NCBI GenBank assembly: GCA_049700215.1 | Contig: JBNAVT010000003.1 | Location: 31,047 to 95,046 of the forward strand | DNA from: Thermoproteota archaeon | GTDB lineage: Archaea; Thermoproteota; EX4484-205; JAAOZP01 | Direction: 5' to 3' | Length of the DNA stretch: 64,000 nucleotides | Notes under the pieces: model-generated | Told to the model about the DNA's origin: nothing | Database searches by the model: none | What the model saw: the letters and a program-made list of their open reading frames with translations, nothing else | Made by a program: the position numbers and the translations under genes | Shown here: positions 1 to 64,000 of the stretch, piece after piece | How the letters are laid out: each line of letters starts with the position of its first letter | Numbering within the stretch: position 1 is the stretch's first letter

Positions 1-82
1 TAACTCGGCAGCCTCATTCTTTTTGACGAACATTTCATCATAACTTATTTTTCCCTGTCTCACCTGAACGCTTCTATTATCA

Positions 83-96
83 AGCGCGCGCGTGCT
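83..96. repeat. GC-alternating palindromic motif copy (AGCGCGCGCGTGCT)
   Basis: Read directly; one mismatch from a perfect palindrome; followed by a T-tract. Confidence 0.8.
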
Positions 97-198
97 ACTA
101 GAATTTTTTTCACTCCAAAATATTTATTATACGTATTCTCTACGAGTTAAAGAAACTTGTCTATCGTTTAAAAACTGTTGGTTCCTGTAACCGATGTG

Positions 199-657
199 TC
201 ACCAGTAAATCAAGCGTACACAATGATGAAAAACAACCTGTTTGCTCGTAGGGTTGTCTGCGTAGCAATGCATGTAAAGCTTCTCGCCTTTCTTAACGAG
301 GAAGTAACCCGATGGGAAGTATTCGTACACGCATACGTCGTTAACACCGCTTACTTCAGAGTAATAGTCTCTTCCGCAGTATCCGAAATAGCCTTTCTCC
401 CCGATTGGCTCCATTCCAGTACCTTTCTCACTCCATTTAACCCAAGGGTTATCAGGATTCTTTGACAGCACGTGCCCATTATCAGTAGGGTAGCCCCCGC
501 TGCTAACTCCTATGAAGTGTTCAATAGCCACTATGTGCATTTCCTCTTCCGCACTAATGCTTTCAGACCTCTTGTCGACTGTTTTAGGCGGAACCGGGTA
601 AGCCATCGTGTTGATAGTTATTGACTTCAACTCCTTTCCTCCAGCTCTCCTGCTCAT
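199..657 (-). CDS. Hypothetical His-rich, probably beta-rich protein (152 aa); intact copy of a locally duplicated gene
   Basis: ORF 199..720, with a likelier ATG at 657. A diverged paralog at 2189-2655 conserves the protein sequence, supporting coding status. Confidence 0.7.
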   Translation of the reverse strand: MSRRAGGKELKSITINTMAYPVPPKTVDKRSESISAEEEMHIVAIEHFIGVSSGGYPTDNGHVLSKNPDNPWVKWSEKGTGMEPIGEKGYFGYCGRDYYSEVSGVNDVCVYEYFPSGYFLVKKGEKLYMHCYADNPTSKQVVFHHCVRLIYW

Positions 658-728
658 AGTTTCCCGTTCAACGGTTCTGCTATTTATGCTTTTAAGATCA
701 GCCACGCTTCCCAGATGCACGTGTGAAG

Positions 729-742
729 AGCGTGCGCGCTAA
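729..742. repeat. GC-alternating palindromic motif copy (AGCGTGCGCGCTAA)
   Basis: Read directly; left border of the beta-helix fragment. Confidence 0.75.
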
Positions 743-1024
743 CATAGTTGTTGAGGGCAATGGACACATCAAGCTGCGCCGGTTTCACCTCTGAATGCGG
801 GATATTTCTTGAGAAGGTGAATAACGTCACGCTTAGAAACGTTAGGGTGGTGGACTTTGAGAATGGCATTGGCTTCAACTTTTCCTCCGGTAACAATCTC
901 GTGGAATGCACTTTCTCAGGTAATAATTTGGCTGGCGTCTTCCTATATTCCTCCAACAATAACATTGTTAACTGAACTGTTTCCAAAAATAGATCCGGCA
1001 TTGTTTCCTGATCCTCCTTTGACA
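743..1024 (+). pseudogene. Fragment of a right-handed parallel beta-helix (NosD/CASH-type) protein
   Basis: GIFLEKVNNVTLRNVRVVDFENGI...SSGNNLVECTFSGNNLAGVFLYSSNNNIVN has typical beta-helix repeats; it frameshifts into TVSKNRSGIV; no convincing start. Confidence 0.7.
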
Positions 1025-1036
1025 ACGCGCGCGCTA
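1025..1036. repeat. GC-alternating palindromic motif copy (ACGCGCGCGCTA)
   Basis: Read directly; right border of the beta-helix fragment; followed by a T-tract. Confidence 0.8.
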
Positions 1037-1112
1037 GCTTTTTTCTGCTTAAAGATTTTTCATGGACATTGTTAAAAATGCTTAATAAAAAGCTTTTTGT
1101 TTAAAAGGTAAC

Positions 1113-1361
1113 ATGGAAAAGACGATAGAAGAGATGGAGGAAGAACTGAGGGAGAAAACTATGTCCAGAGCTAAAGCCATAATGACGATATTCAAGCTTA
1201 GGGAAGAGTTTGGGGAGCAGTATCTTCAAAAGAGGCGTGGAAGAGTAAGGAGTGAGGAGGAGCTTCGTAGGCTTGCTGAAGCATGCAGGTTGAACTGGAA
1301 ATTTATGGAGGAGGTGGGTATGATACGACGCAACGACGAGGAAATTCTAGTGAGAATATGA
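1113..1361 (+). CDS. Small helical protein, putative antitoxin/partner of the downstream nucleotidyltransferase
   Basis: 82 aa, charged; AT-rich promoter upstream; ATGA overlap with the next gene. Confidence 0.65.
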   Translation: MEKTIEEMEEELREKTMSRAKAIMTIFKLREEFGEQYLQKRRGRVRSEEELRRLAEACRLNWKFMEEVGMIRRNDEEILVRI

Positions 1362-1954
1362 TTTCAGAGTTCAGGGAGAAGTTCGCTTCGTTTATCGATA
1401 AATTAACATCCATCAGGGATAGTACTACAAGATTCCTCATGTTAATAGCCTTCATCAACACTTTTATGGAGGAGCGTGGCTTGGGAAGAATAACGGTTTC
1501 CAGGGGCTTTGCTGCAGAATTCTACAGTGGCGGCGGGTACAGGACTTTAGACATCGATGTCATAGTCGAAGGAAAGCCGAATGCCGCGGATTTACTAAAG
1601 AAGTTTTTAAAATCCGTTGGATATGTTGAATCCGGAAGAGTTTATGTGTCAACGTTTTCGAGTTTGGTCGTTAAAGCGCTCGACATAGTTGGCACGATCT
1701 ACGATAAGCCTAAGCCTCCGATTAAGATAAGGATAAATGATTACCGAGTTTACATGATTCCACCCGAGGAAGCCATAATATATGCTTTGGCAGCGGCCAA
1801 GTTTTGGTCCTCGGCTTCGGATTTCGAAAGGGCTGTCTTGGTTTACGCTACGCAGAAGGAAAACATAGATGTCGCCTATCTTGAAACACGAGCCGCTGAG
1901 GAAAATGTAAAGGATTACTTAGATAAAATAATGGAATTATCGGAAAACGTCTAG
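1358..1954 (+). CDS. Pol-beta superfamily nucleotidyltransferase (DUF6036/AbiEii-like)
   Basis: RGFAAEFYSGGGYRTLDIDVIV matches the GGxA...RxTxDxD motif; C-terminal DVAYLETRA; ATG at 1358 overlaps the upstream stop. Confidence 0.7.
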   Translation: MISEFREKFASFIDKLTSIRDSTTRFLMLIAFINTFMEERGLGRITVSRGFAAEFYSGGGYRTLDIDVIVEGKPNAADLLKKFLKSVGYVESGRVYVSTFSSLVVKALDIVGTIYDKPKPPIKIRINDYRVYMIPPEEAIIYALAAAKFWSSASDFERAVLVYATQKENIDVAYLETRAAEENVKDYLDKIMELSENV

Positions 1955-2020
1955 CCTAGATGCTAACCTTCCAACCTTCCAAGCATTTTCGGGCGAGAAA
2001 GGTTTCGATCCACGCACGCT

Positions 2021-2114
2021 ACGGGTAGTATTGGAAAAATTTTGGCAACGGGTCTTCGTCAAGCACTCTATAGGTCGGCATCTTTATTTTCTCAATACGC
2101 CATATAATGGTCAT
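2021..2114 (-). pseudogene. Orphan 5' gene fragment resembling a DUF5107-family N-terminus
   Basis: Manual translation MTIIWRIEKIKMPTYRVLDEDPLPNFSNTT with a TATA-like element upstream; resemblance ends at motif ACGCACGCTA (2012-2021). Confidence 0.45.
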
Positions 2115-2145
2115 AGTGACCTAGGGAGACACTATTAACAGTTTT

Positions 2146-2159
2146 TAGCGCGCGCGCTA
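2146..2159. repeat. Perfect 14-bp palindrome TAGCGCGCGCGCTA
   Basis: Read directly. Confidence 0.9.
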
Positions 2160-2188
2160 GTTTTTTCCTTCAGGGGCTAACTTCCATG

Positions 2189-2655
2189 CTACCAGTAAAT
2201 CAAGCGTATGGCATGATGGAAACCAACTTGGTTGCTTGTAGGGTTAGCGGCGTAGCAGTGCATGTAAAGCCTCTCTCCTTTCTTGACGAGAAAATAGCCG
2301 GATGGGAAGCTTTCATAAATACACACGCCGCTGATCTCGCTTACTTCAGAATAGTAGCCTCTTCCACAGTATCCAAATAGCATTTCTCCCCAGTTGGCTC
2401 CATCCCGGTGCCTTTCCCACTCCATTTAACCCAAGGGTTCTCCGGGCTTTTGGACAGAATGTGGCCGTTATCAGTAGGAAAGCCTCCTGCACTAACCCCT
2501 ATGAAGTGTCCAATTGCCACTATAAGCATATCTTCGCCTGCGATAATGCTTTCAGACCTTCTGTCAACTTTCCCAGGGGGGGAACGGTGTATGCCATTGT
2601 TTTAATGGTTATTGTCTTTAATTCTTTTTCTCTATGTTTACTCTGCTCCGCCTAA
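2189..2655 (-). pseudogene. Frameshifted paralog of the 199..657 gene
   Basis: Three frames give KELKTITIKTMAYTVPP / GKVDRRSESI...GMEPTGEK / FGYCGRGYYSEVS...FHHAIRLIYW. Frameshifts at the G7 run (2576-2582) and a 1-nt deletion near 2375. Confidence 0.8.
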
Positions 2656-2683
2656 TATGCTTTCTTCAAAAAGTCGCCGAAGG

Positions 2684-3973
2684 TTAAACAGCCAGCCTCT
2701 TTAAGAGTGAAACGCTTTCTTCGATCAGGGTTTCAGCAGCCCCCTTGGCAAGACGGTTCCACCATACAGGAGTAACCTCATATCCGCCCTGTTCATACGC
2801 CTCGGATGTAGCTATGTATCCACAATACCCGTTCGCATAGGAGACGATGAGAGTTGGGCTTAAGGGAGAGCCCTTCTTGATGCGTATGCCTACTTCAACA
2901 AGGGGCTCACCCGGTATTCCAACCAGCGCTGCGCCACCTATTCGAAACGCCTGCAACGTTGTTTCAACCGTCTTCTCCATAGGCATTTCACGGATCATTC
3001 TAAGGTTTTTCTCGTAATAGTTTAGAATAGCCTTGTTCCTCATTATTGTCTCCGCGTCAGCGTTCCTAGCCTTAAGCTCGGAAACATATTTCTCCTGGTT
3101 CTCTACGAGTCTGCGGGCCGCTTCCTCTGAAAGCTCAGCCAACGGTAGCGTAACCTTCTTCTCAAAACCCCGGATAACAGGCTCCTCCTCCATCTTTATA
3201 AACCTCATAGTGTTGAGGGCTGCATAAGCCACTACTCTCCCAATGGCTTCAACATCCTCAAACCCCCCTGGGCAGGCATACCCCATTGAGGATACGGGGT
3301 TAACATCCCCGTCCGCGCCGTTCATGAAAAGAGCCACGTGGCCAGCGTTAAGCATCGACTCTATGGTTCTCGATACCGCACCAGGGTAGTCCGCTGAAAT
3401 AAGATAGTTAGTGTCCCCCAGCACAACCCCGTGGCACGCGTAGTTCACGAGGGAGGCAACCGGGCTGCCGGATTCATCCTTAACGAGCAGAACGCTAACG
3501 TCGGGGTCAACAGGCCCGCTGAAGCTCCTCCTGTTGAAGCCTACGATGACTCTTCCAACACCCCAGCCTAGTTTCGCCGTCCGCGCCTTCTCCACGGATT
3601 TCAAGGCTGCCGCCAGCATTCTCTCCAGGAGAATACTCGAATAGTTTCCCAAGCCTGCTCCAGAAACGTCTGCAGTAATGTCTGGGGGAAGCGAGGGGCC
3701 GGAGTGCGTGTGTGTCGCGGAAACCAGTATACAGTTCTCCTCCAGTCCAAGCCTCGCAGCCAGCTCCCTCTTCACCTCCGCGGCTAACGAGTCGGGAACA
3801 TTCAGAAGGTCGTTCGCGATAAGCAGTGAAGCGCCTCCACGCCCCTCAAGATAGAGCACCCTCGTGTAGAGATTATCGTGCACACCCTCAGCCCCCTTGT
3901 ATCTTGCTGCGAAACCACCCATCTTGACGCCGACGGGTGGAGTAATATCCTTCTTCGACGCTCCGGCTCGCAT
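2684..3973 (-). CDS. Neutral/alkaline ceramidase-family hydrolase
   Basis: DITPP, GVHDNLYTR, ATHTHSGP, NYACHG, SADYPG, GADGDVNP, PGEP, YANGYCGY motifs. Confidence 0.9.
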   Translation of the reverse strand: MRAGASKKDITPPVGVKMGGFAARYKGAEGVHDNLYTRVLYLEGRGGASLLIANDLLNVPDSLAAEVKRELAARLGLEENCILVSATHTHSGPSLPPDITADVSGAGLGNYSSILLERMLAAALKSVEKARTAKLGWGVGRVIVGFNRRSFSGPVDPDVSVLLVKDESGSPVASLVNYACHGVVLGDTNYLISADYPGAVSRTIESMLNAGHVALFMNGADGDVNPVSSMGYACPGGFEDVEAIGRVVAYAALNTMRFIKMEEEPVIRGFEKKVTLPLAELSEEAARRLVENQEKYVSELKARNADAETIMRNKAILNYYEKNLRMIREMPMEKTVETTLQAFRIGGAALVGIPGEPLVEVGIRIKKGSPLSPTLIVSYANGYCGYIATSEAYEQGGYEVTPVWWNRLAKGAAETLIEESVSLLKRLAV

Positions 3974-4127
3974 GCGGCAACGTGTTTAACAATCCTATTA
4001 AACCTTTAACGAGTCGTCGAGCCGAACGTTCGAGTAAACCCCCTGTCTTGAGCATAAGTCTTCCCGCTGTTTCCAGATAGGTTTTTAAGGTTCTCCAAGC
4101 CGGCTTTTTTGAAAGGTAGAGGCTGGG

Positions 4128-6752
4128 TTGGCTGAGCCTTCGAGCAGCGTCAGGATCCACCTTGTCCCGACTTTCCACTACGACCTCGCGTATTTAATGA
4201 GTTTCGAAGAGTATCTTCCGAGGCTTAGACACATTTTCACGGAGGTGTTGAACATTATGGAGAAGAGCCCTGAGTACACGTACATGTTTGAACAAGCCTT
4301 GCTGGTGAAACTGTTCCGCAGGCTCTGCCCCGAGCACTTGGAGGATTTGAGGAAACTGGTTTCATCCGGGAGAATCGAGGTCACCGGCCCATATGTGCAG
4401 ACGGACAACAATATTCCTTCAGGAGAATCCCTTGTCCGCAACGCGGTTCTAGCCAGAAGAATAATTGAGGAAACAGGGGGGAGCACTAAAACAGCCTGGA
4501 TGGGCGACGTCTTCGGGCAGAACGCTCAGACCCCGCAGATCGCCAGGCTCTGCGGCTATGAATACTTGCAGTTTAGCCGGGGCCTTTCCAGGGAGGGCGT
4601 TAAACCAGTATTCTTCTGGGAGGCCCTGGACGGCACGAGATTGTTAACCTACTGCGGCGAGTACGGCGGCGTCCAGTTCACGCAGAGCGTTGAGGAAAAC
4701 CTGAGGAGGATAAGAGCGGTGGTTGAAAAACTATTAGGCAGCTCGGCTGCTGGCGAGGCTCTCCTCCCAAGCGGGGGCGACTGGGCTGTTCCAACTCAAA
4801 ACACTCCTGAAACCGTTAGAAGATGGAACCAGGAGAATGTTTTAAAGATCTTTTTCTCAACCGCCACCGGCTTCTTCGAATCCGTGGCTGGGAAGAAAGT
4901 TGGACTGCAGGCCGTTAAGGGAGATATGAACCCGGTGATGCGTGGAACCTACAGCAGCAGGATCAGGCTTAAGATTCGAAACAGGCAGGTGGAGAACCTG
5001 CTTACCACTGCTGAGAAGCTTTCAACAATCTGTTCCCTAATGGGGGCTGAGTATCCGCGTGAAAAACTGGAGGAGGCTTGGGAGAAAGTCCTGCTCAACC
5101 AGTTTCACGACGTGATCTGCGGAAGCTGCGTGGACACTGTTTTCGAGCAGGCTTTACAATGGTATGCGGAGAGCGAGAGGGTTGCGAGCAGGATTATAGA
5201 CGAGAGCCTTGAATACTTATCCGCGAGGATTGACTCGAGCAGGGGCGAGGGCAGGGCGATACTCGTGTTCAACCCCCTGGGCTTCGACAGGCGTGACGTA
5301 GTGAAGCTGCGGGTTACTTTCGTAAAGCCGGGTGTTAGAGCCGTCCGTGTTTTCGACGACGAGGGCAGGGAGGTCCCCGTGCAGCTTGCGGAGGAGAAGT
5401 ATTACGGTGAGGAGCCACCGCCCCACCTGCCCGTCAGCGCGGAGATCGAGTTCCGCGAGGAGCCGGCTGAACCCGGCTACACGAGGGTTGAGAAAAACTC
5501 CTCTAGAAGGGTTGAAGCCAGAGACCTCAGGGAGGCTGTGGTGATGTTCATCGCGGAGGTGCCGGCCCTAGGCTACAGGGTTTTCCACATGCAGGAGGCG
5601 AGCGGGGAGCAGAAGTATTCAAGCAGCCTCCGTGTCTCCGGAAACGTTTTAGAAAACAGTTTTCACAGGATTGTTTTCAACGAGGACGGGACGATAAGAA
5701 GCATCGTCGACAAGGAGACTGGTTTAGAGTATGTTGACCAGGAGAAGCCTTTCGCAAACAATCTCCTGCTGCAGATCGACCGGGGAGACCTGTACACTAT
5801 CATGCCTATGCTCGACCCCAGGGATCCCCTGCCAATGCTGGTGAGGGAGAAGCTTGCTCAACTAGCCCGGGAGTTCCACCTGGAGGACCTTAAGCTCTGG
5901 GACTATGTTGAGTCGAGAAACATGCCTGTGAAAATAGAGGTTTTAGAGGAGGGCCCTGTTAGGGCCACCGTCAGGGTCTCCGGGGTCCTCAGGTTCTGGG
6001 TTGGCATAAGCATAGCGTTCACCCAGCTTATCCACCTCTACGACGGTTTGAAAAGAATAGATTTTGAAACAAGGCTAACGCCCTCCGGTAAACAGTACAG
6101 GGTTAGAGTATGTTTCCCGACCAGCATTAGGAACGGGAAGATAAGGCATGAAACGCCTTTCGGCCATGTTGAGCGTCCCGAGGGAGAGTATCCAGCGCAG
6201 AACTGGATTGACTACAGCGACGACGAGAAGGGGTTGTGCCTGGTTAACTGCGGCCTCCCGGGGAACAATGTTGTCGACAACGTTGCAATAATCTCGCTTC
6301 TGAGAAGCGTCGCCTTCGAGTATAAGGGTGTTAGCGAGAAAGGGTTTGAGGAGAATGTGCCGCACTCTTTCAAATACTCTCTAATCCCGTTTAAGAAGGG
6401 TGACCCGGATTACCAGCCTTGGAACCATGGTGCTGAGCCTAACAACACGCTTGTCGCGAAAACAGTTTCAAAATCCAGCGGGCCGCTTCCACCCAGGCAC
6501 AGCTTCCTCAGAACCGAGCCGAGCAGCATAGTTTTATCCTCCCTGACGCGGGAGGATGGTCATACTCTAGTAAGGGTTTACGAGGCGAAGGGTGTGAAGA
6601 CTCCTTGCAGAATATGGGTCACACTGCCGTTTAAACGGGCGACGGAGGTAGACTGTTTAAACAGGGAGACGGGAAGCCGGGTTGAGGCCCTGAGTGAAAC
6701 CGTGAGTCTCGAGTTAAACGCTTTCCAGATAAAAACAGTTAGGCTATGGTAG
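4128..6752 (+). CDS. Glycoside hydrolase family 38 alpha-mannosidase
   Basis: HYDLAYL, GESLVRN, WMGDVFG, FWEALDGT, NQFHDVICGS, EGPVRA, ETPFG, SLLRS motifs. Confidence 0.92.
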   Translation: MAEPSSSVRIHLVPTFHYDLAYLMSFEEYLPRLRHIFTEVLNIMEKSPEYTYMFEQALLVKLFRRLCPEHLEDLRKLVSSGRIEVTGPYVQTDNNIPSGESLVRNAVLARRIIEETGGSTKTAWMGDVFGQNAQTPQIARLCGYEYLQFSRGLSREGVKPVFFWEALDGTRLLTYCGEYGGVQFTQSVEENLRRIRAVVEKLLGSSAAGEALLPSGGDWAVPTQNTPETVRRWNQENVLKIFFSTATGFFESVAGKKVGLQAVKGDMNPVMRGTYSSRIRLKIRNRQVENLLTTAEKLSTICSLMGAEYPREKLEEAWEKVLLNQFHDVICGSCVDTVFEQALQWYAESERVASRIIDESLEYLSARIDSSRGEGRAILVFNPLGFDRRDVVKLRVTFVKPGVRAVRVFDDEGREVPVQLAEEKYYGEEPPPHLPVSAEIEFREEPAEPGYTRVEKNSSRRVEARDLREAVVMFIAEVPALGYRVFHMQEASGEQKYSSSLRVSGNVLENSFHRIVFNEDGTIRSIVDKETGLEYVDQEKPFANNLLLQIDRGDLYTIMPMLDPRDPLPMLVREKLAQLAREFHLEDLKLWDYVESRNMPVKIEVLEEGPVRATVRVSGVLRFWVGISIAFTQLIHLYDGLKRIDFETRLTPSGKQYRVRVCFPTSIRNGKIRHETPFGHVERPEGEYPAQNWIDYSDDEKGLCLVNCGLPGNNVVDNVAIISLLRSVAFEYKGVSEKGFEENVPHSFKYSLIPFKKGDPDYQPWNHGAEPNNTLVAKTVSKSSGPLPPRHSFLRTEPSSIVLSSLTREDGHTLVRVYEAKGVKTPCRIWVTLPFKRATEVDCLNRETGSRVEALSETVSLELNAFQIKTVRLW

Positions 6753-6800
6753 TGGAATGCTTAAATCCATGCGCACGCTTTAACCGGAGAGTGGTGCCGT

Positions 6801-7823
6801 ATGTCTGAAAAGGTTAGGATAGGGTTTGTAGGCTGCGGCGGGATAGCTGTGGCGCACGCTAAGGCTCTTGTCAACAACCCGAGTGTGGAGCTAGCCGCCT
6901 TCTGCGACGTGAACCCTGAGCGCGCTAAAAACCTAGCCTCCCAGTATGGCGAGAGTGGAGCAGTCTTCTACAGCAGGGCTGAGGAAATGTTTAGAAACAC
7001 GAGCTTGGACGCTGTCTACTTCTGCCTGCCGCCGTTCGCCCACGGGGCTGAGTTTGAAGCCATAGACCGGGGAATACCCTTCTTCGTGGAGAAACCGGTA
7101 AACCTCTACCTGGAGCAGGCTAGGGAGATAGCTGCGGCGGTTGAGAGAAAAAGGGTTTTAACGAGCGTAGGGTACATGAACCGTTACCGCGCCGGGGTAC
7201 AGAGGGTAAGGGGGATTCTGAAGAATGACCCGCCGATACTCGTGCTCGGAGGATGGATCGGGCAGACTCCACGCCTCACGCCTGAGGCAGCGATCTACAG
7301 CTGGTGGATCGTGAAGGAGAAGAGCGGGGGCCAGTTTCACGAGCAGGTTACTCACACGGTTGACCTAGTGAGGTTCATGTGTGGAGAGATCACTGAGGTC
7401 CAGGCCTATCCTGCTAAAGGGTTTAACAAGGGGGTTTCGCCCAACTACAGTATTGAGGACGCTAGCGTGGTGAACATTAAGCTGGCTAACGGGGCTGTTG
7501 GAAGCCTCTGGGCATCCTGCTCAGCAAACGGTGGTGGAGGGGGAGTAAGCCTAAGCGTCTACGCGAGTAATACTACGGCACTCTTCACAGGCTGGGAGCA
7601 CTCCCTACGCCTGCTGCGGGCCGGTGTTGAGCCGGAGGAGACGGCTGGGGAGCCGAATATTTTCGAAATAGAGGACAATGCTTTCATAGACGCCGTCAGG
7701 CTTAAGGATGCTTCGAAAATACTCTGCCCGTACTCAGACGGTTTGAAGACTCTCGAGGTGACGCTCGTAGCCAACAAGTCGATGGAGAGCGGAGAGCCCA
7801 TCAGGATCCCTGTGAAACAGTAA
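6801..7823 (+). CDS. Gfo/Idh/MocA family oxidoreductase
   Basis: GFVGCGGIA, VEKPV, VGYMNRY, SGGQFHEQVTHTVD. Confidence 0.93.
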   Translation: MSEKVRIGFVGCGGIAVAHAKALVNNPSVELAAFCDVNPERAKNLASQYGESGAVFYSRAEEMFRNTSLDAVYFCLPPFAHGAEFEAIDRGIPFFVEKPVNLYLEQAREIAAAVERKRVLTSVGYMNRYRAGVQRVRGILKNDPPILVLGGWIGQTPRLTPEAAIYSWWIVKEKSGGQFHEQVTHTVDLVRFMCGEITEVQAYPAKGFNKGVSPNYSIEDASVVNIKLANGAVGSLWASCSANGGGGGVSLSVYASNTTALFTGWEHSLRLLRAGVEPEETAGEPNIFEIEDNAFIDAVRLKDASKILCPYSDGLKTLEVTLVANKSMESGEPIRIPVKQ

Positions 7824-7901
7824 GGCTGACCCCTCCCGGAGTAGACGCGTCAGACGCTTTGGAAAAGCTTTAATAATCATCAGGCTTATCCTCACCGGTG
7901 A

Positions 7902-8684
7902 ATGAGAATGATAAGAGTCTTATACGTCGGGGACTCGGGGACGATGGCGCTGGCATACACGGGCTCACCCTTCTGGGTTGAGCAGAAGAATCTTGAAGTC
8001 AGGAACTTCGGCCTGCCCCTGTTAAACGCCCTCAAGGGGGACAGCGAGATCGAAGTGACTTACATGCCTACTTGGGAAGCCTACAGCAGTTTCCCGAAGC
8101 GCCTTGAAGACCTGTTGAACTACGATGTTTTAATACTGAGCGACGTTGAGTACGACTGCATAATATACTACCCGGAGTTCTACACGCCCAGCAAGTATGG
8201 CGAGCACATAGTGATGCCGAACAGGGTTGCAAACATCAGGGATTTCGTCAGAAAGGGGAGGGGGCTGGCGATGCTCGGCGGCTGGCAGAGCTTCGCGGGG
8301 AAATACGGGCACGCCCTTTGGCAGGGCACGCCTGTTGAGGAGGCGCTGCCGGTGAAAATGCTGGACAGGGATGACAGGGTTGAACACCCGGAGGGAGCAT
8401 TGATAAAAGCTTTGAAGGAAGACCACCCTGTCATGAGGAACATAGACTGGAATACTGCGCCGCCCCTCCTAGGCTATAACAGGGTTCTGCTTAAAGACGG
8501 GTCTGAGCTTCTAGCCACCGTGGGGGAGCGGGACGTGTTGATCGCTACCCGCAGGTTCGGCGAGGGGAGAAGCTTCGTCTTCACCTCAGACCCGGCTCCC
8601 CATTGGGGTATAAACTTCATGAAGTGGAGCTACTACGAAGTCTTCTGGAGGCAAGCGGTTCGATGGTTAGCTGGACGGCTCTAG
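7902..8684 (+). CDS. Class I glutamine amidotransferase-like protein (DUF1355/GATase1-like)
   Basis: YDVLILSDV, GLAMLGGWQSF, TPVEEALPV, DDRVEHPEG, GYNRV, GEGRS, SDPAPHW. Confidence 0.85.
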   Translation: MRMIRVLYVGDSGTMALAYTGSPFWVEQKNLEVRNFGLPLLNALKGDSEIEVTYMPTWEAYSSFPKRLEDLLNYDVLILSDVEYDCIIYYPEFYTPSKYGEHIVMPNRVANIRDFVRKGRGLAMLGGWQSFAGKYGHALWQGTPVEEALPVKMLDRDDRVEHPEGALIKALKEDHPVMRNIDWNTAPPLLGYNRVLLKDGSELLATVGERDVLIATRRFGEGRSFVFTSDPAPHWGINFMKWSYYEVFWRQAVRWLAGRL

Positions 8685-8757
8685 CTGTCCGACGGCAAGC
8701 TTGAAAAACCCTCTGCGCATGGCGTACACCGTGCTAGACGATAAGGCGTAGCCGTCT

Positions 8758-8877
8758 TAGCACGCTAGAGGCGTTGCTGCGCGTCGCGGGAGTTTCGACA
8801 TGAAAGTAAGCCTAGGGGAAAGTAGGGTTCATGTTCAATTCGTAAACGGTTTAAAGACGTCCGAATCAGCGCGTGCT
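8758..8877. repeat. Two degenerate motif copies (TAGCACGCTA 8758-8767; AGCGCGTGCT 8868-8877)
   Basis: Read directly in the intergenic region upstream of HEPN-MNT. Confidence 0.6.
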
Positions 8878-8933
8878 CAGAGTTTAATCAGGAGAGGGAA
8901 ACAGATAAATTGAAGCCATGAGATGTTCTACAC

Positions 8934-9335
8934 GTGGTAAGCAGGGCAAGAGATTTGATTGAAGATGCTGATGATTTCCTAGGGTCTGCTTTAGACCTGT
9001 TTAAAACCGGAAGGTGGTCAAAGGTGTGTTTCAACGCGCAACAGGCAGCGGAGCTTTCTCTCAAGGCGGTTTTAAACCATTATGGTGTCGAAAGGAGGAC
9101 GCACTCGCTTATCGACCTGATTGAGGAACTGGTTAAAATAGACAGTAGGTTTAAAGAGTTTCAAGAAAACGTTAAGATACTCGACCAGTACTATATTCCA
9201 ACAAGGTATGCTAATGCTTTTGCAAGCGGGCCTGCTAAAAGGCATTTTACAAGACTGCAGGCTGAGCAAGCAATAAGCTTGGCGAAATCCATTCTTGAGG
9301 AGGCGAGGAAGATTGTTGCCGAAGGAGAAGCTTAA
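8934..9335 (+). CDS. HEPN domain protein
   Basis: CFNAQQAAELSLKA, RTHSL, YYIPTRY are signature archaeal HEPN motifs. Confidence 0.9.
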   Translation: MVSRARDLIEDADDFLGSALDLFKTGRWSKVCFNAQQAAELSLKAVLNHYGVERRTHSLIDLIEELVKIDSRFKEFQENVKILDQYYIPTRYANAFASGPAKRHFTRLQAEQAISLAKSILEEARKIVAEGEA

Positions 9336-9750
9336 GAACACGGCTTACGAGAAGATTGGGGAGTTTCTACGCCAGGTTGAAAGGTTCAAGCTAAAACTCG
9401 TCGTGCTCTTCGGCTCTTATGCGAGAGGAGATTTCACCGAGGAGAGCGATATAGATGTCTGCGTGGTTGCAGAAGATCTTCCCGAGAACGTTTTCGAGAG
9501 GAGGAGCCTATCCGGGCTTTACAAGGTAAGCGGCCTCAGGGCTGTTGGCTATTTTCCGGGAGAGTTCTTAAAAGAGTTGGAGAAGCCTAATTTCTTCCTG
9601 CACGATGTGCTTGAAGACGGTTTAATCGTTCACCACGATGGATCCTTTCTCAAAAGCGTGATGGAGAAAAGGGATATGGTTAAGAAGAAACTCGGTCTAG
9701 TGAAGGAGCATGATGGTTGGAGGACGTTAAAAAGGAGAAATAGCGGGTGA
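9295..9750 (+). CDS. Minimal nucleotidyltransferase (MNT), partner of HEPN
   Basis: LFGSYARGDFTEESDIDV (GSx10DxD); true start probably TTG at 9313 or 9316. Confidence 0.9.
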   Translation: MRRRGRLLPKEKLKNTAYEKIGEFLRQVERFKLKLVVLFGSYARGDFTEESDIDVCVVAEDLPENVFERRSLSGLYKVSGLRAVGYFPGEFLKELEKPNFFLHDVLEDGLIVHHDGSFLKSVMEKRDMVKKKLGLVKEHDGWRTLKRRNSG

Positions 9751-9791
9751 AAACCAGGTTGTTAGCACGCTGCAGGGCCTCGACAATGTCT

Positions 9792-12344
9792 TTAATCCCA
9801 GTGCAGTTTTTTCTTAAGGGTTTTTAAGGCTGCTTCAAAACTCCCTTTAAAACCGTAAAGATAGTAGGTGAAGTAGGTTGTCGTGCCCGTGTTAACCCTT
9901 ATCCAGGGCTGAACCTCAACATAGGAGTAGTGTGAATCAGGGTTATCCGGAGTGTTCATCCAGACGTGGGTGAGAAACGGGGTTTTAGAGTCGTAAGCCA
10001 TTATGAGCCCAAGCTCCTCCTGCTCGTCGTAGCACGCGACCCAGTCTTCAGTGAGGAAGAGCCTTTTACCGTAGAGCCTACCCTTATACCTCTCCTTGAG
10101 AATGCCGTTGCTTGAAGGATAGTAGATCACGTGGCTGGCGTCAACACTGTTTCCAAGCCTGATCAAAGGGTTGACTCCGATCACGTTGAGCTCGGGATTG
10201 ACAAAATCTGCCTCATACCTGACTTCTAGAAGCGGAGTTCCTCCGTAGAGCGTGAAGGTCTTCTTTAAAACGTTCCCATTCATATTGCCCTCTGCAGTAA
10301 CTACGGCGCTCTCCCCCTCTTTCCTCAATATTCTGATCTTGAATTTTTCATGGCCCTCGACGGTCGGCTGCTGTATGAACTCCTCTAAACCTCCAAAGGG
10401 ATAGAACCTCCTCTTCCTGCCTGAAACCCTCCAGTCCTCAGGCTTCTTAGGGTATAGTTTGAAGAACAGGTCTGCCTCCGGCTTTTTAAGCCTATACTCG
10501 AGCAACCTTCCTCCTGGGGAAATCACTTTAGCCACTATGTACCTGTTTTCAAGCACGGCTTCCTCGAGACCATCCCCGTCATAGTCCCCGGTGTAAGCCA
10601 CGGCCTCTCCTTCAAAGCCACGCGTCTTAATCCTGCAGGTTGCGTTTCCGGAGGAGAACGATATGTTTAACAAGTATTCCCCGTTTTCAAGAGTCAGGGG
10701 GATTACGGTTTTGTACGGCTTGTGAATGGGAGCCCGGATTCTCCGCGCTTCCTCAAGAATCGTCCTCTCTCTTGACGAGACACTGATCTTTAAGTCGCCG
10801 GTCTCAACACCGGTACAATTCCAAATGGTAACCGGTATCTCTAACCGGCCTTTCGAAACCAGCAGGGGGAAAGTGGAAATCATGGGCGGTACCTCAACAT
10901 AGCACAGGTTTCTCCAACAATTATCTTTCGTAAGAAACTCGACCAGCAGCAGCCCATATGACCCGCTTAGCTCTTCAGATATCGATACCTCGAGAGTAAT
11001 CTCGCTCTTCCCTCTCCCTTCAAAATGCGCCGCCATTTTACCAGGCGGATTTACTCTAATCCCGGGGCTCGCCTTAATCTGGAGAACCCCGTCTAAAGGC
11101 TCGTTAAGCCTGTTCTCCATGGCGACTCTAAGGAGCCTGCCTTCCAGCTTTGAAGATAGTGAGAAGAATGTCCCGAAAGTCCTACGGAGATACTGCTTGT
11201 CTGCGAGAAGTATTCTCAACAGGTTTACGAGCATTGAAGGACCCACCGTCTTACCGTCTTCAAACACTCCCACGGCTTTCCGCGAAAGAATCGTTTTCAT
11301 AATTCTTTCCTCGGATGATAGTTCATGATCCTCCTTGTCGACGAACAGCCAGATTGAAGGAGGTGCCTCCCCCCATTCCAAATGGTATGGAAGAATTAAG
11401 AAGGGTGTTTCCAGCTCCTCCAGACACTCGGTGTTGCCCTCGTGAAAAACATAGCCGTCCAAATGGTTCTTCAACACGTCGACATCCGAATCCAGAAGAT
11501 TGTTGAACACTCCGAAAAGCATTTCTCCGGGCTTCTTCATTCTACACGCGTCAGCCGCACCGGAGGACTGGGGATCAGGATACTCGTCCCAATTAACCAT
11601 GAGACACTTGCCGTCGCCGGTGAACTGGCCTGAGAAAACAGTGAAATCAAGGCCGAGCTCCTTTATCTTTGGCACCAACTCCCTAACCGTTAAATCCTCG
11701 CCGGGGCCTACGAGGAAAACCCATTTACAGCCCAGCCTAAGGGCATCCGCCAATATTTTACCCGGGTGCCTGGGCAGGGGGGTCACCATATACCTGCCAC
11801 TTGCACAGAATGGCCACCCCTTCCAGACTTCATGTGTGTTCAAAATCTTCTTCCCCTGGCTAAGTAGCTCCAGCAGTCTTCTAGACTCCTCAAGACCCCT
11901 CGCGGCGATAATCACCGCGGTCTTTCGACTACCGTGCTGCTGGAGATAGAGGAGGAAAACATCCTTGCCCCAGTGCTCCTCTGGGACTCCCTGTTTAAGC
12001 ATTGCCAAGAGTTGCGTGTTGAAGTCGAGGAGAACGATCAGGTTGGATTCGGCTAAGCTCTTCTGAAACTCCTCGGGAGGAGGGTTTGAGACAACTTTGA
12101 AACCCTCTAGTTTCATAAACATTTCGAAAAAACCTTTTTCCATCCAGAATCTTCCGAAGCCCTTTAAAAAATTGTTCTTTCTCTCAATGTTTTTCACCTT
12201 AGCATCAAGGTCTTCGAGACAAAAATCTATCCCAAGGTACGAGGCTGAGACCCATGTTTTCCCCATCCATTCGCGCGAGAATCCTTCAAACCCGTCCTCG
12301 AAAAGCGTAAAATCATACGGACGGTTTTCGGAGGCTTCGTCCAT
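9792..12344 (-). CDS. Large hypothetical protein with a C-terminal galactose-mutarotase-like beta-sandwich domain
   Basis: 850-aa ORF; DYDGDGLEEAVLEN...PGGRLLEY...GGLEE...LKKTFTL pattern. Confidence 0.7.
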   Translation of the reverse strand: MDEASENRPYDFTLFEDGFEGFSREWMGKTWVSASYLGIDFCLEDLDAKVKNIERKNNFLKGFGRFWMEKGFFEMFMKLEGFKVVSNPPPEEFQKSLAESNLIVLLDFNTQLLAMLKQGVPEEHWGKDVFLLYLQQHGSRKTAVIIAARGLEESRRLLELLSQGKKILNTHEVWKGWPFCASGRYMVTPLPRHPGKILADALRLGCKWVFLVGPGEDLTVRELVPKIKELGLDFTVFSGQFTGDGKCLMVNWDEYPDPQSSGAADACRMKKPGEMLFGVFNNLLDSDVDVLKNHLDGYVFHEGNTECLEELETPFLILPYHLEWGEAPPSIWLFVDKEDHELSSEERIMKTILSRKAVGVFEDGKTVGPSMLVNLLRILLADKQYLRRTFGTFFSLSSKLEGRLLRVAMENRLNEPLDGVLQIKASPGIRVNPPGKMAAHFEGRGKSEITLEVSISEELSGSYGLLLVEFLTKDNCWRNLCYVEVPPMISTFPLLVSKGRLEIPVTIWNCTGVETGDLKISVSSRERTILEEARRIRAPIHKPYKTVIPLTLENGEYLLNISFSSGNATCRIKTRGFEGEAVAYTGDYDGDGLEEAVLENRYIVAKVISPGGRLLEYRLKKPEADLFFKLYPKKPEDWRVSGRKRRFYPFGGLEEFIQQPTVEGHEKFKIRILRKEGESAVVTAEGNMNGNVLKKTFTLYGGTPLLEVRYEADFVNPELNVIGVNPLIRLGNSVDASHVIYYPSSNGILKERYKGRLYGKRLFLTEDWVACYDEQEELGLIMAYDSKTPFLTHVWMNTPDNPDSHYSYVEVQPWIRVNTGTTTYFTYYLYGFKGSFEAALKTLKKKLHWD

Positions 12345-12437
12345 AATTTAAGAATACTGGCTGCTTAAATAAATATAAAGTTTAAGGATAACAGGATGGC
12401 GTTGCTTACGACGCGGATTAAGACTCTATCTCCAAGA

Positions 12438-12578
12438 TAGCGCGCGCCAGCAGGAGTACGACTATTGAGGCTCATCTGGCTGCGACAAGCAATGCTTAAA
12501 CCCTAGTCGTTAGCAACTCTGACACCCTCTTTAACCATCCATCGCGCACGCTCCGCCAAGCATCTTAGCGTGCACTAA
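12438..12578. repeat. Three motif copies (TAGCGCGCGCCA 12438-12449; TCGCGCACGCT 12542-12552; TTAGCGTGCACTAA 12565-12578)
   Basis: Read directly in the intergenic region downstream of vapC. Confidence 0.75.
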
Positions 12579-12591
12579 CACTGTTTTCGGT

Positions 12592-12987
12592 TTACGGTAT
12601 CGTTGTGATTCCAAGCCTCTTAGACGCATAGCGTTGTTTATCGTCGAGAGTGAGCAACGAACCCTTCTCGTGAAATGCTAGAGCTATGTAGAGCGCGTCA
12701 TAGACGGTTATCCCGTTTTCAAGAGCTATTTCAAACGCTTTATCCGTATATTCCTCTTCTCTCCTAAGCGCCATGTTTCTTTCAACATATTCCTTGAATA
12801 AGGCTAAAACACGTGAAGCTTCTTCAACGCCTATTCTCTTAAGGTTCACTGCCTTCCACACGGCATTATAGAACTCTTTAACCGTGTGATCAACAGATAC
12901 GGTTGCAGCCATGTATTTAGAGAGCTCGCTCCAACCTTCTTCACGCAGAAAGAAGGCTATGATGGCTGAGGAATCAGCTACTATCAC
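12592..12987 (-). CDS. vapC: PIN-domain toxin VapC
   Basis: MIVADSSAI, KEFYNAVWK, ITVYDALYIALA, LLTLDDKQ. Confidence 0.92.
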   Translation of the reverse strand: MIVADSSAIIAFFLREEGWSELSKYMAATVSVDHTVKEFYNAVWKAVNLKRIGVEEASRVLALFKEYVERNMALRREEEYTDKAFEIALENGITVYDALYIALAFHEKGSLLTLDDKQRYASKRLGITTIP

Positions 12988-13204
12988 GGTCCTCCCTCAC
13001 GCTCATTGTTGAGAAACCCTTTGGCACGCTCCATGAGGCTCCTTCCAAAGCCTCAAGAACCTTCTTGAAGTTGTCCTCGGCTTCAAGCTGCCTAATCCTA
13101 TTCTCGATGAACCTTCTGAACTCCTGTGCCCAGTTCACCCTATCCTTATACTTCATCATCTTATCCTTAATCTCCTTCTCAACCTTAACGCTTACAACGC
13201 TCAT
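12974..13204 (-). CDS. vapB: VapB-type (RHH/CopG-like) antitoxin
   Basis: MSVVSVKVEKEIK...VNWAQEFRRFIE...SVREDRDS; overlaps the vapC start; start refined to ATG at 13204. Confidence 0.85.
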   Translation of the reverse strand: MSVVSVKVEKEIKDKMMKYKDRVNWAQEFRRFIENRIRQLEAEDNFKKVLEALEGASWSVPKGFSTMSVREDRDSS

Positions 13205-13214
13205 ACGATTATTA

Positions 13215-13255
13215 GTATACCATTGGTAGACCATTTTATAAACCTTATGGTCTAC
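13215..13255 (-). promoter_or_regulatory. vapBC promoter with operator repeats
   Basis: Perfect inverted repeat GTAGACCAT (13226-13234) / ATGGTCTAC (13247-13255) around TTTATAAA; third half-site GTATACCAT (13215-13223). Confidence 0.7.
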
Positions 13256-13313
13256 TTATATAGCCCCAAGCGCAGGGCTCACGCTAGGGACGGTTTAGAG
13301 ATTGAAGAAGTAA

Positions 13314-13327
13314 TTAGCGTGCGCTTA
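13314..13327. repeat. Motif copy TTAGCGTGCGCTTA
   Basis: Read directly. Confidence 0.75.
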
Positions 13328-13403
13328 GAAAAAGAGCTATATGCCTATGCTAAACCCCCTATAGTCCTTCTGGTCGCGTAAACCATCTCCACATCCCTAA
13401 CCC

Positions 13404-13417
13404 TTAGCGCGCGCTAA
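13404..13417. repeat. Perfect 14-bp palindrome TTAGCGCGCGCTAA
   Basis: Read directly; ends the secreted-protein pseudogene frame. Confidence 0.9.
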
Positions 13418-13998
13418 CAAGGTTTCCACGTGTAACATCCTCTTCCACATGGCTACCACCATTCTTAACCAGCTTGCAGCTGTAGCCTACGAACTCACCT
13501 GGATTGGTGAAAATCGCGACGGCCTCGTCTTCGTTAAATTCTATGGATGAAAGCCTGAGTTCAGGAGGGGTTGGGGCAGTTTCCCCCATGACCCTGATCA
13601 TGAAGCCTCCAGGTCCTTTACTTGTGGCGTTTAGATAAGTCAGGATGGTGTGCTCATCAACGTTTACTATGAAGCTGCTATTTGAGAAAGGGGATCATTG
13701 TCGACGCTTATCCATAGTTGGGCACCGTCTAGGGTAAACATGGGGACTATGACGACATAGAAAATGCCTGTTACAACGACGTTTGGAAGCTGAATAATGT
13801 ACCAGTCTAGAGCGGAGCTCTTGAAGACACTGCTGTGGAGGAATGCTGAGCGCGCGCGCAGTATTTTAGTGTTTAACCCGCTGTCCCAGATTTGGACGTA
13901 GAAGATGGAGCAGGGTCCCTGAGCAAACATGTTGCGTGAAGCTCGCGCGCTAATGACAGTAAGGCTAGGGCTAGAATAAGACCCATGAGTCTAACCAT
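13404..13998 (-). pseudogene. Decayed secreted/surface protein gene in several pieces
   Basis: TATA then ATG at 13998 gives signal-peptide-like MVRLMGLILALALLSL, then FYVQIWDSGLNTK...LWISVDNDP, then a frameshift to FSNSSFIVNVDEHTIL...GFMIRVMGE; motif copies at 13940-13953, 13846-13861 and 13404-13417. Confidence 0.7.
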
Positions 13999-14329
13999 AG
14001 CTAGGTTAAGGGTTGAGGTTTTTAAATAAGTTTTTCAAATATTCTCATCCAACTATATATTAACGCACAGCAGTTCTTCGATTTCCTCAAGCCTAGTGGC
14101 GTGCCAAATCGAACGTGTAAATGATTATAATTGATCCGCCTCCATCAGCGCAGGCTACAGCGACAATGGAAGATGAACCTCATCCCCGTACCAGAGAATG
14201 GTATGAGCCTCTTTCCGTCGAAGCTCAACGTCCCCGTTATAGTGCTGTCCAGCATGCGTAGAGACACCAGCGTGGAGAACCCTCTACCTACGATTTTTAA
14301 CTCTGAACCTCTTACAGCAGGTTATCCCC

Positions 14330-14341
14330 TGCGCGCGCTAA
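14330..14341. repeat. Motif copy TGCGCGCGCTAA
   Basis: Read directly; a startless minus-strand frame (about 14148-14320) begins next to it. Confidence 0.75.
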
Positions 14342-14378
14342 TGGTTGAAACGGGTTTATAGAGAAGATTTAGCGTATG

Positions 14379-14840
14379 TTAAAGCTCTAGAAGGACTCGT
14401 CTTTTCTGCATGTTCATTGTCAGCAGCCTCATTTTATTGTTTAAAACCTCTCTGCCCACAAGTACTTCACCCGTCAAGAGTTCGGGCTCTGTGGGGATGT
14501 AAACCCTGACCCTGCCGAGACCCATCTGCTCCCCGCCATAGTAAAGAGAAGCCTCCGCCACGTATATCTCAAACTCCGAGGCACCGTATAGAGGATTCTC
14601 AAAGATGGCCTTAGCAGTTGGCTCAACTCCTTCGAACATTCTCACTATCTCCATGTTCGGATAGATCCCGCCGTCAAAGCCAGTGTCGATTATAGCCGCC
14701 CCGTGTGCCCGATATCTACCAGCCCTGATTACGAGATGGATGACTGGTATATCGGGTATTTTTTCCCCGCGATCAGTATACCCGTCCTCGGCATAGTGGT
14801 AGCCAATCCTCATTATTCTTCGATCTCCTCGACAACCCAT
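14379..14840 (-). CDS. Retropepsin-like (clan AA) aspartyl protease
   Basis: AIIDTGFDG catalytic motif and VLVGREVL C-terminal motif; true start may be about 14813. Confidence 0.75.
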   Translation of the reverse strand: MGCRGDRRIMRIGYHYAEDGYTDRGEKIPDIPVIHLVIRAGRYRAHGAAIIDTGFDGGIYPNMEIVRMFEGVEPTAKAIFENPLYGASEFEIYVAEASLYYGGEQMGLGRVRVYIPTEPELLTGEVLVGREVLNNKMRLLTMNMQKRRVLLEL

Positions 14841-15079
14841 TTCTCCTTAATCGACCTGCCACGTAGCCGCGGGGACCTGAGCCTGAGGTAGCCGGTAGAA
14901 CTCAGCTTCCATAAGATAGTAGGATACCTATGGTCTTTGGCTTCAACCTCCATTCCCAGCTTTTCCTCCAATATTCTAGCTATGGCCTCGCTTCTAGCCA
15001 TATTCAACTGCTTACAAAGAGCGTCTACCTTCTTCAGAATGGCTTCCGGAATGCTTACGCTTATCTTAACATTAGTCAT
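14813..15079 (-). CDS. Ribbon-helix-helix (CopG-type) protein
   Basis: KISVSIPEAILKKVDALC...MARSEAIARILEE. Confidence 0.85.
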   Translation of the reverse strand: MTNVKISVSIPEAILKKVDALCKQLNMARSEAIARILEEKLGMEVEAKDHRYPTILWKLSSTGYLRLRSPRLRGRSIKEKWVVEEIEE

Positions 15080-15115
15080 ACCAAGTAATACTTTTTACTA
15101 CCTATTTAAGCTTTC
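15075..15115 (-). promoter_or_regulatory. Putative RHH operator and TATA box
   Basis: GTCATAC (15075), GTAATAC (15085), TTACTAC (15095) at exact 10-bp spacing, next to minus-strand AAAGCTTAAATA. Confidence 0.55.
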
Positions 15116-15297
15116 GGCTTTTTGGATCCCGAGTCATTAAACTGCCTAGCGAGCTAGCTTCTAACAGAAGCCTCTCGTTGAAAAAAGTTAATTTCTGCCT
15201 TAAGAATTAAGCCGACTTCTTGCCCTGTCGACTAGGATTCCGCTTTTTCCGCTTTCAGGATGAGCGTAAACTAGTTTCCAGAGAGCACGCTACATGC

Positions 15298-16257
15298 TTA
15301 CTTGGAAGAGTTGGTTAGAACATCGTCGACGCTTAGCAAGTCCAGGTCGTCGACGCTAACTCCTTCGGCAAGCACCCTGTATGCTCCGACACACCTTTTA
15401 GCAACCTCCTTAACAACCGGAGAAGGCAGCTCAGGCGGCTCCCCCTCCCCAGCAAAGCCCATCCTCCTCAAGCATTCCCTGAGAAACTCTTTGTCTAGGC
15501 AGTGCGACTCCTGCGGCTCCCCAACCCTGTAGTACTTGACCGGCCAGAGCCTAGCGGAGTCGTGCGTAGGCGGCTCGTCTATCTGGATCAACTCATCCCT
15601 GTGGAAGCCGAACTCTATTTTGAAGTCAGGTATTATGATCCCTGCTTTCCTGGCCTCAGCCTCGTAAAACTCGTACAGCTTTAGAGCAGCCTCCTCCAGC
15701 GTGCGCCAAGTATCAGCGTCGAGAAGCCTCATCTCCAGGGCTTCAGCCCTAGTGATCTCCCTGTCATGACCCACATCGGCCTTCGTAGTGGGTGTTAACA
15801 CTGGCTCCGGAAGCTCCTCAGCCATCTTCAACCCATCGGGGAACCTTAACCCGTATATTTCCCTCCTGCCCTCGCTGTAAGCCCTCCACAATGATCCGTA
15901 AAGATATTTCCTAACAACCCATTCAACATTAATCCTCCGGGCCTTCCTCACAAGTATGCTCCTCTCATCCACAGCGTCTATAAGATGGTTTGGAAACACA
16001 CTACTGCTTCTCCTCATCCAGAATACGGTTAGCTTCTGCAAGTATTCTCCCTTCCTAGGTATGGGTGTTGGAAGCACGACGTCGAAAGCGGAAACCCTGT
16101 CGGTATGATATATTAAGAGCTCCTCGCCCAGGTCGTAAATGTCCCTGACCTTCCCCCTCAACAGCCTCCCGATGCCTAGGTTAGAGTATTTGACAACAGG
16201 TATTTCCCCGCCGGTTAAAGGATCCTCAGCCAGCCTCATCAAAGCCTTTCTCCCCAC
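15298..16257 (-). CDS. purC: SAICAR synthase
   Basis: RGKVRDIY, TDRVSAFD, TPTTKA, DFKIEFG, DSARLW, DKEFLR. Confidence 0.95.
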   Translation of the reverse strand: MGRKALMRLAEDPLTGGEIPVVKYSNLGIGRLLRGKVRDIYDLGEELLIYHTDRVSAFDVVLPTPIPRKGEYLQKLTVFWMRRSSSVFPNHLIDAVDERSILVRKARRINVEWVVRKYLYGSLWRAYSEGRREIYGLRFPDGLKMAEELPEPVLTPTTKADVGHDREITRAEALEMRLLDADTWRTLEEAALKLYEFYEAEARKAGIIIPDFKIEFGFHRDELIQIDEPPTHDSARLWPVKYYRVGEPQESHCLDKEFLRECLRRMGFAGEGEPPELPSPVVKEVAKRCVGAYRVLAEGVSVDDLDLLSVDDVLTNSSK

Positions 16258-16309
16258 GGGTGTTTAAAAAACGTTTCCAACCCTAGGGCTTAAAGCTTAT
16301 CTCTACCAG

Positions 16310-16675
16310 TTGCGAGAATACCTTATGGAGCACCCTGTTCCTCCACCACCACCTGGACAAATATACCTCTCTACGACTCCTGAAATACCTGGGATGAGAA
16401 TCGTGAGAAGCCTTGGCATAGTCTTCGGGCAAACAGTTAGGACGAGAGGCGCGCTTGGAAGATTCGTAGCTGGGATAGAGGCGATAGTCGGGGGGAAGTC
16501 GGAAGCATACCTCTCGGAAATCGAGAAGGCGAGGAACGAAGCCCTTGAGAACCTTATGAGGAGAGCAGCCTCGATTGGTGCGAACGGGGTTGTCGGCATA
16601 GATTTCGAAACCTCTGAAATCCTAGAGGGCTTCATAGTAATCACTGCCGTGGGAACAGCGGTGAGGGTGGAGTAG
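16310..16675 (+). CDS. YbjQ/UPF0145 family putative heavy-metal-binding protein
   Basis: LGIVFG, IVGG, ARNEAL, GANGVVGI, GTAV. Confidence 0.9.
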   Translation: MREYLMEHPVPPPPPGQIYLSTTPEIPGMRIVRSLGIVFGQTVRTRGALGRFVAGIEAIVGGKSEAYLSEIEKARNEALENLMRRAASIGANGVVGIDFETSEILEGFIVITAVGTAVRVE

Positions 16676-16764
16676 GAAACTCTTCGGCAACACAGCTTTT
16701 TATCCGTAATTATTGATATTGACCCAGGAAAACGATTAAATACTTCCTCTAAACATGCTTAACC

Positions 16765-16998
16765 ATGGTTGTCAAGGCATACGTGTTCCTGGTGACGAAG
16801 CCTGGAACATCCATAGAAGTTTCAAATGAAATGAAGAAGATTAAGGGTGTTCATTCAGCCGATCCCATTTACGGCAGGTTTGATGTTGTGGCGACGGTTG
16901 AAGCCGAGAGCCCTGAGGAATTGACTAGCCTGCTCTACGAGGTTATTGAGAGGATTCCGAATATTGTTAGAACAGAGACCTCCATAGTGTTGCAGTGA
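16765..16998 (+). CDS. Stand-alone Lrp/AsnC ligand-binding (RAM) domain protein
   Basis: KAYVFLVTKPG...YGRFDVV...RTETSIV; no HTH domain. Confidence 0.85.
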   Translation: MVVKAYVFLVTKPGTSIEVSNEMKKIKGVHSADPIYGRFDVVATVEAESPEELTSLLYEVIERIPNIVRTETSIVLQ

Positions 16999-17004
16999 CT
17001 CAAG

Positions 17005-17238
17005 ATGATCAGGGCCTTCATCCTTGTTAGAACCAAGCCGGGCACTTCTGAAGAGGTTGTGAGGACAAGGAGGGTTAGGGGTGTTAAACTGGCTAATTCC
17101 GTCCTGGGAAGATATGATGCAGTATTGGTGATAGAATCCAAAAACCTGGAGGAGCTCAGGAAAACGATTTACGAGGTTTTGGAGAAGCTTGAACACGTTG
17201 AGCATACTGAAACACTAATATCTTTCTCTCCAGAGTAG
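17005..17238 (+). CDS. Stand-alone Lrp/AsnC ligand-binding (RAM) domain protein, paralog 2
   Basis: RAFILVRTKPG...LGRYDAV...HTETLIS. Confidence 0.85.
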   Translation: MIRAFILVRTKPGTSEEVVRTRRVRGVKLANSVLGRYDAVLVIESKNLEELRKTIYEVLEKLEHVEHTETLISFSPE

Positions 17239-17312
17239 TGAAGAAAGATAGTGTTAAACCCATCCCTCACGTTCTTCATAAAACCCGTCAGCAATTACTT
17301 TATTCCAATGTT

Positions 17313-18473
17313 CTAGACACGATACTCGAGTCTACCGTTCCTTGAGACAATGACTAGAGAGTTTCCCTCGGAAGATTTCTCACACCTGCCGACTACCTGA
17401 GCATCGACGCGGAACTTTTCAGACACGTCTATAACATTATCCTCATCCCCTTTCTCGACGATTATCTCCAGTCCCACTCCCATGTTGAAGATGCGATACA
17501 TGTTTCTCGAGGCCTCCCGGCTCTCAGCCTGAATTAGTCTGAATATTGGGTCCGGTTCAGGAAGATTATCCTTCACATACTTTATGTTGCTCCCTATTTT
17601 CAAGCATTTCGATAATCCTCCGCCAGTATTGTGAATTATGGCTTTAACCTTAACCCTTTTCAGGACTTCAAGTATTATAGGCAGATAGATTCTAGTCGGC
17701 GACAACAAGGCTTCCCCAATAGTCATGTTAAGCTCGTCGACGAAGGAATCCATTTTGAAGCGGCCATAATATCCTTTAACTTCTCCCGAACATGTCTCAG
17801 GGTATTTCTTCAAGTATTCTCCAGCCAGGAGGCAGTGTCTAGCAAGAGTTATCCCGTTACACATTATTCCACTGTTCTCCTTCTCCTCATATGCCGACCT
17901 TCCTCCGCTCCTCAACCCGACTATAATATCCCCCGGCAAGACGTTTCCACCAGTCACCGCCTTAGAGAGCTCTACTCTAGCCATTACTGTCCCTGAAACG
18001 TCGAATGTTCTGACAATATCTGGCAGGTCAGCCGTCTCGCCTCCGCTGAAAAGAACACTGGCCCCGTTATCCCTAAGCGTTGAAAAGACTCTGGAGAAGC
18101 CTTTAGCCAGGCTTTTAAGGAGCTCCTGCTTAGGGACTTTGAAAGGGTTTACCGCGACATAGTCTGAGAAAGCCACTGGAAACCCTCCTACGCACGCCGC
18201 GTCATCAACATTCATGGCGACAACGTCGTCAGCCAATGTTTCGAAAAACTTCTCCTCACCAGTCTCCTTATAGTAGAGGTAGGAGACAACCGGCTTGGTT
18301 CCAGCACCATCAGTATGAAGAACTATCCCCCAGCCCGGGTTTAAAGGATCCTTAACAATCGGGGAGAAGGCTCCGGGGAAAACGTCGTCCGTAATCTTTT
18401 TCAAAAACTCCACTCCTTTCTTACTTACGTCTACGCCAAGCTCCTCATACCTTGAAGACATTCCTGCAACCAC
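17313..18473 (-). CDS. purM: AIR synthase (phosphoribosylformylglycinamidine cyclo-ligase)
   Basis: YEELGVD, HTDGAGTK, AMNVDD, GGETADLP, NGITLARH, PTRIY, HNTGGG, FNMGVG. Confidence 0.9.
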   Translation of the reverse strand: MVAGMSSRYEELGVDVSKKGVEFLKKITDDVFPGAFSPIVKDPLNPGWGIVLHTDGAGTKPVVSYLYYKETGEEKFFETLADDVVAMNVDDAACVGGFPVAFSDYVAVNPFKVPKQELLKSLAKGFSRVFSTLRDNGASVLFSGGETADLPDIVRTFDVSGTVMARVELSKAVTGGNVLPGDIIVGLRSGGRSAYEEKENSGIMCNGITLARHCLLAGEYLKKYPETCSGEVKGYYGRFKMDSFVDELNMTIGEALLSPTRIYLPIILEVLKRVKVKAIIHNTGGGLSKCLKIGSNIKYVKDNLPEPDPIFRLIQAESREASRNMYRIFNMGVGLEIIVEKGDEDNVIDVSEKFRVDAQVVGRCEKSSEGNSLVIVSRNGRLEYRV

Positions 18474-18569
18474 TCCAGCGTAGAACTCTTAAATCTTTAA
18501 ACTCTCCTCTAGTTAGCGCGCTGCTCATATTTTGGAATTTTGCCTACTCGTATGCGTTCCCGAGACTTG

Positions 18570-19317
18570 CTAGCGTATGTGTAAAACTGGCTTCGGCCTA
18601 TATGGCTCCTCCAGGTACTTGATCTCGTCATCCGTCAGCTAGCGCGCGCTACAGCGTTGGGGCTGTAGGGTATAAGCGCAATGTTATACGTCTTGCAAAA
18701 GGGTATCATCTCCCTCTCCTCCTCGCGGTAAAGCAGGTTATAGAGGTTCTGCATGCTTACGAACTTCTCGTAGCACTTCATCTCGCTGGTGAAGTAGGCG
18801 GTGGCGAACTGCCACGTCCACATGCTGGACGCGCCCATGCACCTCACCTTTCCCTGATGCACTAAACAGGTTAATGTGGATAAAGTCTCATCTATCCCGG
18901 TGGAGTAGTCCCACCTGTGTATCTGGTAGAGGTCTACGTAACCGGTCTTGAGCCTGCTGAGCGACCCCTCTATCTGCCTCAAAATATGCTTCCTTGAAAG
19001 CCCTGAGTCGTTTGGCTTGTCCCCCATGGGGAAGAACACTTTTGTGGCCACCACCGCGTCCTCCCTTCTTCCCTGCAGAAACCCCCAAGTATCTCCTCAG
19101 ACTTTCCCCTCGAGTACACGTTGGCAGTGTCGTAGAAGTTTATGCCGAGGTCCCACGCCCTGTTCAAAAACTTGAAAGCCTCCTCTTTGCCGGAAACCCA
19201 GCCCCCTCCCCCGAAGGGTTGCAAAGCCGGGTCGCCGAAAGACATGGCTCCCAGGCAGATCTTTGAAACCTTAAGCCCAGACCAGCCTAAGCGAACATAC
19301 TCCATTTGTCGAATCAT
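18570..19317 (-). pseudogene. Aldo/keto reductase (YajO-like) with a frameshift and a large internal deletion
   Basis: GLKVSKICLG, DTANVYS, ATKV, DLYQIH, QNLYNL, IPYSP; 1-nt frameshift at about 19080; jumps across TAGCGCGCGCTA to the C-terminus LTDDEIKYLEEPYRPKPV. Confidence 0.88.
18640..18651. repeat. Perfect palindrome TAGCGCGCGCTA at the AKR deletion junction
   Basis: Read directly; flanking copies at 18513-18522 and 19349-19358. Confidence 0.9.
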
Positions 19318-19386
19318 GCTTTTACAAGATATATAAGCATTTGCCGAGGCACGCGTGCACGTTAAGAATTTTAAAAATAGTTTAGG

Positions 19387-20142
19387 CTATTTTTCTCTAA
19401 TGCCCTCCATAAACCTGCAGGCTTCCTCATAGGTCTGGGGTGTGCCTATGTCGAACCAGTATCCCCGGAAAACATATCCGTACACAGGTTCGTTCCTGCA
19501 TAGCCAGGACACGAAGTGCCCTGGGCTATCCCTGTGCCCGCCCTCTTCAACGTATCTCTTGATTTTTACGAGCGACCTCCATGGAAACATGTAGATAGCG
19601 GTGGCTATCATGGTTGAAGCCGGGTTTACAGGCTTCTCGACGAAATCCACTATTCTACCGTCTTCAGCAAGCTTGACGCAGGAATACATTTTAACAAGCT
19701 CAATGCTCCCAACATCGTAAAGCGCCACAACCGGTGCATTCTTACTCCGGTAGAACTCGAGGAACTCCGTTAAATCAAGCGAGAAAAGGTTGTCGCCCGC
19801 TATAATCAGGTATTCGTCCTCTTCAATAGTGTCAACAAGCATCGCCAGCGACAATATGGTTCCAGGCTTCTCCTCCTCCCGTGTGCTCCCCTCGACCTGG
19901 AGCCTCGTGTTAACATACCCTCTTGACCCCAGCCATTCTCTAAAATCCTTTTCAAACCTCCTGTTTACGGTGACGATCACTTCGCTGGGGTTTAACACCA
20001 TTACTTTCTGCATGGTGTAGTCTATTATCGGCCTGCCGGAAACCTTAACCAGCGGCTTCGCCATGTGGACCCCGAGGTGTTGAAGACGCTTTGCAAACCC
20101 TCCCGCGGGGACTATTACCCTCAATGCTTCCGAATCTCTCAA
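19387..20142 (-). CDS. Sugar-1-phosphate nucleotidyltransferase family protein
   Basis: PAGGFAKRL, KPLVKV, AGDNL, FVEKP, WFDIGT. Confidence 0.9.
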   Translation of the reverse strand: MRDSEALRVIVPAGGFAKRLQHLGVHMAKPLVKVSGRPIIDYTMQKVMVLNPSEVIVTVNRRFEKDFREWLGSRGYVNTRLQVEGSTREEEKPGTILSLAMLVDTIEEDEYLIIAGDNLFSLDLTEFLEFYRSKNAPVVALYDVGSIELVKMYSCVKLAEDGRIVDFVEKPVNPASTMIATAIYMFPWRSLVKIKRYVEEGGHRDSPGHFVSWLCRNEPVYGYVFRGYWFDIGTPQTYEEACRFMEGIREK

Positions 20143-20249
20143 AGGATGATTGAAATAAACTTTTTATCTTTGGCTAGAATCCTGATCATCCGGTAAAACT
20201 TTTTATATCTTGAGGGTTTACTCCGTGAACCGGATGTGAAAAAACAGGC

Positions 20250-21677
20250 ATGAGCGGGGAGAAAAGTCTTGCTTTCACGATAGATGCTCAAATAACCCCT
20301 TCAGACTACGCCAGCCTGGCTGATTTCATATACCAGAACTATGTTGCTCCGAATTTGAAGCATTTTACGAATGTTGTTAGAAACGTTTCTGAGACAGGAT
20401 GTTTCCTCTACTTTAGTGCTGTCGATCCAGATAGGGAATGGTATATCGATGTTCAGATAAGTATTGGAAAACCAATTAATGTCAGAATGGTTTTAAGCGG
20501 TAGCGAGGTTCCCGCGTCAGCTGTACACTTGTTGAAAAGCAACCTGGTGGCTGCAGTCCGGTTTTTCGAAGAACAGCGTAGGAAAACAACTGTCTACTTC
20601 ACCTGGGTCGAGGGCGAGGAAATAATACCTGAAAGGGTTCTTGAGGCGCGTAAGAATTTCGTCTACCGGATGTTTTCGGAAAGCATGCTTCTCCTCTTCA
20701 TACTATTCACCTCGCTCAGCATTATTCTCTTCTTAGCCCTAGGAGCGTACGCTCCAATAGTTCTTGTAATGCTACAGTTCATGCTGATCCTTTTCTCAGA
20801 CAGAATTATCGGGAGAATGGGGGATTGGCGGATCACTGAGAAAAACCCCCTGGTACATGTTTTCCAGTATAGTATTCCGGTTTCAGAATACAAGTCTTTT
20901 CTAAACAAGCATGGAGCAGAAACATTCTCAAAGATTAAGAAGGAGATTTACAGCAGGACCCTCGCGCTCAGGAAGCCGATAGACTATGAAACTTGCGCGG
21001 AAGTCCTATCCCAATACGGGTTGGAGTGTAACTCGGAAAGAGCTTCTGCGAAGATTGTGAACCTGTATGAGATTGTAAAGAAGGCGGCGGAGAGGTTTGA
21101 GCTTTCAGTGCCTAAGATAGTTGTCTCCAACACCACTCTGCCTAATGCTGCAGCCTCCGGACCCTGGCCGAGCCGTGGAGTAATCCTGGTTACCACAGGG
21201 TTGCTTGTCCAGCTTGACGATAATGAGATACTGAGCGTTATTGGGCATGAGTTCAGCCATCTTAAAGGGAGAGACCCGTTGATCCTCTTTCTCCTTACCT
21301 CCATGGAGTATCTTCTCAGGTTTTACGTTTTCTGGCCACTGTTATACTTCCTAGGATACTTCTATCTTATGCTTGCTCTCGGAGCCGTATACTTCATAGC
21401 CAAGTTCTTCGAGTCCAAGGCTGACTTAGAGTCCGCCATTAGAATAGGCGAGCCCCAGAACCTTGCAAACGCTTTGAGGAAAATAGGTTTCCGCCGGCTT
21501 CAGCTGGAAATGCGGCAAGGATACGCTATTCAAGAATGGTTGGGATGGGACCCGCACCCTCCCCTCTATTTCAGAATATCCAGGCTGGAAAGCCTTAAAG
21601 AGCCGAGTGAGATAAGGCACCCCTTTATAAGATCCATAAAAGACAATATACTTGGTTTTTTGGAAATAATTAGATAA
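20250..21677 (+). CDS. M48 (HtpX-like) membrane zinc metalloprotease with a long N-terminal extension
   Basis: PNAAASG, GHEFSH, ESKAD, HPPLYFRI; transmembrane segments. Confidence 0.9.
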   Translation: MSGEKSLAFTIDAQITPSDYASLADFIYQNYVAPNLKHFTNVVRNVSETGCFLYFSAVDPDREWYIDVQISIGKPINVRMVLSGSEVPASAVHLLKSNLVAAVRFFEEQRRKTTVYFTWVEGEEIIPERVLEARKNFVYRMFSESMLLLFILFTSLSIILFLALGAYAPIVLVMLQFMLILFSDRIIGRMGDWRITEKNPLVHVFQYSIPVSEYKSFLNKHGAETFSKIKKEIYSRTLALRKPIDYETCAEVLSQYGLECNSERASAKIVNLYEIVKKAAERFELSVPKIVVSNTTLPNAAASGPWPSRGVILVTTGLLVQLDDNEILSVIGHEFSHLKGRDPLILFLLTSMEYLLRFYVFWPLLYFLGYFYLMLALGAVYFIAKFFESKADLESAIRIGEPQNLANALRKIGFRRLQLEMRQGYAIQEWLGWDPHPPLYFRISRLESLKEPSEIRHPFIRSIKDNILGFLEIIR

Positions 21678-21735
21678 AAACCCTAGAAGATTAGTTTTTA
21701 AGATTATTAAAGCCAACCCTCTATTCTTATTCAGA

Positions 21736-22260
21736 TTGAAGTTCAGGAGAATACTCTTAGCAATACTCGTCTCAGTTCTTGCCATCATTCTCTATACCTC
21801 TACGAGGCATGCAAACACCCCCCAGGCAAACTATGCTAGCGGGAAAATTTTAAGCGTTCCCTTCGTCAAGCAGGGACCCGGCCTTTGCTCCGAGGCCTCC
21901 GCCAGCATGGTTCTCCTATATTACGGTTTAAACTTCTCGCAAGAGGAGATAAACGCGATGGGGTTCGATAGGTTTGAAAACATGCTTCCCTTCTTAGACA
22001 AGCATATTTACTGCTCGTATAAATCGCTTTCAATAGGAGAATTGAGAGAAGAAATCTGTAAAGGCAATCCCGTAATCATCAGGTTAAGAATCGGGTTCAG
22101 CCTCCATACGGTAGTGGCTGTTGGATATGAAGATAATTGGCTAATTATGCACGACCCTGCATCAGGACCCTTCGTACTGGTAAGGGTAGATGAATTGTTT
22201 ATTTCTTCGTGGGCGGCGACTAACTATGCTTCAATAGTTTCACGTGGCCGCAAGCCTTGA
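21736..22260 (+). CDS. Secreted C39-like cysteine peptidase
   Basis: Signal/anchor helix; VPFVKQ...CSEASASMVL, HTVVAVGY, HDP. Confidence 0.8.
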   Translation: MKFRRILLAILVSVLAIILYTSTRHANTPQANYASGKILSVPFVKQGPGLCSEASASMVLLYYGLNFSQEEINAMGFDRFENMLPFLDKHIYCSYKSLSIGELREEICKGNPVIIRLRIGFSLHTVVAVGYEDNWLIMHDPASGPFVLVRVDELFISSWAATNYASIVSRGRKP

Positions 22261-22338
22261 AACATTTTCTTTCCTCGCGAGAAAGAGTTTCTCCAGCTAG
22301 CAGAAATTCATAAATCTAAGCGTCCAGGGAGAAGACTG

Positions 22339-23235
22339 ATGAAACCGGATCTATTATGCATCCCATGCACTGTAAACGCTACCTTAGACATAGCTCTTAA
22401 GGCGACGAGCGACCCAGATATAATCAGGGAAATACTTTTAGAATCCTTAAGATGGATCCCGAGGGCTTTCGAAGAGGATGCTTCGCCCAACGTCCTCCAC
22501 TCGCAAGCATTCAGGATTACTCGAAAAATAACCGGAGTGAGGGACCCTTTTAAGCATGTTAAGACTGCCTCGAATGAAACAGCCTTAAAGTTTTACCAAG
22601 GCCTGTGTGAAACGCTTGAATCAATCCGAGATAATGTTGAAGCGCTGAGGTTTTGCCTTAAAACATCCATAATTGGAAACATGATGGATTTTGAAGTCCA
22701 CGGGCATCGCTTCAATCTTGAAAGCATGGAGACGCGGTTTAAAGACTATTTGAAGGAGGATCTGGCGATCGACGATGTGGATAAGCTGTGCGAAGCAATC
22801 AGCGGTGGGAATAAGATTCTTTACCTAGCGGATAATGCGGGGGAAATAGTCTTTGATAAGCTTGTCGCAAAATGTCTGAAAGAAAGATGGGGGTGCAGTG
22901 TCACGATGGTTGTTAAGGATGGGCCTGTTTTGAACGACGCTACCCTGGAAGACGCTGAGTACGTTAGGCTTGGCGAGACGTGTGATAAAATTCTTACTAC
23001 TGGAGATGACACTATAGGAGTCGTTTTAAATAGGGTTTCTGGAGAGTTTAAGCAGGCCTTGAACGACTCAGACATAGTAGTAGCAAAAGGCCAGGGAAAC
23101 TTCGAATCACTCACCGGGCTTGAAAAAAATATTTGCAAGCCTGTTTGCTATGTTCTGAGGGTTAAGTGCGAGGTCGTCGGTAGAAACCTCAGTGTCCCAA
23201 AGGATTCTAACGTGGTTAAGCTTGTGCGTTTATAG
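22339..23235 (+). CDS. ARMT1-like/DUF89 damage-control phosphatase
   Basis: CIPC, DPF, GNMMD, DNAGEIVFD, LNDAT, AKGQGNFESL, VKC. Confidence 0.92.
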   Translation: MKPDLLCIPCTVNATLDIALKATSDPDIIREILLESLRWIPRAFEEDASPNVLHSQAFRITRKITGVRDPFKHVKTASNETALKFYQGLCETLESIRDNVEALRFCLKTSIIGNMMDFEVHGHRFNLESMETRFKDYLKEDLAIDDVDKLCEAISGGNKILYLADNAGEIVFDKLVAKCLKERWGCSVTMVVKDGPVLNDATLEDAEYVRLGETCDKILTTGDDTIGVVLNRVSGEFKQALNDSDIVVAKGQGNFESLTGLEKNICKPVCYVLRVKCEVVGRNLSVPKDSNVVKLVRL

Positions 23236-23294
23236 AATGTTCGTTGAACAAGCTTCCAAAAACTTTATTAGGTTTTATTGTTTGAATACTACCT

Positions 23295-24155
23295 ATGAAG
23301 AAGGGGATAAATCTTTGGAGTGTTGAATGGCCAAGCATTCTGAGGGAGCTTGACAATAAGAAGCTTGCTAGGAAGCTTAGGGAGGTCGGCTACGACGGGG
23401 TTGAGCTCGTCTTCGACGACAGCAGTTTCGACCCGATTAGGAAGACGGGGGAGGAGATACGGAGGACGGCTGAGGATTTCAAGTCGGAAGGCCTCGAGAT
23501 ACCTAGCGTTGCCACGGGCGTCTTCTGGAAGTATAATCTCGGCTCAAGCGATGAAAAAACTAGGGGTAAAGGCGTCGAGTATGGTAAGGCTGGTGTTAAA
23601 ATGGCTAGCATTGTTGGAGCATCATCCATCCTCGTTGTCCCAGGCGTTGCCTCCCCGGAGATACCTTACGAGGAGCTTTACGTCAACTCTCTAAAATCCG
23701 TGAAAGAACTTGCAGAGTTCGCGGAGACCCATAACGTGACGATAGCTGTCGAAAACGTCTGGAACAAGTTCCTCTACTCCCCGATGGAGTTTAAGAAATT
23801 TATAATTGACGTTGGAATGGAGAATGTAAAAGTATATCTTGACGTTGCCAACCTGCTTGCAATATCCCACCCTGAAAACTGGATCCACAGCCTTGGAAGC
23901 ATGGTGTCGAACGTGCATGCTAAGGATTTCGACACCAGCGTGGGAAACATAAACGGGTTTAGGAATGTGCTCAAAGGAAATGTGGACTGGAGGAAAATTA
24001 TCAAGCTGCTTAAAGCAGCAGGATACGACGGGTATCTGACTGTAGAGTGCCCGCCAAGTTTCAACCCCTTGTTTAAGACCCCTACCGTTAAGGATATTCT
24101 GGAGAACGCTGAGGAAAACTGCAGGGCGCTTGAGAAAGTCATGAAAGGGTTTTGA
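23295..24155 (+). CDS. Sugar phosphate isomerase/epimerase (xylose-isomerase-like TIM barrel)
   Basis: GYDGVEL, ENVWNKFLYSP, DVAN, HAKDF, GYDGYLTVE. Confidence 0.9.
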   Translation: MKKGINLWSVEWPSILRELDNKKLARKLREVGYDGVELVFDDSSFDPIRKTGEEIRRTAEDFKSEGLEIPSVATGVFWKYNLGSSDEKTRGKGVEYGKAGVKMASIVGASSILVVPGVASPEIPYEELYVNSLKSVKELAEFAETHNVTIAVENVWNKFLYSPMEFKKFIIDVGMENVKVYLDVANLLAISHPENWIHSLGSMVSNVHAKDFDTSVGNINGFRNVLKGNVDWRKIIKLLKAAGYDGYLTVECPPSFNPLFKTPTVKDILENAEENCRALEKVMKGF

Positions 24156-24158
24156 GGC

Positions 24159-24653
24159 TTGCGCAGAATACAGATAAGGAGGAAGGAGGTAGCCCGACTT
24201 ATCGAAGACGCTAAAAACCAGAAAATCTCGTTTAAACTAGACAGATTGGAGTCTGCGGAGGTTGTTGAGCTGGAGGACGCTAAAATACTTCTTTTAAACA
24301 GAACCCCCGCGTTAATCGTTTTCCCGGATGGAAGGGTCATCCCGCATCTTCAAGGCCTTGGAAGAATAACAGTCTGTCCAATAGTGGTTGTGGACAAAGG
24401 TGCTGTAGAGTACGTGGTTAAGGGTGCTGACGTGATGATCCCGGGAGTGGTTAAACACAGTAGTTTCAGCAAGGGGGAGCCGGTTGCAGTTGTTTCAGAG
24501 GAGTATGTTGCGATAGCAGTGGGAGTGGCTCTTCAAGGCTCTGAGACGATTACCAAGGGGACGAGGGGAAAGATTGTTAAAAACCTGCATAAGCCTAACG
24601 ACAAGTTTTTCACAGTGCTCTCAGGCCCAGCCGAAAGTGTTGAAGACGCGTAG
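24159..24653 (+). CDS. PUA-domain RNA-binding protein (MCT-1/Tma20-like)
   Basis: VVVDKGAVEYVVKGADVMIPGV, GKIVKNLHKPND. Confidence 0.88.
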   Translation: MRRIQIRRKEVARLIEDAKNQKISFKLDRLESAEVVELEDAKILLLNRTPALIVFPDGRVIPHLQGLGRITVCPIVVVDKGAVEYVVKGADVMIPGVVKHSSFSKGEPVAVVSEEYVAIAVGVALQGSETITKGTRGKIVKNLHKPNDKFFTVLSGPAESVEDA

Positions 24654-24708
24654 CTTCCGCCGGAATCGTTTTTAAGCAATGCGTCCCGCTGGTATTCCAA
24701 AGGATCCC

Positions 24709-25095
24709 CTAACCTTTTTCAACGAGTATTTCCTCCCCATCTTTAACCTTTTTGAAGCCTTCTAGATCACCCTCTATCTTGGCGAAAACGTTAACAGGAC
24801 TGTAGGCGACAATCTTCCCCTTTCTAGACACGGGAGTCGGGCCGAAGAATATGCAGAGGGCTCTTCCAGGAGGCCAGTAGGCGACATCCCCCTTCTCAAC
24901 CTCTCTACGCGAATTCTCCTCCGGTAGGTTAACGGGGATTTCGAAATATATTTCCTCACCCCAAGTGTTTGCAGAACCTTTGAACGGAAGAGCTTTAAGA
25001 ATGCCCTCGACAGTCCTAGGGTTTAACTCAGGCAGAAGCACGGCTCTCTTTACACCTATTGACCTGCTTTTTATTAGGATTATTCCCGTCGACAC
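24709..25095 (-). CDS. Cyclophilin-like fold protein (DUF369)
   Basis: ALPF, WGEEIYF, GDVAYWPPGRALCIFFGPTP, SPVNV. Confidence 0.9.
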   Translation of the reverse strand: MSTGIILIKSRSIGVKRAVLLPELNPRTVEGILKALPFKGSANTWGEEIYFEIPVNLPEENSRREVEKGDVAYWPPGRALCIFFGPTPVSRKGKIVAYSPVNVFAKIEGDLEGFKKVKDGEEILVEKG

Positions 25096-25130
25096 AGTAT
25101 TGTGAACATTAAGGCTGTTTAAAAACTTAG

Positions 25131-27140
25131 CTAGACAGGGAACAGTGCGTGCTCGAGAAGTATTATTTCAAAAGTTAGGGCGGTCATTATGATGCTCTTC
25201 ATCAGAATCGTTAGAGAGGGGCCGACCACATCCTTAAGCGGGTCTCCGAAAGTATCGCCCGTTACGACGGCTGACCGCAGGGCCTCATCATTGTTCCCCG
25301 ATAATTCGAAAAGCTTCTTAGTATTGTCGAAAGCACCTCCTATCAGGATATACTTAATCCCTAGGATGGCGCTTGAACCAAGCAGGCCTATCAGCATGCC
25401 GGCTAAAGCATTAACTCCGAAAAGCAGCCCGAAGCCGATGAAAACAGCCTCAGCGATTAAAACAGGCAGGATCATCTGCTTCAAAGCGTTCAGTGTAGCT
25501 ATTTTAACACACTTGTCGTAAGCAGGCGTATCCGATCCCGCGAGTATTCTGGGGTTCTCTCTAAACTGCTTCCTCACCTCATCAACCATTACTAGAGTCG
25601 TAGAGTTAACCGCGCTCATTATGTATGAGGAGAACAGGAACGGTATGGCGATGCCTATTAGAAGACCGGCTGTGTGGAACGGGTTTGTAAGGTCAACCGG
25701 TCTTTTGCCAACAACGTAATAATAGGTCATTAAGGCTATGAAAGCTGTGAAAGTGCCGCTTGCGAGAGCAAACGCTTTCGTATATGCTTTAGTAGTGTTT
25801 CCGATGGCGTCGAGAGCGTCGAACGCTCCATTATTGCCCCCGCCACACATCTCGTTTATTCCGCCAGCGTTATCGACTATCGGCCCGAATGCGTCCCAAG
25901 CCATCACTGTCCCTATGAGTATGTCTGTACCCAGGTTTGCTGCAACCAAGCCGTAGACATTACCGGTGGCAAGATAGGAGAATACCGCGGATGTTGAGAC
26001 TAGGAAAACGGGTATTACTGCCCCCTTTAAACCGTAGGCGAAGCCGCTTATCATGTTTATAGCAGCACCCCTCTTAGCCGACTCATACATGTTTCTAACC
26101 GGGGAGGAGTTTACGCCAGTATAGTAGTTTGACACGATAGCCATGAGCAGGGTCACGATCAAACCGCTAAATCCAGCGTAGAAAAGCGTAACATCCCTCA
26201 TGAAAATTGTTGAGACAAAATATAGGCCGACTGCCGAGGAAACAGTTGAGACGGCAAGGCTTGTCAGAAAACTCTTCGTAGGATTACTGATTTTAAGCGC
26301 AACCATGATGCTTATTATAGTGGAGAGCAGCCCTACCGAGAGAAAGAGCGGTGAGAACAATAAGACCATCTGACCATACTTATCCATGAAACCCAGTCCT
26401 ATTATCATGCTTGTAACTATGTCCCCGCTTAGAGTTTCAAAAAGGTCGGCGCCCCTTCCAGCGCAGTCGCCAACATTATCCCCAACCAGGTCGGCGATCA
26501 CCGCTGGGTTCCTAGGATCATCCTCAGTAAGCCCATACTCAAGCTTCCCAACTAGATCAGCACCTATGTCTGCGCTCTTCGTAAATATTCCCCCGCCCAT
26601 CTGGATGAAGATTGCAGTCAGGCTAGCGCCCATGGCGTATCCCGTTAGAAACTCCATGCTCAACCCAGACGAGTCTTCGCCCAGGAGGGAAACCAGTATT
26701 AATACTCCAAGCAGGCTCAGGCTTGCAACTGAAAGACCAGTTACTGAGCCGCCGCTTAAAGCTGTTTTCAAACCTTTAGAAACATCCCCGTTTACCGATT
26801 CCATGGTTCTGGCGTTCGCTTTCACAGCCACCTTCATCCCTACGAAACCCGAGGCTAGGGAAAACGCTGCTCCAAGCATGAATGCGAAAGCCGTTTTAAC
26901 CCCTAGGAGGGTTAAGAGAAGCAGAGCGACTGCAGCATCGAAAACCATTATGACGGAGTATTCCGTTCGGAGGAATGCTGAGGCGCCTGACTCTATGTAG
27001 CCAGCTATCCTAGCTGCCTGAGGGTTTCTCAACCGGTGTTTAAGAACGTTTAGAGCTAAGACTATGATTGCCAGTAGGCTCGCTAACACGGAGCCCGAAA
27101 CGATTATCTCTGGAGCAGACGGAAGCCCTGTTGTAGCCAA
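25131..27140 (-). CDS. hppA: Membrane-integral pyrophosphatase (H+-PPase, K+-independent type)
   Basis: GGGIFTKSADIGADLVGKLE, EDDPRNP, DNVGD, DAFGPIVDNAGG, GNTTKA, GDTFGDPLKD. Confidence 0.95.
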   Translation of the reverse strand: MATTGLPSAPEIIVSGSVLASLLAIIVLALNVLKHRLRNPQAARIAGYIESGASAFLRTEYSVIMVFDAAVALLLLTLLGVKTAFAFMLGAAFSLASGFVGMKVAVKANARTMESVNGDVSKGLKTALSGGSVTGLSVASLSLLGVLILVSLLGEDSSGLSMEFLTGYAMGASLTAIFIQMGGGIFTKSADIGADLVGKLEYGLTEDDPRNPAVIADLVGDNVGDCAGRGADLFETLSGDIVTSMIIGLGFMDKYGQMVLLFSPLFLSVGLLSTIISIMVALKISNPTKSFLTSLAVSTVSSAVGLYFVSTIFMRDVTLFYAGFSGLIVTLLMAIVSNYYTGVNSSPVRNMYESAKRGAAINMISGFAYGLKGAVIPVFLVSTSAVFSYLATGNVYGLVAANLGTDILIGTVMAWDAFGPIVDNAGGINEMCGGGNNGAFDALDAIGNTTKAYTKAFALASGTFTAFIALMTYYYVVGKRPVDLTNPFHTAGLLIGIAIPFLFSSYIMSAVNSTTLVMVDEVRKQFRENPRILAGSDTPAYDKCVKIATLNALKQMILPVLIAEAVFIGFGLLFGVNALAGMLIGLLGSSAILGIKYILIGGAFDNTKKLFELSGNNDEALRSAVVTGDTFGDPLKDVVGPSLTILMKSIIMTALTFEIILLEHALFPV

Positions 27141-27270
27141 TTTGAGCCACCATTAGTCCACCGTGTTAAGCCTGCGCCTGTATCAACTATTTTTAAACAT
27201 TACGTATAGAGCTAAACACCCCTGAGATTCTAATGAAAGCTTAATAACGCGGTTTTAAGCCTTATTCGAC

Positions 27271-27780
27271 ATGCGGAGAATCCTGCTGGTTTCTCATTGT
27301 ATACTCAACCCATACAGTAAGGCGGTGGGACTACTGCGGGAGGAAAAAGTGGAGGCATCTAGGAGAATCGTCAACGCTCTTCTAGAGGATTTTGAAACTG
27401 GAGTAGTACAGCTCCCCTGCCCTGAACTACTGTATAAGGGTTTAGACAGGGAGCCCGCGTCCAGAGAATCCTACGATAATCCAGAGTTCAGACGTATCTG
27501 CCGGGATATTGCTGACCAAGCCGTGGAAATTGCAGCGAAATACGAGCGTGCAGGCGTCAGGATCATGGCATACCTGGGTGTAGAGGGAAGCCCGTCCTGC
27601 GGCGTTGAATGGACCCATTTCAGAATTGACAGGCCTGAGAGAGGGAGGGGAGTTTTCACTGAAGCTCTTTGCGAGGCGATGAACAAGGCTGGAATAAAGA
27701 TTAGCCTTCTAGGCCTGCCTGAAAAAGAGAAGTATGGAAGCCTTGAGGAGCTTTTGAGAAAGCTTGAAGCATTAAGGTAG
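27271..27780 (+). CDS. DUF523/TudS-related Fe-S protein
   Basis: SHCILN, QLPCPE, GSPSCG, GVF. Confidence 0.85.
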   Translation: MRRILLVSHCILNPYSKAVGLLREEKVEASRRIVNALLEDFETGVVQLPCPELLYKGLDREPASRESYDNPEFRRICRDIADQAVEIAAKYERAGVRIMAYLGVEGSPSCGVEWTHFRIDRPERGRGVFTEALCEAMNKAGIKISLLGLPEKEKYGSLEELLRKLEALR

Positions 27781-27835
27781 AACAGTCTCAGCGAGGGCAA
27801 ATCCTTTTTAAACACCCCGTCGTGGTGCTGTAGGC

Positions 27836-28681
27836 ATGGACTACGGGTTCGACACGTGGATCTACTCTATACTTGATGCGGAGAAGGCTCTTGGAAGGCT
27901 CAGGGGAAAAGGCGTTGGGTTTGTTGAACTATCTTACGAGCACTTATCCAAGATTTTTAAAGACGAGACTGTTGACTTGAAAGCTTTAAAGAGCATTAAG
28001 GAGGCTGCGGACAGTCTTGGCGTCAGGATTATTCAAGTCCACGGGCCTTTCGGAGAAATTGATCTAGAGCTTGCTTCGGAAGACTCCTCCCAGAGGGAGA
28101 AGGCGCTTAGAAAAATCTTCAACTGGATCAAGCATGTCGGCGAGCTTGAATGGGGTGTGCTGGTGCTGCACACAGTGAGGATAAGGGTTTCGGAGGAACA
28201 TGATTTCCATAGGCTTGTTGAGAAGACTAGGCTTGCCAACGCACGGTTCTTTAAAGAGGCTTCTAAACACGCCTCGGAGTATGGTGTTAAGATAGCTGTG
28301 GAGAACAGGCTTGAATCCTGCTACGGCTCTCTGCCCAGAGACCTTTTAGAATTGGTTGAGGAGGTTGGCAGTGAAAGCCTCGGAGTATGCTTTGACACAG
28401 GGCATGCTAACGTGAACAAGCTGAGCACGCCCATGATGGTTGAAATGCTTAGGAAGCACCTAATAGCCACTCATATCCATGATAACGATGGGCATCATGA
28501 TCAGCATCTTCCCCCTTTAATGGGCGGCATAGACTGGGACGGGTTGATGAATGCTTTCTCACGGTCAGGCTACGGGAAGCCTCTGATCCTGGAGATCCAT
28601 GAGTATGGCAGGCTGGATCTGGATGACAATGTGGTTAGAGCAACCAGAGTCCTAATGAATAGCCTACTTGGAAGAAGCTAA
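27836..28681 (+). CDS. Sugar phosphate isomerase/epimerase (TIM barrel)
   Basis: HGPF, AVEN, CFDTGHAN, HIHDNDG, HLPPLMGGIDW. Confidence 0.9.
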   Translation: MDYGFDTWIYSILDAEKALGRLRGKGVGFVELSYEHLSKIFKDETVDLKALKSIKEAADSLGVRIIQVHGPFGEIDLELASEDSSQREKALRKIFNWIKHVGELEWGVLVLHTVRIRVSEEHDFHRLVEKTRLANARFFKEASKHASEYGVKIAVENRLESCYGSLPRDLLELVEEVGSESLGVCFDTGHANVNKLSTPMMVEMLRKHLIATHIHDNDGHHDQHLPPLMGGIDWDGLMNAFSRSGYGKPLILEIHEYGRLDLDDNVVRATRVLMNSLLGRS

Positions 28682-31500
28682 CCAGTTTCTATTTGAACGA
28701 GATGAAGCTCGACTCCTTGAACCGTCATAACTAGGACGCCGATGTTTATCATTTCCCTATCCCCGGTTTTCTCAACCCAGATGTTTACTGTTTTCAAGCC
28801 ATGCTGCCTGCAGAAGTCAACCAGTTTGGCCAGCGTTGAGTTAGCCGTGCTCTGAAAATCTCCAGCCTTAACGTATCCAATCCTGTAGATAACGTTGGCA
28901 GAAACACTGACCGGCTCAGCTACGTACAGCCCATTCGCAACGAGGAATGCTCTAACCTGTTGGAGGTAATCCGGTTTAACAGTAATGTTCGCAGAAACTG
29001 TTGAAACATATGCTGCAAAGGTTGATCTTGAAACCTCAACCCAGTCATCAACGTTTCCAACCTGGTAGATGCCTATTTTGCTTGTTTGAGGATTATAAAC
29101 CACAACCATGGTGACGTAGGCGACTTGGGCGCTTATCGAGTAGAACGGGAGTATGAATACCGGCGTGTTATTCACCAGTTGAACCATCAGGTTGCCTTCA
29201 ACCCACGAGACTCCGCGCGTCTGGTGCAGCGTCAATATTTGTTGAACAGTAGGATGGTGAAGAATGCTGTCCATTATCGCACTAAGCCGTGGAACCCTGT
29301 TTGGAAACAGTATAAACTCCTTACTGTCAGGGGTAAAAACATACGCGCCAACAATGTTCACGGAAGCCCCAGGGTTCTGCTGATAATTCTCAACTATGCA
29401 CAGGGCTACGTATTGGCCTCCCAGTGAAACATACCTTATGTCGAAAACGCTTTGCGAATATAATTCTCCACTAGGGTCCCTCGGGTAATCTAGCATACCC
29501 GTACTCCTATACCAAGAATCGTAATCCGTGCTTGAAACCCTGTAAGTATTATATATATCTATTATGCTCCACATAAGGTTCTTAACATACCTCACCTGCG
29601 GCTTAAGCCAGGATGGTATTGGCTTAACCCAAGACGGGTAGAGGGATTTAAGCGCGTTGACAACATAGTTATCGCTTTTCAAAGACTCGTCAAACATGTA
29701 GCCTTGAATACTGCCGTCTGCAACGTTAACCAGGATGATGGAGAAAAGCCTTCTAAAACAGCCCCCGTTTTCGACGCCATACTTCTCTGTGTCAGCGTAC
29801 TCAGTGTAAACAGGTTTCTCAATGAAGGTTGAGAAAGCGAGGTAAAGATTCCCCTCTGGGTCTACAACCGGGTAGGGTGACGGTATACCCGTCCTAGGAT
29901 CGGTTTCAAGGATTAGAAGCGGTGCTTTTATCGCTGAAACCCTTTTGTAAGCATCTCTCGTGATCAAGGCGTTTAAAGTATCCCCATAGCCTCCGGAGGC
30001 TATGTCAAGCCTTCCTTTAAGAAGGAAGTAGGCTGCGCGAACCCACCCTGAGAACACATAGTCAGGCGGACCAGTGTAGTTCACCGTCCCGGCTTCCCTC
30101 CACTTGCCCGTGTTGACGAACACGATCTCCCTTTCTCTGAAAAGCCCTCCCAGACCGTAATAAACCGGCGGGGCATCAACCATCCCGAGGGCTTGGCTTA
30201 ATGGGACTGTCCTTCCAGTCGTAGCGTCGAAAGCTAGAATAACCTCGCTGTGAGTATATATGAATGATTCAGCAGTCTCAACGTCAGTCGCCTCCACCAT
30301 CACGGGGGCTGTGAAGACAACCCAGTACAAGCGGCCGTCTTTGAAAAATATCATTGAGGGCTCGCTCCCAGTAATCCACGGTATCCCTCTTCTCGAGAGC
30401 TCATAGCTGGTTCTTGACGATATGAAGTCGTGACTAGTCAGCCTAACCTTCTCAAGGTCGCTTAGGCTACCCGAGCATTCGACTGTTTCAGAAACATCGT
30501 TTAAACCGTTAAGAAGCTTTACGAGCTCTACGTGCGGCTTAATCCTCGGGTTGAACTCGTAGGAAACCTTGTTAGCATCCCATCCTCCAACAGTCCTGTA
30601 GTATGCTTGCGGCAACGCGTAGCCTAGCAGAACCACAACTATCGCTAGGACGACTAGAATATTCTTAACCACGGCTGCTTTCTTAAAGGGCATTGCTTCC
30701 AGGAGGATTTGGAGAATTATCAGGATGAAGGATATGTTTAGGGAAATCCTGAATACTGGGCTCGTCACATCGTAGGTAAAAGCAGGATACCAGAAGAGGA
30801 AGTATCCTATGAAGACGGCGGAAACAATGAATCTGAGGAAGGAGGAAGCGGACCTAGCTAACTCGAACATTACCAAGTCGGTCTGAGGCCACTCCGCAGC
30901 CTTTTTAACATGCAAGAATATGCGTGAAAACTTGGTGACGATCAAGCCTGTGAAAACTATTGCTACGGAAAACACGTAGAGGATTCTCATAAGCATGATG
31001 AAGTCGAAAACCGGCATCGTGCTGTAGAGCTCCTCGCCGGAGAATGAGAGTGGTTCAAAATATACTTTTTCAAGCCACCTGAGATAGGATTGCAGAAAGT
31101 TTTCCGCATTATTCAACAGAAGTGTTTGAACACTTATTTGCGGGCCTACTGAGGAGAAGAATACGAATGATAATAGAACACTGGGCAACAGTATTAAAGC
31201 CGCTGTCTTAAGCCTACGCTTTAAGACAGAGTACCAGAAGAAGGGGTTTAACACCGCTATTCCTATCAGGATTCCGAGGGCAGCGAACAAGTGGCCGTTT
31301 AAAAACATGATGTTAAGATAGCTCACCCCCGATTTCACAACGTACATATTGTCGTAAACACTCATCGTGAAAAGCCAGGCGGAGAAGCCGAGCCAGACTA
31401 GAAAAACCGCCAGCAATACTCCGGCAGCCTTCTTCAAAAGACCGCGGTGATTCACGCCGCTTGAAACCTTTATTTCAGCCATCACGTCTGCTCCATCCAC
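28678..31500 (-). CDS. Large multi-TM membrane protein, UPF0182-like
   Basis: About 9 N-terminal TM helices, then a soluble domain with YTH, VYYG, PYPV, YP, GNL; family call tentative. Confidence 0.65.
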   Translation of the reverse strand: MDGADVMAEIKVSSGVNHRGLLKKAAGVLLAVFLVWLGFSAWLFTMSVYDNMYVVKSGVSYLNIMFLNGHLFAALGILIGIAVLNPFFWYSVLKRRLKTAALILLPSVLLSFVFFSSVGPQISVQTLLLNNAENFLQSYLRWLEKVYFEPLSFSGEELYSTMPVFDFIMLMRILYVFSVAIVFTGLIVTKFSRIFLHVKKAAEWPQTDLVMFELARSASSFLRFIVSAVFIGYFLFWYPAFTYDVTSPVFRISLNISFILIILQILLEAMPFKKAAVVKNILVVLAIVVVLLGYALPQAYYRTVGGWDANKVSYEFNPRIKPHVELVKLLNGLNDVSETVECSGSLSDLEKVRLTSHDFISSRTSYELSRRGIPWITGSEPSMIFFKDGRLYWVVFTAPVMVEATDVETAESFIYTHSEVILAFDATTGRTVPLSQALGMVDAPPVYYGLGGLFREREIVFVNTGKWREAGTVNYTGPPDYVFSGWVRAAYFLLKGRLDIASGGYGDTLNALITRDAYKRVSAIKAPLLILETDPRTGIPSPYPVVDPEGNLYLAFSTFIEKPVYTEYADTEKYGVENGGCFRRLFSIILVNVADGSIQGYMFDESLKSDNYVVNALKSLYPSWVKPIPSWLKPQVRYVKNLMWSIIDIYNTYRVSSTDYDSWYRSTGMLDYPRDPSGELYSQSVFDIRYVSLGGQYVALCIVENYQQNPGASVNIVGAYVFTPDSKEFILFPNRVPRLSAIMDSILHHPTVQQILTLHQTRGVSWVEGNLMVQLVNNTPVFILPFYSISAQVAYVTMVVVYNPQTSKIGIYQVGNVDDWVEVSRSTFAAYVSTVSANITVKPDYLQQVRAFLVANGLYVAEPVSVSANVIYRIGYVKAGDFQSTANSTLAKLVDFCRQHGLKTVNIWVEKTGDREMINIGVLVMTVQGVELHLVQIETG

Positions 31501-31581
31501 TAAGCTTTTAAGCTTATCTTAGAAAAGATGTTTGAGAGCACTTAAGGTTTTTAACCCTCCAACCCAACCATTGTCGCGGCC

Positions 31582-32580
31582 TTGAGCAGAATACTCGGCA
31601 AGGTTCCTCCAAGAATACTGGAAAAGATCGTCTTCTCAAACCTCGGGGCTCCAAGCAGGAGAGTTATTGTCGGCCCAGGCATAGGTGTCGACAACAGCGT
31701 AATATCCTTTAACGGGGTTAAGATAATTGTTTCCAGCGACCCGGTCACAGGGGCTAGGGAGAACCTGGGCAGGATCGGTGTCGACGTTTCAACCAACGAC
31801 GTAGCCCTCACGGGAGTAAAGCCGGAGTTCCTTCTCATCGTGCTCATCCTCCCTCCTAAAGCCAGCCATGAGGAGATCAGGAGGATAATGAGGCAGGCCA
31901 GTGTTGAAGCCAAGCGCCTCGGAGTTACCATAGTGGGGGGCCACACAGAGTACGCGAGCATCGTGGAAAACCCTGTTTTCGTGGGGACGGCAATAGGATG
32001 GACCAGGCGCAGGAGGCTTGTCACTTCGAGCAGCGCTAAAGCCGGTGAAAACATAGTGATGGTTGGGGAGGCCGGTGTCGAGGGAACATCCATTCTCGCA
32101 TCCGACCTTGGGGGGAAGCTGGTGGAGAAAGGGGTTCCCCCGCAAGTCTTGAGGAGAGCAAGAAGGCTTGTTGAAAAACTGAGCATAGTTAAGCCCGCGC
32201 TGGTCTCTGCGGAATATGCTTCGGCGATGCACGACCCTACGGAGGGTGGTGTGCTCGGCGGCATATTCGAAATATGCGAGGCCTCTGGAAAAGGGTGTGT
32301 CGTAAACATAGAGTCCATACCGGTTAGGAGGGAGACTAGGATGATATGCGAGAGGCTTGGGCTAGACCCTCTTAGGCTCGTGAGCTCCGGAACCCTTTTA
32401 GCTACGGTGAGCAGGTCTAAAACACCGAGGCTGTTGAGAAAGCTTCGCGAGAAGGGGTTTAAGGCGCGCGTCATAGGGAGGGTGACGAGAAATAGGAGTG
32501 AAAGGATCGGGCTGCTCGGCGGTAGAGAAATCAGGATAAACGAGCTTCCTCAAGACGAGCTTTGGAAAGCTACCGGCTGA
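31582..32580 (+). CDS. AIR-synthase-related (HypE/ThiL/PurM superfamily) protein
   Basis: GPGIGVD, SSDPVTG, NDVA, GGHTE, AMHDPTEGG, SSGTLL. Confidence 0.88.
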   Translation: MSRILGKVPPRILEKIVFSNLGAPSRRVIVGPGIGVDNSVISFNGVKIIVSSDPVTGARENLGRIGVDVSTNDVALTGVKPEFLLIVLILPPKASHEEIRRIMRQASVEAKRLGVTIVGGHTEYASIVENPVFVGTAIGWTRRRRLVTSSSAKAGENIVMVGEAGVEGTSILASDLGGKLVEKGVPPQVLRRARRLVEKLSIVKPALVSAEYASAMHDPTEGGVLGGIFEICEASGKGCVVNIESIPVRRETRMICERLGLDPLRLVSSGTLLATVSRSKTPRLLRKLREKGFKARVIGRVTRNRSERIGLLGGREIRINELPQDELWKATG

Positions 32581-33298
32581 ACAGCCTTGGCTGACCTATT
32601 CTCCTCCCTACCGCGTTGCAAAGCGGCACAGCTATAAGTGTCCCGAGGAAGGTTTGGGCAAAGTTTGCAGGCACCTCGAATATTGCTCCCAACTGATATA
32701 GGAAAAGCTCGTAGAGGAAGTATCCTAGAACCATTTCGAAGCCCCCTATGAAGCAAGGCACTATTAACAGCAGGTTCTCCCTGTAGACTCTTAAGATAAA
32801 GATCAGCGAAGCCGCTAGAACAATAAGGATTGAGAAGAGAATAGGCTGATATGCTACTGTGGCAGAGTATACTGTAAGCAGCGAAACCTCAGCCTCTCCC
32901 GAGAAAAGAACTATGACTAGTACTATTCCGAGAACCACTGTGGGAACCGGTAGGAAAACCATCAGGAGGCGAGTGGCACGGGACTCCCTCCGCGCGAAAA
33001 CATCGTGGAGGAAGCCGGTTAACAGGCCTTCAACGCCTTTAATGACAAGTGTTGCGGGAGCATACACGGTATAGCCTAGGAACAGGTCGCTCAGCATGGA
33101 TCCTAATCCGCCTGCGACACACCCTACAAAGGGGCCGAATAATAAGGCGGTTAGGAAAATCATGGAGTCGCCCAGGTTAAAGTATCCCCTGGTTGCCGGG
33201 ATGTAGATTGAGATGGATGCTGTCGCCACGAAGACTAGCGCGGTGGACATGGCTGTTGAAGAGACAAGCCTAGCCTTTGAAACGTTTTGACTTAGCAT
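32570..33298 (-). CDS. ECF transporter S component
   Basis: TALVFVAT, GYFNLGDSMI, GSMLSDL, APATLVIKG. Confidence 0.9.
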   Translation of the reverse strand: MLSQNVSKARLVSSTAMSTALVFVATASISIYIPATRGYFNLGDSMIFLTALLFGPFVGCVAGGLGSMLSDLFLGYTVYAPATLVIKGVEGLLTGFLHDVFARRESRATRLLMVFLPVPTVVLGIVLVIVLFSGEAEVSLLTVYSATVAYQPILFSILIVLAASLIFILRVYRENLLLIVPCFIGGFEMVLGYFLYELFLYQLGAIFEVPANFAQTFLGTLIAVPLCNAVGRRIGQPRLFSR

Positions 33299-33373
33299 GT
33301 GGAGGAGGATAAGCCCGCTGAATAAAACACTTGCCTTATATTAAGGCCTATAGTAAGATGATGCCTGCTGGTT

Positions 33374-34195
33374 CTACTGTTTCGAAAACAGTTTAAACAG
33401 GTAGCTTGCTGAAAACAGGATTATTGAGGCTAAGGCTATCGATCCGCTCGTCGGGATGTCCAAAAGCAGCGATGCCACGACGCCTCCAAGCCCAGATAGG
33501 ACTGCCACCGTGAAGGACACTGTCAGCATCATGCTTACGCGGCGCACCAGCAGCCTTGAGACTGCTGCCGGGATTACGAGAAGCGTGACGGAGAGCAGAA
33601 TACCCATAGTTCTCGCCACGACAGCGACGGTTAACGCGGAAACGGTGAAAAGCAGGGAGTCGTACAGCCCAGTTTTAAGCCCGAATGATTCAGCGGTCTC
33701 CATGTCGAAGCAAATGTAGATAAACTCCCTGTAGAATATTGCGGCGGCGACGAGTGCAACGGTTGACGCAACCGCTAGGCTGAGCACATCCATGTCCGAC
33801 AGGAGTAGAGGGTCGCTCAACAGATAACTGTCCACCACCATCCTTCTCTCCATCGGCAGGTAGCTTCTTATAATAGCGTAGAGCATTACGCTTACAGCTA
33901 GGGAAACGCTGAGCATCATGCCCAGGGCTTGCTGACTGCTCTTGCCAACGCGGGAAACGAATATGGATGTTGCCACGCAGAATATTATTGCGAATACAAA
34001 CGGGTCCGCCACCCCCGGTAGGAAAGCCTGGATTAAAACTCCCACGGCTGCACCGCCCAACGCGGCGTGCGAAACCTCAGGGGTGACGTAGAGAGCTCCT
34101 CTTAAAAGCATTATTACTGAAACGGGTGCTGAGAAGGCGGCGAAAAGAACTCCGAGGATCGCTCTTAAAACAAACGGGTCAAGCATGCTTATCAC
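33374..34195 (-). CDS. Mn/Zn ABC transporter permease
   Basis: SHAALGG, FDMETA, GILL, IPAA, PTSGSI. Confidence 0.9.
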   Translation of the reverse strand: MISMLDPFVLRAILGVLFAAFSAPVSVIMLLRGALYVTPEVSHAALGGAAVGVLIQAFLPGVADPFVFAIIFCVATSIFVSRVGKSSQQALGMMLSVSLAVSVMLYAIIRSYLPMERRMVVDSYLLSDPLLLSDMDVLSLAVASTVALVAAAIFYREFIYICFDMETAESFGLKTGLYDSLLFTVSALTVAVVARTMGILLSVTLLVIPAAVSRLLVRRVSMMLTVSFTVAVLSGLGGVVASLLLDIPTSGSIALASIILFSASYLFKLFSKQ

Positions 34196-34958
34196 CTAGG
34201 ATGAAGACCCTCCGGCCCTCTCTTTCAACAGTCCTTAAACAAGGATAGATCGGCTTCAGCTTGTCCTCGCTTAAAACCTCGCTCGGATCCCCGTAAACGC
34301 AGACAACCCTGTTCAAAACGAGGATCCTGTCAGTAAGCTCCATTATAGGGTCGACCTCATGCTCAACGATGACTATGGTTCTCCCCCTTCCCCTCAATGT
34401 TTTGAAAACGTTAATCAGGTACTCCTGGCTCTCGGAATCCAGCCCGGCGAACACCTCGTCCAGCAGCAGGAGCAACGGGTCGGATGCGAGTGCTCTCGCT
34501 ATCAGAACCCTCCTCTGCTGCCCCCCGCTGAGCTCGTTGAAAAAAGACTCCCAGTGCTCCTCCATGCCTACATGTGTTAAAGCCCTTCTCGCGGACTCAA
34601 CATCATCCTTGGAGACAACCCTGGGAAAACTCTTCCTTAAAACTATCCCCATCAATACAACCTCGCTCACTCTCAACGGGGTCTCGTAGGAAACCTTATC
34701 CTTCTGCGGGACATAGCCCACTAGCCCCCTGAGCCTACCGTGCTCGGTGAACGGGTTCAGCCCGAGTACTTTAACGCTGCCCTTGAAAGGCCTAACCATG
34801 CCGAGGAGAAGCCTTAAAAGCGTGGTCTTACCAGCCCCGTTCGGCCCGACTACGGTTATGAACGACGGCGACTCAACATTGAAGCTAACATCCTCCAACA
34901 CTATGTTGCTACCAAGCCTCACCGAAACGTTTTCAACAGATATCACTGGAATACTCAT
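34179..34958 (-). CDS. Mn/Zn ABC transporter ATP-binding protein
   Basis: GPNGAGKT, GYVPQ, LSGGQQRRVLIARAL, LLLDE. Confidence 0.93.
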   Translation of the reverse strand: MSIPVISVENVSVRLGSNIVLEDVSFNVESPSFITVVGPNGAGKTTLLRLLLGMVRPFKGSVKVLGLNPFTEHGRLRGLVGYVPQKDKVSYETPLRVSEVVLMGIVLRKSFPRVVSKDDVESARRALTHVGMEEHWESFFNELSGGQQRRVLIARALASDPLLLLLDEVFAGLDSESQEYLINVFKTLRGRGRTIVIVEHEVDPIMELTDRILVLNRVVCVYGDPSEVLSEDKLKPIYPCLRTVEREGRRVFILGDKHA

Positions 34959-35980
34959 GCTTTACCCCTCCTAACCAGGGTTATTGTTTCAAGCGCGATC
35001 ACCAGTAGCGCCGCAAGCGTCGTCAGAAGGTAAATGTTGAACCCGCTTGAAATGGGCCCGCGCCCGGATGAGAGTGCACTATAAACCTGTCCGGCGTTAT
35101 AATACATGATTGAATCATAGTTCTCAATACCGTTGGTTGAGACGACAGAAACATACGCTATGGAGCAACCGGTTTCCCTAGAGATCTGTTGAAGAGCATC
35201 TTGGACACTGCCCATCAAAAGAGCAGTGTCAGAAATAACTATACACGCGTATTCCCCGGATTTAAATCCCTCGTAGACCCTGCTTAGAGACTCGGGTTTC
35301 ACAACCCCCTCCTCGCCGACTAGAACCGCACCAACCCTTAGACCCATTGCTTCGACAACATACTGCTCAGCGTAGAAGCCTATGACTACTTTTCTTCCCG
35401 AGGAGGCATACTTCGCAGAAAGCCTGGTTAAAAAAGCCTTGAAGCTGGAAACCCTTGATTGGAAAACAAGGTAGTTAAACAAGAACTCTTCAGAGTGCTC
35501 TGGCCTAATTGTTGAAAGCCTATCCTTTAAAGCACTGGCAATGAGTATAGCATTATCAGGCATCAGCCAGAAGCCGTGGATATTTCTCTCACCCTCCAAC
35601 TCGAGTAATGTGCCGTTACCTCGTATTAAGTCAAGCAGGTTTACGGATATTGAATCAGGCCTAACCCCCTTCTCCTCCGCGACCCGGTTAACGAGATCAG
35701 CCTCCCACTCCATGTGGCCGGTTATAACGATAAGATCAGCGTTGGAAGCGTTTTTCACAACACTTGGGGTGAGCGTGAAGCCATGGGGCTCAACATCGCC
35801 TGGAACAATCGAATAGACTTCCCCCGCGCTGCCCGTTACAGAGGAGACGATGGGCCTCAGAATATCCATCGTGACGAGAATCTTAACCCTCCTTTCCTCA
35901 ATAGCGCCAGTAGATACGGTTAGAAACGCTGAGAAAACAGTTGCAAGAAGCATGATTCCACCCGTTCTCCTCAGCAACAC
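34955..35980 (-). CDS. Mn/Zn ABC transporter substrate-binding protein (TroA/ZnuA-like) with a C-terminal TM anchor
   Basis: Signal peptide, EPHGFTLTP, NIHGFWLMP. Confidence 0.88.
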   Translation of the reverse strand: MLLRRTGGIMLLATVFSAFLTVSTGAIEERRVKILVTMDILRPIVSSVTGSAGEVYSIVPGDVEPHGFTLTPSVVKNASNADLIVITGHMEWEADLVNRVAEEKGVRPDSISVNLLDLIRGNGTLLELEGERNIHGFWLMPDNAILIASALKDRLSTIRPEHSEEFLFNYLVFQSRVSSFKAFLTRLSAKYASSGRKVVIGFYAEQYVVEAMGLRVGAVLVGEEGVVKPESLSRVYEGFKSGEYACIVISDTALLMGSVQDALQQISRETGCSIAYVSVVSTNGIENYDSIMYYNAGQVYSALSSGRGPISSGFNIYLLTTLAALLVIALETITLVRRGKA

Positions 35981-36408
35981 GACCTGCCTCCAGGAATATG
36001 GTTCCTATGGGGGCAGGTCTTAGGATGCCCCAGGGCGCTGCACATGGAGTCAACAATCTTCTCCGAAAGATACTGCTCAACCATGCTCGCGCATTCGCAA
36101 GCATCCTCAAGACCAACTGAGAGAAACCTGTACACATAGGTCTCGAAAATCCTGTGATTCCGGATTATCCTGTTTACCTCCTCCAACCCTTTTTTCGAAA
36201 GCACTACTCCCCTCCAACGATACCTTTTAAGCATACCTTTTTCCTCAAGCCTTTCAAGATACTCGCTTGCAGTCGCGCATGAAACACCCATCTCATCAGC
36301 CACCTCAAGGCTTCCAACCATATCTCTTCCCGGAAGCAGCTTGAAAACAGTCTTAAGATACTCAACCTCCTTACCAGTCAGACTCCTTGAAGCCTCCGAT
36401 TTAGGCAC
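35971..36408 (-). CDS. DtxR/MntR-family metal-dependent regulator
   Basis: EYLKTVF, HTH, RNHRIFETY, LGHPKTCPH. Confidence 0.92.
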   Translation of the reverse strand: MPKSEASRSLTGKEVEYLKTVFKLLPGRDMVGSLEVADEMGVSCATASEYLERLEEKGMLKRYRWRGVVLSKKGLEEVNRIIRNHRIFETYVYRFLSVGLEDACECASMVEQYLSEKIVDSMCSALGHPKTCPHRNHIPGGRSCC

Positions 36409-36434
36409 AACCTAATTTAGGATGATACTAAATT
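36399..36434. promoter_or_regulatory. Tandem DtxR/MntR-type operators overlapping the start codon and TATA box
   Basis: TTAGG-cacaa-CCTAA (36401-36415) and AATTTAG-gatgata-CTAAATT (36414-36434); minus-strand AAAAGCTTAAAT adjacent. Confidence 0.8.
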
Positions 36435-36745
36435 TAAGCTTTTCGCGAACCGCGTTAACGCACTAAGAGCATCGCGCGCTTGCCACGTTAATTACTGGCT
36501 GAAATGCCTGGGTGAAGCCTAGAAATACGGTGACTGCTTCAAATCCGGCTTACCGGGCTCCGACGTGCATTATCGTTCGAAACCTGATCCACCTCAAGGC
36601 AGGTGGATTTAGCTCGCGCTGCATGCAGAATTTATAGATTGCATGTGAAAGCGGGATTAAGCTCAGGGGAAAAGTGTTGCATGGAAGGAAACAACATAAT
36701 CCCTACTAAACCCTTTATTCGAGAAAAAAGAGTAGAATCTTAAAA

Positions 36746-36850
36746 CTACTTCTTCTTAGGCTTGCAACCCTTTACGTGTTTATCCAACTCATCCTTGGTC
36801 TTGAAAGTAGCTCCGCAGTTGGGACATTTGAACTCTTGAGGTGCTGACAT
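36746..36850 (-). CDS. 34-aa single C2HC zinc-finger microprotein
   Basis: MSAPQEFKCPNCGATFKTKDELDKHVKGCKPKKK (CxxC-x12-H-x3-C); RBS GGAGGTGA at 36856-36863; TTTAAATA TATA upstream; too short for the ORF track. Confidence 0.85.
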   Translation of the reverse strand: MSAPQEFKCPNCGATFKTKDELDKHVKGCKPKKK

Positions 36851-37298
36851 GTTTTTCACCTCCAATAGAAGCGTTGCTTAAATTAATATTTAAAGTTTTC
36901 TATTAAAGAGCTACGCATTTCTCCGAGGAAAAAGACATCGCATAGTAAAAAGAGAAGCTCTTAAAAATCATAACTAGAAAAAGACGGAGAATGCCGAGAG
37001 CATCCTAAAGTTATAAAATCGAGGTTAAAGAAGAAGTTTACAAGTCGGCGGCGCATACGCCGGTGCGCTCCGCCGCTTTATTGATAGGAGAGACATGTAG
37101 AAAGCCCATTAGGAGGAGCTTCGACAGTTAGAAGCAGATACATCCATATAATCCGGATTTTGGGCTCACATACCCCCGGTTTAATGAAATTGGTAAAAGC
37201 ATCGAAAAAGAAGCAGAATATTGAAAAATGTCCCTTTTCAGGCGAGAAAACGCGTAGCGCGCGGAAGAGCCGAGTAGGGATGAAGCTATTCTTTCAGC

Positions 37299-39458
37299 TT
37301 AGACGAGAAAAAACTCCTCCTTCTCGCCGAACTTTTTGTATTTAGCCAGCATTTCCTCTTTTAAACTGGGTTTAACTGTTTGAAGAGCCTTTTCGAAATC
37401 CTCCCTCGTCACTTTGTCAGCATCCCTCCTCAAAGCGTTGAGGCCAGCCTCCCTGCAAAGCGCCTCCAGGTCAGCCCCGGAGTATCCCTCAGTCTTCTTA
37501 GCAATCTCCTCCAGGCTAACGCCCTCCAATGGCATTCTCCTAGTGTGTATCTTAAGTATCTGGAGCCTTGAAGCCTCATCAGGCGGGGGAACATAAAGCA
37601 CTACTTCAAACCTTCCCGGCCTCATTATCGCCGGGTCGAGGAGCTCAGGCCTGTTAGTAGCCCCTATTACTACGATCTTCTCGATAGGAGTTAAACCATC
37701 CATCTCCGTGAGCAGCTGGCTTACAACCCTCTCCGTGACGCCGCTGTCAGCCATGCTCATGCCCCTCCTCGGGGCGACCGCGTCAACCTCGTCCAGGAAG
37801 ATTATGGAGGGGGAGGCGAGCCTAGCCTTCCTGAAGACTTCCCTTATTGCCTTCTCAGACTCTCCAACCCATTTCGAGAAGACCTCCGGGCCCTTGATGC
37901 TTATGAAGTTAGCCTCGCTCTCCGTCGCTACTGCTCTAGCTAGAAGCGTCTTCCCGCATCCAGGTGGGCCGTAGAGGAGTATTGCTTTAGGAGGAGTTAT
38001 GCCTAGTTTCTCAAACTTCTCCGGAGTCTTTATCGGGAGCTCGACAGTCTCCCTGAGCCTCCTCTTAATCTCTTCAAGCCCGCCGACGTCGCTCCACCTG
38101 ACTGTGGGAACTTCAACGTATACTTCTCTCATCGCAGTCGGAGTTATCTCCTTAAACGCGTTCATGAAGTCCTCAGCCTTAACGACCATTTTCTCCAAGA
38201 CTGACGGCGGGATCTTCTCATCCAGCTTTATCTCAGGCAAGTATCTCCTTAAAGCCTTCATCGCCGCCTCCCTGCAAAGCGCGGCGAGGTCTGCACCAGT
38301 GTAGCCGTGCGTTATTTCAGCCAGCTTCTTCAAGTCAACATCCTTGTCGAGCGGCATCGACCTAGTGTGTATCTGAAGTATTTCAAGCCTTCCCTGCTTA
38401 TCAGGTACTCCTATCTCTATCTCCCTGTCAAACCTGCCCGGCCTGCGTAGAGCAGGGTCAATCATGTTGGGAACGTTCGTTGCACCTATGACTATAACGT
38501 CGCCCCTAGCCTTCAAACCATCCATGAGTGCTAGAAGCTGGGCCACGACTCTTCTCTCAACCTCGCCGCCAACCTCCTCCCTCTTCGGCGCTATAGCGTC
38601 TATCTCGTCTATGAAGATTATGCTTGGAGCCTTCTCCTGAGCCTCCTGGAAGACCCTTCTAAGCCTCTCCTCAGACTCGCCGTAGAACTTGCTCATTATT
38701 TCAGGCCCGTTTATTGAGAGGAAGTTGGCGTCAGACTCGTTTGCAACCGCCTTAGCCAGGAGTGTTTTACCCGTGCCGGGGGGGCCGTGGAGCAACACGC
38801 CCTTAGGCGGCTCAATTCCCAGCCTCTGGAAAAGCTCAGGGTGTCTAAGCGGGAGCTCAACCATCTCCCTTATTCGCTGAATCTCCTCGTGCAACCCGCC
38901 AATATCCTCGTAAGTAACCCTTGGGATAGCGAGCTTTTCAGCAGCCTCCTCGCTGACTATCTGAATCCTCGTATCAGCAGTGACCTTCACGAATCCTCTA
39001 GGCTTAACCCTGACCGCGGTGAGGCCGAGAGCCTGTCCTCCGAAGACCGGTACTGCGACAATATCTCCCTCGGTGAGGGGAGTGTCTATCAGCTTATCCT
39101 TAACGTAGTCCAAGAAATCCTCGTCAACGCTGGATATTCGTGCACCCATTGGGGCCAACACGACTTCGCTAGCGTTCTCAACCTTATCCACCTTCCTGAT
39201 CTTCACGTAGTCCCCTATCGCAACCCCTGCGCTCTTCCTGATCAGGCCGTCCATCCTAACTATTTTGCGATCCTCATCCTCAGCGTAGCCCGGCCAGACG
39301 ACTGCTGAGGCAGACTTCCTCCCGAGTATTTCAACAAAATCCCCTGTCTCAGCCTTAAGCTGAGACATCTCCCTCCTGCCTATTCTGACTATTCTCCTAC
39401 CCACGTCCCTCGGCCTAGCCTCGGCGACAACCAGTTGAACCTCGCTCATGGTTTTCAA
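37299..39458 (-). CDS. cdc48: Cdc48/VCP/VAT AAA+ ATPase
   Basis: N domain plus two AAA modules ([21 protein letters not shown]). Confidence 0.96.
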
Positions 39459-39525
39459 TGAAGCACCATGATGCTGGGATTTAAACTTTCAACAAACCTG
39501 TTCATATAAAAGTTGTAAAATACTG

Positions 39526-41304
39526 TTACAGGGCCTCCTTAGGCTCCTCCTCAATCCGCTTCAACTGGCTCCTATACATTTCCAGGATCTCCTTGACTGT
39601 TGTCGCCTGCTCCGGAGACTTATCGTCCCTAAGCTTCCCAGTATACTTTGGGAAGCGGCCGGCGAAGCCTGAGCCCTCCCTCACAATGCCGAGGCCACAC
39701 GTGTGAACCGGGCTCAGGGTTATTTCCGAGACGATTATCTCAATGACTATCCTTGGCTCCACCCAGACGTCTGCCTCAATCTTAGAATCCACCCTGGGAT
39801 GCCTATGGGTAATCCTGTATTTGTCGACGAGCTCAGTGAACTTCTCCAGGTCCTCGTCTGTGAAACCGGTTCCGCATTTAGCAAAAGTTCTAAACACGTC
39901 TTCCTCAGGATCATAGGCGGCGAGAAGGTACGCACCGTACCTGCCCGCCCTCTTCCCCCTGCCGTGGAAAGCCCCGACTATAACAAGGTCAATCGTGTCC
40001 GCGACCTCAACCTTGTACTCTCTCTTCAGCTTTATCCAGCTCCACTCCCTAGCGCCCGCCCTATAGGGTGCTTTCAAATCCTTAACAACAAGCCCCTCGC
40101 ATCCGTCTGAAATAGCCTCCTCCATGAAGCTCTCTATCTCCCCCGTGTCGCTCGAAACTATCTGCCTCACCAGCTTAACCCGCTCATCCTCGACAATAAT
40201 CCTGCTTAACGCGGCCCTCCTCTCCAAGTATGTTTTCTGAGTATAGTCAGAGCCGTCAGCATACAGAACGTCGAAGAAGAATAGTGCAACAGGATACTCT
40301 TTCATCGCCTCCTCCACGCCGTATTTTCTCCGCCTGTGCATAAGCTCTTGAAACGGGAGGAGCTCCCCGGTGTCGGGGTTTATCGCCACGCACTCCGCCT
40401 CGAGAATGGCCTCCTGAGCCTTCACATTCCTCCTAGCTAGCTCTATGGCATCAGGATAGTGGCCAGTAATGTTCTCCAGCCGTCTTGAGAAAAGTATGAC
40501 GCTGCCAGCATCCTTATGTATCTGCACGCGTTCACCGTCAAGCTTATACTCAGCCGCAACCTCGCCGCCAAGCTTTTCAAGAACCTCTTGAACACTCGTC
40601 AAGCGTTCCGCAAGCATTGGTCTAACAGGCTTGCCGACCATGATTCTAAACTCTGAAACACCGTCAAGCCCCTTTTCAGCAACAGCCTTCGCGACAGCCC
40701 CTAGGTCGCTGGATATGTTGTACGCGCGCTCAATAACCGGCCTGTTAGACTTGTCACCTGTGAACGCTTGGGCTAAAGCATCCAGTATAGTGTAGTCAGC
40801 TATGCCGAGCCTAAGCCTCCCCGTGATTGTTCTAACAGCATACTTCGCCTCCTTCGGAGACATGTCTATCAGCAGGGAGACTAGCAGGCTCGTCTTCTGA
40901 GTAACCGAGCCCTTCCCACCCAATTTTGCAAGCCTATATAGCTTCTCGTAGACCTCTAGGAGGGTGGGACTCCTGCTTACAAGCTTCTTCTGAACCTTTC
41001 TGCCTGCAAGGGTTTCCGCCACGCTCCCAAGGTCTCCAGCATCCCTGTAAAGTTTCTCAACAGTCTTCTGGTCAACCCCTGAGAAATCTGTTAAAGCCCT
41101 TAAGACAAGCTTGTCAGCCATCCCGAATTCTAGGCCCTCGTAGTCGGGCCTAACCTTCCCCTGAAGAAGGTAGACAAGCTTCTCAAGCTCGACAGGACTA
41201 GCCTTCTTAAACAGGTCTATGAGGAAACCCGTCATCTCAATCCTTTTCGTCGTCGACTCGACTTGCTCCATCGCTTCTGCAACTTCCCTGAAAAGCATAA
41301 CCAT
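39526..41304 (-). CDS. lig: ATP-dependent DNA ligase
   Basis: EYKLDGER, EGLVVK, WIKLKREY, RFP. Confidence 0.97.
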   Translation of the reverse strand: MVMLFREVAEAMEQVESTTKRIEMTGFLIDLFKKASPVELEKLVYLLQGKVRPDYEGLEFGMADKLVLRALTDFSGVDQKTVEKLYRDAGDLGSVAETLAGRKVQKKLVSRSPTLLEVYEKLYRLAKLGGKGSVTQKTSLLVSLLIDMSPKEAKYAVRTITGRLRLGIADYTILDALAQAFTGDKSNRPVIERAYNISSDLGAVAKAVAEKGLDGVSEFRIMVGKPVRPMLAERLTSVQEVLEKLGGEVAAEYKLDGERVQIHKDAGSVILFSRRLENITGHYPDAIELARRNVKAQEAILEAECVAINPDTGELLPFQELMHRRRKYGVEEAMKEYPVALFFFDVLYADGSDYTQKTYLERRAALSRIIVEDERVKLVRQIVSSDTGEIESFMEEAISDGCEGLVVKDLKAPYRAGAREWSWIKLKREYKVEVADTIDLVIVGAFHGRGKRAGRYGAYLLAAYDPEEDVFRTFAKCGTGFTDEDLEKFTELVDKYRITHRHPRVDSKIEADVWVEPRIVIEIIVSEITLSPVHTCGLGIVREGSGFAGRFPKYTGKLRDDKSPEQATTVKEILEMYRSQLKRIEEEPKEAL

Positions 41305-41346
41305 GGTATTGAAGCATTAGGAGGATGGTAAAAATGTTTCTGTCCT

Positions 41347-41883
41347 TTAAAAGGAGTCGGGCGGGGACTCTGCCCCAAGGAAGGTTTCTAATAGCTTCTC
41401 GAAGTCAACCAGGTCTCCTTCTCCAATCCCAGGACACTGCTCGTCGAAGATGAAAACATATTCCTCTGAGCCGTGTTTGACGACCTCCACGTCTCCCGGA
41501 AGAGTTAGAATGCTTTCAAGCACCTTCTTCTTAACCGGGTAGAAAGGGTAGAGCCTGCATAAGACAGGCCTATACTCGTGAATTGTGCACAGACCGTTTC
41601 TGAGAAACGGGCAGAAACCGTTTTCACCGATTAGAATCAGCCTGCCCTCAGGAGCGGGATATGGCTTGAAAGACGGGATGATTCTCCTAATCCTCTCCAC
41701 GTCTTCTTCAGAAACCTCAGGGTTGAGGCCGCAGCACTTCTCGCCGCAAAGTCTACACCTAAAAAGCATGTTTCTCAAAGCTATGGGGAGCCCCGGGGGA
41801 GCTTTTTCAACCATTTCAGCCGATACTTGCAGGAACCTTTTTAAAACCTTACTCTTCAATCCATGAGGCTTGAATCGGAACAC
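41347..41883 (-). CDS. YkgJ family cysteine-cluster protein
   Basis: CRLCGEKCC, CPFL, CTIHEYRPVLCRLYPF, CPGIG; true start probably downstream. Confidence 0.85.
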   Translation of the reverse strand: MFRFKPHGLKSKVLKRFLQVSAEMVEKAPPGLPIALRNMLFRCRLCGEKCCGLNPEVSEEDVERIRRIIPSFKPYPAPEGRLILIGENGFCPFLRNGLCTIHEYRPVLCRLYPFYPVKKKVLESILTLPGDVEVVKHGSEEYVFIFDEQCPGIGEGDLVDFEKLLETFLGAESPPDSF

Positions 41884-42451
41884 TGCTAAAGGACTCTCCT
41901 ACCTGTTGTCCAACCCTGTCGTAGGGGGGCTTGGAGGACTCTTAGTTATGCTTAGAGAGAAGGCTTTCTTTAAAAACCCTATTCTAAACATTCTAGCAGT
42001 ATTGTTCTTCTACAGCATTGTTCCCTTCGTAAGCGTCTACTACCTTAGGCTTCGCGGGAGAACAGACGTTTTTATGAGCGAAAGAAGCAGGAGGCCGAAA
42101 CACTTTATTCCGGGGCTGGTGGGCTACGCGTTTTCAGCCGTCGTCTTCCAAGCATGGGGCATGGGGCTGATGAAGACTGCCTCAGCCTCCTTCCTTTTAA
42201 CATCGCTAATATTGCTGTTACTCACCCTCGCGGTGAAGGTGAGCATCCATGTCGCAGGCTTGACGGCGACCGTAATCCTAATCCTTTACGCCTACTGGCC
42301 AGCCGGATTAATACTGCTGCTCCTAATTCCTGTTTTAGCATGGGCGCGCGTAAACACGGGTGAACACACATGCTGGCAGACGATACTGGGCGCCTTCACC
42401 GGTTTCGCTGGAAGCCTACTGGGCATACTGGTTTTCCCACCTGGGTCTTGA
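41870..42451 (+). CDS. PAP2-like integral membrane protein
   Basis: Multiple TM helices; KVSIH and WARV...HT..Q motifs. Confidence 0.75.
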   Translation: MNRNTAKGLSYLLSNPVVGGLGGLLVMLREKAFFKNPILNILAVLFFYSIVPFVSVYYLRLRGRTDVFMSERSRRPKHFIPGLVGYAFSAVVFQAWGMGLMKTASASFLLTSLILLLLTLAVKVSIHVAGLTATVILILYAYWPAGLILLLLIPVLAWARVNTGEHTCWQTILGAFTGFAGSLLGILVFPPGS

Positions 42452-42455
42452 AAAC

Positions 42456-43199
42456 TCACCAGTACACGGCCAAGCTACCGAGCTTTGGAAAGGCCTTCAA
42501 CCCTTCTCCCTGAGCGAGAAGTATTGGCGTGAAAGACATCACGTCGACTTTTCTGAGAATCGGGGAGAGGAGGCTGTTCGCATCCACTTCGTTCACCGCC
42601 ATCCCCATTGTCAACGGGTTCATCGAGGGCAGTATAATTATCTTCACTCGCTCGTGCTCGCCGTATAGGAAGCTTTTGAACCTGTGTTTAACACCTATCG
42701 AGTCCCTTATTGAGACGACAGGGTGTTCGTGGCCCATCAGCACAGTGCTCCCGTCTTCCGGCAGCTCGTGCTCCCTGTCGCCGTGTATAAGGAAGTATTT
42801 ACCAAGCCTCAGAGGCGGGTCTTGAAACTCCACGTTCAGCCTCCTGAGAACAATCCTGACGAAATTATCATGGTTCCCCCTGACCAGCAGGGGCTCTGCG
42901 CCAAGGCTGCGGACATCGTTAACAAAATCCTGAACCTGCGTCCACTCCTCAGGATTTATGTCTCCGAACTCGTTCTTTATATCCCCTAGGATTATGAGCC
43001 TCTTGGCAGACCTGTAGTTAAACATGTTTCTGAGAGACTTGATCACCGGGGCGTAAGTCGGGAATGGAATGTGCACACCCTTCTCCTCGAGCTCCCATTC
43101 CAGGCCGAGGTGAATATCGGCTACGACAATAGCATCCAGGGATTTCACGTAGAGAGCTGGTTCGAACTCAACTATCTCAACATCATCAGTCAGCAGCAT
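42456..43199 (-). CDS. Metallophosphoesterase (Lhr/ligase-associated MPE type)
   Basis: ADIHLG, LGD, RGNHD, HGD, GHEHP. Confidence 0.9.
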   Translation of the reverse strand: MLLTDDVEIVEFEPALYVKSLDAIVVADIHLGLEWELEEKGVHIPFPTYAPVIKSLRNMFNYRSAKRLIILGDIKNEFGDINPEEWTQVQDFVNDVRSLGAEPLLVRGNHDNFVRIVLRRLNVEFQDPPLRLGKYFLIHGDREHELPEDGSTVLMGHEHPVVSIRDSIGVKHRFKSFLYGEHERVKIIILPSMNPLTMGMAVNEVDANSLLSPILRKVDVMSFTPILLAQGEGLKAFPKLGSLAVYW

Positions 43200-45834
43200 G
43201 AATTGTTGCCAGAACCTCCCTGTGAAGCCTCTCCAATAGGGCTCTCTTATCCTCCATCAGCACAACGTCAGAGAAGCTTGAAACAAGCAGGGAGTGCGAT
43301 AGGGGTGAAGCAACCCTGCTGGGCTCGCAGACCAGCGGGCTCCTCAAACCATTCTCAAGCTCAGATATGAACCTTATTGCATTCTTAATATCCATAACGT
43401 CCTCAAGTATCTCCCTGTAAGTCTCCCTCATTACTGGAAAACCCTTCAAGTCTCTCACAGCTTTGAGAACGTGCTCCGAGTTCAACTGGAGTTTAGAAAC
43501 CATCACTTCGTGACCCTTATAGTTTCTAAGTATCATGAAGCTCCTGACAGCAACATGCCTAAACCTGTGTTTCAACATGTCCGTCTTTTCTATCGAGGAG
43601 ACGACGAGCTCCTGAAGGTTTGAAGAGTTTACTGATTTAACAATCTTCTCAGGGTCAACCCTGTATTTTGGCGGGAGTATCAGCAGGAAACCATTGTCGC
43701 TCACCGAGATCTGTATGGAGACGGAGCCTAGCAGGTTTGAAGCCGCCACTGCGAAAGCCCTTGAAAGAACATCGTTAACCCTTCTCCCCACCAGGCTATG
43801 GAAAACAACCATCTGCCTACCTGATTCATCAATATAGTTCTCCACTATCAAAGAACCCTTCCTGACGTATGGAAGTATACCTATGTTGCTAAAGTATTCC
43901 GCGGTTATCCTGAGATAGTCGTAGAGAGCGACAGCCGTCTTCCTGTCTATCTTGAAATACTCCATGTACTGCTTAACCCTGTCCTCCTTCCTGTCGAAGA
44001 GTATTGTCTGAAGCTCCCTTATCCTAAACTCGTCTATCATGCTTGCCAAGTCGTAGGAGAGGGGAAGCATCTCTGAGAACCATTGAGGAACAGTCGGCCT
44101 CTCACCCTCAGCAGGCTCGACGATAAGCTTCATCAAACGGCTTTTCAAACACCTGTATGGCCTGCCCCCTAGGAGAAAGATGTCTCCCGGGGAGAGTCTT
44201 TCGAAAAACTCTTCCTCAATGTTTCCAACGGGCCTGTTGTCTCTAGTGAAAACCCTTACCATCGCCATGTCTGGTATCGTCCCAGTGTTAGTCATGTAGA
44301 TAACCCTAGCAAGATTACCCCTTCTTCCGAAGACTCCGTCAGCCTCGTCAAGCCAGATCTTACCGTAAACCTTGTATCCCTCAAGCTGCCTGTAATACCC
44401 GCTTAAATACCTCAATACACTTATGAAATCATCCTTTTCCAGATTTCTGAAGTTATACGATCTCCTAACGAGATCGTAAGCTTCGTCAAGCCTCCATTTT
44501 CTCTCAACAGCCATGCCGACAATATGCTGGGCCAAAACGTCAAGGGGGTTTTCAGGAATATATGCTTCGTCAAGCCTCCCTGCTTCAGCAGCCTTAGACA
44601 TTACGAGGACTTCCAGAAGATCATCCCTCTCCATCGGTATGAAAATGCCTTTTGAAACAGCCTCCAGAGAATGCCCTGAACGCCCTACTCTTTGAATAGC
44701 CCTAGTAACGGACTTTGGCGAGCCTATTTGGACAACGCAGTCTATGAAGCCGATGTCTATCCCTAGTTCAAGAGAAGTACTCGTAACAACAGCCTTAAGC
44801 CTTCCCTTCTTCAACTTGTCTTCCACGTCAAGCCTGACTTCGCGCGAAAGAGAGGAATGGTGTGCAGCATACTCCTCCTCGCTCAAGACGGTTTTAGGCC
44901 TGAGCTTCTTAAGATGGTACACGACTCTCTCAGTGCTGCTCCGCGTGTTGGTGAAGATGAGCGTAGTCCTGTTACGCCTTATAATATCGTTTATCAACCT
45001 GTACATTCTTCTGCTGAGTTCTTCAGCAGGCGTGTGGACTAGGTCGCGGTGCGGCGATACGACTTTAAGCTCGAACTTCTTTGAGGCATGAACATCCACT
45101 ATGGTGCAAGGCCTCGGCGAGGAATCCTCGTACCCAGCAAGGTAGGCGGCAACCTTCTCCAATGGGTGGATGGTTGCAGATAGGCCTATCCGCTGGAAAT
45201 CCTGGCCTGAGAAGCTTCTCAGCCTTTCAAGGCTTAGGGAGAGGTGGGCACCCCTCTTAGAGCTGCAGAGCTCGTGTATCTCGTCAACCACAACCCATTT
45301 AACCCCCTTCAGGAAGGATCTGAATTTCGGCGCCACGAGAATTATCGACAGGCTTTCCGGAGTAGTTATGAGTATGTGCGGAGGCTTCTTAAGCATTCTT
45401 CCCCTTTCAGAGGTTTTAGTGTCACCCGTCCTAACATGGATCCTTATCTCTGGAAGCAATAACCCTTTAGCCTCGGCAAGCCTCCTGAGCTCCTCTAAGG
45501 GCTGTGAAAGATTCTTCCTCACGTCATTGTTTAAGGATCTGAGTGGAGAAACATAGACGCAGTAAACCCTGTCTTCAAGCCTTCCTTCAAAACCCGTTTT
45601 AATCAAATCGTCCAGTATCGTTAGGAAGCAGGCAAGCGTCTTCCCGCTGCCGGTTGGCGCGGAGATTAAAGTGTTCTCACCGCTTCTGATGGGCATTATC
45701 CCGTATGACTGCGGCGGTGTAAGTCCTTTGAACCTGCTTCTAAACCATTCGCCAACTATAGGGTGAAGTATCTTAACAACCTCCTCGAGCGAACTCTTAA
45801 CAGTGTAGAACCTGTAGGGCGCCTCAGGCATCAC
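43186..45834 (-). CDS. lhr: Lhr-family SF2 helicase
   Basis: APTGSGKT, SPLRSLNND, TTPESL, DEIH, GLSAT, SLELGID, QRVGRSGH, GTIPD. Confidence 0.95.
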   Translation of the reverse strand: MMPEAPYRFYTVKSSLEEVVKILHPIVGEWFRSRFKGLTPPQSYGIMPIRSGENTLISAPTGSGKTLACFLTILDDLIKTGFEGRLEDRVYCVYVSPLRSLNNDVRKNLSQPLEELRRLAEAKGLLLPEIRIHVRTGDTKTSERGRMLKKPPHILITTPESLSIILVAPKFRSFLKGVKWVVVDEIHELCSSKRGAHLSLSLERLRSFSGQDFQRIGLSATIHPLEKVAAYLAGYEDSSPRPCTIVDVHASKKFELKVVSPHRDLVHTPAEELSRRMYRLINDIIRRNRTTLIFTNTRSSTERVVYHLKKLRPKTVLSEEEYAAHHSSLSREVRLDVEDKLKKGRLKAVVTSTSLELGIDIGFIDCVVQIGSPKSVTRAIQRVGRSGHSLEAVSKGIFIPMERDDLLEVLVMSKAAEAGRLDEAYIPENPLDVLAQHIVGMAVERKWRLDEAYDLVRRSYNFRNLEKDDFISVLRYLSGYYRQLEGYKVYGKIWLDEADGVFGRRGNLARVIYMTNTGTIPDMAMVRVFTRDNRPVGNIEEEFFERLSPGDIFLLGGRPYRCLKSRLMKLIVEPAEGERPTVPQWFSEMLPLSYDLASMIDEFRIRELQTILFDRKEDRVKQYMEYFKIDRKTAVALYDYLRITAEYFSNIGILPYVRKGSLIVENYIDESGRQMVVFHSLVGRRVNDVLSRAFAVAASNLLGSVSIQISVSDNGFLLILPPKYRVDPEKIVKSVNSSNLQELVVSSIEKTDMLKHRFRHVAVRSFMILRNYKGHEVMVSKLQLNSEHVLKAVRDLKGFPVMRETYREILEDVMDIKNAIRFISELENGLRSPLVCEPSRVASPLSHSLLVSSFSDVVLMEDKRALLERLHREVLATIHAAD

Positions 45835-45884
45835 TCTGCTTCCTTCAAAAGTCTATTCTCGAGACAGTGTTGATAAACCTTCCC

Positions 45885-46484
45885 CTAACTCCTGCCTTTA
45901 CCCAGGGGCATTACTATAAGGCCCTCGTCAGGATCCCCATAGGCCTCATAGTCACCGTCGTAAAACATCTTCGCCACCAGTGCCGCGGTAGCGGCGTCAA
46001 GCTCATGGTGAGTATTCACCCTCTCCAACCCCTTTATTTCAAGCCCCGCCAGCCCTTTCCGAAGCCTCTCGACGCCGCGGGATTTACGAGGTATCCCGAG
46101 AACATCCTGGGCCCCGCCGGGATAAACCTCTATAACCCTGAAACCATAGGAATCAAGAGTTTTCTTAAGCCTAATTCCTCTTTCCGTCAGGATGCGCATC
46201 GGGCCCAGCGTAATAGGGAAGAACCTTATTCCTCTTTTCAAAAGCTCCCTGTCACAGTTCCTCAGGTGAATACTGCTCCTGGCCTCCAGGCTGACTCTCC
46301 CCCTCGGCAGGGAGAGCGGAGCATCCACAGCAACCACCGCAGGATTGAAGCGCGAGACTTCTCTCAGTATCTCAGCATCAGTATGCAGGATCATTGTTTC
46401 AACGTTTAGGAACCAGTCTAGGACTGCAAACCCGCTCGGCCTCGTCTCCACCCCGGCTAGATCTATGCCTGCGAAAAACATCAT
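45885..46484 (-). CDS. DUF429 family predicted nuclease (RNase H fold)
   Basis: GIDLA, VDAPL, EVYP, HELDA. Confidence 0.88.
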   Translation of the reverse strand: MMFFAGIDLAGVETRPSGFAVLDWFLNVETMILHTDAEILREVSRFNPAVVAVDAPLSLPRGRVSLEARSSIHLRNCDRELLKRGIRFFPITLGPMRILTERGIRLKKTLDSYGFRVIEVYPGGAQDVLGIPRKSRGVERLRKGLAGLEIKGLERVNTHHELDAATAALVAKMFYDGDYEAYGDPDEGLIVMPLGKGRS

Positions 46485-47242
46485 ATTCTCAACCCAAATA
46501 GCCTGCGAGCGTTTCTAGTCGTCTCTTCAGCAACAGTATCCGGGTCGACTTTTTTAATCCTAGCTATCTCCCTGAGGCTGAAAACTATGTTTGAAGGCTC
46601 ATTCCTCTTGTACGGGTCGACCCCTAGAACCGGCGAGTCAGACTCAAGCAGAACGTTTTCCAGGGGGAGCCTGGCTGCCAGCTTCTGCTTCTGCGGCGAC
46701 CTCACTATTGAAGGGGGAATGCTGAAGAAGAAGCCTGCTTCAACACCCTTCAAAGCGTGAGACGCTTTCCCGTCGAAAGCATGCATCAAAACCCTCTTAG
46801 CATTTTTTTCAACCAGTATGTTGATGGCCTCTCTGCCAGCGCTTCTCGAGTGGACTATGATGGGGATGTCAAGCTTTTTAGCGAGCTCTATGAAAACCCC
46901 GAAAACCCCGATTAGCCTAGCCCTGTCCTCGCGAGCCCTAACCGTATAATAGTCTAGACCCACTTCGCCAATCCCGACTATCCTACTCCTGTTATTCAGG
47001 ATGAGCTGCACCACCTCCTCATGCCTGACGGAGAAAGGCGCTCCGTAGTCGATACCTATGGTTGAGTAAACGTAGCCCCTGAATCTTTCTGAAATGCTTA
47101 GCGACCTTAAACCCCCCTCTGGCCCCAGTCCACAGTCCACAATAGCCGCTAAACCGTTTTCCCTAGCTTTCAATACGACAGCGTCCAGGTCGGCGTTGAA
47201 AGAGCTGTCGCTCAAGTGTGCATGCGCGTCTACGAGCTGCAA
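46481..47242 (-). CDS. tatD: TatD family DNase
   Basis: DAHAH, GEVGLDY, HSR, HAF, LESDSP, RNEP. Confidence 0.93.
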   Translation of the reverse strand: MQLVDAHAHLSDSSFNADLDAVVLKARENGLAAIVDCGLGPEGGLRSLSISERFRGYVYSTIGIDYGAPFSVRHEEVVQLILNNRSRIVGIGEVGLDYYTVRAREDRARLIGVFGVFIELAKKLDIPIIVHSRSAGREAINILVEKNAKRVLMHAFDGKASHALKGVEAGFFFSIPPSIVRSPQKQKLAARLPLENVLLESDSPVLGVDPYKRNEPSNIVFSLREIARIKKVDPDTVAEETTRNARRLFGLRI

Positions 47243-47310
47243 TGAGACGAGTCAGATTGCAAGAAGACGGAGATAAACCTTTAATTACCTTAAACAATAA
47301 TTAAGCCGAA

Positions 47311-47511
47311 ATGGTGAAGAAGGCGAGCACCAGGCTTTACGTGCTTAACAAAAAGCTGGGTGGAAAAACATACTCTGCAACAATACTGTATTTACCCAGC
47401 AAGATCGTCAACGATTCCGCGTTCCCCCTGAGGAAGAAGGGCAGGCTTGTAGTTAAGATAGTTGGCGACAAGATAGTTGTTGAAAACGAGAAGGCGAGGA
47501 GGAAGCATTAA
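47311..47511 (+). CDS. Small AbrB-like DNA-binding protein
   Basis: LYLPSKIVNDSAFP...LVVKIVGDKIVVE; TATA upstream. Confidence 0.65.
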   Translation: MVKKASTRLYVLNKKLGGKTYSATILYLPSKIVNDSAFPLRKKGRLVVKIVGDKIVVENEKARRKH

Positions 47512-47894
47512 CCCAGCCTATGCTTGAAACCGGTGAAAGACGTGTAGATTATTATGAATTGTTCAAGCTCCCTTAGGAAGCCTGTGCTTATATGCCATGA
47601 TCCTTCCCTCTTCTCCACGATCCCGGCTCCAACAAGCCCCCGGATCATGTTGTAGAACTGGCCAACCGTTATCCTCCTCCTCCCCACCCAGTTTTTCCAC
47701 TCGCCAACATTCATCCCTGAAGACCCTCTTGAAACAAGCTCCTCGCAGAAAACCCTGGCCTCAGACGCTAGCAGAGGGCTTCTCCAGAAAACCCTGGAGA
47801 ACATCTCGTCAACGGTAGCGGGCACCCTGCCCGCCTTAAACAGTATCGTGGTCCCTTTATACGTCGCCTTGGCTCTCCTGCTTCTCCTAGGCAT
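47508..47894 (-). CDS. Hypothetical winged-helix-like protein
   Basis: QFYNMIRGLVGAGIVEKREGSWHIS resembles a recognition helix plus wing. Confidence 0.65.
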   Translation of the reverse strand: MPRRSRRAKATYKGTTILFKAGRVPATVDEMFSRVFWRSPLLASEARVFCEELVSRGSSGMNVGEWKNWVGRRRITVGQFYNMIRGLVGAGIVEKREGSWHISTGFLRELEQFIIIYTSFTGFKHRLG

Positions 47895-47929
47895 ACTTCT
47901 TACCTCTAAACGCTCAGAGAAAAGCCTTA

Positions 47930-50497
47930 CTAGGCTAGAACATTATACTCCTCGCCATACTCCTCCGGCGACGGAGGAGGATGTGGCCTACGCCTCCTGA
48001 TCCAGAGTAAAGATATTGAAACAGCTAGAACAACAGCGAAGCTTATGACTACGAGAATCAGGTAGAGATTGCTCACTCTGAAGTAGACCTCTTTAACACC
48101 AGTGTTACCATAGGGGTCGGTAGCGTTGATCACCAACCTATACTCTCCGACTGGATTAGTAACTGGAAGATAATAGTCTCCAGCCCATTCACCACCCTGG
48201 TATCTCAACCCTACGATGCTCGTCAAGACGCCTGAATAGACTACGGCAGTCACCTCCCCATCCTCAAGCCTAGACGCATCCGGGTATTTTACGATTGTTC
48301 TTATCGAAACTGTTTCAAAACCTGCTTGATAACTATCCTTCAAACCCTCCATTTCAAAGCTTAGAACAGCCCTGGTTATTTCAACGGGAACCGTGTAGAA
48401 ACCATAGTTTTCAAAAGTGTCTTTAACAGTGATGTTTAACACGTACTGCCCTATGGGAGCATCCCTCGGGGCGCTGATGTTTCCAACCCAGCCTCCGGCT
48501 GAGAACCTTAGCTGCGAGAGAGCCTGTTCAACACCGTTGTGGACAAGCTTGGCGTCGACGAAGGCGCCTTTCTCCCGTGAAACATTCTCAAGCGTAAGGA
48601 TCTCTTTAGAAGGATATTTAATCACCACGTTAACAGGTATTTTCTCGGTTCTGGAAAAAGCGTTGCCAACCTGGGTTAATAGCTGTATGCTTAGCCTAGC
48701 GGGAGCAATCCTTATTTCCTGCTGGAAATCCCCACTGTTCCCAACACCGTCTACCGCGGTTACCCTGAGGGCCCAGTCTCCAGTTTCCTCGCGCGCCTGG
48801 ATCTTCCAGGAAATACTCCATTCGCCAAAGCCTGTCTTATTAAAGTTAAACGGGCCCTTCCTATACTGGTCCTTGAAAAGCTCGAGAGACACGCTGCCCG
48901 AGTCTAGGGGCGTTCCATCCGGGTATGCAACGCTGACGGAAACGTTTAGCCTAACAGACCTTTCGTAAGTCTCGTTAAGCCGGTTCTTTAAAGTAATCCT
49001 CAGCTTTGCGGCGGTGAGGGTAAAAGTCCTGTTTCCGGAGCCAGTGTTACCATACTGGTCTGAAGCCTCCGCCTTGACCACGTAGCTACCCAAAGGGTCG
49101 GCTGGTTCTGTCTTAATACTTTTGAACCAGTAGCCATCATGCGAGTAATCCATGAATATTTCTCTCCCCTGAACCCCTCCGTAGACAAGTCTTATCTTAA
49201 CAACACCGTTCCAAGGCAGGCTTGAACCATCCTTGTATTTCACACGGACCGTTATGTTTATCGGCTTAACCCTTTCATAGGTTGTAGCGTCCATTTCTAT
49301 AGTGACGTTTAAAACCGCCTTAACCAGGGTAACCTGCAAAGCATCAGTAACCACCTTCATGTTTCTGAAGTCCAATGAGTCGTCGCACTCTATGGAAGCA
49401 GAGAGGACGCCGAGCTGAATGTCCACGGGAACCGTTATCTGCCTGCCTACTTCTCCTTTAGAATCCGTCTCCAGCCTCTGGCTGAAAACCACGTGCGTCG
49501 AGTTTCTCAAGTAGAGCGTCGCGGACCCGCTGGGCACCAGTCCACCAGCCTTAACCAGGATTATTGACTTACGCTCCCATACCCGTGGAACATCCCAGAC
49601 GCCGAAGTGATACTTAGTGACGCAGCCACTCCTGTTAACCTGCATCGCGTAGGTACCGGGAGAAGGGTTGGAGAGGCTAATCGTGTGAGAGAAGCCTCCA
49701 GTAGCGTTTGCGGTTAAATGCTCCGTCCTCAGGATAGAACCGTTCGGATGGATTATTGCTAGGTCTAGGGAGGATGTGAAAAACTGGTCTCCACTAATCC
49801 TCACCTGAACACTGCTGGAAGAAGTGTAGACAGGCTTATCCGTGAAAATTATCGGGGAGAGTAGCGTTGAGAACTCGTCGAAAAAAGTTTTCACATCCTC
49901 TTGAGGAGGTTCTAAAACACCCAGAGAGAAGTTCACCTGCTTCACGAGAAACAGTTTAACACCGGTGGAAATAGTGATTGTCTGACTACCATTGTAAAGT
50001 ATCGTTAAAGCGTCTGACGACGCGTCCAGCCATATTGTTAAGTTGTACCATTTTCCAGTTGAGAAAGTTGCGCCGTCATTCCTCCTGTCCAGCCTGTAGG
50101 CCACTAGCTTCATGCCGAGAAAGCCAAGCTTAACCTCGTAAGTTGAAGAATCCGCGAGCACTAGGATCATCCTGGTGAAATTGAAGCTTGATCCATTGTT
50201 TACCTTCACCATGAAGCTTGTTTTGAACGAGCCCTTAGCGTTTAAGATAGAGTACACGTATCCACGGCCCCCGGATGAAACGTTCACGCTTAGACAAGGA
50301 CCCCGGAAGCCGTAGTGGGAAAAAGAGTAGGCTCCTGAGCCTGTGAAGGAGCCTGAGGGAGATATGTTTAGATTATTGGTGAAGGAAGCGTTGTAGGCAG
50401 GTGTGAAGCACGAGTCAGCCTCCACCCTGACCGGCATTATCAGGGTTGTTAAGAGTAGTAATGCTGCCACCAGTATTACCATGCTGTCTCTTGGCAT
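47930..50497 (-). CDS. Large cell-surface protein with repeated Ig-like domains and a C-terminal TM anchor
   Basis: Signal peptide; about four repeats of Y-R...VxYPDG...G-Y...DxxGNxG; TM helix, RRRR and a Pro-rich tail; many NxS/T sequons. Confidence 0.8.
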   Translation of the reverse strand: MPRDSMVILVAALLLLTTLIMPVRVEADSCFTPAYNASFTNNLNISPSGSFTGSGAYSFSHYGFRGPCLSVNVSSGGRGYVYSILNAKGSFKTSFMVKVNNGSSFNFTRMILVLADSSTYEVKLGFLGMKLVAYRLDRRNDGATFSTGKWYNLTIWLDASSDALTILYNGSQTITISTGVKLFLVKQVNFSLGVLEPPQEDVKTFFDEFSTLLSPIIFTDKPVYTSSSSVQVRISGDQFFTSSLDLAIIHPNGSILRTEHLTANATGGFSHTISLSNPSPGTYAMQVNRSGCVTKYHFGVWDVPRVWERKSIILVKAGGLVPSGSATLYLRNSTHVVFSQRLETDSKGEVGRQITVPVDIQLGVLSASIECDDSLDFRNMKVVTDALQVTLVKAVLNVTIEMDATTYERVKPINITVRVKYKDGSSLPWNGVVKIRLVYGGVQGREIFMDYSHDGYWFKSIKTEPADPLGSYVVKAEASDQYGNTGSGNRTFTLTAAKLRITLKNRLNETYERSVRLNVSVSVAYPDGTPLDSGSVSLELFKDQYRKGPFNFNKTGFGEWSISWKIQAREETGDWALRVTAVDGVGNSGDFQQEIRIAPARLSIQLLTQVGNAFSRTEKIPVNVVIKYPSKEILTLENVSREKGAFVDAKLVHNGVEQALSQLRFSAGGWVGNISAPRDAPIGQYVLNITVKDTFENYGFYTVPVEITRAVLSFEMEGLKDSYQAGFETVSIRTIVKYPDASRLEDGEVTAVVYSGVLTSIVGLRYQGGEWAGDYYLPVTNPVGEYRLVINATDPYGNTGVKEVYFRVSNLYLILVVISFAVVLAVSISLLWIRRRRPHPPPSPEEYGEEYNVLA

Positions 50498-50587
50498 CTG
50501 TGATGCTCCGTAATCAAGCGTTTTAAAGGTTTTGTTAGGTTTGTATAAAAATAAAATAGTCTGGTTTCCGGTGGAGGTTAGTCGAAC

Positions 50588-51256
50588 TCACTTACCCCCG
50601 TAAAGAAGCCTCCTCACCAGGAGCAGCGCCTTCCTAGACCATCCCGGTTTTTCAACCTTCAGCTCTCCTTTCAAAACCATGCCTAAAACCCTCCTATAAG
50701 CATCCGGGTTTCTTGAAGCCAGGAGTAGAAGCACCTCCTCGCTCAACACGGACCCCTTGGGAGGTAAGTAGCCGTTCTCCATGTTTTTTAAAAGCACCTT
50801 CTCGCTTTTCCTCGAGCCAATAATGCTCCACACCAGGAGAATCAATCCTGCCGCGAAAAACATTATTGACGGTAAGTACTTTGCCGAATCGTTTTGAAAA
50901 AAGTTCCCCGCCTCATCTATAAGCATCCCCTCTGATGGCGAGCCTGAAAACCTCGTGTCGTATTTAACGAGCAGGGTTGAATCCTCAACCCCGATTTTGA
51001 ACGATTCAGGCTTGAAAACCGTTGAAGACACGTTGTTGACTAAGCATAGTTCAACCAGAGTCCCATTGGGGAGGAAGACGGTTACACGCATTGAAACATG
51101 GGTCCCGTTTCCCCAGACAGTGTATGACGGGTTTGCACACGCTGTAAGACAAGTATTGAGAAACAGTATTGTAAAGATAGGTAGGCATTTTACTACACGT
51201 ATTGTCAACTCTATTTTTAACCTGGAAGGGAACGCTAATAAGCACCCATGGTTCAA
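50588..51256 (-). CDS. Hypothetical membrane-anchored protein
   Basis: 222-aa ORF with two hydrophobic segments; fills the gap between same-strand genes; start uncertain. Confidence 0.6.
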   Translation of the reverse strand: MNHGCLLAFPSRLKIELTIRVVKCLPIFTILFLNTCLTACANPSYTVWGNGTHVSMRVTVFLPNGTLVELCLVNNVSSTVFKPESFKIGVEDSTLLVKYDTRFSGSPSEGMLIDEAGNFFQNDSAKYLPSIMFFAAGLILLVWSIIGSRKSEKVLLKNMENGYLPPKGSVLSEEVLLLLASRNPDAYRRVLGMVLKGELKVEKPGWSRKALLLVRRLLYGGK

Positions 51257-51360
51257 GGCATCAATCCGCCCATCTTATCCTCATCCTTCTTCAGATTTTT
51301 GAGGCGGTTTTCATCTGCCGTGGAAGTCAACAGGGGGAAAGTATTTAAGCATTAAGCGTT

Positions 51361-51822
51361 TCATTTCTTTGAACTAGTCAGCTTTAAAATCTGCCGCGAA
51401 ATATTCTTCCAATGAGAACCCCTCCAGTATAGCTTGCCGCATGCCCTGCACCTCCAAAGCAAATCCACGTTTTTAGGAGCCCCTGGAGTGTTCTCAACCT
51501 CCTCGGGAGCAACAGTCTCAAGCTCGCCGTTGCAAACCGTGCACCTTAAAGAATCCTCTTTGAAGCGCAATTTAAACCTCTCCACGAGGAGCCTTAAGAC
51601 CTCCTCCTCCGTTAAACCCCTGGTTAAAACGACTTCAACACCCTTCTTCCCAGCGATTTTCGCAAGCTCGTCGTCCGACGTCACCAGCACACGGCCTTTT
51701 AAAGCTAGTTTAACCACATCATCATCCTCAACACTGTTCAGATAGACAGTGTCATAACCCATTATCCTAAGCCATCTGGCTACGTAGCCATGCATACCGT
51801 CAACCAGAAACCTGGGGCCCAA
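51361..51822 (-). CDS. Mut7-C RNase domain protein (PIN fold plus Zn ribbon)
   Basis: FLVDGMHGYVARWLRIMGYD, RCTVCNG, CRACGKLYWRGSHW. Confidence 0.92.
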   Translation of the reverse strand: MGPRFLVDGMHGYVARWLRIMGYDTVYLNSVEDDDVVKLALKGRVLVTSDDELAKIAGKKGVEVVLTRGLTEEEVLRLLVERFKLRFKEDSLRCTVCNGELETVAPEEVENTPGAPKNVDLLWRCRACGKLYWRGSHWKNISRQILKLTSSKK

Positions 51823-52705
51823 CCCTGACAGCCTTTAGAAAATCCATTTCCGTTATGAAGCCTTCCAGTGAGCCGGATTTAGCAACAATAGCCGAGCCAT
51901 AGCTGCTTCTCTTAACTATCTCCCAAGCCTCTGTGACCCTGACGCGTGGATCCAGAACAGGCGGATCCCTCACGGTGAAGTCGACCACGCTCAGGGACAT
52001 GAGCTCACCCAGCGTCTTCCCCGCATGGTTGAAGAACCCTCTGCCGCCGAGAAACCTGATTATCGAGCGGGATGAGAATAAGCCTACTGGCTTAGAACCC
52101 TCTAAGCATGGTAAACGCCTGTGTCCAGAGCTCACCATGGTTTCAATACCTTCCCTGAGACTCCTGTCTGTTGAAATGCAGACCGGGGATTTAGACATGT
52201 AGTCCTCGACTAGCCCGCTCTCCAGCGAATAGTTGAACTTCTCCAGCACGTCTCGGACTGTTAAAACAGCCTTGAGCCGGTTGCTCTTGTCCACTACGGC
52301 AAGACTGTTAACATCGTTCTTCTTCATCACCATTATTGATTCCAACATGTCTTCAGACTGGCTTATGCTGACCACGTCTTTACGCATGATCTTAGCAACA
52401 GGCGTCGACATTAGGCTCATAAGAGGCGTCCCCGGAGACTCCCTAGCCCTCCAAAGCAGGTGTTTAACAACCTCCATCGGGGTTACGACTCCCTCTAGAA
52501 GACCGCTCGCCGTCGCCACGAAAACTCTTCTAAAGCCTCTCGCAACCATGGTTTCAAGCAGCCTTGACATTGGAATGGTCTTAGTTACTGAAAGCGGCGG
52601 GGAGGTTGCATAGTACAGCACCGACGAGGCGGAAAAGTATGACTTGGGCCTCTTCCTAGGACGGCCCTTCATGTACCTTAATCCTTTCTCCCTATCCCTG
52701 CTCAA
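51800..52705 (-). CDS. Tandem CBS-domain protein (4 CBS)
   Basis: Repeated CBS motifs (LEGVVT, VEDYMSK, RRLP, GFITEMD). Confidence 0.88.
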   Translation of the reverse strand: MSRDREKGLRYMKGRPRKRPKSYFSASSVLYYATSPPLSVTKTIPMSRLLETMVARGFRRVFVATASGLLEGVVTPMEVVKHLLWRARESPGTPLMSLMSTPVAKIMRKDVVSISQSEDMLESIMVMKKNDVNSLAVVDKSNRLKAVLTVRDVLEKFNYSLESGLVEDYMSKSPVCISTDRSLREGIETMVSSGHRRLPCLEGSKPVGLFSSRSIIRFLGGRGFFNHAGKTLGELMSLSVVDFTVRDPPVLDPRVRVTEAWEIVKRSSYGSAIVAKSGSLEGFITEMDFLKAVRVGPQVSG

Positions 52706-52707
52706 TT

Positions 52708-53277
52708 CTACTCTTCAGAGGCAATCTTAAGGTCAGCCGTGCAGTCTTCGCACAGAAGCCTCCCTTCGACGATGCTCAGAGTGTCAGACCACATGCCGCA
52801 TTCCTCGCAGAACCCTTCGTAGAACTCTTTCCTTATTACGCCTCGGGAACGCTCCACGGCTGTCTTTTCAATCAGCTCGTATATCGCAGGAATAGCGTAC
52901 ACCAAGTCTCTCTCCGAAACTATTCCAACAAGCTTCCCTCCCCTCTCGACGCCGAGCTTCTTAATTTTGCTCCTTCTCATCTTGTCGAGTGCTTCGACAA
53001 TGCTGCTTTCACTGCTAATCTTCTTCAAGGGGTTGGACATGACTTCCCTAACCTTCACAAGCCGGGGGTCCTTGGATTTAGCGACAACCTTTTCAATAAC
53101 ATCCCTCTCAGTGACTATTCCAACATCCTTACCATCCCTGTCTACAACTATTAACGAGCTTATATCGTGGTAAACCATTTGGAGAACAGCCTCGTGAACA
53201 GACTCATCCGGGCTTATCGATATCACAGGGTAACTCATAACCTCGTCCACGGTTAACGCCTTCCTGCTCGGCTTCAA
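52708..53277 (-). CDS. CBS-pair protein with a C-terminal Zn ribbon
   Basis: GIVTERD, GIVSERD, GFCEECG...LCEDC. Confidence 0.9.
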   Translation of the reverse strand: MKPSRKALTVDEVMSYPVISISPDESVHEAVLQMVYHDISSLIVVDRDGKDVGIVTERDVIEKVVAKSKDPRLVKVREVMSNPLKKISSESSIVEALDKMRRSKIKKLGVERGGKLVGIVSERDLVYAIPAIYELIEKTAVERSRGVIRKEFYEGFCEECGMWSDTLSIVEGRLLCEDCTADLKIASEE

Positions 53278-53375
53278 CCCCCTCCCCTTTTTGGCTAACT
53301 ATTGTCTCCTAGAGTATTTAAACTAATAGGGGTTAAATTTATCTATAGGGACTGCGGGAAAGTACCGTCTTAAAA

Positions 53376-53684
53376 ATGGGCGGGTCTAAGAAGCTTCGCT
53401 TAAGCCAGCTGGAGAAGAGGCAGAAGGAGGAGAGTAAGAAGGAGAAGGCTGAACGCTTAAAAAGCGAGAAGAAGGTGGGTGAAATACTCCGCGACGAGGA
53501 TGACAAGATGCTTGAGAAGCTTAAGGGGGTTAAGGTTTTAACACCCTACATTGTCTTCAGCCAGACAGGCTTGAAAATGGGGGAGGCCAAGAGGCTTCTG
53601 AAACGCTTAGAGGAAAGAGGCATAGTGAAAAGAGTCACGGGTAACAGCAGCATTCCTGTTTACGCGTTTCCGCAGGCTGCTTAA
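53376..53684 (+). CDS. rps25e: 30S ribosomal protein eS25
   Basis: MGGSKK...LEKRQ, VLTPY, AKRLLKRLEERG. Confidence 0.85.
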   Translation: MGGSKKLRLSQLEKRQKEESKKEKAERLKSEKKVGEILRDEDDKMLEKLKGVKVLTPYIVFSQTGLKMGEAKRLLKRLEERGIVKRVTGNSSIPVYAFPQAA

Positions 53685-54055
53685 ACACGGGAGACAGAAA
53701 CCACGTCTCCCTCCCTGAGGTTTTTCAAAGGATCCAGGGGCGTTAAAAGCCTTCCTATGAGAGCAGCATTTAGAAACCTGCAGTCGGGAGAATCAGAAGT
53801 GAAGAAAACAAGTCCCTGGAAACGCGGAGAATAACCCACATCCCCCGGGGATGCTTCTGAAAGAGTCTTCTCAACCCCGATTCTCAGGCCCATGGTTAGG
53901 TACAAGTAAGTATCCCCCTTCCCAACAACGCCTATCTTGGGCAGGGAGCTGCCGAGGGCTGAAAAAACCCGCGGCGAGAAGCCTCTTTTAACACTAAACC
54001 TGCAGACCTCACCATCGCCCGAAACTATTTTTAGCTCAAGCTCATCCATCGACAT
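53681..54055 (-). CDS. Divergent cyclophilin-like fold protein
   Basis: SPR, IGVEK, GDVGYSP, IGRL, GD. Confidence 0.7.
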   Translation of the reverse strand: MSMDELELKIVSGDGEVCRFSVKRGFSPRVFSALGSSLPKIGVVGKGDTYLYLTMGLRIGVEKTLSEASPGDVGYSPRFQGLVFFTSDSPDCRFLNAALIGRLLTPLDPLKNLREGDVVSVSRV

Positions 54056-54082
54056 AAAAGTTTAACAGAAACCCTGCTGCAC

Positions 54083-54331
54083 ATGTTAATAAGGCTTAGG
54101 GTGGTAGGGTTGTTCATACTCATAGGTCCCCCGGACTCTGAGGACAGGTTAAAACGTTTAGAGAAGGAGAAGGAAAGGCTTGAGAAAGAGTATGAGGAAC
54201 TTCAGAAAAAATTTGAAGAGGGTAAGGTAAGCAAGGAGGAGTATGAGAAGAGGAAGCATGATATTGAGAGGGAGTTCGTGGAGGTCATGGATAGGATAGT
54301 CCAGTATAAGGCTTTTTCAAGCGGCTTTTAG
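54083..54331 (+). CDS. Small coiled-coil (SHOCT-like) protein
   Basis: GKVSKEEYEKRK motif; start probably about 54110. Confidence 0.7.
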   Translation: MLIRLRVVGLFILIGPPDSEDRLKRLEKEKERLEKEYEELQKKFEEGKVSKEEYEKRKHDIEREFVEVMDRIVQYKAFSSGF

Positions 54332-54493
54332 GATTCTAGAGGCATGTTTAACGAACTCTTTTCAAAGAGCCTCGGGGGAGGCGCTGGTAAGCGGGCTTCC
54401 GACCACTATTGGGAGAACACCGTCTCAAAGGCTTGTTTCAGCCCATTCAGGTTTAGAAAGGCTTAAAAATGGGTTTTTCCGAGGTAGAGTGCG

Positions 54494-56125
54494 GTGAGTA
54501 AAATGAGCTCCTCGCAGGTAAAAGTTATTCCCTCGATAATTCTAAAGGAGGGAAGCAGGAGGAGCTTTGAAAAGGAGGCTCAGCTTTATAATCTTCTCGC
54601 GTCAGAGGTTATTTTCGAAACAGTTAGGACAGCTCTAGGCCCCTTGGGCTACAGGAAAATCATTGTGGATACGTTCGGCGACACCACGATAACCGGCGAC
54701 GGGGCAACTATAATGAGCGAGCTGGAGGTTGAGCATCCTGCTGCAAAGCTGATTGTTGACGCAGCCAAGTCTCAGAACAAGGAGATTGGAGACGGGGTTA
54801 CAAGCCTAGTAGTCTTAACTCATTTGATGTTTAAGGAGGCGGACTCCCTGATGAAGATGGGGATACATCCCTCAGTAATAATCGACGCGTACAGCGAGGG
54901 GGTTAGAAGGGCGGTGGATGCTTTAAAGAGCGAGCTAGCCATCAGGATTGACCCTGCAAACCCTGACGTTTTGAGGAGAACAGTATTGTCTACAATACCC
55001 CTATCGCTCAGCATGCCGGTGAGGGAGAGGCTTGCCGACATAGCTGTTGAAGCAGTTAAAAGAATAATCGAGAAAGGTGTTGAGAACACTAGGGTTTTCG
55101 ACGAACTCTTGAAAACCGAGAAGAAGAGCGGCGGTTCGATTCTGGACACTCAGCTGGTGGAGGGGGTTGCACTGGACAAGGAGGTCGTACACCCCGACAT
55201 GCCTAGGAAGGTTGAGAACGCGAAGATAGCTCTTTTAGACATGCCGGTTGAAGTTAAGAAGACGGAGACGGATGAGAGGCTTAAATTCAGCGATGCTAGG
55301 ATGATCAGAGAATTCCTCAAGACCGAGCAGAAAATGATGAGTGACATTGTTAACAGGCTGTCGGAGCTGGGGGTTAACGTTGTTTTCGTCCAAAAGGGCA
55401 TAGACGACTATGCCCAGTATCTTTTGGCGAAGAAGGGAATTATGAGCTTGAGGAGGGTTAAGAAATCCGACATGGAGAAGCTTGCACTCGCCACCGGGGC
55501 GAAGATCGTGAGCGTCCTGGAAGACTTGACTGAGGATAAGCTTGGTTTCGCAGGCATCGTGGAGGAGCGGAAAATAGGCGGAGAAAAATGGACTTTCGTA
55601 GAGAGGGTTCCGAATAAGGCGGTTCACACGATCCTGGTGAGGGGAGAGAACGATAAGATTGTTGACGAGGCGGAGAGGATCATTAAGAACTGTGTCGCTG
55701 TTCAGAGGGCGCTTGTCGAGGAGCCTTACGTGCTGCCTGGCGGCGGGGCTGCTGAAGTCTTTCTCTCGCGTAAACTAACCGAGATGGCTAAGGGAGGGAA
55801 AGAAGGCATTGCGCTCGAATCCTTGAGCAAGGCCTTCGACTCGTATGTGAAGCAGATCGTAGCGAATTCAGGAGGAGACCCCGATGCGGTTTTAACGGAT
55901 CTTAAGGCTAAGCATGCCAGCGGGGAGAAGACAACAGGCTTCGACGCTTTCAGCGGGAAAATCGTGAATGCTTTTGAAACAAGCATACTTGACTCCTACA
56001 GGGTTAAGAAGACAACGTACCTAGCTGCCCTTGAAACAGCTATAATCCTCCTGAGAGTAGACGATGTAATCACAGCTGCGAAGATGAAGCCTCCGAAAGG
56101 GAAGGAAGGCGGGGCGGAAGAGTAG
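54494..56125 (+). CDS. ths: Thermosome (group II chaperonin) subunit, divergent
   Basis: ALGPLG, DGATI, EHPAAK, GDGVTS, QKGIDD, RRVKKSD, PGGGAAE, LRVDDVI. Confidence 0.95.
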   Translation: MSKMSSSQVKVIPSIILKEGSRRSFEKEAQLYNLLASEVIFETVRTALGPLGYRKIIVDTFGDTTITGDGATIMSELEVEHPAAKLIVDAAKSQNKEIGDGVTSLVVLTHLMFKEADSLMKMGIHPSVIIDAYSEGVRRAVDALKSELAIRIDPANPDVLRRTVLSTIPLSLSMPVRERLADIAVEAVKRIIEKGVENTRVFDELLKTEKKSGGSILDTQLVEGVALDKEVVHPDMPRKVENAKIALLDMPVEVKKTETDERLKFSDARMIREFLKTEQKMMSDIVNRLSELGVNVVFVQKGIDDYAQYLLAKKGIMSLRRVKKSDMEKLALATGAKIVSVLEDLTEDKLGFAGIVEERKIGGEKWTFVERVPNKAVHTILVRGENDKIVDEAERIIKNCVAVQRALVEEPYVLPGGGAAEVFLSRKLTEMAKGGKEGIALESLSKAFDSYVKQIVANSGGDPDAVLTDLKAKHASGEKTTGFDAFSGKIVNAFETSILDSYRVKKTTYLAALETAIILLRVDDVITAAKMKPPKGKEGGAEE

Positions 56126-56156
56126 ACATGACTTTTACTGCGGAAGTTGCTAAACT

Positions 56157-56438
56157 TTGAGCATATCCTCTTTAAAAAACAGTATTGAGAAAAGGATCGA
56201 GGTTTCTAAAAAGAAGCTGACGAAGTTTGAGAAGGCACGGATAATAGGTTTGAGAGCGCTTGAACTGTCACTGGGAGCCCCCCCGTTAATACCTGTTGAA
56301 CAGAGCAGTAGGCTGAGCGCTGCCGAAATAGCGGCGCAAGAGGTTGAGAAAAATATTCTCCCTCTGATAATTGGGAGAAGAATGCCTGACGGAAGCTATG
56401 TTTACGTTGCGTTAAGCGACTTAGAAATAGAGGACTAA
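56157..56438 (+). CDS. rpoK: DNA-directed RNA polymerase subunit Rpo6 (K)
   Basis: LTKFEKARIIGLRALEL..GAP, LPLIIGRRMPDG. Confidence 0.93.
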   Translation: MSISSLKNSIEKRIEVSKKKLTKFEKARIIGLRALELSLGAPPLIPVEQSSRLSAAEIAAQEVEKNILPLIIGRRMPDGSYVYVALSDLEIED

Positions 56439-56580
56439 ACCGTCGTTATTTAGGCTAGTTAAGCACTTTTAACGTGGAAACCGGCTGGAGCATTATTAAG
56501 GCGTTATACCGGCTGGCAGAAAGATTTTTATTCCAGCTATCCAAGCCTCCCTACGCAAGGAGGAGGTGTAAGAGTAAACC

Positions 56581-56877
56581 ATGTGCGCACAAACCACTGG
56601 ACCGTCTCCTAACGTAGTGCTCGTCGGCAAGAAGCCTGCACTAGTGTACGCGGTTGCTGCATTAATGCAGTTGACAGCTGAGCAGAACGAGGTTACGCTG
56701 AAGGCGAGAGGGAGAGCAATATCGAAGGCTGTCGACGTCGTTGAGATACTTAAGAGAAGGTTCCTAGGGAACCAGATGGTTCTGAAAAACGTTCAGATAG
56801 GCACTGAGACATTCCAGACACCGGACAACAGGCAAAGGTTCATCTCAACAATAGAGATAACTGTTTCCAAGGCTTAG
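56581..56877 (+). CDS. albA: Chromatin protein Alba
   Basis: VGKKP, KARGRAISKAVDV, STIEI; RBS GGAGGTG upstream. Confidence 0.95.
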   Translation: MCAQTTGPSPNVVLVGKKPALVYAVAALMQLTAEQNEVTLKARGRAISKAVDVVEILKRRFLGNQMVLKNVQIGTETFQTPDNRQRFISTIEITVSKA

Positions 56878-56940
56878 AGGAAAACAAGCAACACACCCAT
56901 CATTCATGTTTTTTAACGTTTACGACTCAGCCGTCATGCT

Positions 56941-57495
56941 TTAATGGAGTTTCTTAACCATGAGCAACCCGGATGTCCCGTCCAGATAGTAATGGGGTAT
57001 CTCTCGAACAACACGGTAACCGAGCGCCTTGTAAAGCCTAATCGCCTTCTCGTTGTTAACCCTCACCTCAAGGAAGCTCTCGTCGATAGAGTTGCGAATC
57101 ATCTCGCTCAGCACGGAAGTCATAAGGGTTTTTCCAATCCTCTTTCCGTGAAACTGTTTTTTAACGGCCAGACTTACCACGTGGCCCTTCCTAACTATGG
57201 TGAAACCGCCTTCCGAGGGAAAGCCTGTTTCTATCCTGCACATAACATATCCGACGACCTCCCCGGTTTTAGCCAGAATCGCCACCAGGAAATAGTTTGG
57301 AAACCTTTCAAGAAGATCCATGAAGAAGGAGGGCGGGTAGTTTTCAGGAAGCTCCAGCCTGTTTATCTCTATAACGCTCGGGAGATGCTCTGGCTCCGCA
57401 TACTTAATGACCACCTCGTCAGTCAAGGCGGCAACCATTTTTCCGTGTCTTCCGAGCCCAGTTACCTCTTTAAAACTATTATGCTTCCTCTTCAA
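56941..57495 (-). CDS. rimI: N-terminal acetyltransferase (Ard1/RimI GNAT)
   Basis: LPENY, GYVMCRIE, KGHVVSLAV, LEVRVNN, YYLDG. Confidence 0.9.
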   Translation of the reverse strand: MKRKHNSFKEVTGLGRHGKMVAALTDEVVIKYAEPEHLPSVIEINRLELPENYPPSFFMDLLERFPNYFLVAILAKTGEVVGYVMCRIETGFPSEGGFTIVRKGHVVSLAVKKQFHGKRIGKTLMTSVLSEMIRNSIDESFLEVRVNNEKAIRLYKALGYRVVREIPHYYLDGTSGLLMVKKLH

Positions 57496-58501
57496 GCATG
57501 TTTTCAGTGCTTTCGAATCGCAAAATAGTGAAGGAGGCGTGGGTCACGACACCTGTTTTCGAGCCCTTCGCTAGGAATAGTCTGGAAGCCTTGTAGGCGT
57601 CAACGAGAGAATCATGAGCCCTGCATTCCAGGAGAGTTCTAAGAAGGGATTCAGGTATTGCTGAAACAACGTGAACAATCTTACCGTTTAAAAGCCTCCT
57701 GCAGAAACCAGTATACTTGACTATTAGAGGCGAATCCGGCCCAGCATTCTCAGCAACGAGGTCTGGAGACAATCCTAAGCCTTTCAACCCTTCAATAGCT
57801 AGCACAACCCTGTCGCATTCTACACCCTGCAAGCAGTTAGGAATTATGCTCATCGCTCTGCTGAAAGACTCGTCGAAGGGGCTCCCGCCCGCTGAAACTA
57901 TGAGAATCTGGATTGGGGTTCGAGTCGACGCCACGAACATAGGCTGAAGACTGATTAAAGCCTCGTATGCCTCAACAGGGCTTAACGAAAGAACCTTAGG
58001 GCCACTGGCTAGCGGAATAAGCATAACCACCTTCAAGTCAACATTGTCGGAAAGCTCGTTTAAATATGGTTTTAAATCAATTTTACCCCCGGAGTCAACT
58101 GCTTCCAAAAAACCTCTTGTAAACCTCCTCCAAATCTCAGGGTAGAACGGGAAGAGATTTTCACCCAAACCTCTGAAACCAATTAGAGGATCCGGGTGTG
58201 GACAGCTCACTAGGCAGGCTGACCTTATCGAATTCTCCATGGTTGAAACAGGGCTTAACAAGTCGAAGCTCAACAACTCTCTAGAGTACCCCTGGAGGCC
58301 GTTCTTTAAAACGGCGGGGAGCGTGGGATCCACCAGTAGAGCAGCCTCGCCCCTAGCCGAGTCCTTCAGGCTATTCTTCAAAGCTGAAAGCAGCATAGAA
58401 TAGTCGGTTGCCAGCTCTCTGGACACTACCCAAGCTAAATCCTCAGGGTCAACCCTAATACTTATGCTCGTCGACCCATATGGCAGCCAGACCGCCGGCA
58501 A
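57479..58501 (-). CDS. Highly divergent lactate racemase (LarA)-like protein
   Basis: N-terminal LPYG and VSAGGSPFD resemble the LarA family; the rest is weak. Confidence 0.5.
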   Translation of the reverse strand: MPAVWLPYGSTSISIRVDPEDLAWVVSRELATDYSMLLSALKNSLKDSARGEAALLVDPTLPAVLKNGLQGYSRELLSFDLLSPVSTMENSIRSACLVSCPHPDPLIGFRGLGENLFPFYPEIWRRFTRGFLEAVDSGGKIDLKPYLNELSDNVDLKVVMLIPLASGPKVLSLSPVEAYEALISLQPMFVASTRTPIQILIVSAGGSPFDESFSRAMSIIPNCLQGVECDRVVLAIEGLKGLGLSPDLVAENAGPDSPLIVKYTGFCRRLLNGKIVHVVSAIPESLLRTLLECRAHDSLVDAYKASRLFLAKGSKTGVVTHASFTILRFESTENMLEEEA

Positions 58502-58638
58502 CCCTGCTCGTCCTCAGGCTTATAGACTGGATGCGGTGCCTTTTAATAACTGTTTACGTTGAAAACCAGGGCTAAGACGCCTCATGATAGTTTGCCAAGC
58601 ATGTTTGACAACTATTGGAAAAAGTTAAATAGGATTAG

Positions 58639-59091
58639 TTGGATAATAAAGGGCGTATGTTCAGTTGGGAGTCGGACTTTGAAGAAGCGGTGAAGACGGT
58701 AAATATTTACCGTAAAAAACTACAAACTTTGAAAACAATGAAGGAAACGGGGAAAATATCCGACAAAACAGCAGATTTCCTGCAGAAGGAATTTGAAAAC
58801 TACGTGAGGTCAATCGAGGCGAAGAAGCAGACAGTCATGGAGAAGCTTGAAAACAGGATGAAGGAGGTTCAGCAGCAGATAGACGTTATTGAGAAGCTTA
58901 TAGCTAACAACGAGATCAGGTATTCCGCGCAGGAGATCGCAGATGAGAGGTATAATAAGATAGCTACCGCCCTGAACTACGCTATGGAGGAGAGTAAGAA
59001 CGAGTATGAAAGCCTGAAGGAAGCCATGGCGATACTTGAGAAGCTGCCCGACCTTATGAAGGAAAGCGAAAGCGAGCCCTTGGAAACCTAG
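58639..59091 (+). CDS. CdvA-like coiled-coil protein
   Basis: RKKLQTL...GKIS...EIRYSAQEIADERY resembles the CdvA coiled coil; no PRC barrel. Confidence 0.65.
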   Translation: MDNKGRMFSWESDFEEAVKTVNIYRKKLQTLKTMKETGKISDKTADFLQKEFENYVRSIEAKKQTVMEKLENRMKEVQQQIDVIEKLIANNEIRYSAQEIADERYNKIATALNYAMEESKNEYESLKEAMAILEKLPDLMKESESEPLET

Positions 59092-59420
59092 GTGACTGCT
59101 CCAGATTCCTTGGATACTTTTTCAAGCCTTATGCCCTTGTCGAACACTAAGTCATATATCTGGTTTATCTGGGGACTCCCGAGAGCCCTGTACTCGCTCT
59201 CCGTAAGGTAGACGATCAGCCGTGGGCTTCCGTGCCTCGGCATTAGCCCAGCTTGCTGGAGACTGCTTAAAACACCTCTAACCATCTCCTGCGCGTACAG
59301 AACATCCTCGGAAGACTTGTCGAAAACGCCGGATGGAGCTATCGACGTGAAATCCACTCTTACACCGGGCTCTCCCTCAACCTCAACGCTGCCTATGAAA
59401 GTCACTTTAACCCTAACCAT
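59088..59420 (-). CDS. Arcadin-1-like protein
   Basis: MVRVKV...G.RV....LQQ...PRLIVYLTESEY..LG...INQIYDL pattern recalled from arcadin-1 family members. Confidence 0.55.
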   Translation of the reverse strand: MVRVKVTFIGSVEVEGEPGVRVDFTSIAPSGVFDKSSEDVLYAQEMVRGVLSSLQQAGLMPRHGSPRLIVYLTESEYRALGSPQINQIYDLVFDKGIRLEKVSKESGAVT

Positions 59421-59538
59421 CTGTTAGGAAAGCATCAGCCCGCCTAATAAAGTTATTCCGGACAGTATTGATTAAGCATCTTCTCGCCTAGCCTTAGGAA
59501 AACGTTTTTAAGCGTAAAGGCTTAGGCTACGCCTCTGA

Positions 59539-60852
59539 ATGATTAGCGGAAAAGATTTCGCTGAAAACGAGGAGGAAAGAAGGAGGGCTGTTGAAACGCT
59601 CCTCCGGCTGAGCAAGCAGAAACACGACCAGGATGCTTGGAGGAGGCTGAAGGAAATACTCTACCCCTCCAGAAGGCTCGACGTCGACGTGACTATAGAT
59701 GATACTACGCTGAGAGAAGGGCTACAGATGGCTGGCTTGGCAACACCTGCCCCAGAGGATCTCGCGGAGATAGGTAGACTGCTCTACGAGATCGGTGTTG
59801 AAAGAATAGAGGTTATGACTTATACCCCGACCGATAGGGATGCGATAAGAATAATGATAGATAATGGACTCGGGGGAATACTCGCAGGATGGAGCAGGGC
59901 TGACAAGCATGACATAGACGAGATTCTCAAGCTCGATTTGAGTCAGATAGGGATAAGCCACCCTGTGTCATACTATCATTTCGCCAAATGGCCCGGGGAG
60001 AGTGTTCACAGTCTTGTGCAGAGGGTGGTTGAAGCTGTCGAATACGCTGTAGACCATGGTTTAAAGGTTTTCGTGCACGGGGAGGATAGCACTAGGGCAG
60101 ACTGGGATTTCGAGAGGAAGTTCGTAAACGCTGTCGCAGAGGCTGGTGCAGAAGTCTACAGAATATGCGACACTGTGGGCGTGGGGTGCTCTCTCCCAGA
60201 TCATCCTCTTCCAAACGGGATACCTGAGAAGATAAGGCGTCTGAAGAAAGAGACTAGAGTGAAGAGCCTGGAGATACATGCTCACGACGACCTGGGAAAC
60301 GCTGTTGAGAACACTATGGCAGCTGTAAGGGCAGCCTCGGGGCTGTATGAAAAGTTCTACGTCAGCACAACATTCCTAGGCATAGGAGAGAGGTCTGGCA
60401 ACGCTGAGACGGAGAAAATAATACTAAACCTGTATATTCACCATGGTCTTGAAAAATGGAATCTATCCCTGCTGAGAGAAACAGCTAACTTCATAGCCAC
60501 AGCGTTAAACTACCATCTTCCAACGAATAAGGCGATAGTTGGAGACTCAGCGTTCGCCCACGAGTCGGGTATTCACCTTCAGGGAATAAGAATCGCCCCG
60601 GCGATCTACGAAGTCTTCCCACCGGAGCTGGTTGGGCAGACGAGGAAGATCATAATTGGAAGGAGAACTGGGAAGCATGGAATAGTTTTAAAGCTCAGGG
60701 AGCTTATCAACCAGGATGTTGACGAGGAAGACCCGAGGCTCAAGAAGCTGGTTGAACTCGTTAGGAGCAGCCTGCTCCAGGTTGACAGGAAATACTATTT
60801 GACTGAGGAGGAGTTCAGGAAGCTAGCGGGTGAAGCAGGCTTCAGGATTTAG
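59539..60852 (+). CDS. DRE-TIM Claisen-condensing enzyme (homocitrate/isopropylmalate/Re-citrate synthase family)
   Basis: DTTLREGLQ, EDSTRAD, CDTVG, HAHDDLG, GIGERSGNA, AFAHESGIH; no LeuA regulatory domain. Confidence 0.9.
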   Translation: MISGKDFAENEEERRRAVETLLRLSKQKHDQDAWRRLKEILYPSRRLDVDVTIDDTTLREGLQMAGLATPAPEDLAEIGRLLYEIGVERIEVMTYTPTDRDAIRIMIDNGLGGILAGWSRADKHDIDEILKLDLSQIGISHPVSYYHFAKWPGESVHSLVQRVVEAVEYAVDHGLKVFVHGEDSTRADWDFERKFVNAVAEAGAEVYRICDTVGVGCSLPDHPLPNGIPEKIRRLKKETRVKSLEIHAHDDLGNAVENTMAAVRAASGLYEKFYVSTTFLGIGERSGNAETEKIILNLYIHHGLEKWNLSLLRETANFIATALNYHLPTNKAIVGDSAFAHESGIHLQGIRIAPAIYEVFPPELVGQTRKIIIGRRTGKHGIVLKLRELINQDVDEEDPRLKKLVELVRSSLLQVDRKYYLTEEEFRKLAGEAGFRI

Positions 60853-62509
60853 AATACTTCTTCACGAGATGGGTTAAATCAACCTCGAAACCGGCTACGG
60901 GATTCTCTAAACCGTTCAACTCCAATACTTCTGGATGAACCTCGCCCAGAACCCCTAGCTGGCCATTGTTAAAAACGATTTTCGCAACCCTGCCCGGCGT
61001 GAACAAGGAGTCCTCCCCCTTCTCGAACGAGACTGGCTCAACACATAGGTTGCTCAGCAGGCTCAGCACAACGGACTTGGCTTCCGAGAATGAGGCTGAA
61101 GAGTGGGCTGAAACCCCTGCCAGCGAAACCTGTGTGTCTACAAACCCGTTTTCAGACACTCTTATAACAGGGCCTGTTTCGAAGATTCTCTGAGGATACT
61201 TTTCATGCTTATTGTAAGAGAGATTCCTTATCAACCCCGGTAGGAGGGAGTCCCTGAGCATTGTGAGCTCAACGCTGGAGGAGTTTGCAAGCCTAGCCCT
61301 CTCGGCAACAGGCCTCCTAACCATGCGGTAGCTCTGATCCTCGTTGGTAATCAGGAAATTGAAGACTTCAGTGTAGCCAAGCCCTATCATGAGTAGCCTA
61401 GCCCTGTCCTGAACAATAGTCTCAGGATGCTTCAAGCCTATTGTGGAAGCCGCGGGGTAAGTCGGGGTCAGCCTCCACAGGCCATACCCTATAGCGACCT
61501 CCTCAACAAGGTCGACGTTATGCATTATGTCTACCCTGTAGGGGGGAACACCGACTCTAAACCTGCCCCCATCGTTCACCACTGAGAACCTGCATTTCAA
61601 GAAGCTCCTGTAGATCTCAGCGTTGCTCAAGTTTTCCCCGAGGAGGGAATTGATATACTGTGCTTCAACACTCATGATCCTGGGCTTGAAATCAGGATAG
61701 GTTTTCTCAGATCCGTCGTCATAGACTATCTTCACTGCTTCAATGCTCCCACCCATGTCTTTAAACAAGTATAGGAGTATGTTCAGGGCTCTTGAAGCAT
61801 AATACTCGTCTAGGGCGGTTACGTCTATGAAGAGGTTTCTGGTCTCGGGGGTTAAGCGAGTGAGCTCAGAGTTTATTATCGGCGGGAAGGATAAAACCTC
61901 CCCGGTTGAATCCACTATCACAGGATACTTGTCAAACCCTTTAATAATATGGCCATACTCTAAGCCCTTGTCAACCCATTTTAAAACCTCGTTCAGAGTC
62001 ATCCTCCTATCGATTCCAAGCGGCTTGAACGACACCCCGTCTGGGTCTGCAGCCACGTAGTAGACGGGGGGCTTAATCCTATCCAAGTCGTGTATCCCGA
62101 TGGAGACCTTACGCCTATTCCTACCAATCCCCTGGTGAAGGACTTCTTGAACATTAATCACCTCCTTCAAATCCTCCTCGCTAAGCCTAATGTTCCTCAC
62201 TACAGCGGAGCACAGGACATCCCTGATCCCCCTCAGCCTACCGTCAAAGTGGAAAACTATCCTCGGGCTTGAGGAAACCGCTTCAGGATAGCCCAGCCCG
62301 ATTTCAAGAAAACCCGCGTACGCCCTAGCGATGCCCGCGTGGCTAGAGAAGTCCGGCCTGTTAGGATTATACTCTATCTTGACAGACTCTTCGCCAACGT
62401 CCTCAATATCCGTTGCAAGCCACGGCAGGTCGTCGACAAGCTGCTTCAGCCCAACGTCAATGCCTAGGAACCTGCTCAGCCTCTCAGGGTAGACGTCTAT
62501 CACGGGCAT
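60842..62509 (-). CDS. pheT: Phenylalanine-tRNA ligase beta subunit
   Basis: PNRPD, IGIHDLD, SFPPIINS, PPYRVDI..VDLVEEVAIGYG, GEVHPEVL. Confidence 0.96.
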   Translation of the reverse strand: MPVIDVYPERLSRFLGIDVGLKQLVDDLPWLATDIEDVGEESVKIEYNPNRPDFSSHAGIARAYAGFLEIGLGYPEAVSSSPRIVFHFDGRLRGIRDVLCSAVVRNIRLSEEDLKEVINVQEVLHQGIGRNRRKVSIGIHDLDRIKPPVYYVAADPDGVSFKPLGIDRRMTLNEVLKWVDKGLEYGHIIKGFDKYPVIVDSTGEVLSFPPIINSELTRLTPETRNLFIDVTALDEYYASRALNILLYLFKDMGGSIEAVKIVYDDGSEKTYPDFKPRIMSVEAQYINSLLGENLSNAEIYRSFLKCRFSVVNDGGRFRVGVPPYRVDIMHNVDLVEEVAIGYGLWRLTPTYPAASTIGLKHPETIVQDRARLLMIGLGYTEVFNFLITNEDQSYRMVRRPVAERARLANSSSVELTMLRDSLLPGLIRNLSYNKHEKYPQRIFETGPVIRVSENGFVDTQVSLAGVSAHSSASFSEAKSVVLSLLSNLCVEPVSFEKGEDSLFTPGRVAKIVFNNGQLGVLGEVHPEVLELNGLENPVAGFEVDLTHLVKKYSKS

Positions 62510-62518
62510 AGCTTAACC
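62463..62518. repeat. Direct repeat copy A (pheS tail / pheT 5' end)
   Basis: Hand alignment with 63876-63929 gives 47 of 56 identical positions and a 2-nt gap. Confidence 0.85.
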
Positions 62519-62784
62519 ATTTTTCCATGGAGATAACTGGATTATTAAGTTTTAGCTATGAATGATAAATTCCATACCCACCCTGACTCTAGTCCCAGGA
62601 GGCAAGTTTATTTTTTCATATCGCTGAATGCGCACGCCGGTAGAATCGCAGGATCAACCGGTGCGGTGCTTCTCTTTACCATCTCGGCGTGCAATACCGC
62701 TTCGTCTTAGCTTCTGATTTCATGTTTCAGGCAATCCCTTAAATTAAAACAAAGTTTAAATATTACTTTAAAGCTAGTTTTATC

Positions 62785-63057
62785 ATGGGCGAGAAAATCA
62801 CTTCTCTAAAAATCGATCCTGAGCTTTGGAAAAAAGTGAAACTGCTTGCAGTTAAGAGGGGGATTACTCTTAAAAGTTTAATCGAAGAACTACTAACCCT
62901 CGAAGTTGAAGGAGAAGAATTCTTACTGGGCGAAGCCAATGCTTCAACAGAACTTTTGGAAACTCTAGAGGAAAGGAGGAAAAAAGGGTTAATGCCTTTC
63001 ACCATTAAATCGAAGAAGAGTGCAGTAGAGCTCATTAGAGAAGGAAGGGGAGAATAA
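62785..63057 (+). CDS. vapB: RHH-type antitoxin
   Basis: TSLKIDPELWKKVK...SAVELIREGR; directly upstream of a PIN gene. Confidence 0.8.
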   Translation: MGEKITSLKIDPELWKKVKLLAVKRGITLKSLIEELLTLEVEGEEFLLGEANASTELLETLEERRKKGLMPFTIKSKKSAVELIREGRGE

Positions 63058-63064
63058 GGGTAAG

Positions 63065-63580
63065 TTGAACACTCAAAGCTATTATGTTGACACTAGTCTT
63101 ATCATAGCGAGGTATAAACCATCGGATAGCTTATACAGGGACTCTGATGCATTTTTCAAAAGTAACTTCGTTTTCGTGGCATCTCCAGTTACGCTTGCCG
63201 AGCTATATTGCGTTTTATCGAGAGCGAGAAGTGAGCTCGATATACCGATGCAAGTTGAACCACTTTTAGATACGCTCATAACATTCATAATTAGAGACTG
63301 CAAGCTTAAACTGTTGTCTAGAAGCTATTACGTGAAAAAGGATTTGGCCCTACAGGCGTGCAGAATAGGCTTGGAGTACTATATAGCAACCAGATTAGCC
63401 GAGAATCTGAGTCTTAGGACACTGGATATGCTCCACCTTTCGTATGCACGGATATTGAGAAAAACATACGGCGTAGGCTCATTCGTCACTGGAGATGAGG
63501 AAATACTGGAGAAAGCAGAAGCCATAAGAAAAAGTTTTGGAATAAAAGTTTTTCACCCAAAACAAGTAATACAGACCTGA
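63065..63580 (+). CDS. vapC: PIN-domain toxin
   Basis: YVDTSLI, TLAEL, LRTLDMLH, FVTGD. Confidence 0.88.
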   Translation: MNTQSYYVDTSLIIARYKPSDSLYRDSDAFFKSNFVFVASPVTLAELYCVLSRARSELDIPMQVEPLLDTLITFIIRDCKLKLLSRSYYVKKDLALQACRIGLEYYIATRLAENLSLRTLDMLHLSYARILRKTYGVGSFVTGDEEILEKAEAIRKSFGIKVFHPKQVIQT

Positions 63581-63872
63581 GCCCACACCCTTTAGCATGC
63601 CAACATTCCAGAATCCTCCAAGAAAACATTATAATATGCGGAAAGACAGGCTCGCGTCCACTCTACGAACCCTGGAGTCAGCGCGTGGGGTTAGACTCCC
63701 CAGTTTTTCACAGTTTTTATAAACTGTTTTCCTTCATGCCTTTTTGCTATAATGTTTAAAGATCTCGTGGCGCGCTGATTTAACACGATAAGAAGTTACT
63801 AGTTCCTCGGCCCTGGATTTTGGCAATCGTATTTAGCCGATTAAAAATGGAAACAAGATTTGCAGCACGCTA

Positions 63873-63920
63873 CACCCTATGAACCTGCTCAGCCTCCGTG
63901 TAAACCTCTACCACGGGCAT
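63873..63920 (-). pseudogene. pheT: Remnant 5' end of pheT (direct repeat copy B)
   Basis: MPVVEVY/RLSRFIGV versus intact MPVIDVYPERLSRFLGI; ends at motif AGCACGCTA (63864-63872). Confidence 0.8.
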
Positions 63921-64000
63921 GGCTTAACCCTCCTAAGCCAGCCTAAATCGTTCTGGTACAGGACGCGAATATCCGTGACGCCCAGTCTAAGCATTAACAG
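63908..64000 (-). CDS. pheS: Phenylalanine-tRNA ligase alpha subunit, C-terminal end (partial)
   Basis: [30 protein letters not shown] matches the conserved DIR..Y.NDL.WLR tail. Confidence 0.88.

Follow-up and report, generated by a model that had tools for sequence, protein, structure and literature searches.

In a 64-kb stretch of DNA from a hot-spring archaeon (hereafter the window), short palindromes of the form TA(GC)nTA recur in accessory regions, and they raise the question of whether such tracts are sites that the cell uses or sequence left where DNA was lost and rejoined. The comparisons described here favor the second answer. In this archaeon, as in certain relatives, a short inserted TA(GC)4-5TA seals sites of loss and rearrangement, a pattern that points toward a rejoining route not described before.

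Abundance and placement of the GC palindrome

In the 2.09-Mb source genome (G000), 118 copies of A(GC)4T (AGCGCGCGCT) are present, against 1.1 to 1.6 expected under order 1-3 Markov models, together with 33 copies of A(GC)5T (0.05 to 0.08 expected) and 35 copies of the 12-mer TAGCGCGCGCTA (0.03 to 0.07 expected), whereas enrichment of A(GC)3T is weak (53 copies versus 24 to 31). Measured against this Markov null, the enrichment anticipated by the first-pass annotation amounts to an approximately 100-fold excess genome-wide. The phase of the tract is strongly biased (GCGCGCGC, 165 copies; CGCGCGCG, 10 copies), and around the source-genome sites neither conservation past the T-A...T-A bracket nor a second half-site is observed. 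The motif is intergenic at 105 of 151 sites, often just 3' of a stop codon. Within the genus this trait is confined to a single clade, and outside it the motif turns up in scattered other Thermoproteota.

Strong over-representation of a GC palindrome and its intergenic placement after stop codons are both features expected of a functional or methylation-driven iterated palindrome, or of a terminator or operator, retained through selection or through biased repair. We regard this explanation as very unlikely. Tandem (55), convergent (25), and divergent (18) spacers all carry the motif, which argues against a regulatory site; the sites are not kept between genomes that are 94 to 95% identical, and they originate by indel and not by substitution. 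The earlier judgment that neither a transcription factor site nor a terminator would fit is thus upheld by the lack of site retention and by the presence of the motif in every spacer type. Methylases show no matching distribution: the C5 methylase (PF00145) is found only in two genomes with 0 motifs (G001 and G004), N4/N6 methylases are found in motif-rich and motif-free genomes alike, and the PF01555 methylase is present in 5 of 5 genomes tested. A similar case is HIP1, the highly iterated palindrome of cyanobacteria, reportedly treated by Elhai in 2015. HIP1 is common within genes, keeps its positions, and is coupled to cognate methylases. The present motif resembles it in being an 8- to 10-nt GC-rich palindrome that is many-fold over-represented and lineage specific, but differs in occurring as intergenic indels, in being unconserved (0 shared sites with n ≥ 4), and in having no correlated methylase. 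Highly iterated palindromes of cyanobacteria are also the topic of two articles (PMC6604393 and PMC6105098).

Within the window, the first-pass annotation had counted more than 25 copies across 29 coordinates. Alternating GC runs of 8 to 10 nt are found at eight coordinates (83, 1025, 2146, 12438, 13404, 13846, 14330, and 18640), of 7 nt at three (13940, 36471, and 37256), and of 6 nt at another three (729, 18513, and 63768). The remaining 15 are degenerate look-alikes without a run of at least 6 nt, mostly C>T or G>A away from the motif, and include a palindrome of another kind at 19349. Ten more runs lie beyond the 29, and the three of these that were compared with relatives (6920, 12272, and 16449) are conserved. 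All eight long runs fall within 1-19 kb, in agreement with the clustering in accessory DNA noted earlier, and the 12-mer itself occurs twice in the window (13405 and 18640; 0.01 expected).

The tracts, given here without strand, stand between single accessory genes and toxin-antitoxin pairs or within gene remains. AGCGCGCGCGTGC (83..95; 9-nt run) lies downstream of the gene at 199-720, and a perfect TAGCGCGCGCGCTA (2146..2159; (GC)5), with T runs on both sides, lies downstream of a truncated paralogue. A perfect TTAGCGCGCGCTAA (13404..13417) separates gene fragments in accessory DNA, and no homologue of either side was found in the sister genome (G002). Several sites lie within a single pseudogene at 13.4-14.3 kb. 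A gene fragment from a multi-copy family contains GAGCGCGCGCGCAG (13848..13861; (GC)5) and has CTCGCGCGCTAA (13943..13953; 7-nt run) at its edge, with an 85-nt repeat that occurs in several relatives beginning just 3' of CTCGCGCGCTAA. Decayed copies are seen at 12565..12578 (TTAGCGTGCACTAA, two CpG transitions) and 13314..13328 (TTAGCGTGCGCTTAG, one transition). Across the genome, single-step decay consists mostly of transitions (71 versus 8.6 expected): the scars decay through CpG transitions, and they persist mainly in dispensable DNA.

This decay by point mutation also bears on whether the motif is an assembly, binning, or library artefact, a suspicion encouraged by the fact that every genome of the genus is a metagenome bin and that a tract lies within 300 nt of 17 of 170 contig ends. 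Independent assemblies make such an origin highly improbable. A Logan contig from the source run spans 12300-19400 with 1 difference, and in an independent sample from another study (X2) contigs cross 18172-18853 and 13824-14715 with 0 differences; at least three scars are spanned there without a difference. The junctions, for which the first-pass annotation had asked for confirmation by reads, are reproduced in these contigs. In addition, G104, a single-contig genome, is likewise enriched (22 versus 0 for the control). Contigs of two other samples (X3 and X5) carry an intact allele at 18640 with 284 letters between the flanks, the relative X3 shows another GC scar after 13903, and at 12449 loose contig ends are seen in X1, X2, X3, and X5.

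Motif alleles and their intact counterparts

The proposal that the motif marks rearrangement junctions is borne out by homology blocks shared with the sister genome: for 4 to 5 of 20 block boundaries in the window, a motif site is no more than 5 nt away, where 0.10 to 0.27 are expected, and 0 of 2,000 random draws matched this coincidence. Homology stops at 728, directly before AGCGTGCGCGCT (729..740; a (GC)5 copy bearing a single C>T), and begins at 1036, directly after the 9-nt run of ACGCGCGCGCTAG (1025..1037). One block (35683-36610) ends at TAGCTCGCGCTG (36610..36621; one mismatch from the motif), with the next starting from 36693. Other tracts lie somewhat farther from a boundary: TAGCGCGCGCCA (12438..12449; (GC)4) is 49 nt past the end of block 9823-12389, and CTGCGCGCGCTAA (14329..14341; (GC)4) is 60 nt before block 14400-15115, which is on a different contig in the sister genome. 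Also on another contig there is block 8891-9741, a HEPN/nucleotidyltransferase pair, preceded by 14 nt by AGCGCGTGCT (8868..8877; one transition from the motif). The look-alike AGCACGCTACA (15284..15294; no run of at least 6 nt), 4 to 14 nt before block 15298-18640, is a weak assignment.

The clearest case is the perfect TAGCGCGCGCTA at 18640..18651, the scar of a 284-bp deletion within an aldo/keto reductase gene. The remnant (18635..19054, minus strand; 139 aa; PF00248, E 1.5e-32) covers profile positions 66-191 of 291, and its reading frame stops at the motif. Both G002 and G009 retain 284 to 287 bp here and have the gene intact, with a 280-aa frame crossing the breakpoint in G002; alignment with the two shows that AGCGCGCGCT was inserted between a T and an A that are ancestral. 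Nearby, at the place of TTAGCGCGCTGC (18513..18524; (GC)3), the same genomes have GCGCAC or ACGCAC. At a second locus, a 785-bp stretch retained by four outgroups (G002, G009, G007, and G006) is replaced by (GC)5 in the source genome. At 7 of the 13 events of at least 100 bp, the long allele has a frame of 237 to 1,806 aa across a breakpoint, and in one deletion both breakpoints lie within a 1,112-aa frame. Since outgroups and broken reading frames agree, the motif allele is the derived state. The filler is new sequence, missing from the ancestral allele at both breakpoints: no (GC)n is found near either breakpoint in the ancestral alleles of the 18640 and 785-bp loci.

These long alleles also speak to the idea, raised at the outset, of a recombinase core site, or of an integron-like cassette system moving accessory genes. 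The position of motifs between single accessory genes and toxin-antitoxin pairs would suit such a system. However, ordinary genes are cut, such as the aldo/keto reductase and the 1,112-aa frame, and neither a conserved flank nor a second half-site is present. In contrast to integron-like cassettes, the long alleles are motif free at both ends, and a recombinase core site is disfavored given that the motif is missing from the ancestral alleles. We consider this explanation to have very little chance of being correct.

The genome-wide comparison with the sister genome covers 1.67 of approximately 2.2 Mb at 94 to 95% identity, and 108 of 165 canonical source-genome sites have no mappable flank there. 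Of the 24 with both flanks mapped, 13 replace 16 to 4,823 bp of the sister allele (net shorter by 7 to 4,661 bp), 6 are net insertions, 3 take the place of sister sequence about equally long, 1 corresponds to a degenerate counterpart, and 1 is complex. This agrees with the earlier expectation that the motif would be missing from intact orthologous alleles and occupy the place of deleted DNA. No site with n ≥ 4 is intact in both genomes, all 12 shared sites having n = 3; the scars are not common to genomes 5 to 6% apart. When the indels are sorted by size, the share with the motif on the short allele is 12 of 43 at 200-1000 bp, 7 of 54 at 1-20 kb, 3 of 33 at 50-200 bp, and 10 of 427 at 8-50 bp.

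One could also imagine two steps, in which an ultra-short mobile palindrome inserts and the GC tract, fragile through Z-DNA or a cruciform, later provokes adjacent deletions. The six pure or near-pure insertions, the clustering of sites as in the pseudogene at 13.4-14.3 kb, and one locus (C6:24624 in the source genome) at which the tract follows the same GATAAA flank in both genomes are what this scheme would produce. Yet its intermediate is almost missing: none of the mapped sites has an intact tract in both genomes; of 34 sites with one mapped flank, just 2 have a tract at that flank in the sister genome; a junction tract is present on the long allele in just 1 of the 43 indels of 200-1000 bp and 3 of the 54 of 1-20 kb; and neither breakpoint of the 785-bp deletion has a tract in the four outgroups. 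Such a sequence of events therefore seems improbable.

Junction structure and a candidate rejoining route

At the junctions, the borders of the new sequence slide between -3 and +2 nt relative to the run, and the ancestral flank provides A, TA, or GC in 11 of 21 left junctions (a count from about 21 junctions, taken without a formal null), which suggests microhomology. Out-of-phase joins number 0.

A TA-bracketed palindrome is also exactly the form of footprint that Tc1/mariner/IS630 transposons leave upon excision. A TA-targeting element of this type, with inverted ends starting in GCGC, would leave the TA target duplication around a GC run made of the remains of both ends, and one insertion is indeed flanked by a 6-bp, target-site-like duplication (GTCAAA). 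The constant short palindrome and its variation in length by a few letters are shared with these footprints. Against this origin, no multi-copy sequence continues from TAGCGC in the source genome (601 half-sites) or the sister genome (486), with at most two sharing the next 12 nt; GC-tipped inverted repeats 200-6000 bp apart include no element-like pair (4 weak matches in the source genome, 0 in the sister genome); and DDE_3 (PF13358, the IS630 transposase) has no match in any of the 17 genomes searched from the genus (controls, 5 of 14), which are all metagenome bins from which plasmids, viruses, and multi-copy elements are possibly absent. Moreover, most events delete flanking DNA, up to several kilobases (13 of 24 sites, with net insertion in only 6), and resection ought to take the end-derived footprint letters first; at several junctions the TA on each side of a 320-bp deletion is ancestral. 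Because no donor element was found, an excision footprint is disfavored, and we deem it rather unlikely.

The sister-genome comparison supports the first-pass reading of the motif as sequence gained or left behind where ends were joined, and of the three origins suggested there the data favor filler made during rejoining. At a probability of roughly 60%, we interpret the TA(GC)nTA tracts as scars of a lineage-specific form of break rejoining that inserts self-complementary GC filler. Part of the DNA breaks or replication template switches would end in a join that loses 0 to approximately 5 kb and leaves a short self-complementary filler at the junction, usually A(GC)4T and less often with n = 3 or 5. 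Both ends would gain the same GC-alternating 3' tail, from a T-A-(GC)n-T-A template or from an enzyme producing alternating G and C, with synthesis primed by 0 to 3 nt of terminal microhomology. Being self-complementary, the tails could anneal in register, and the resulting 8- to 10-bp all-GC duplex, presumably stable enough at hot-spring temperature, would hold the ends for gap filling and ligation. This scheme would account for why n peaks sharply at 4, why no joins are out of phase, and why A/T letters stand beside the run. Against rejoining filler, neither an enzyme nor a template was found, a constant filler is unlike the output of known end-joining pathways, and the GTCAAA duplication is more transposition-like. 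More tentatively, some Thermoproteota, among them this clade and scattered others, might possess a dedicated end-healing activity that adds a self-complementary T-A-(GC)4-5 tail to both break ends with no or a very short template, the all-GC duplex serving as a heat-stable clasp for ligation. If so, this would be a Ku-independent and telomerase-independent break repair suited to high temperature, and a major force in gene loss, behind up to about one-quarter of mid-size deletions.

Like the first-pass annotation for the window, the searches of genomes of the genus found no responsible enzyme. Ku (PF02735) and reverse transcriptase (RVT_1, PF00078) are each found in 0 of the 17 genomes (3 of 14 controls for the latter), Prim-Pol is matched in the sister genome only, PolX has no match over the cut-off, and PolY and NurA occur in motif-rich and motif-free genomes alike. 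This profile differs from that of Ku-dependent NHEJ, which relies on Ku together with a polymerase of the LigD type. Fillers at joins are otherwise known from N-additions in NHEJ, polymerase-theta-type templated insertions, and synthesis-dependent MMEJ; to our knowledge, they are random or copied from nearby flanks. The scars resemble them in combining deletion with a short junction insertion and error-prone formation, and perhaps in 0 to 3 nt of border microhomology. In contrast to such fillers, the one seen here has a single sequence at over 150 places and the ancestral flanks lack it, and, unlike local templating by polymerase theta or SD-MMEJ, one filler recurs genome-wide with no (GC)n near the ancestral breakpoints.

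In de novo telomere addition, or chromosome healing, a fixed repeat is put on broken ends whatever the local sequence, primed by minimal end homology. The fixed sequence and, as proposed, the minimal-homology priming are similar here, but the ends are rejoined internally, the repeat is self-complementary, and reverse transcriptase was found in none of the 17 genomes. Nor did comparison of the source and sister genomes reveal a conserved motif-bearing locus fit to serve as a template gene, as telomerase-like healing would have. We found no published description of TA(GC)nTA scars. The mobile GC clusters of yeast mitochondria have been associated with TAG-like target sequences and with the junctions of deletions. 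These clusters, treated in one article (PMC4478555), are short GC-rich palindromic insertions, polymorphic between close genomes and mostly intergenic. While they are 30 to 60 bp long with family-specific sequence and the scars are 10 to 14 bp with nothing conserved past TA, both are short GC palindromes that are polymorphic and mostly intergenic.

Form and distribution of the GC palindrome

The genome under study, G000, is an archaeal assembly of 2.09 Mb in 85 contigs (G+C 49.2%); the window spans C3:31047-95046, and Pfam matches within the window include CdvA, arcadin-1, Alba, ribosomal protein S25e, and thermosome. Alternating C/G runs of at least 6 nt occur 24 times in the window and 608 times across the genome, and the exact 12-mer TAGCGCGCGCTA is found at window positions 13405 and 18640, against an expectation of 0.01. 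The first-pass annotation had listed 29 palindrome positions in the window, about half of which hold a genuine run (8 to 10 nt at 8 positions, 7 nt at 3, and 6 nt at 3), with the other 15 being degenerate look-alikes. Genome-wide, even run lengths are overrepresented (176 runs of 8 nt versus 107 of 7 nt, and 55 of 10 nt versus 34 of 9 nt), and the runs keep one phase, with 165 copies of GCGCGCGC versus only 10 of CGCGCGCG. They are flanked by A at -1 (77%), T at +1 (76%), T at -2 (50%), and A at +2 (47%); no conserved letters were seen farther out than ±2 nt of the runs in G000. The motif reads TA(GC)nTA, usually A(GC)4T, and its proposed abundance is borne out against Markov models of orders 1 to 3: AGCGCGCGCT occurs 118 times where 1.1 to 1.6 copies are expected, A(GC)5T 33 times where 0.05 to 0.08 are expected, and A(GC)3T 53 times where 24 to 31 are expected.

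Genomes of the genus differ greatly in motif count, and the motif-rich members are closer to G000 by DNA identity (94 to 95% for the sister genome G002 and 75 to 88% for G006 to G010, versus ~74% for the motif-free G003). Next to the 118 sites of G000, we count 88 in G008, 70 in G002, 33 in G009, 32 in G007, 18 in G006, 16 in G010, 6 in G013, and 3 each in G011 and G014; G001, G003, G004, G005, G012, G015, and G016 have none, and the reversed-pattern control gives 0 to 3 in every genome of the genus. Motif-rich genomes measure 2.0 to 2.3 Mb and motif-free ones 0.6 to 1.8 Mb, all being metagenome bins. In a sample of 401 genomes across the phylum, a few unrelated members are also enriched, namely, G374 (35 copies, control 1), G139 (30, control 0), G104 (22, control 0), and G379 (14, control 1). 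The share of sites flanked by TA on both sides is alike in G008 (28/88) and G000 (35/118) and lower in these distant genomes (4/30, 4/35, 5/22, and 2/14). Among one genome per prokaryote species, a scan for the 14-mer TTAGCGCGCGCTAA found at least 121 stretches, of which 80 were listed, a sample rather than a census; 13 of those 80 belong to Bathyarchaeota/Bathyarchaeia bins.

Junctions and their ancestral alleles

The scars are very unlikely to be assembly artifacts, since contigs of both the source run and an independent sample cross them. From the probable source run, one Logan contig extends over window positions 12300 to 19400 with one difference, and in another sample, taken in a separate study, contigs cross 18172 to 18853 and 13824 to 14715 with zero differences. 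Two further samples contain relatives with 284 letters between positions 18640 and 18651, one of which has a different GC scar after position 13903. Window stretches left uncovered in sequencing runs X2, X3, and X5 carry no information. The suggestion that motifs mark rearrangement junctions agrees with the window's homology blocks: of 20 block boundaries, 4 to 5 have a motif site no more than 5 nt away (expected, 0.10 to 0.27).

We mapped the 200-nt flanks of each run of at least 8 nt in both directions between G000 and its sister genome, a comparison spanning 1.67 of the ~2.2 Mb of G002. Within this span, G000 and G002 have no intact A(GC)nT site of n ≥ 4 at corresponding positions; the 12 sites in common are all the 8-mer AGCGCGCT (n = 3), and the core-gene in-frame hexamers at window positions 6920, 12272, and 16449 are conserved. 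At 24 canonical sites both flanks could be mapped, and at 13 of these the motif allele is the shorter one, as anticipated if the motif replaces deleted DNA, with 16, 20, 24, 33, 42, 58, 128, 284, 320, 332, 498, 784, and 4823 bp of the sister allele replaced. The motif allele is longer, i.e., an insertion, at 6 sites, replaces a stretch of similar length at 3, faces the degenerate counterpart GCCACGC at 1, and is complex at 1. A general indel survey of the two genomes adds more clean cases, some with n = 3, such as TAGCGCGCTA in place of 527, 603, and 1988 bp.

At window positions 18640 to 18651, G000 carries AGCGCGCGCT where G002 and G009 retain 284 to 287 bp of an aldo/keto reductase gene, and the leftover frame aligns only to profile positions 66 to 191 of 291. 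Likewise, at G000 C13:40909, (GC)5 stands in place of ~785 bp retained by G002, G009, G007, and G006. A long-allele frame of 237 to 1806 amino acids spans a breakpoint in 7 of 13 events of at least 100 bp, and both breakpoints of one event fall within a single 1112-amino-acid frame. Because outgroups retain the replaced DNA and long-allele frames cross breakpoints, the motif allele is the derived one, a deletion plus a new insert. Recombinase sites, regulatory sites, or HIP-like palindromes all fail as explanations, since the positions are not conserved and the ancestral alleles are without the motif. Beside a tRNA gene end, G002 has 3.3 kb (C47:10593-13916), in place of which G000 shows a (GC)5 scar and 91 unrelated nt (C17:4724).

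Junction anatomy, candidate agents, and a proposed filler reading

Across 1.08 Mb of aligned G000 and G002 sequence, scored for the motif in the short allele, the motif accompanies 12 of 43 indels of 200 to 1000 bp, 7 of 54 of 1 to 20 kb, 3 of 33 of 50 to 200 bp, and 10 of 427 of 8 to 50 bp. The long allele has a tract at the junction in only 1 of the 43 events of 200 to 1000 bp and 3 of the 54 of 1 to 20 kb, and of 34 sites with one mapped flank, only 2 face a tract at that flank in the sister genome, so that re-use is rare. A scheme in which a mobile palindrome inserts first and deletions follow beside the tract as a fragile site fares worse here, as the tract-only intermediates that it predicts are almost absent. 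One-step variants of the motif are mostly transitions (71 versus 8.6 expected; transversions, 37 versus 24.4), and copies therefore decay quickly.

Relative to the run, new sequence begins or ends anywhere between -3 and +2 nt. At some junctions (GC)4 alone is new, with TA or A/T being ancestral, and at others GC comes from the flank, in which case the -1 letter is other than A. Out-of-phase joins such as AGCGCCGCGCT number 0 in G000, against ~0.35 expected. One insertion has a 6-bp duplication on its flanks. The data are consistent with a single step that seals a break or template switch with newly made, self-complementary GC filler. Both ends would gain the same tail, primed from minimal microhomology, the two tails would pair in register, and the resulting all-GC duplex of 8 to 10 bp would stabilize the join at high temperature. 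The footprint of a transposon would have the right shape, yet it fares worse, leaving the loss of flanking DNA unpredicted and coming with neither a donor element nor an IS630-type transposase in the genomes searched. Half-sites, GC-tipped inverted repeats, shared arms past ±2 nt, and contig-end similarity gave nothing convincing as a donor.

Among the enzyme families tested for co-occurrence, none tracks the motif between motif-rich and motif-free genomes. RVT_1, Ku, and DDE_3 are each found in 0 of 17 genus genomes, and the PolX palm gave a single subthreshold match. A C5 methylase is present in two motif-free genomes only, a Prim-Pol match in G002 only, and NurA, PolY, and N4/N6 methylases in motif-rich and motif-free genomes alike. 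Nor did the comparison of G000 with 1.67 Mb of G002 yield a conserved motif-bearing locus as a candidate template gene, all shared sites being n = 3. A multicopy family of 983 amino acids adjoins motifs 8 times in G000 (3 expected) and has 24 loci there (e.g., C42:26-2977), with proteins of up to 1774 amino acids, many fragmented copies, and an end weakly resembling an SfsA-like restriction nuclease (E = 0.0003, subthreshold). It is found in 15 of 17 genus genomes, including G004, G012, G011, and G014, which are classed as motif-free; we thus discard it as the agent and read it merely as dispensable, scar-collecting DNA. Given that the genus genomes are all metagenome bins, the agent may be extrachromosomal.

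To our knowledge, little is established about how archaea without Ku rejoin broken chromosomes. In hyperthermophiles, short microhomologies are unable to keep DNA ends together, and the problem is therefore sharper. A title-level literature search on iterated palindromes, archaeal end joining, and filler DNA found no description of such GC-palindrome deletion scars. If true, a fixed filler would be a readable signature of a Ku-less rejoining pathway, by which gene-loss events in uncultured archaea could be dated and mapped, deletion rates measured from metagenomes, and the enzyme traced through its phyletic pattern in motif-rich versus motif-free sister genomes. Such an activity, making or placing a linker of defined alternating-GC sequence at DNA ends, could also serve as a tool. 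Should the scars instead be footprints of an unseen transposon, they would still expose a very active element missed by current bins.

Genomic placement and accessory neighbors

On a crude longest-ORF map covering 88.8% of G000, 105 of 151 A(GC)4-5T sites are intergenic. Sites lie in 55 tandem, 25 convergent, and 18 divergent spacers, a spread unlike that of an operator or terminator, and at 10 or more sites the motif's TAG doubles as the stop codon of the adjacent frame.

A GC scar lies immediately downstream of each of two paralogous genes without a Pfam match (window positions 199 to 720 and 2189 to 2425, minus strand), and the second copy is truncated. Toxin-antitoxin-like pairs are seen in motif-rich accessory stretches, a HEPN/nucleotidyltransferase pair at 8934 to 9750, which sits on another contig in G002, and a PIN-domain pair at 12592 to 13234. 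Finally, an 85-nt stretch just past a motif site (13954 to 14041) matches many contigs of G002, G007, G008, and G009 at 75 to 82% identity and may represent a small dispersed repeat or RNA gene.
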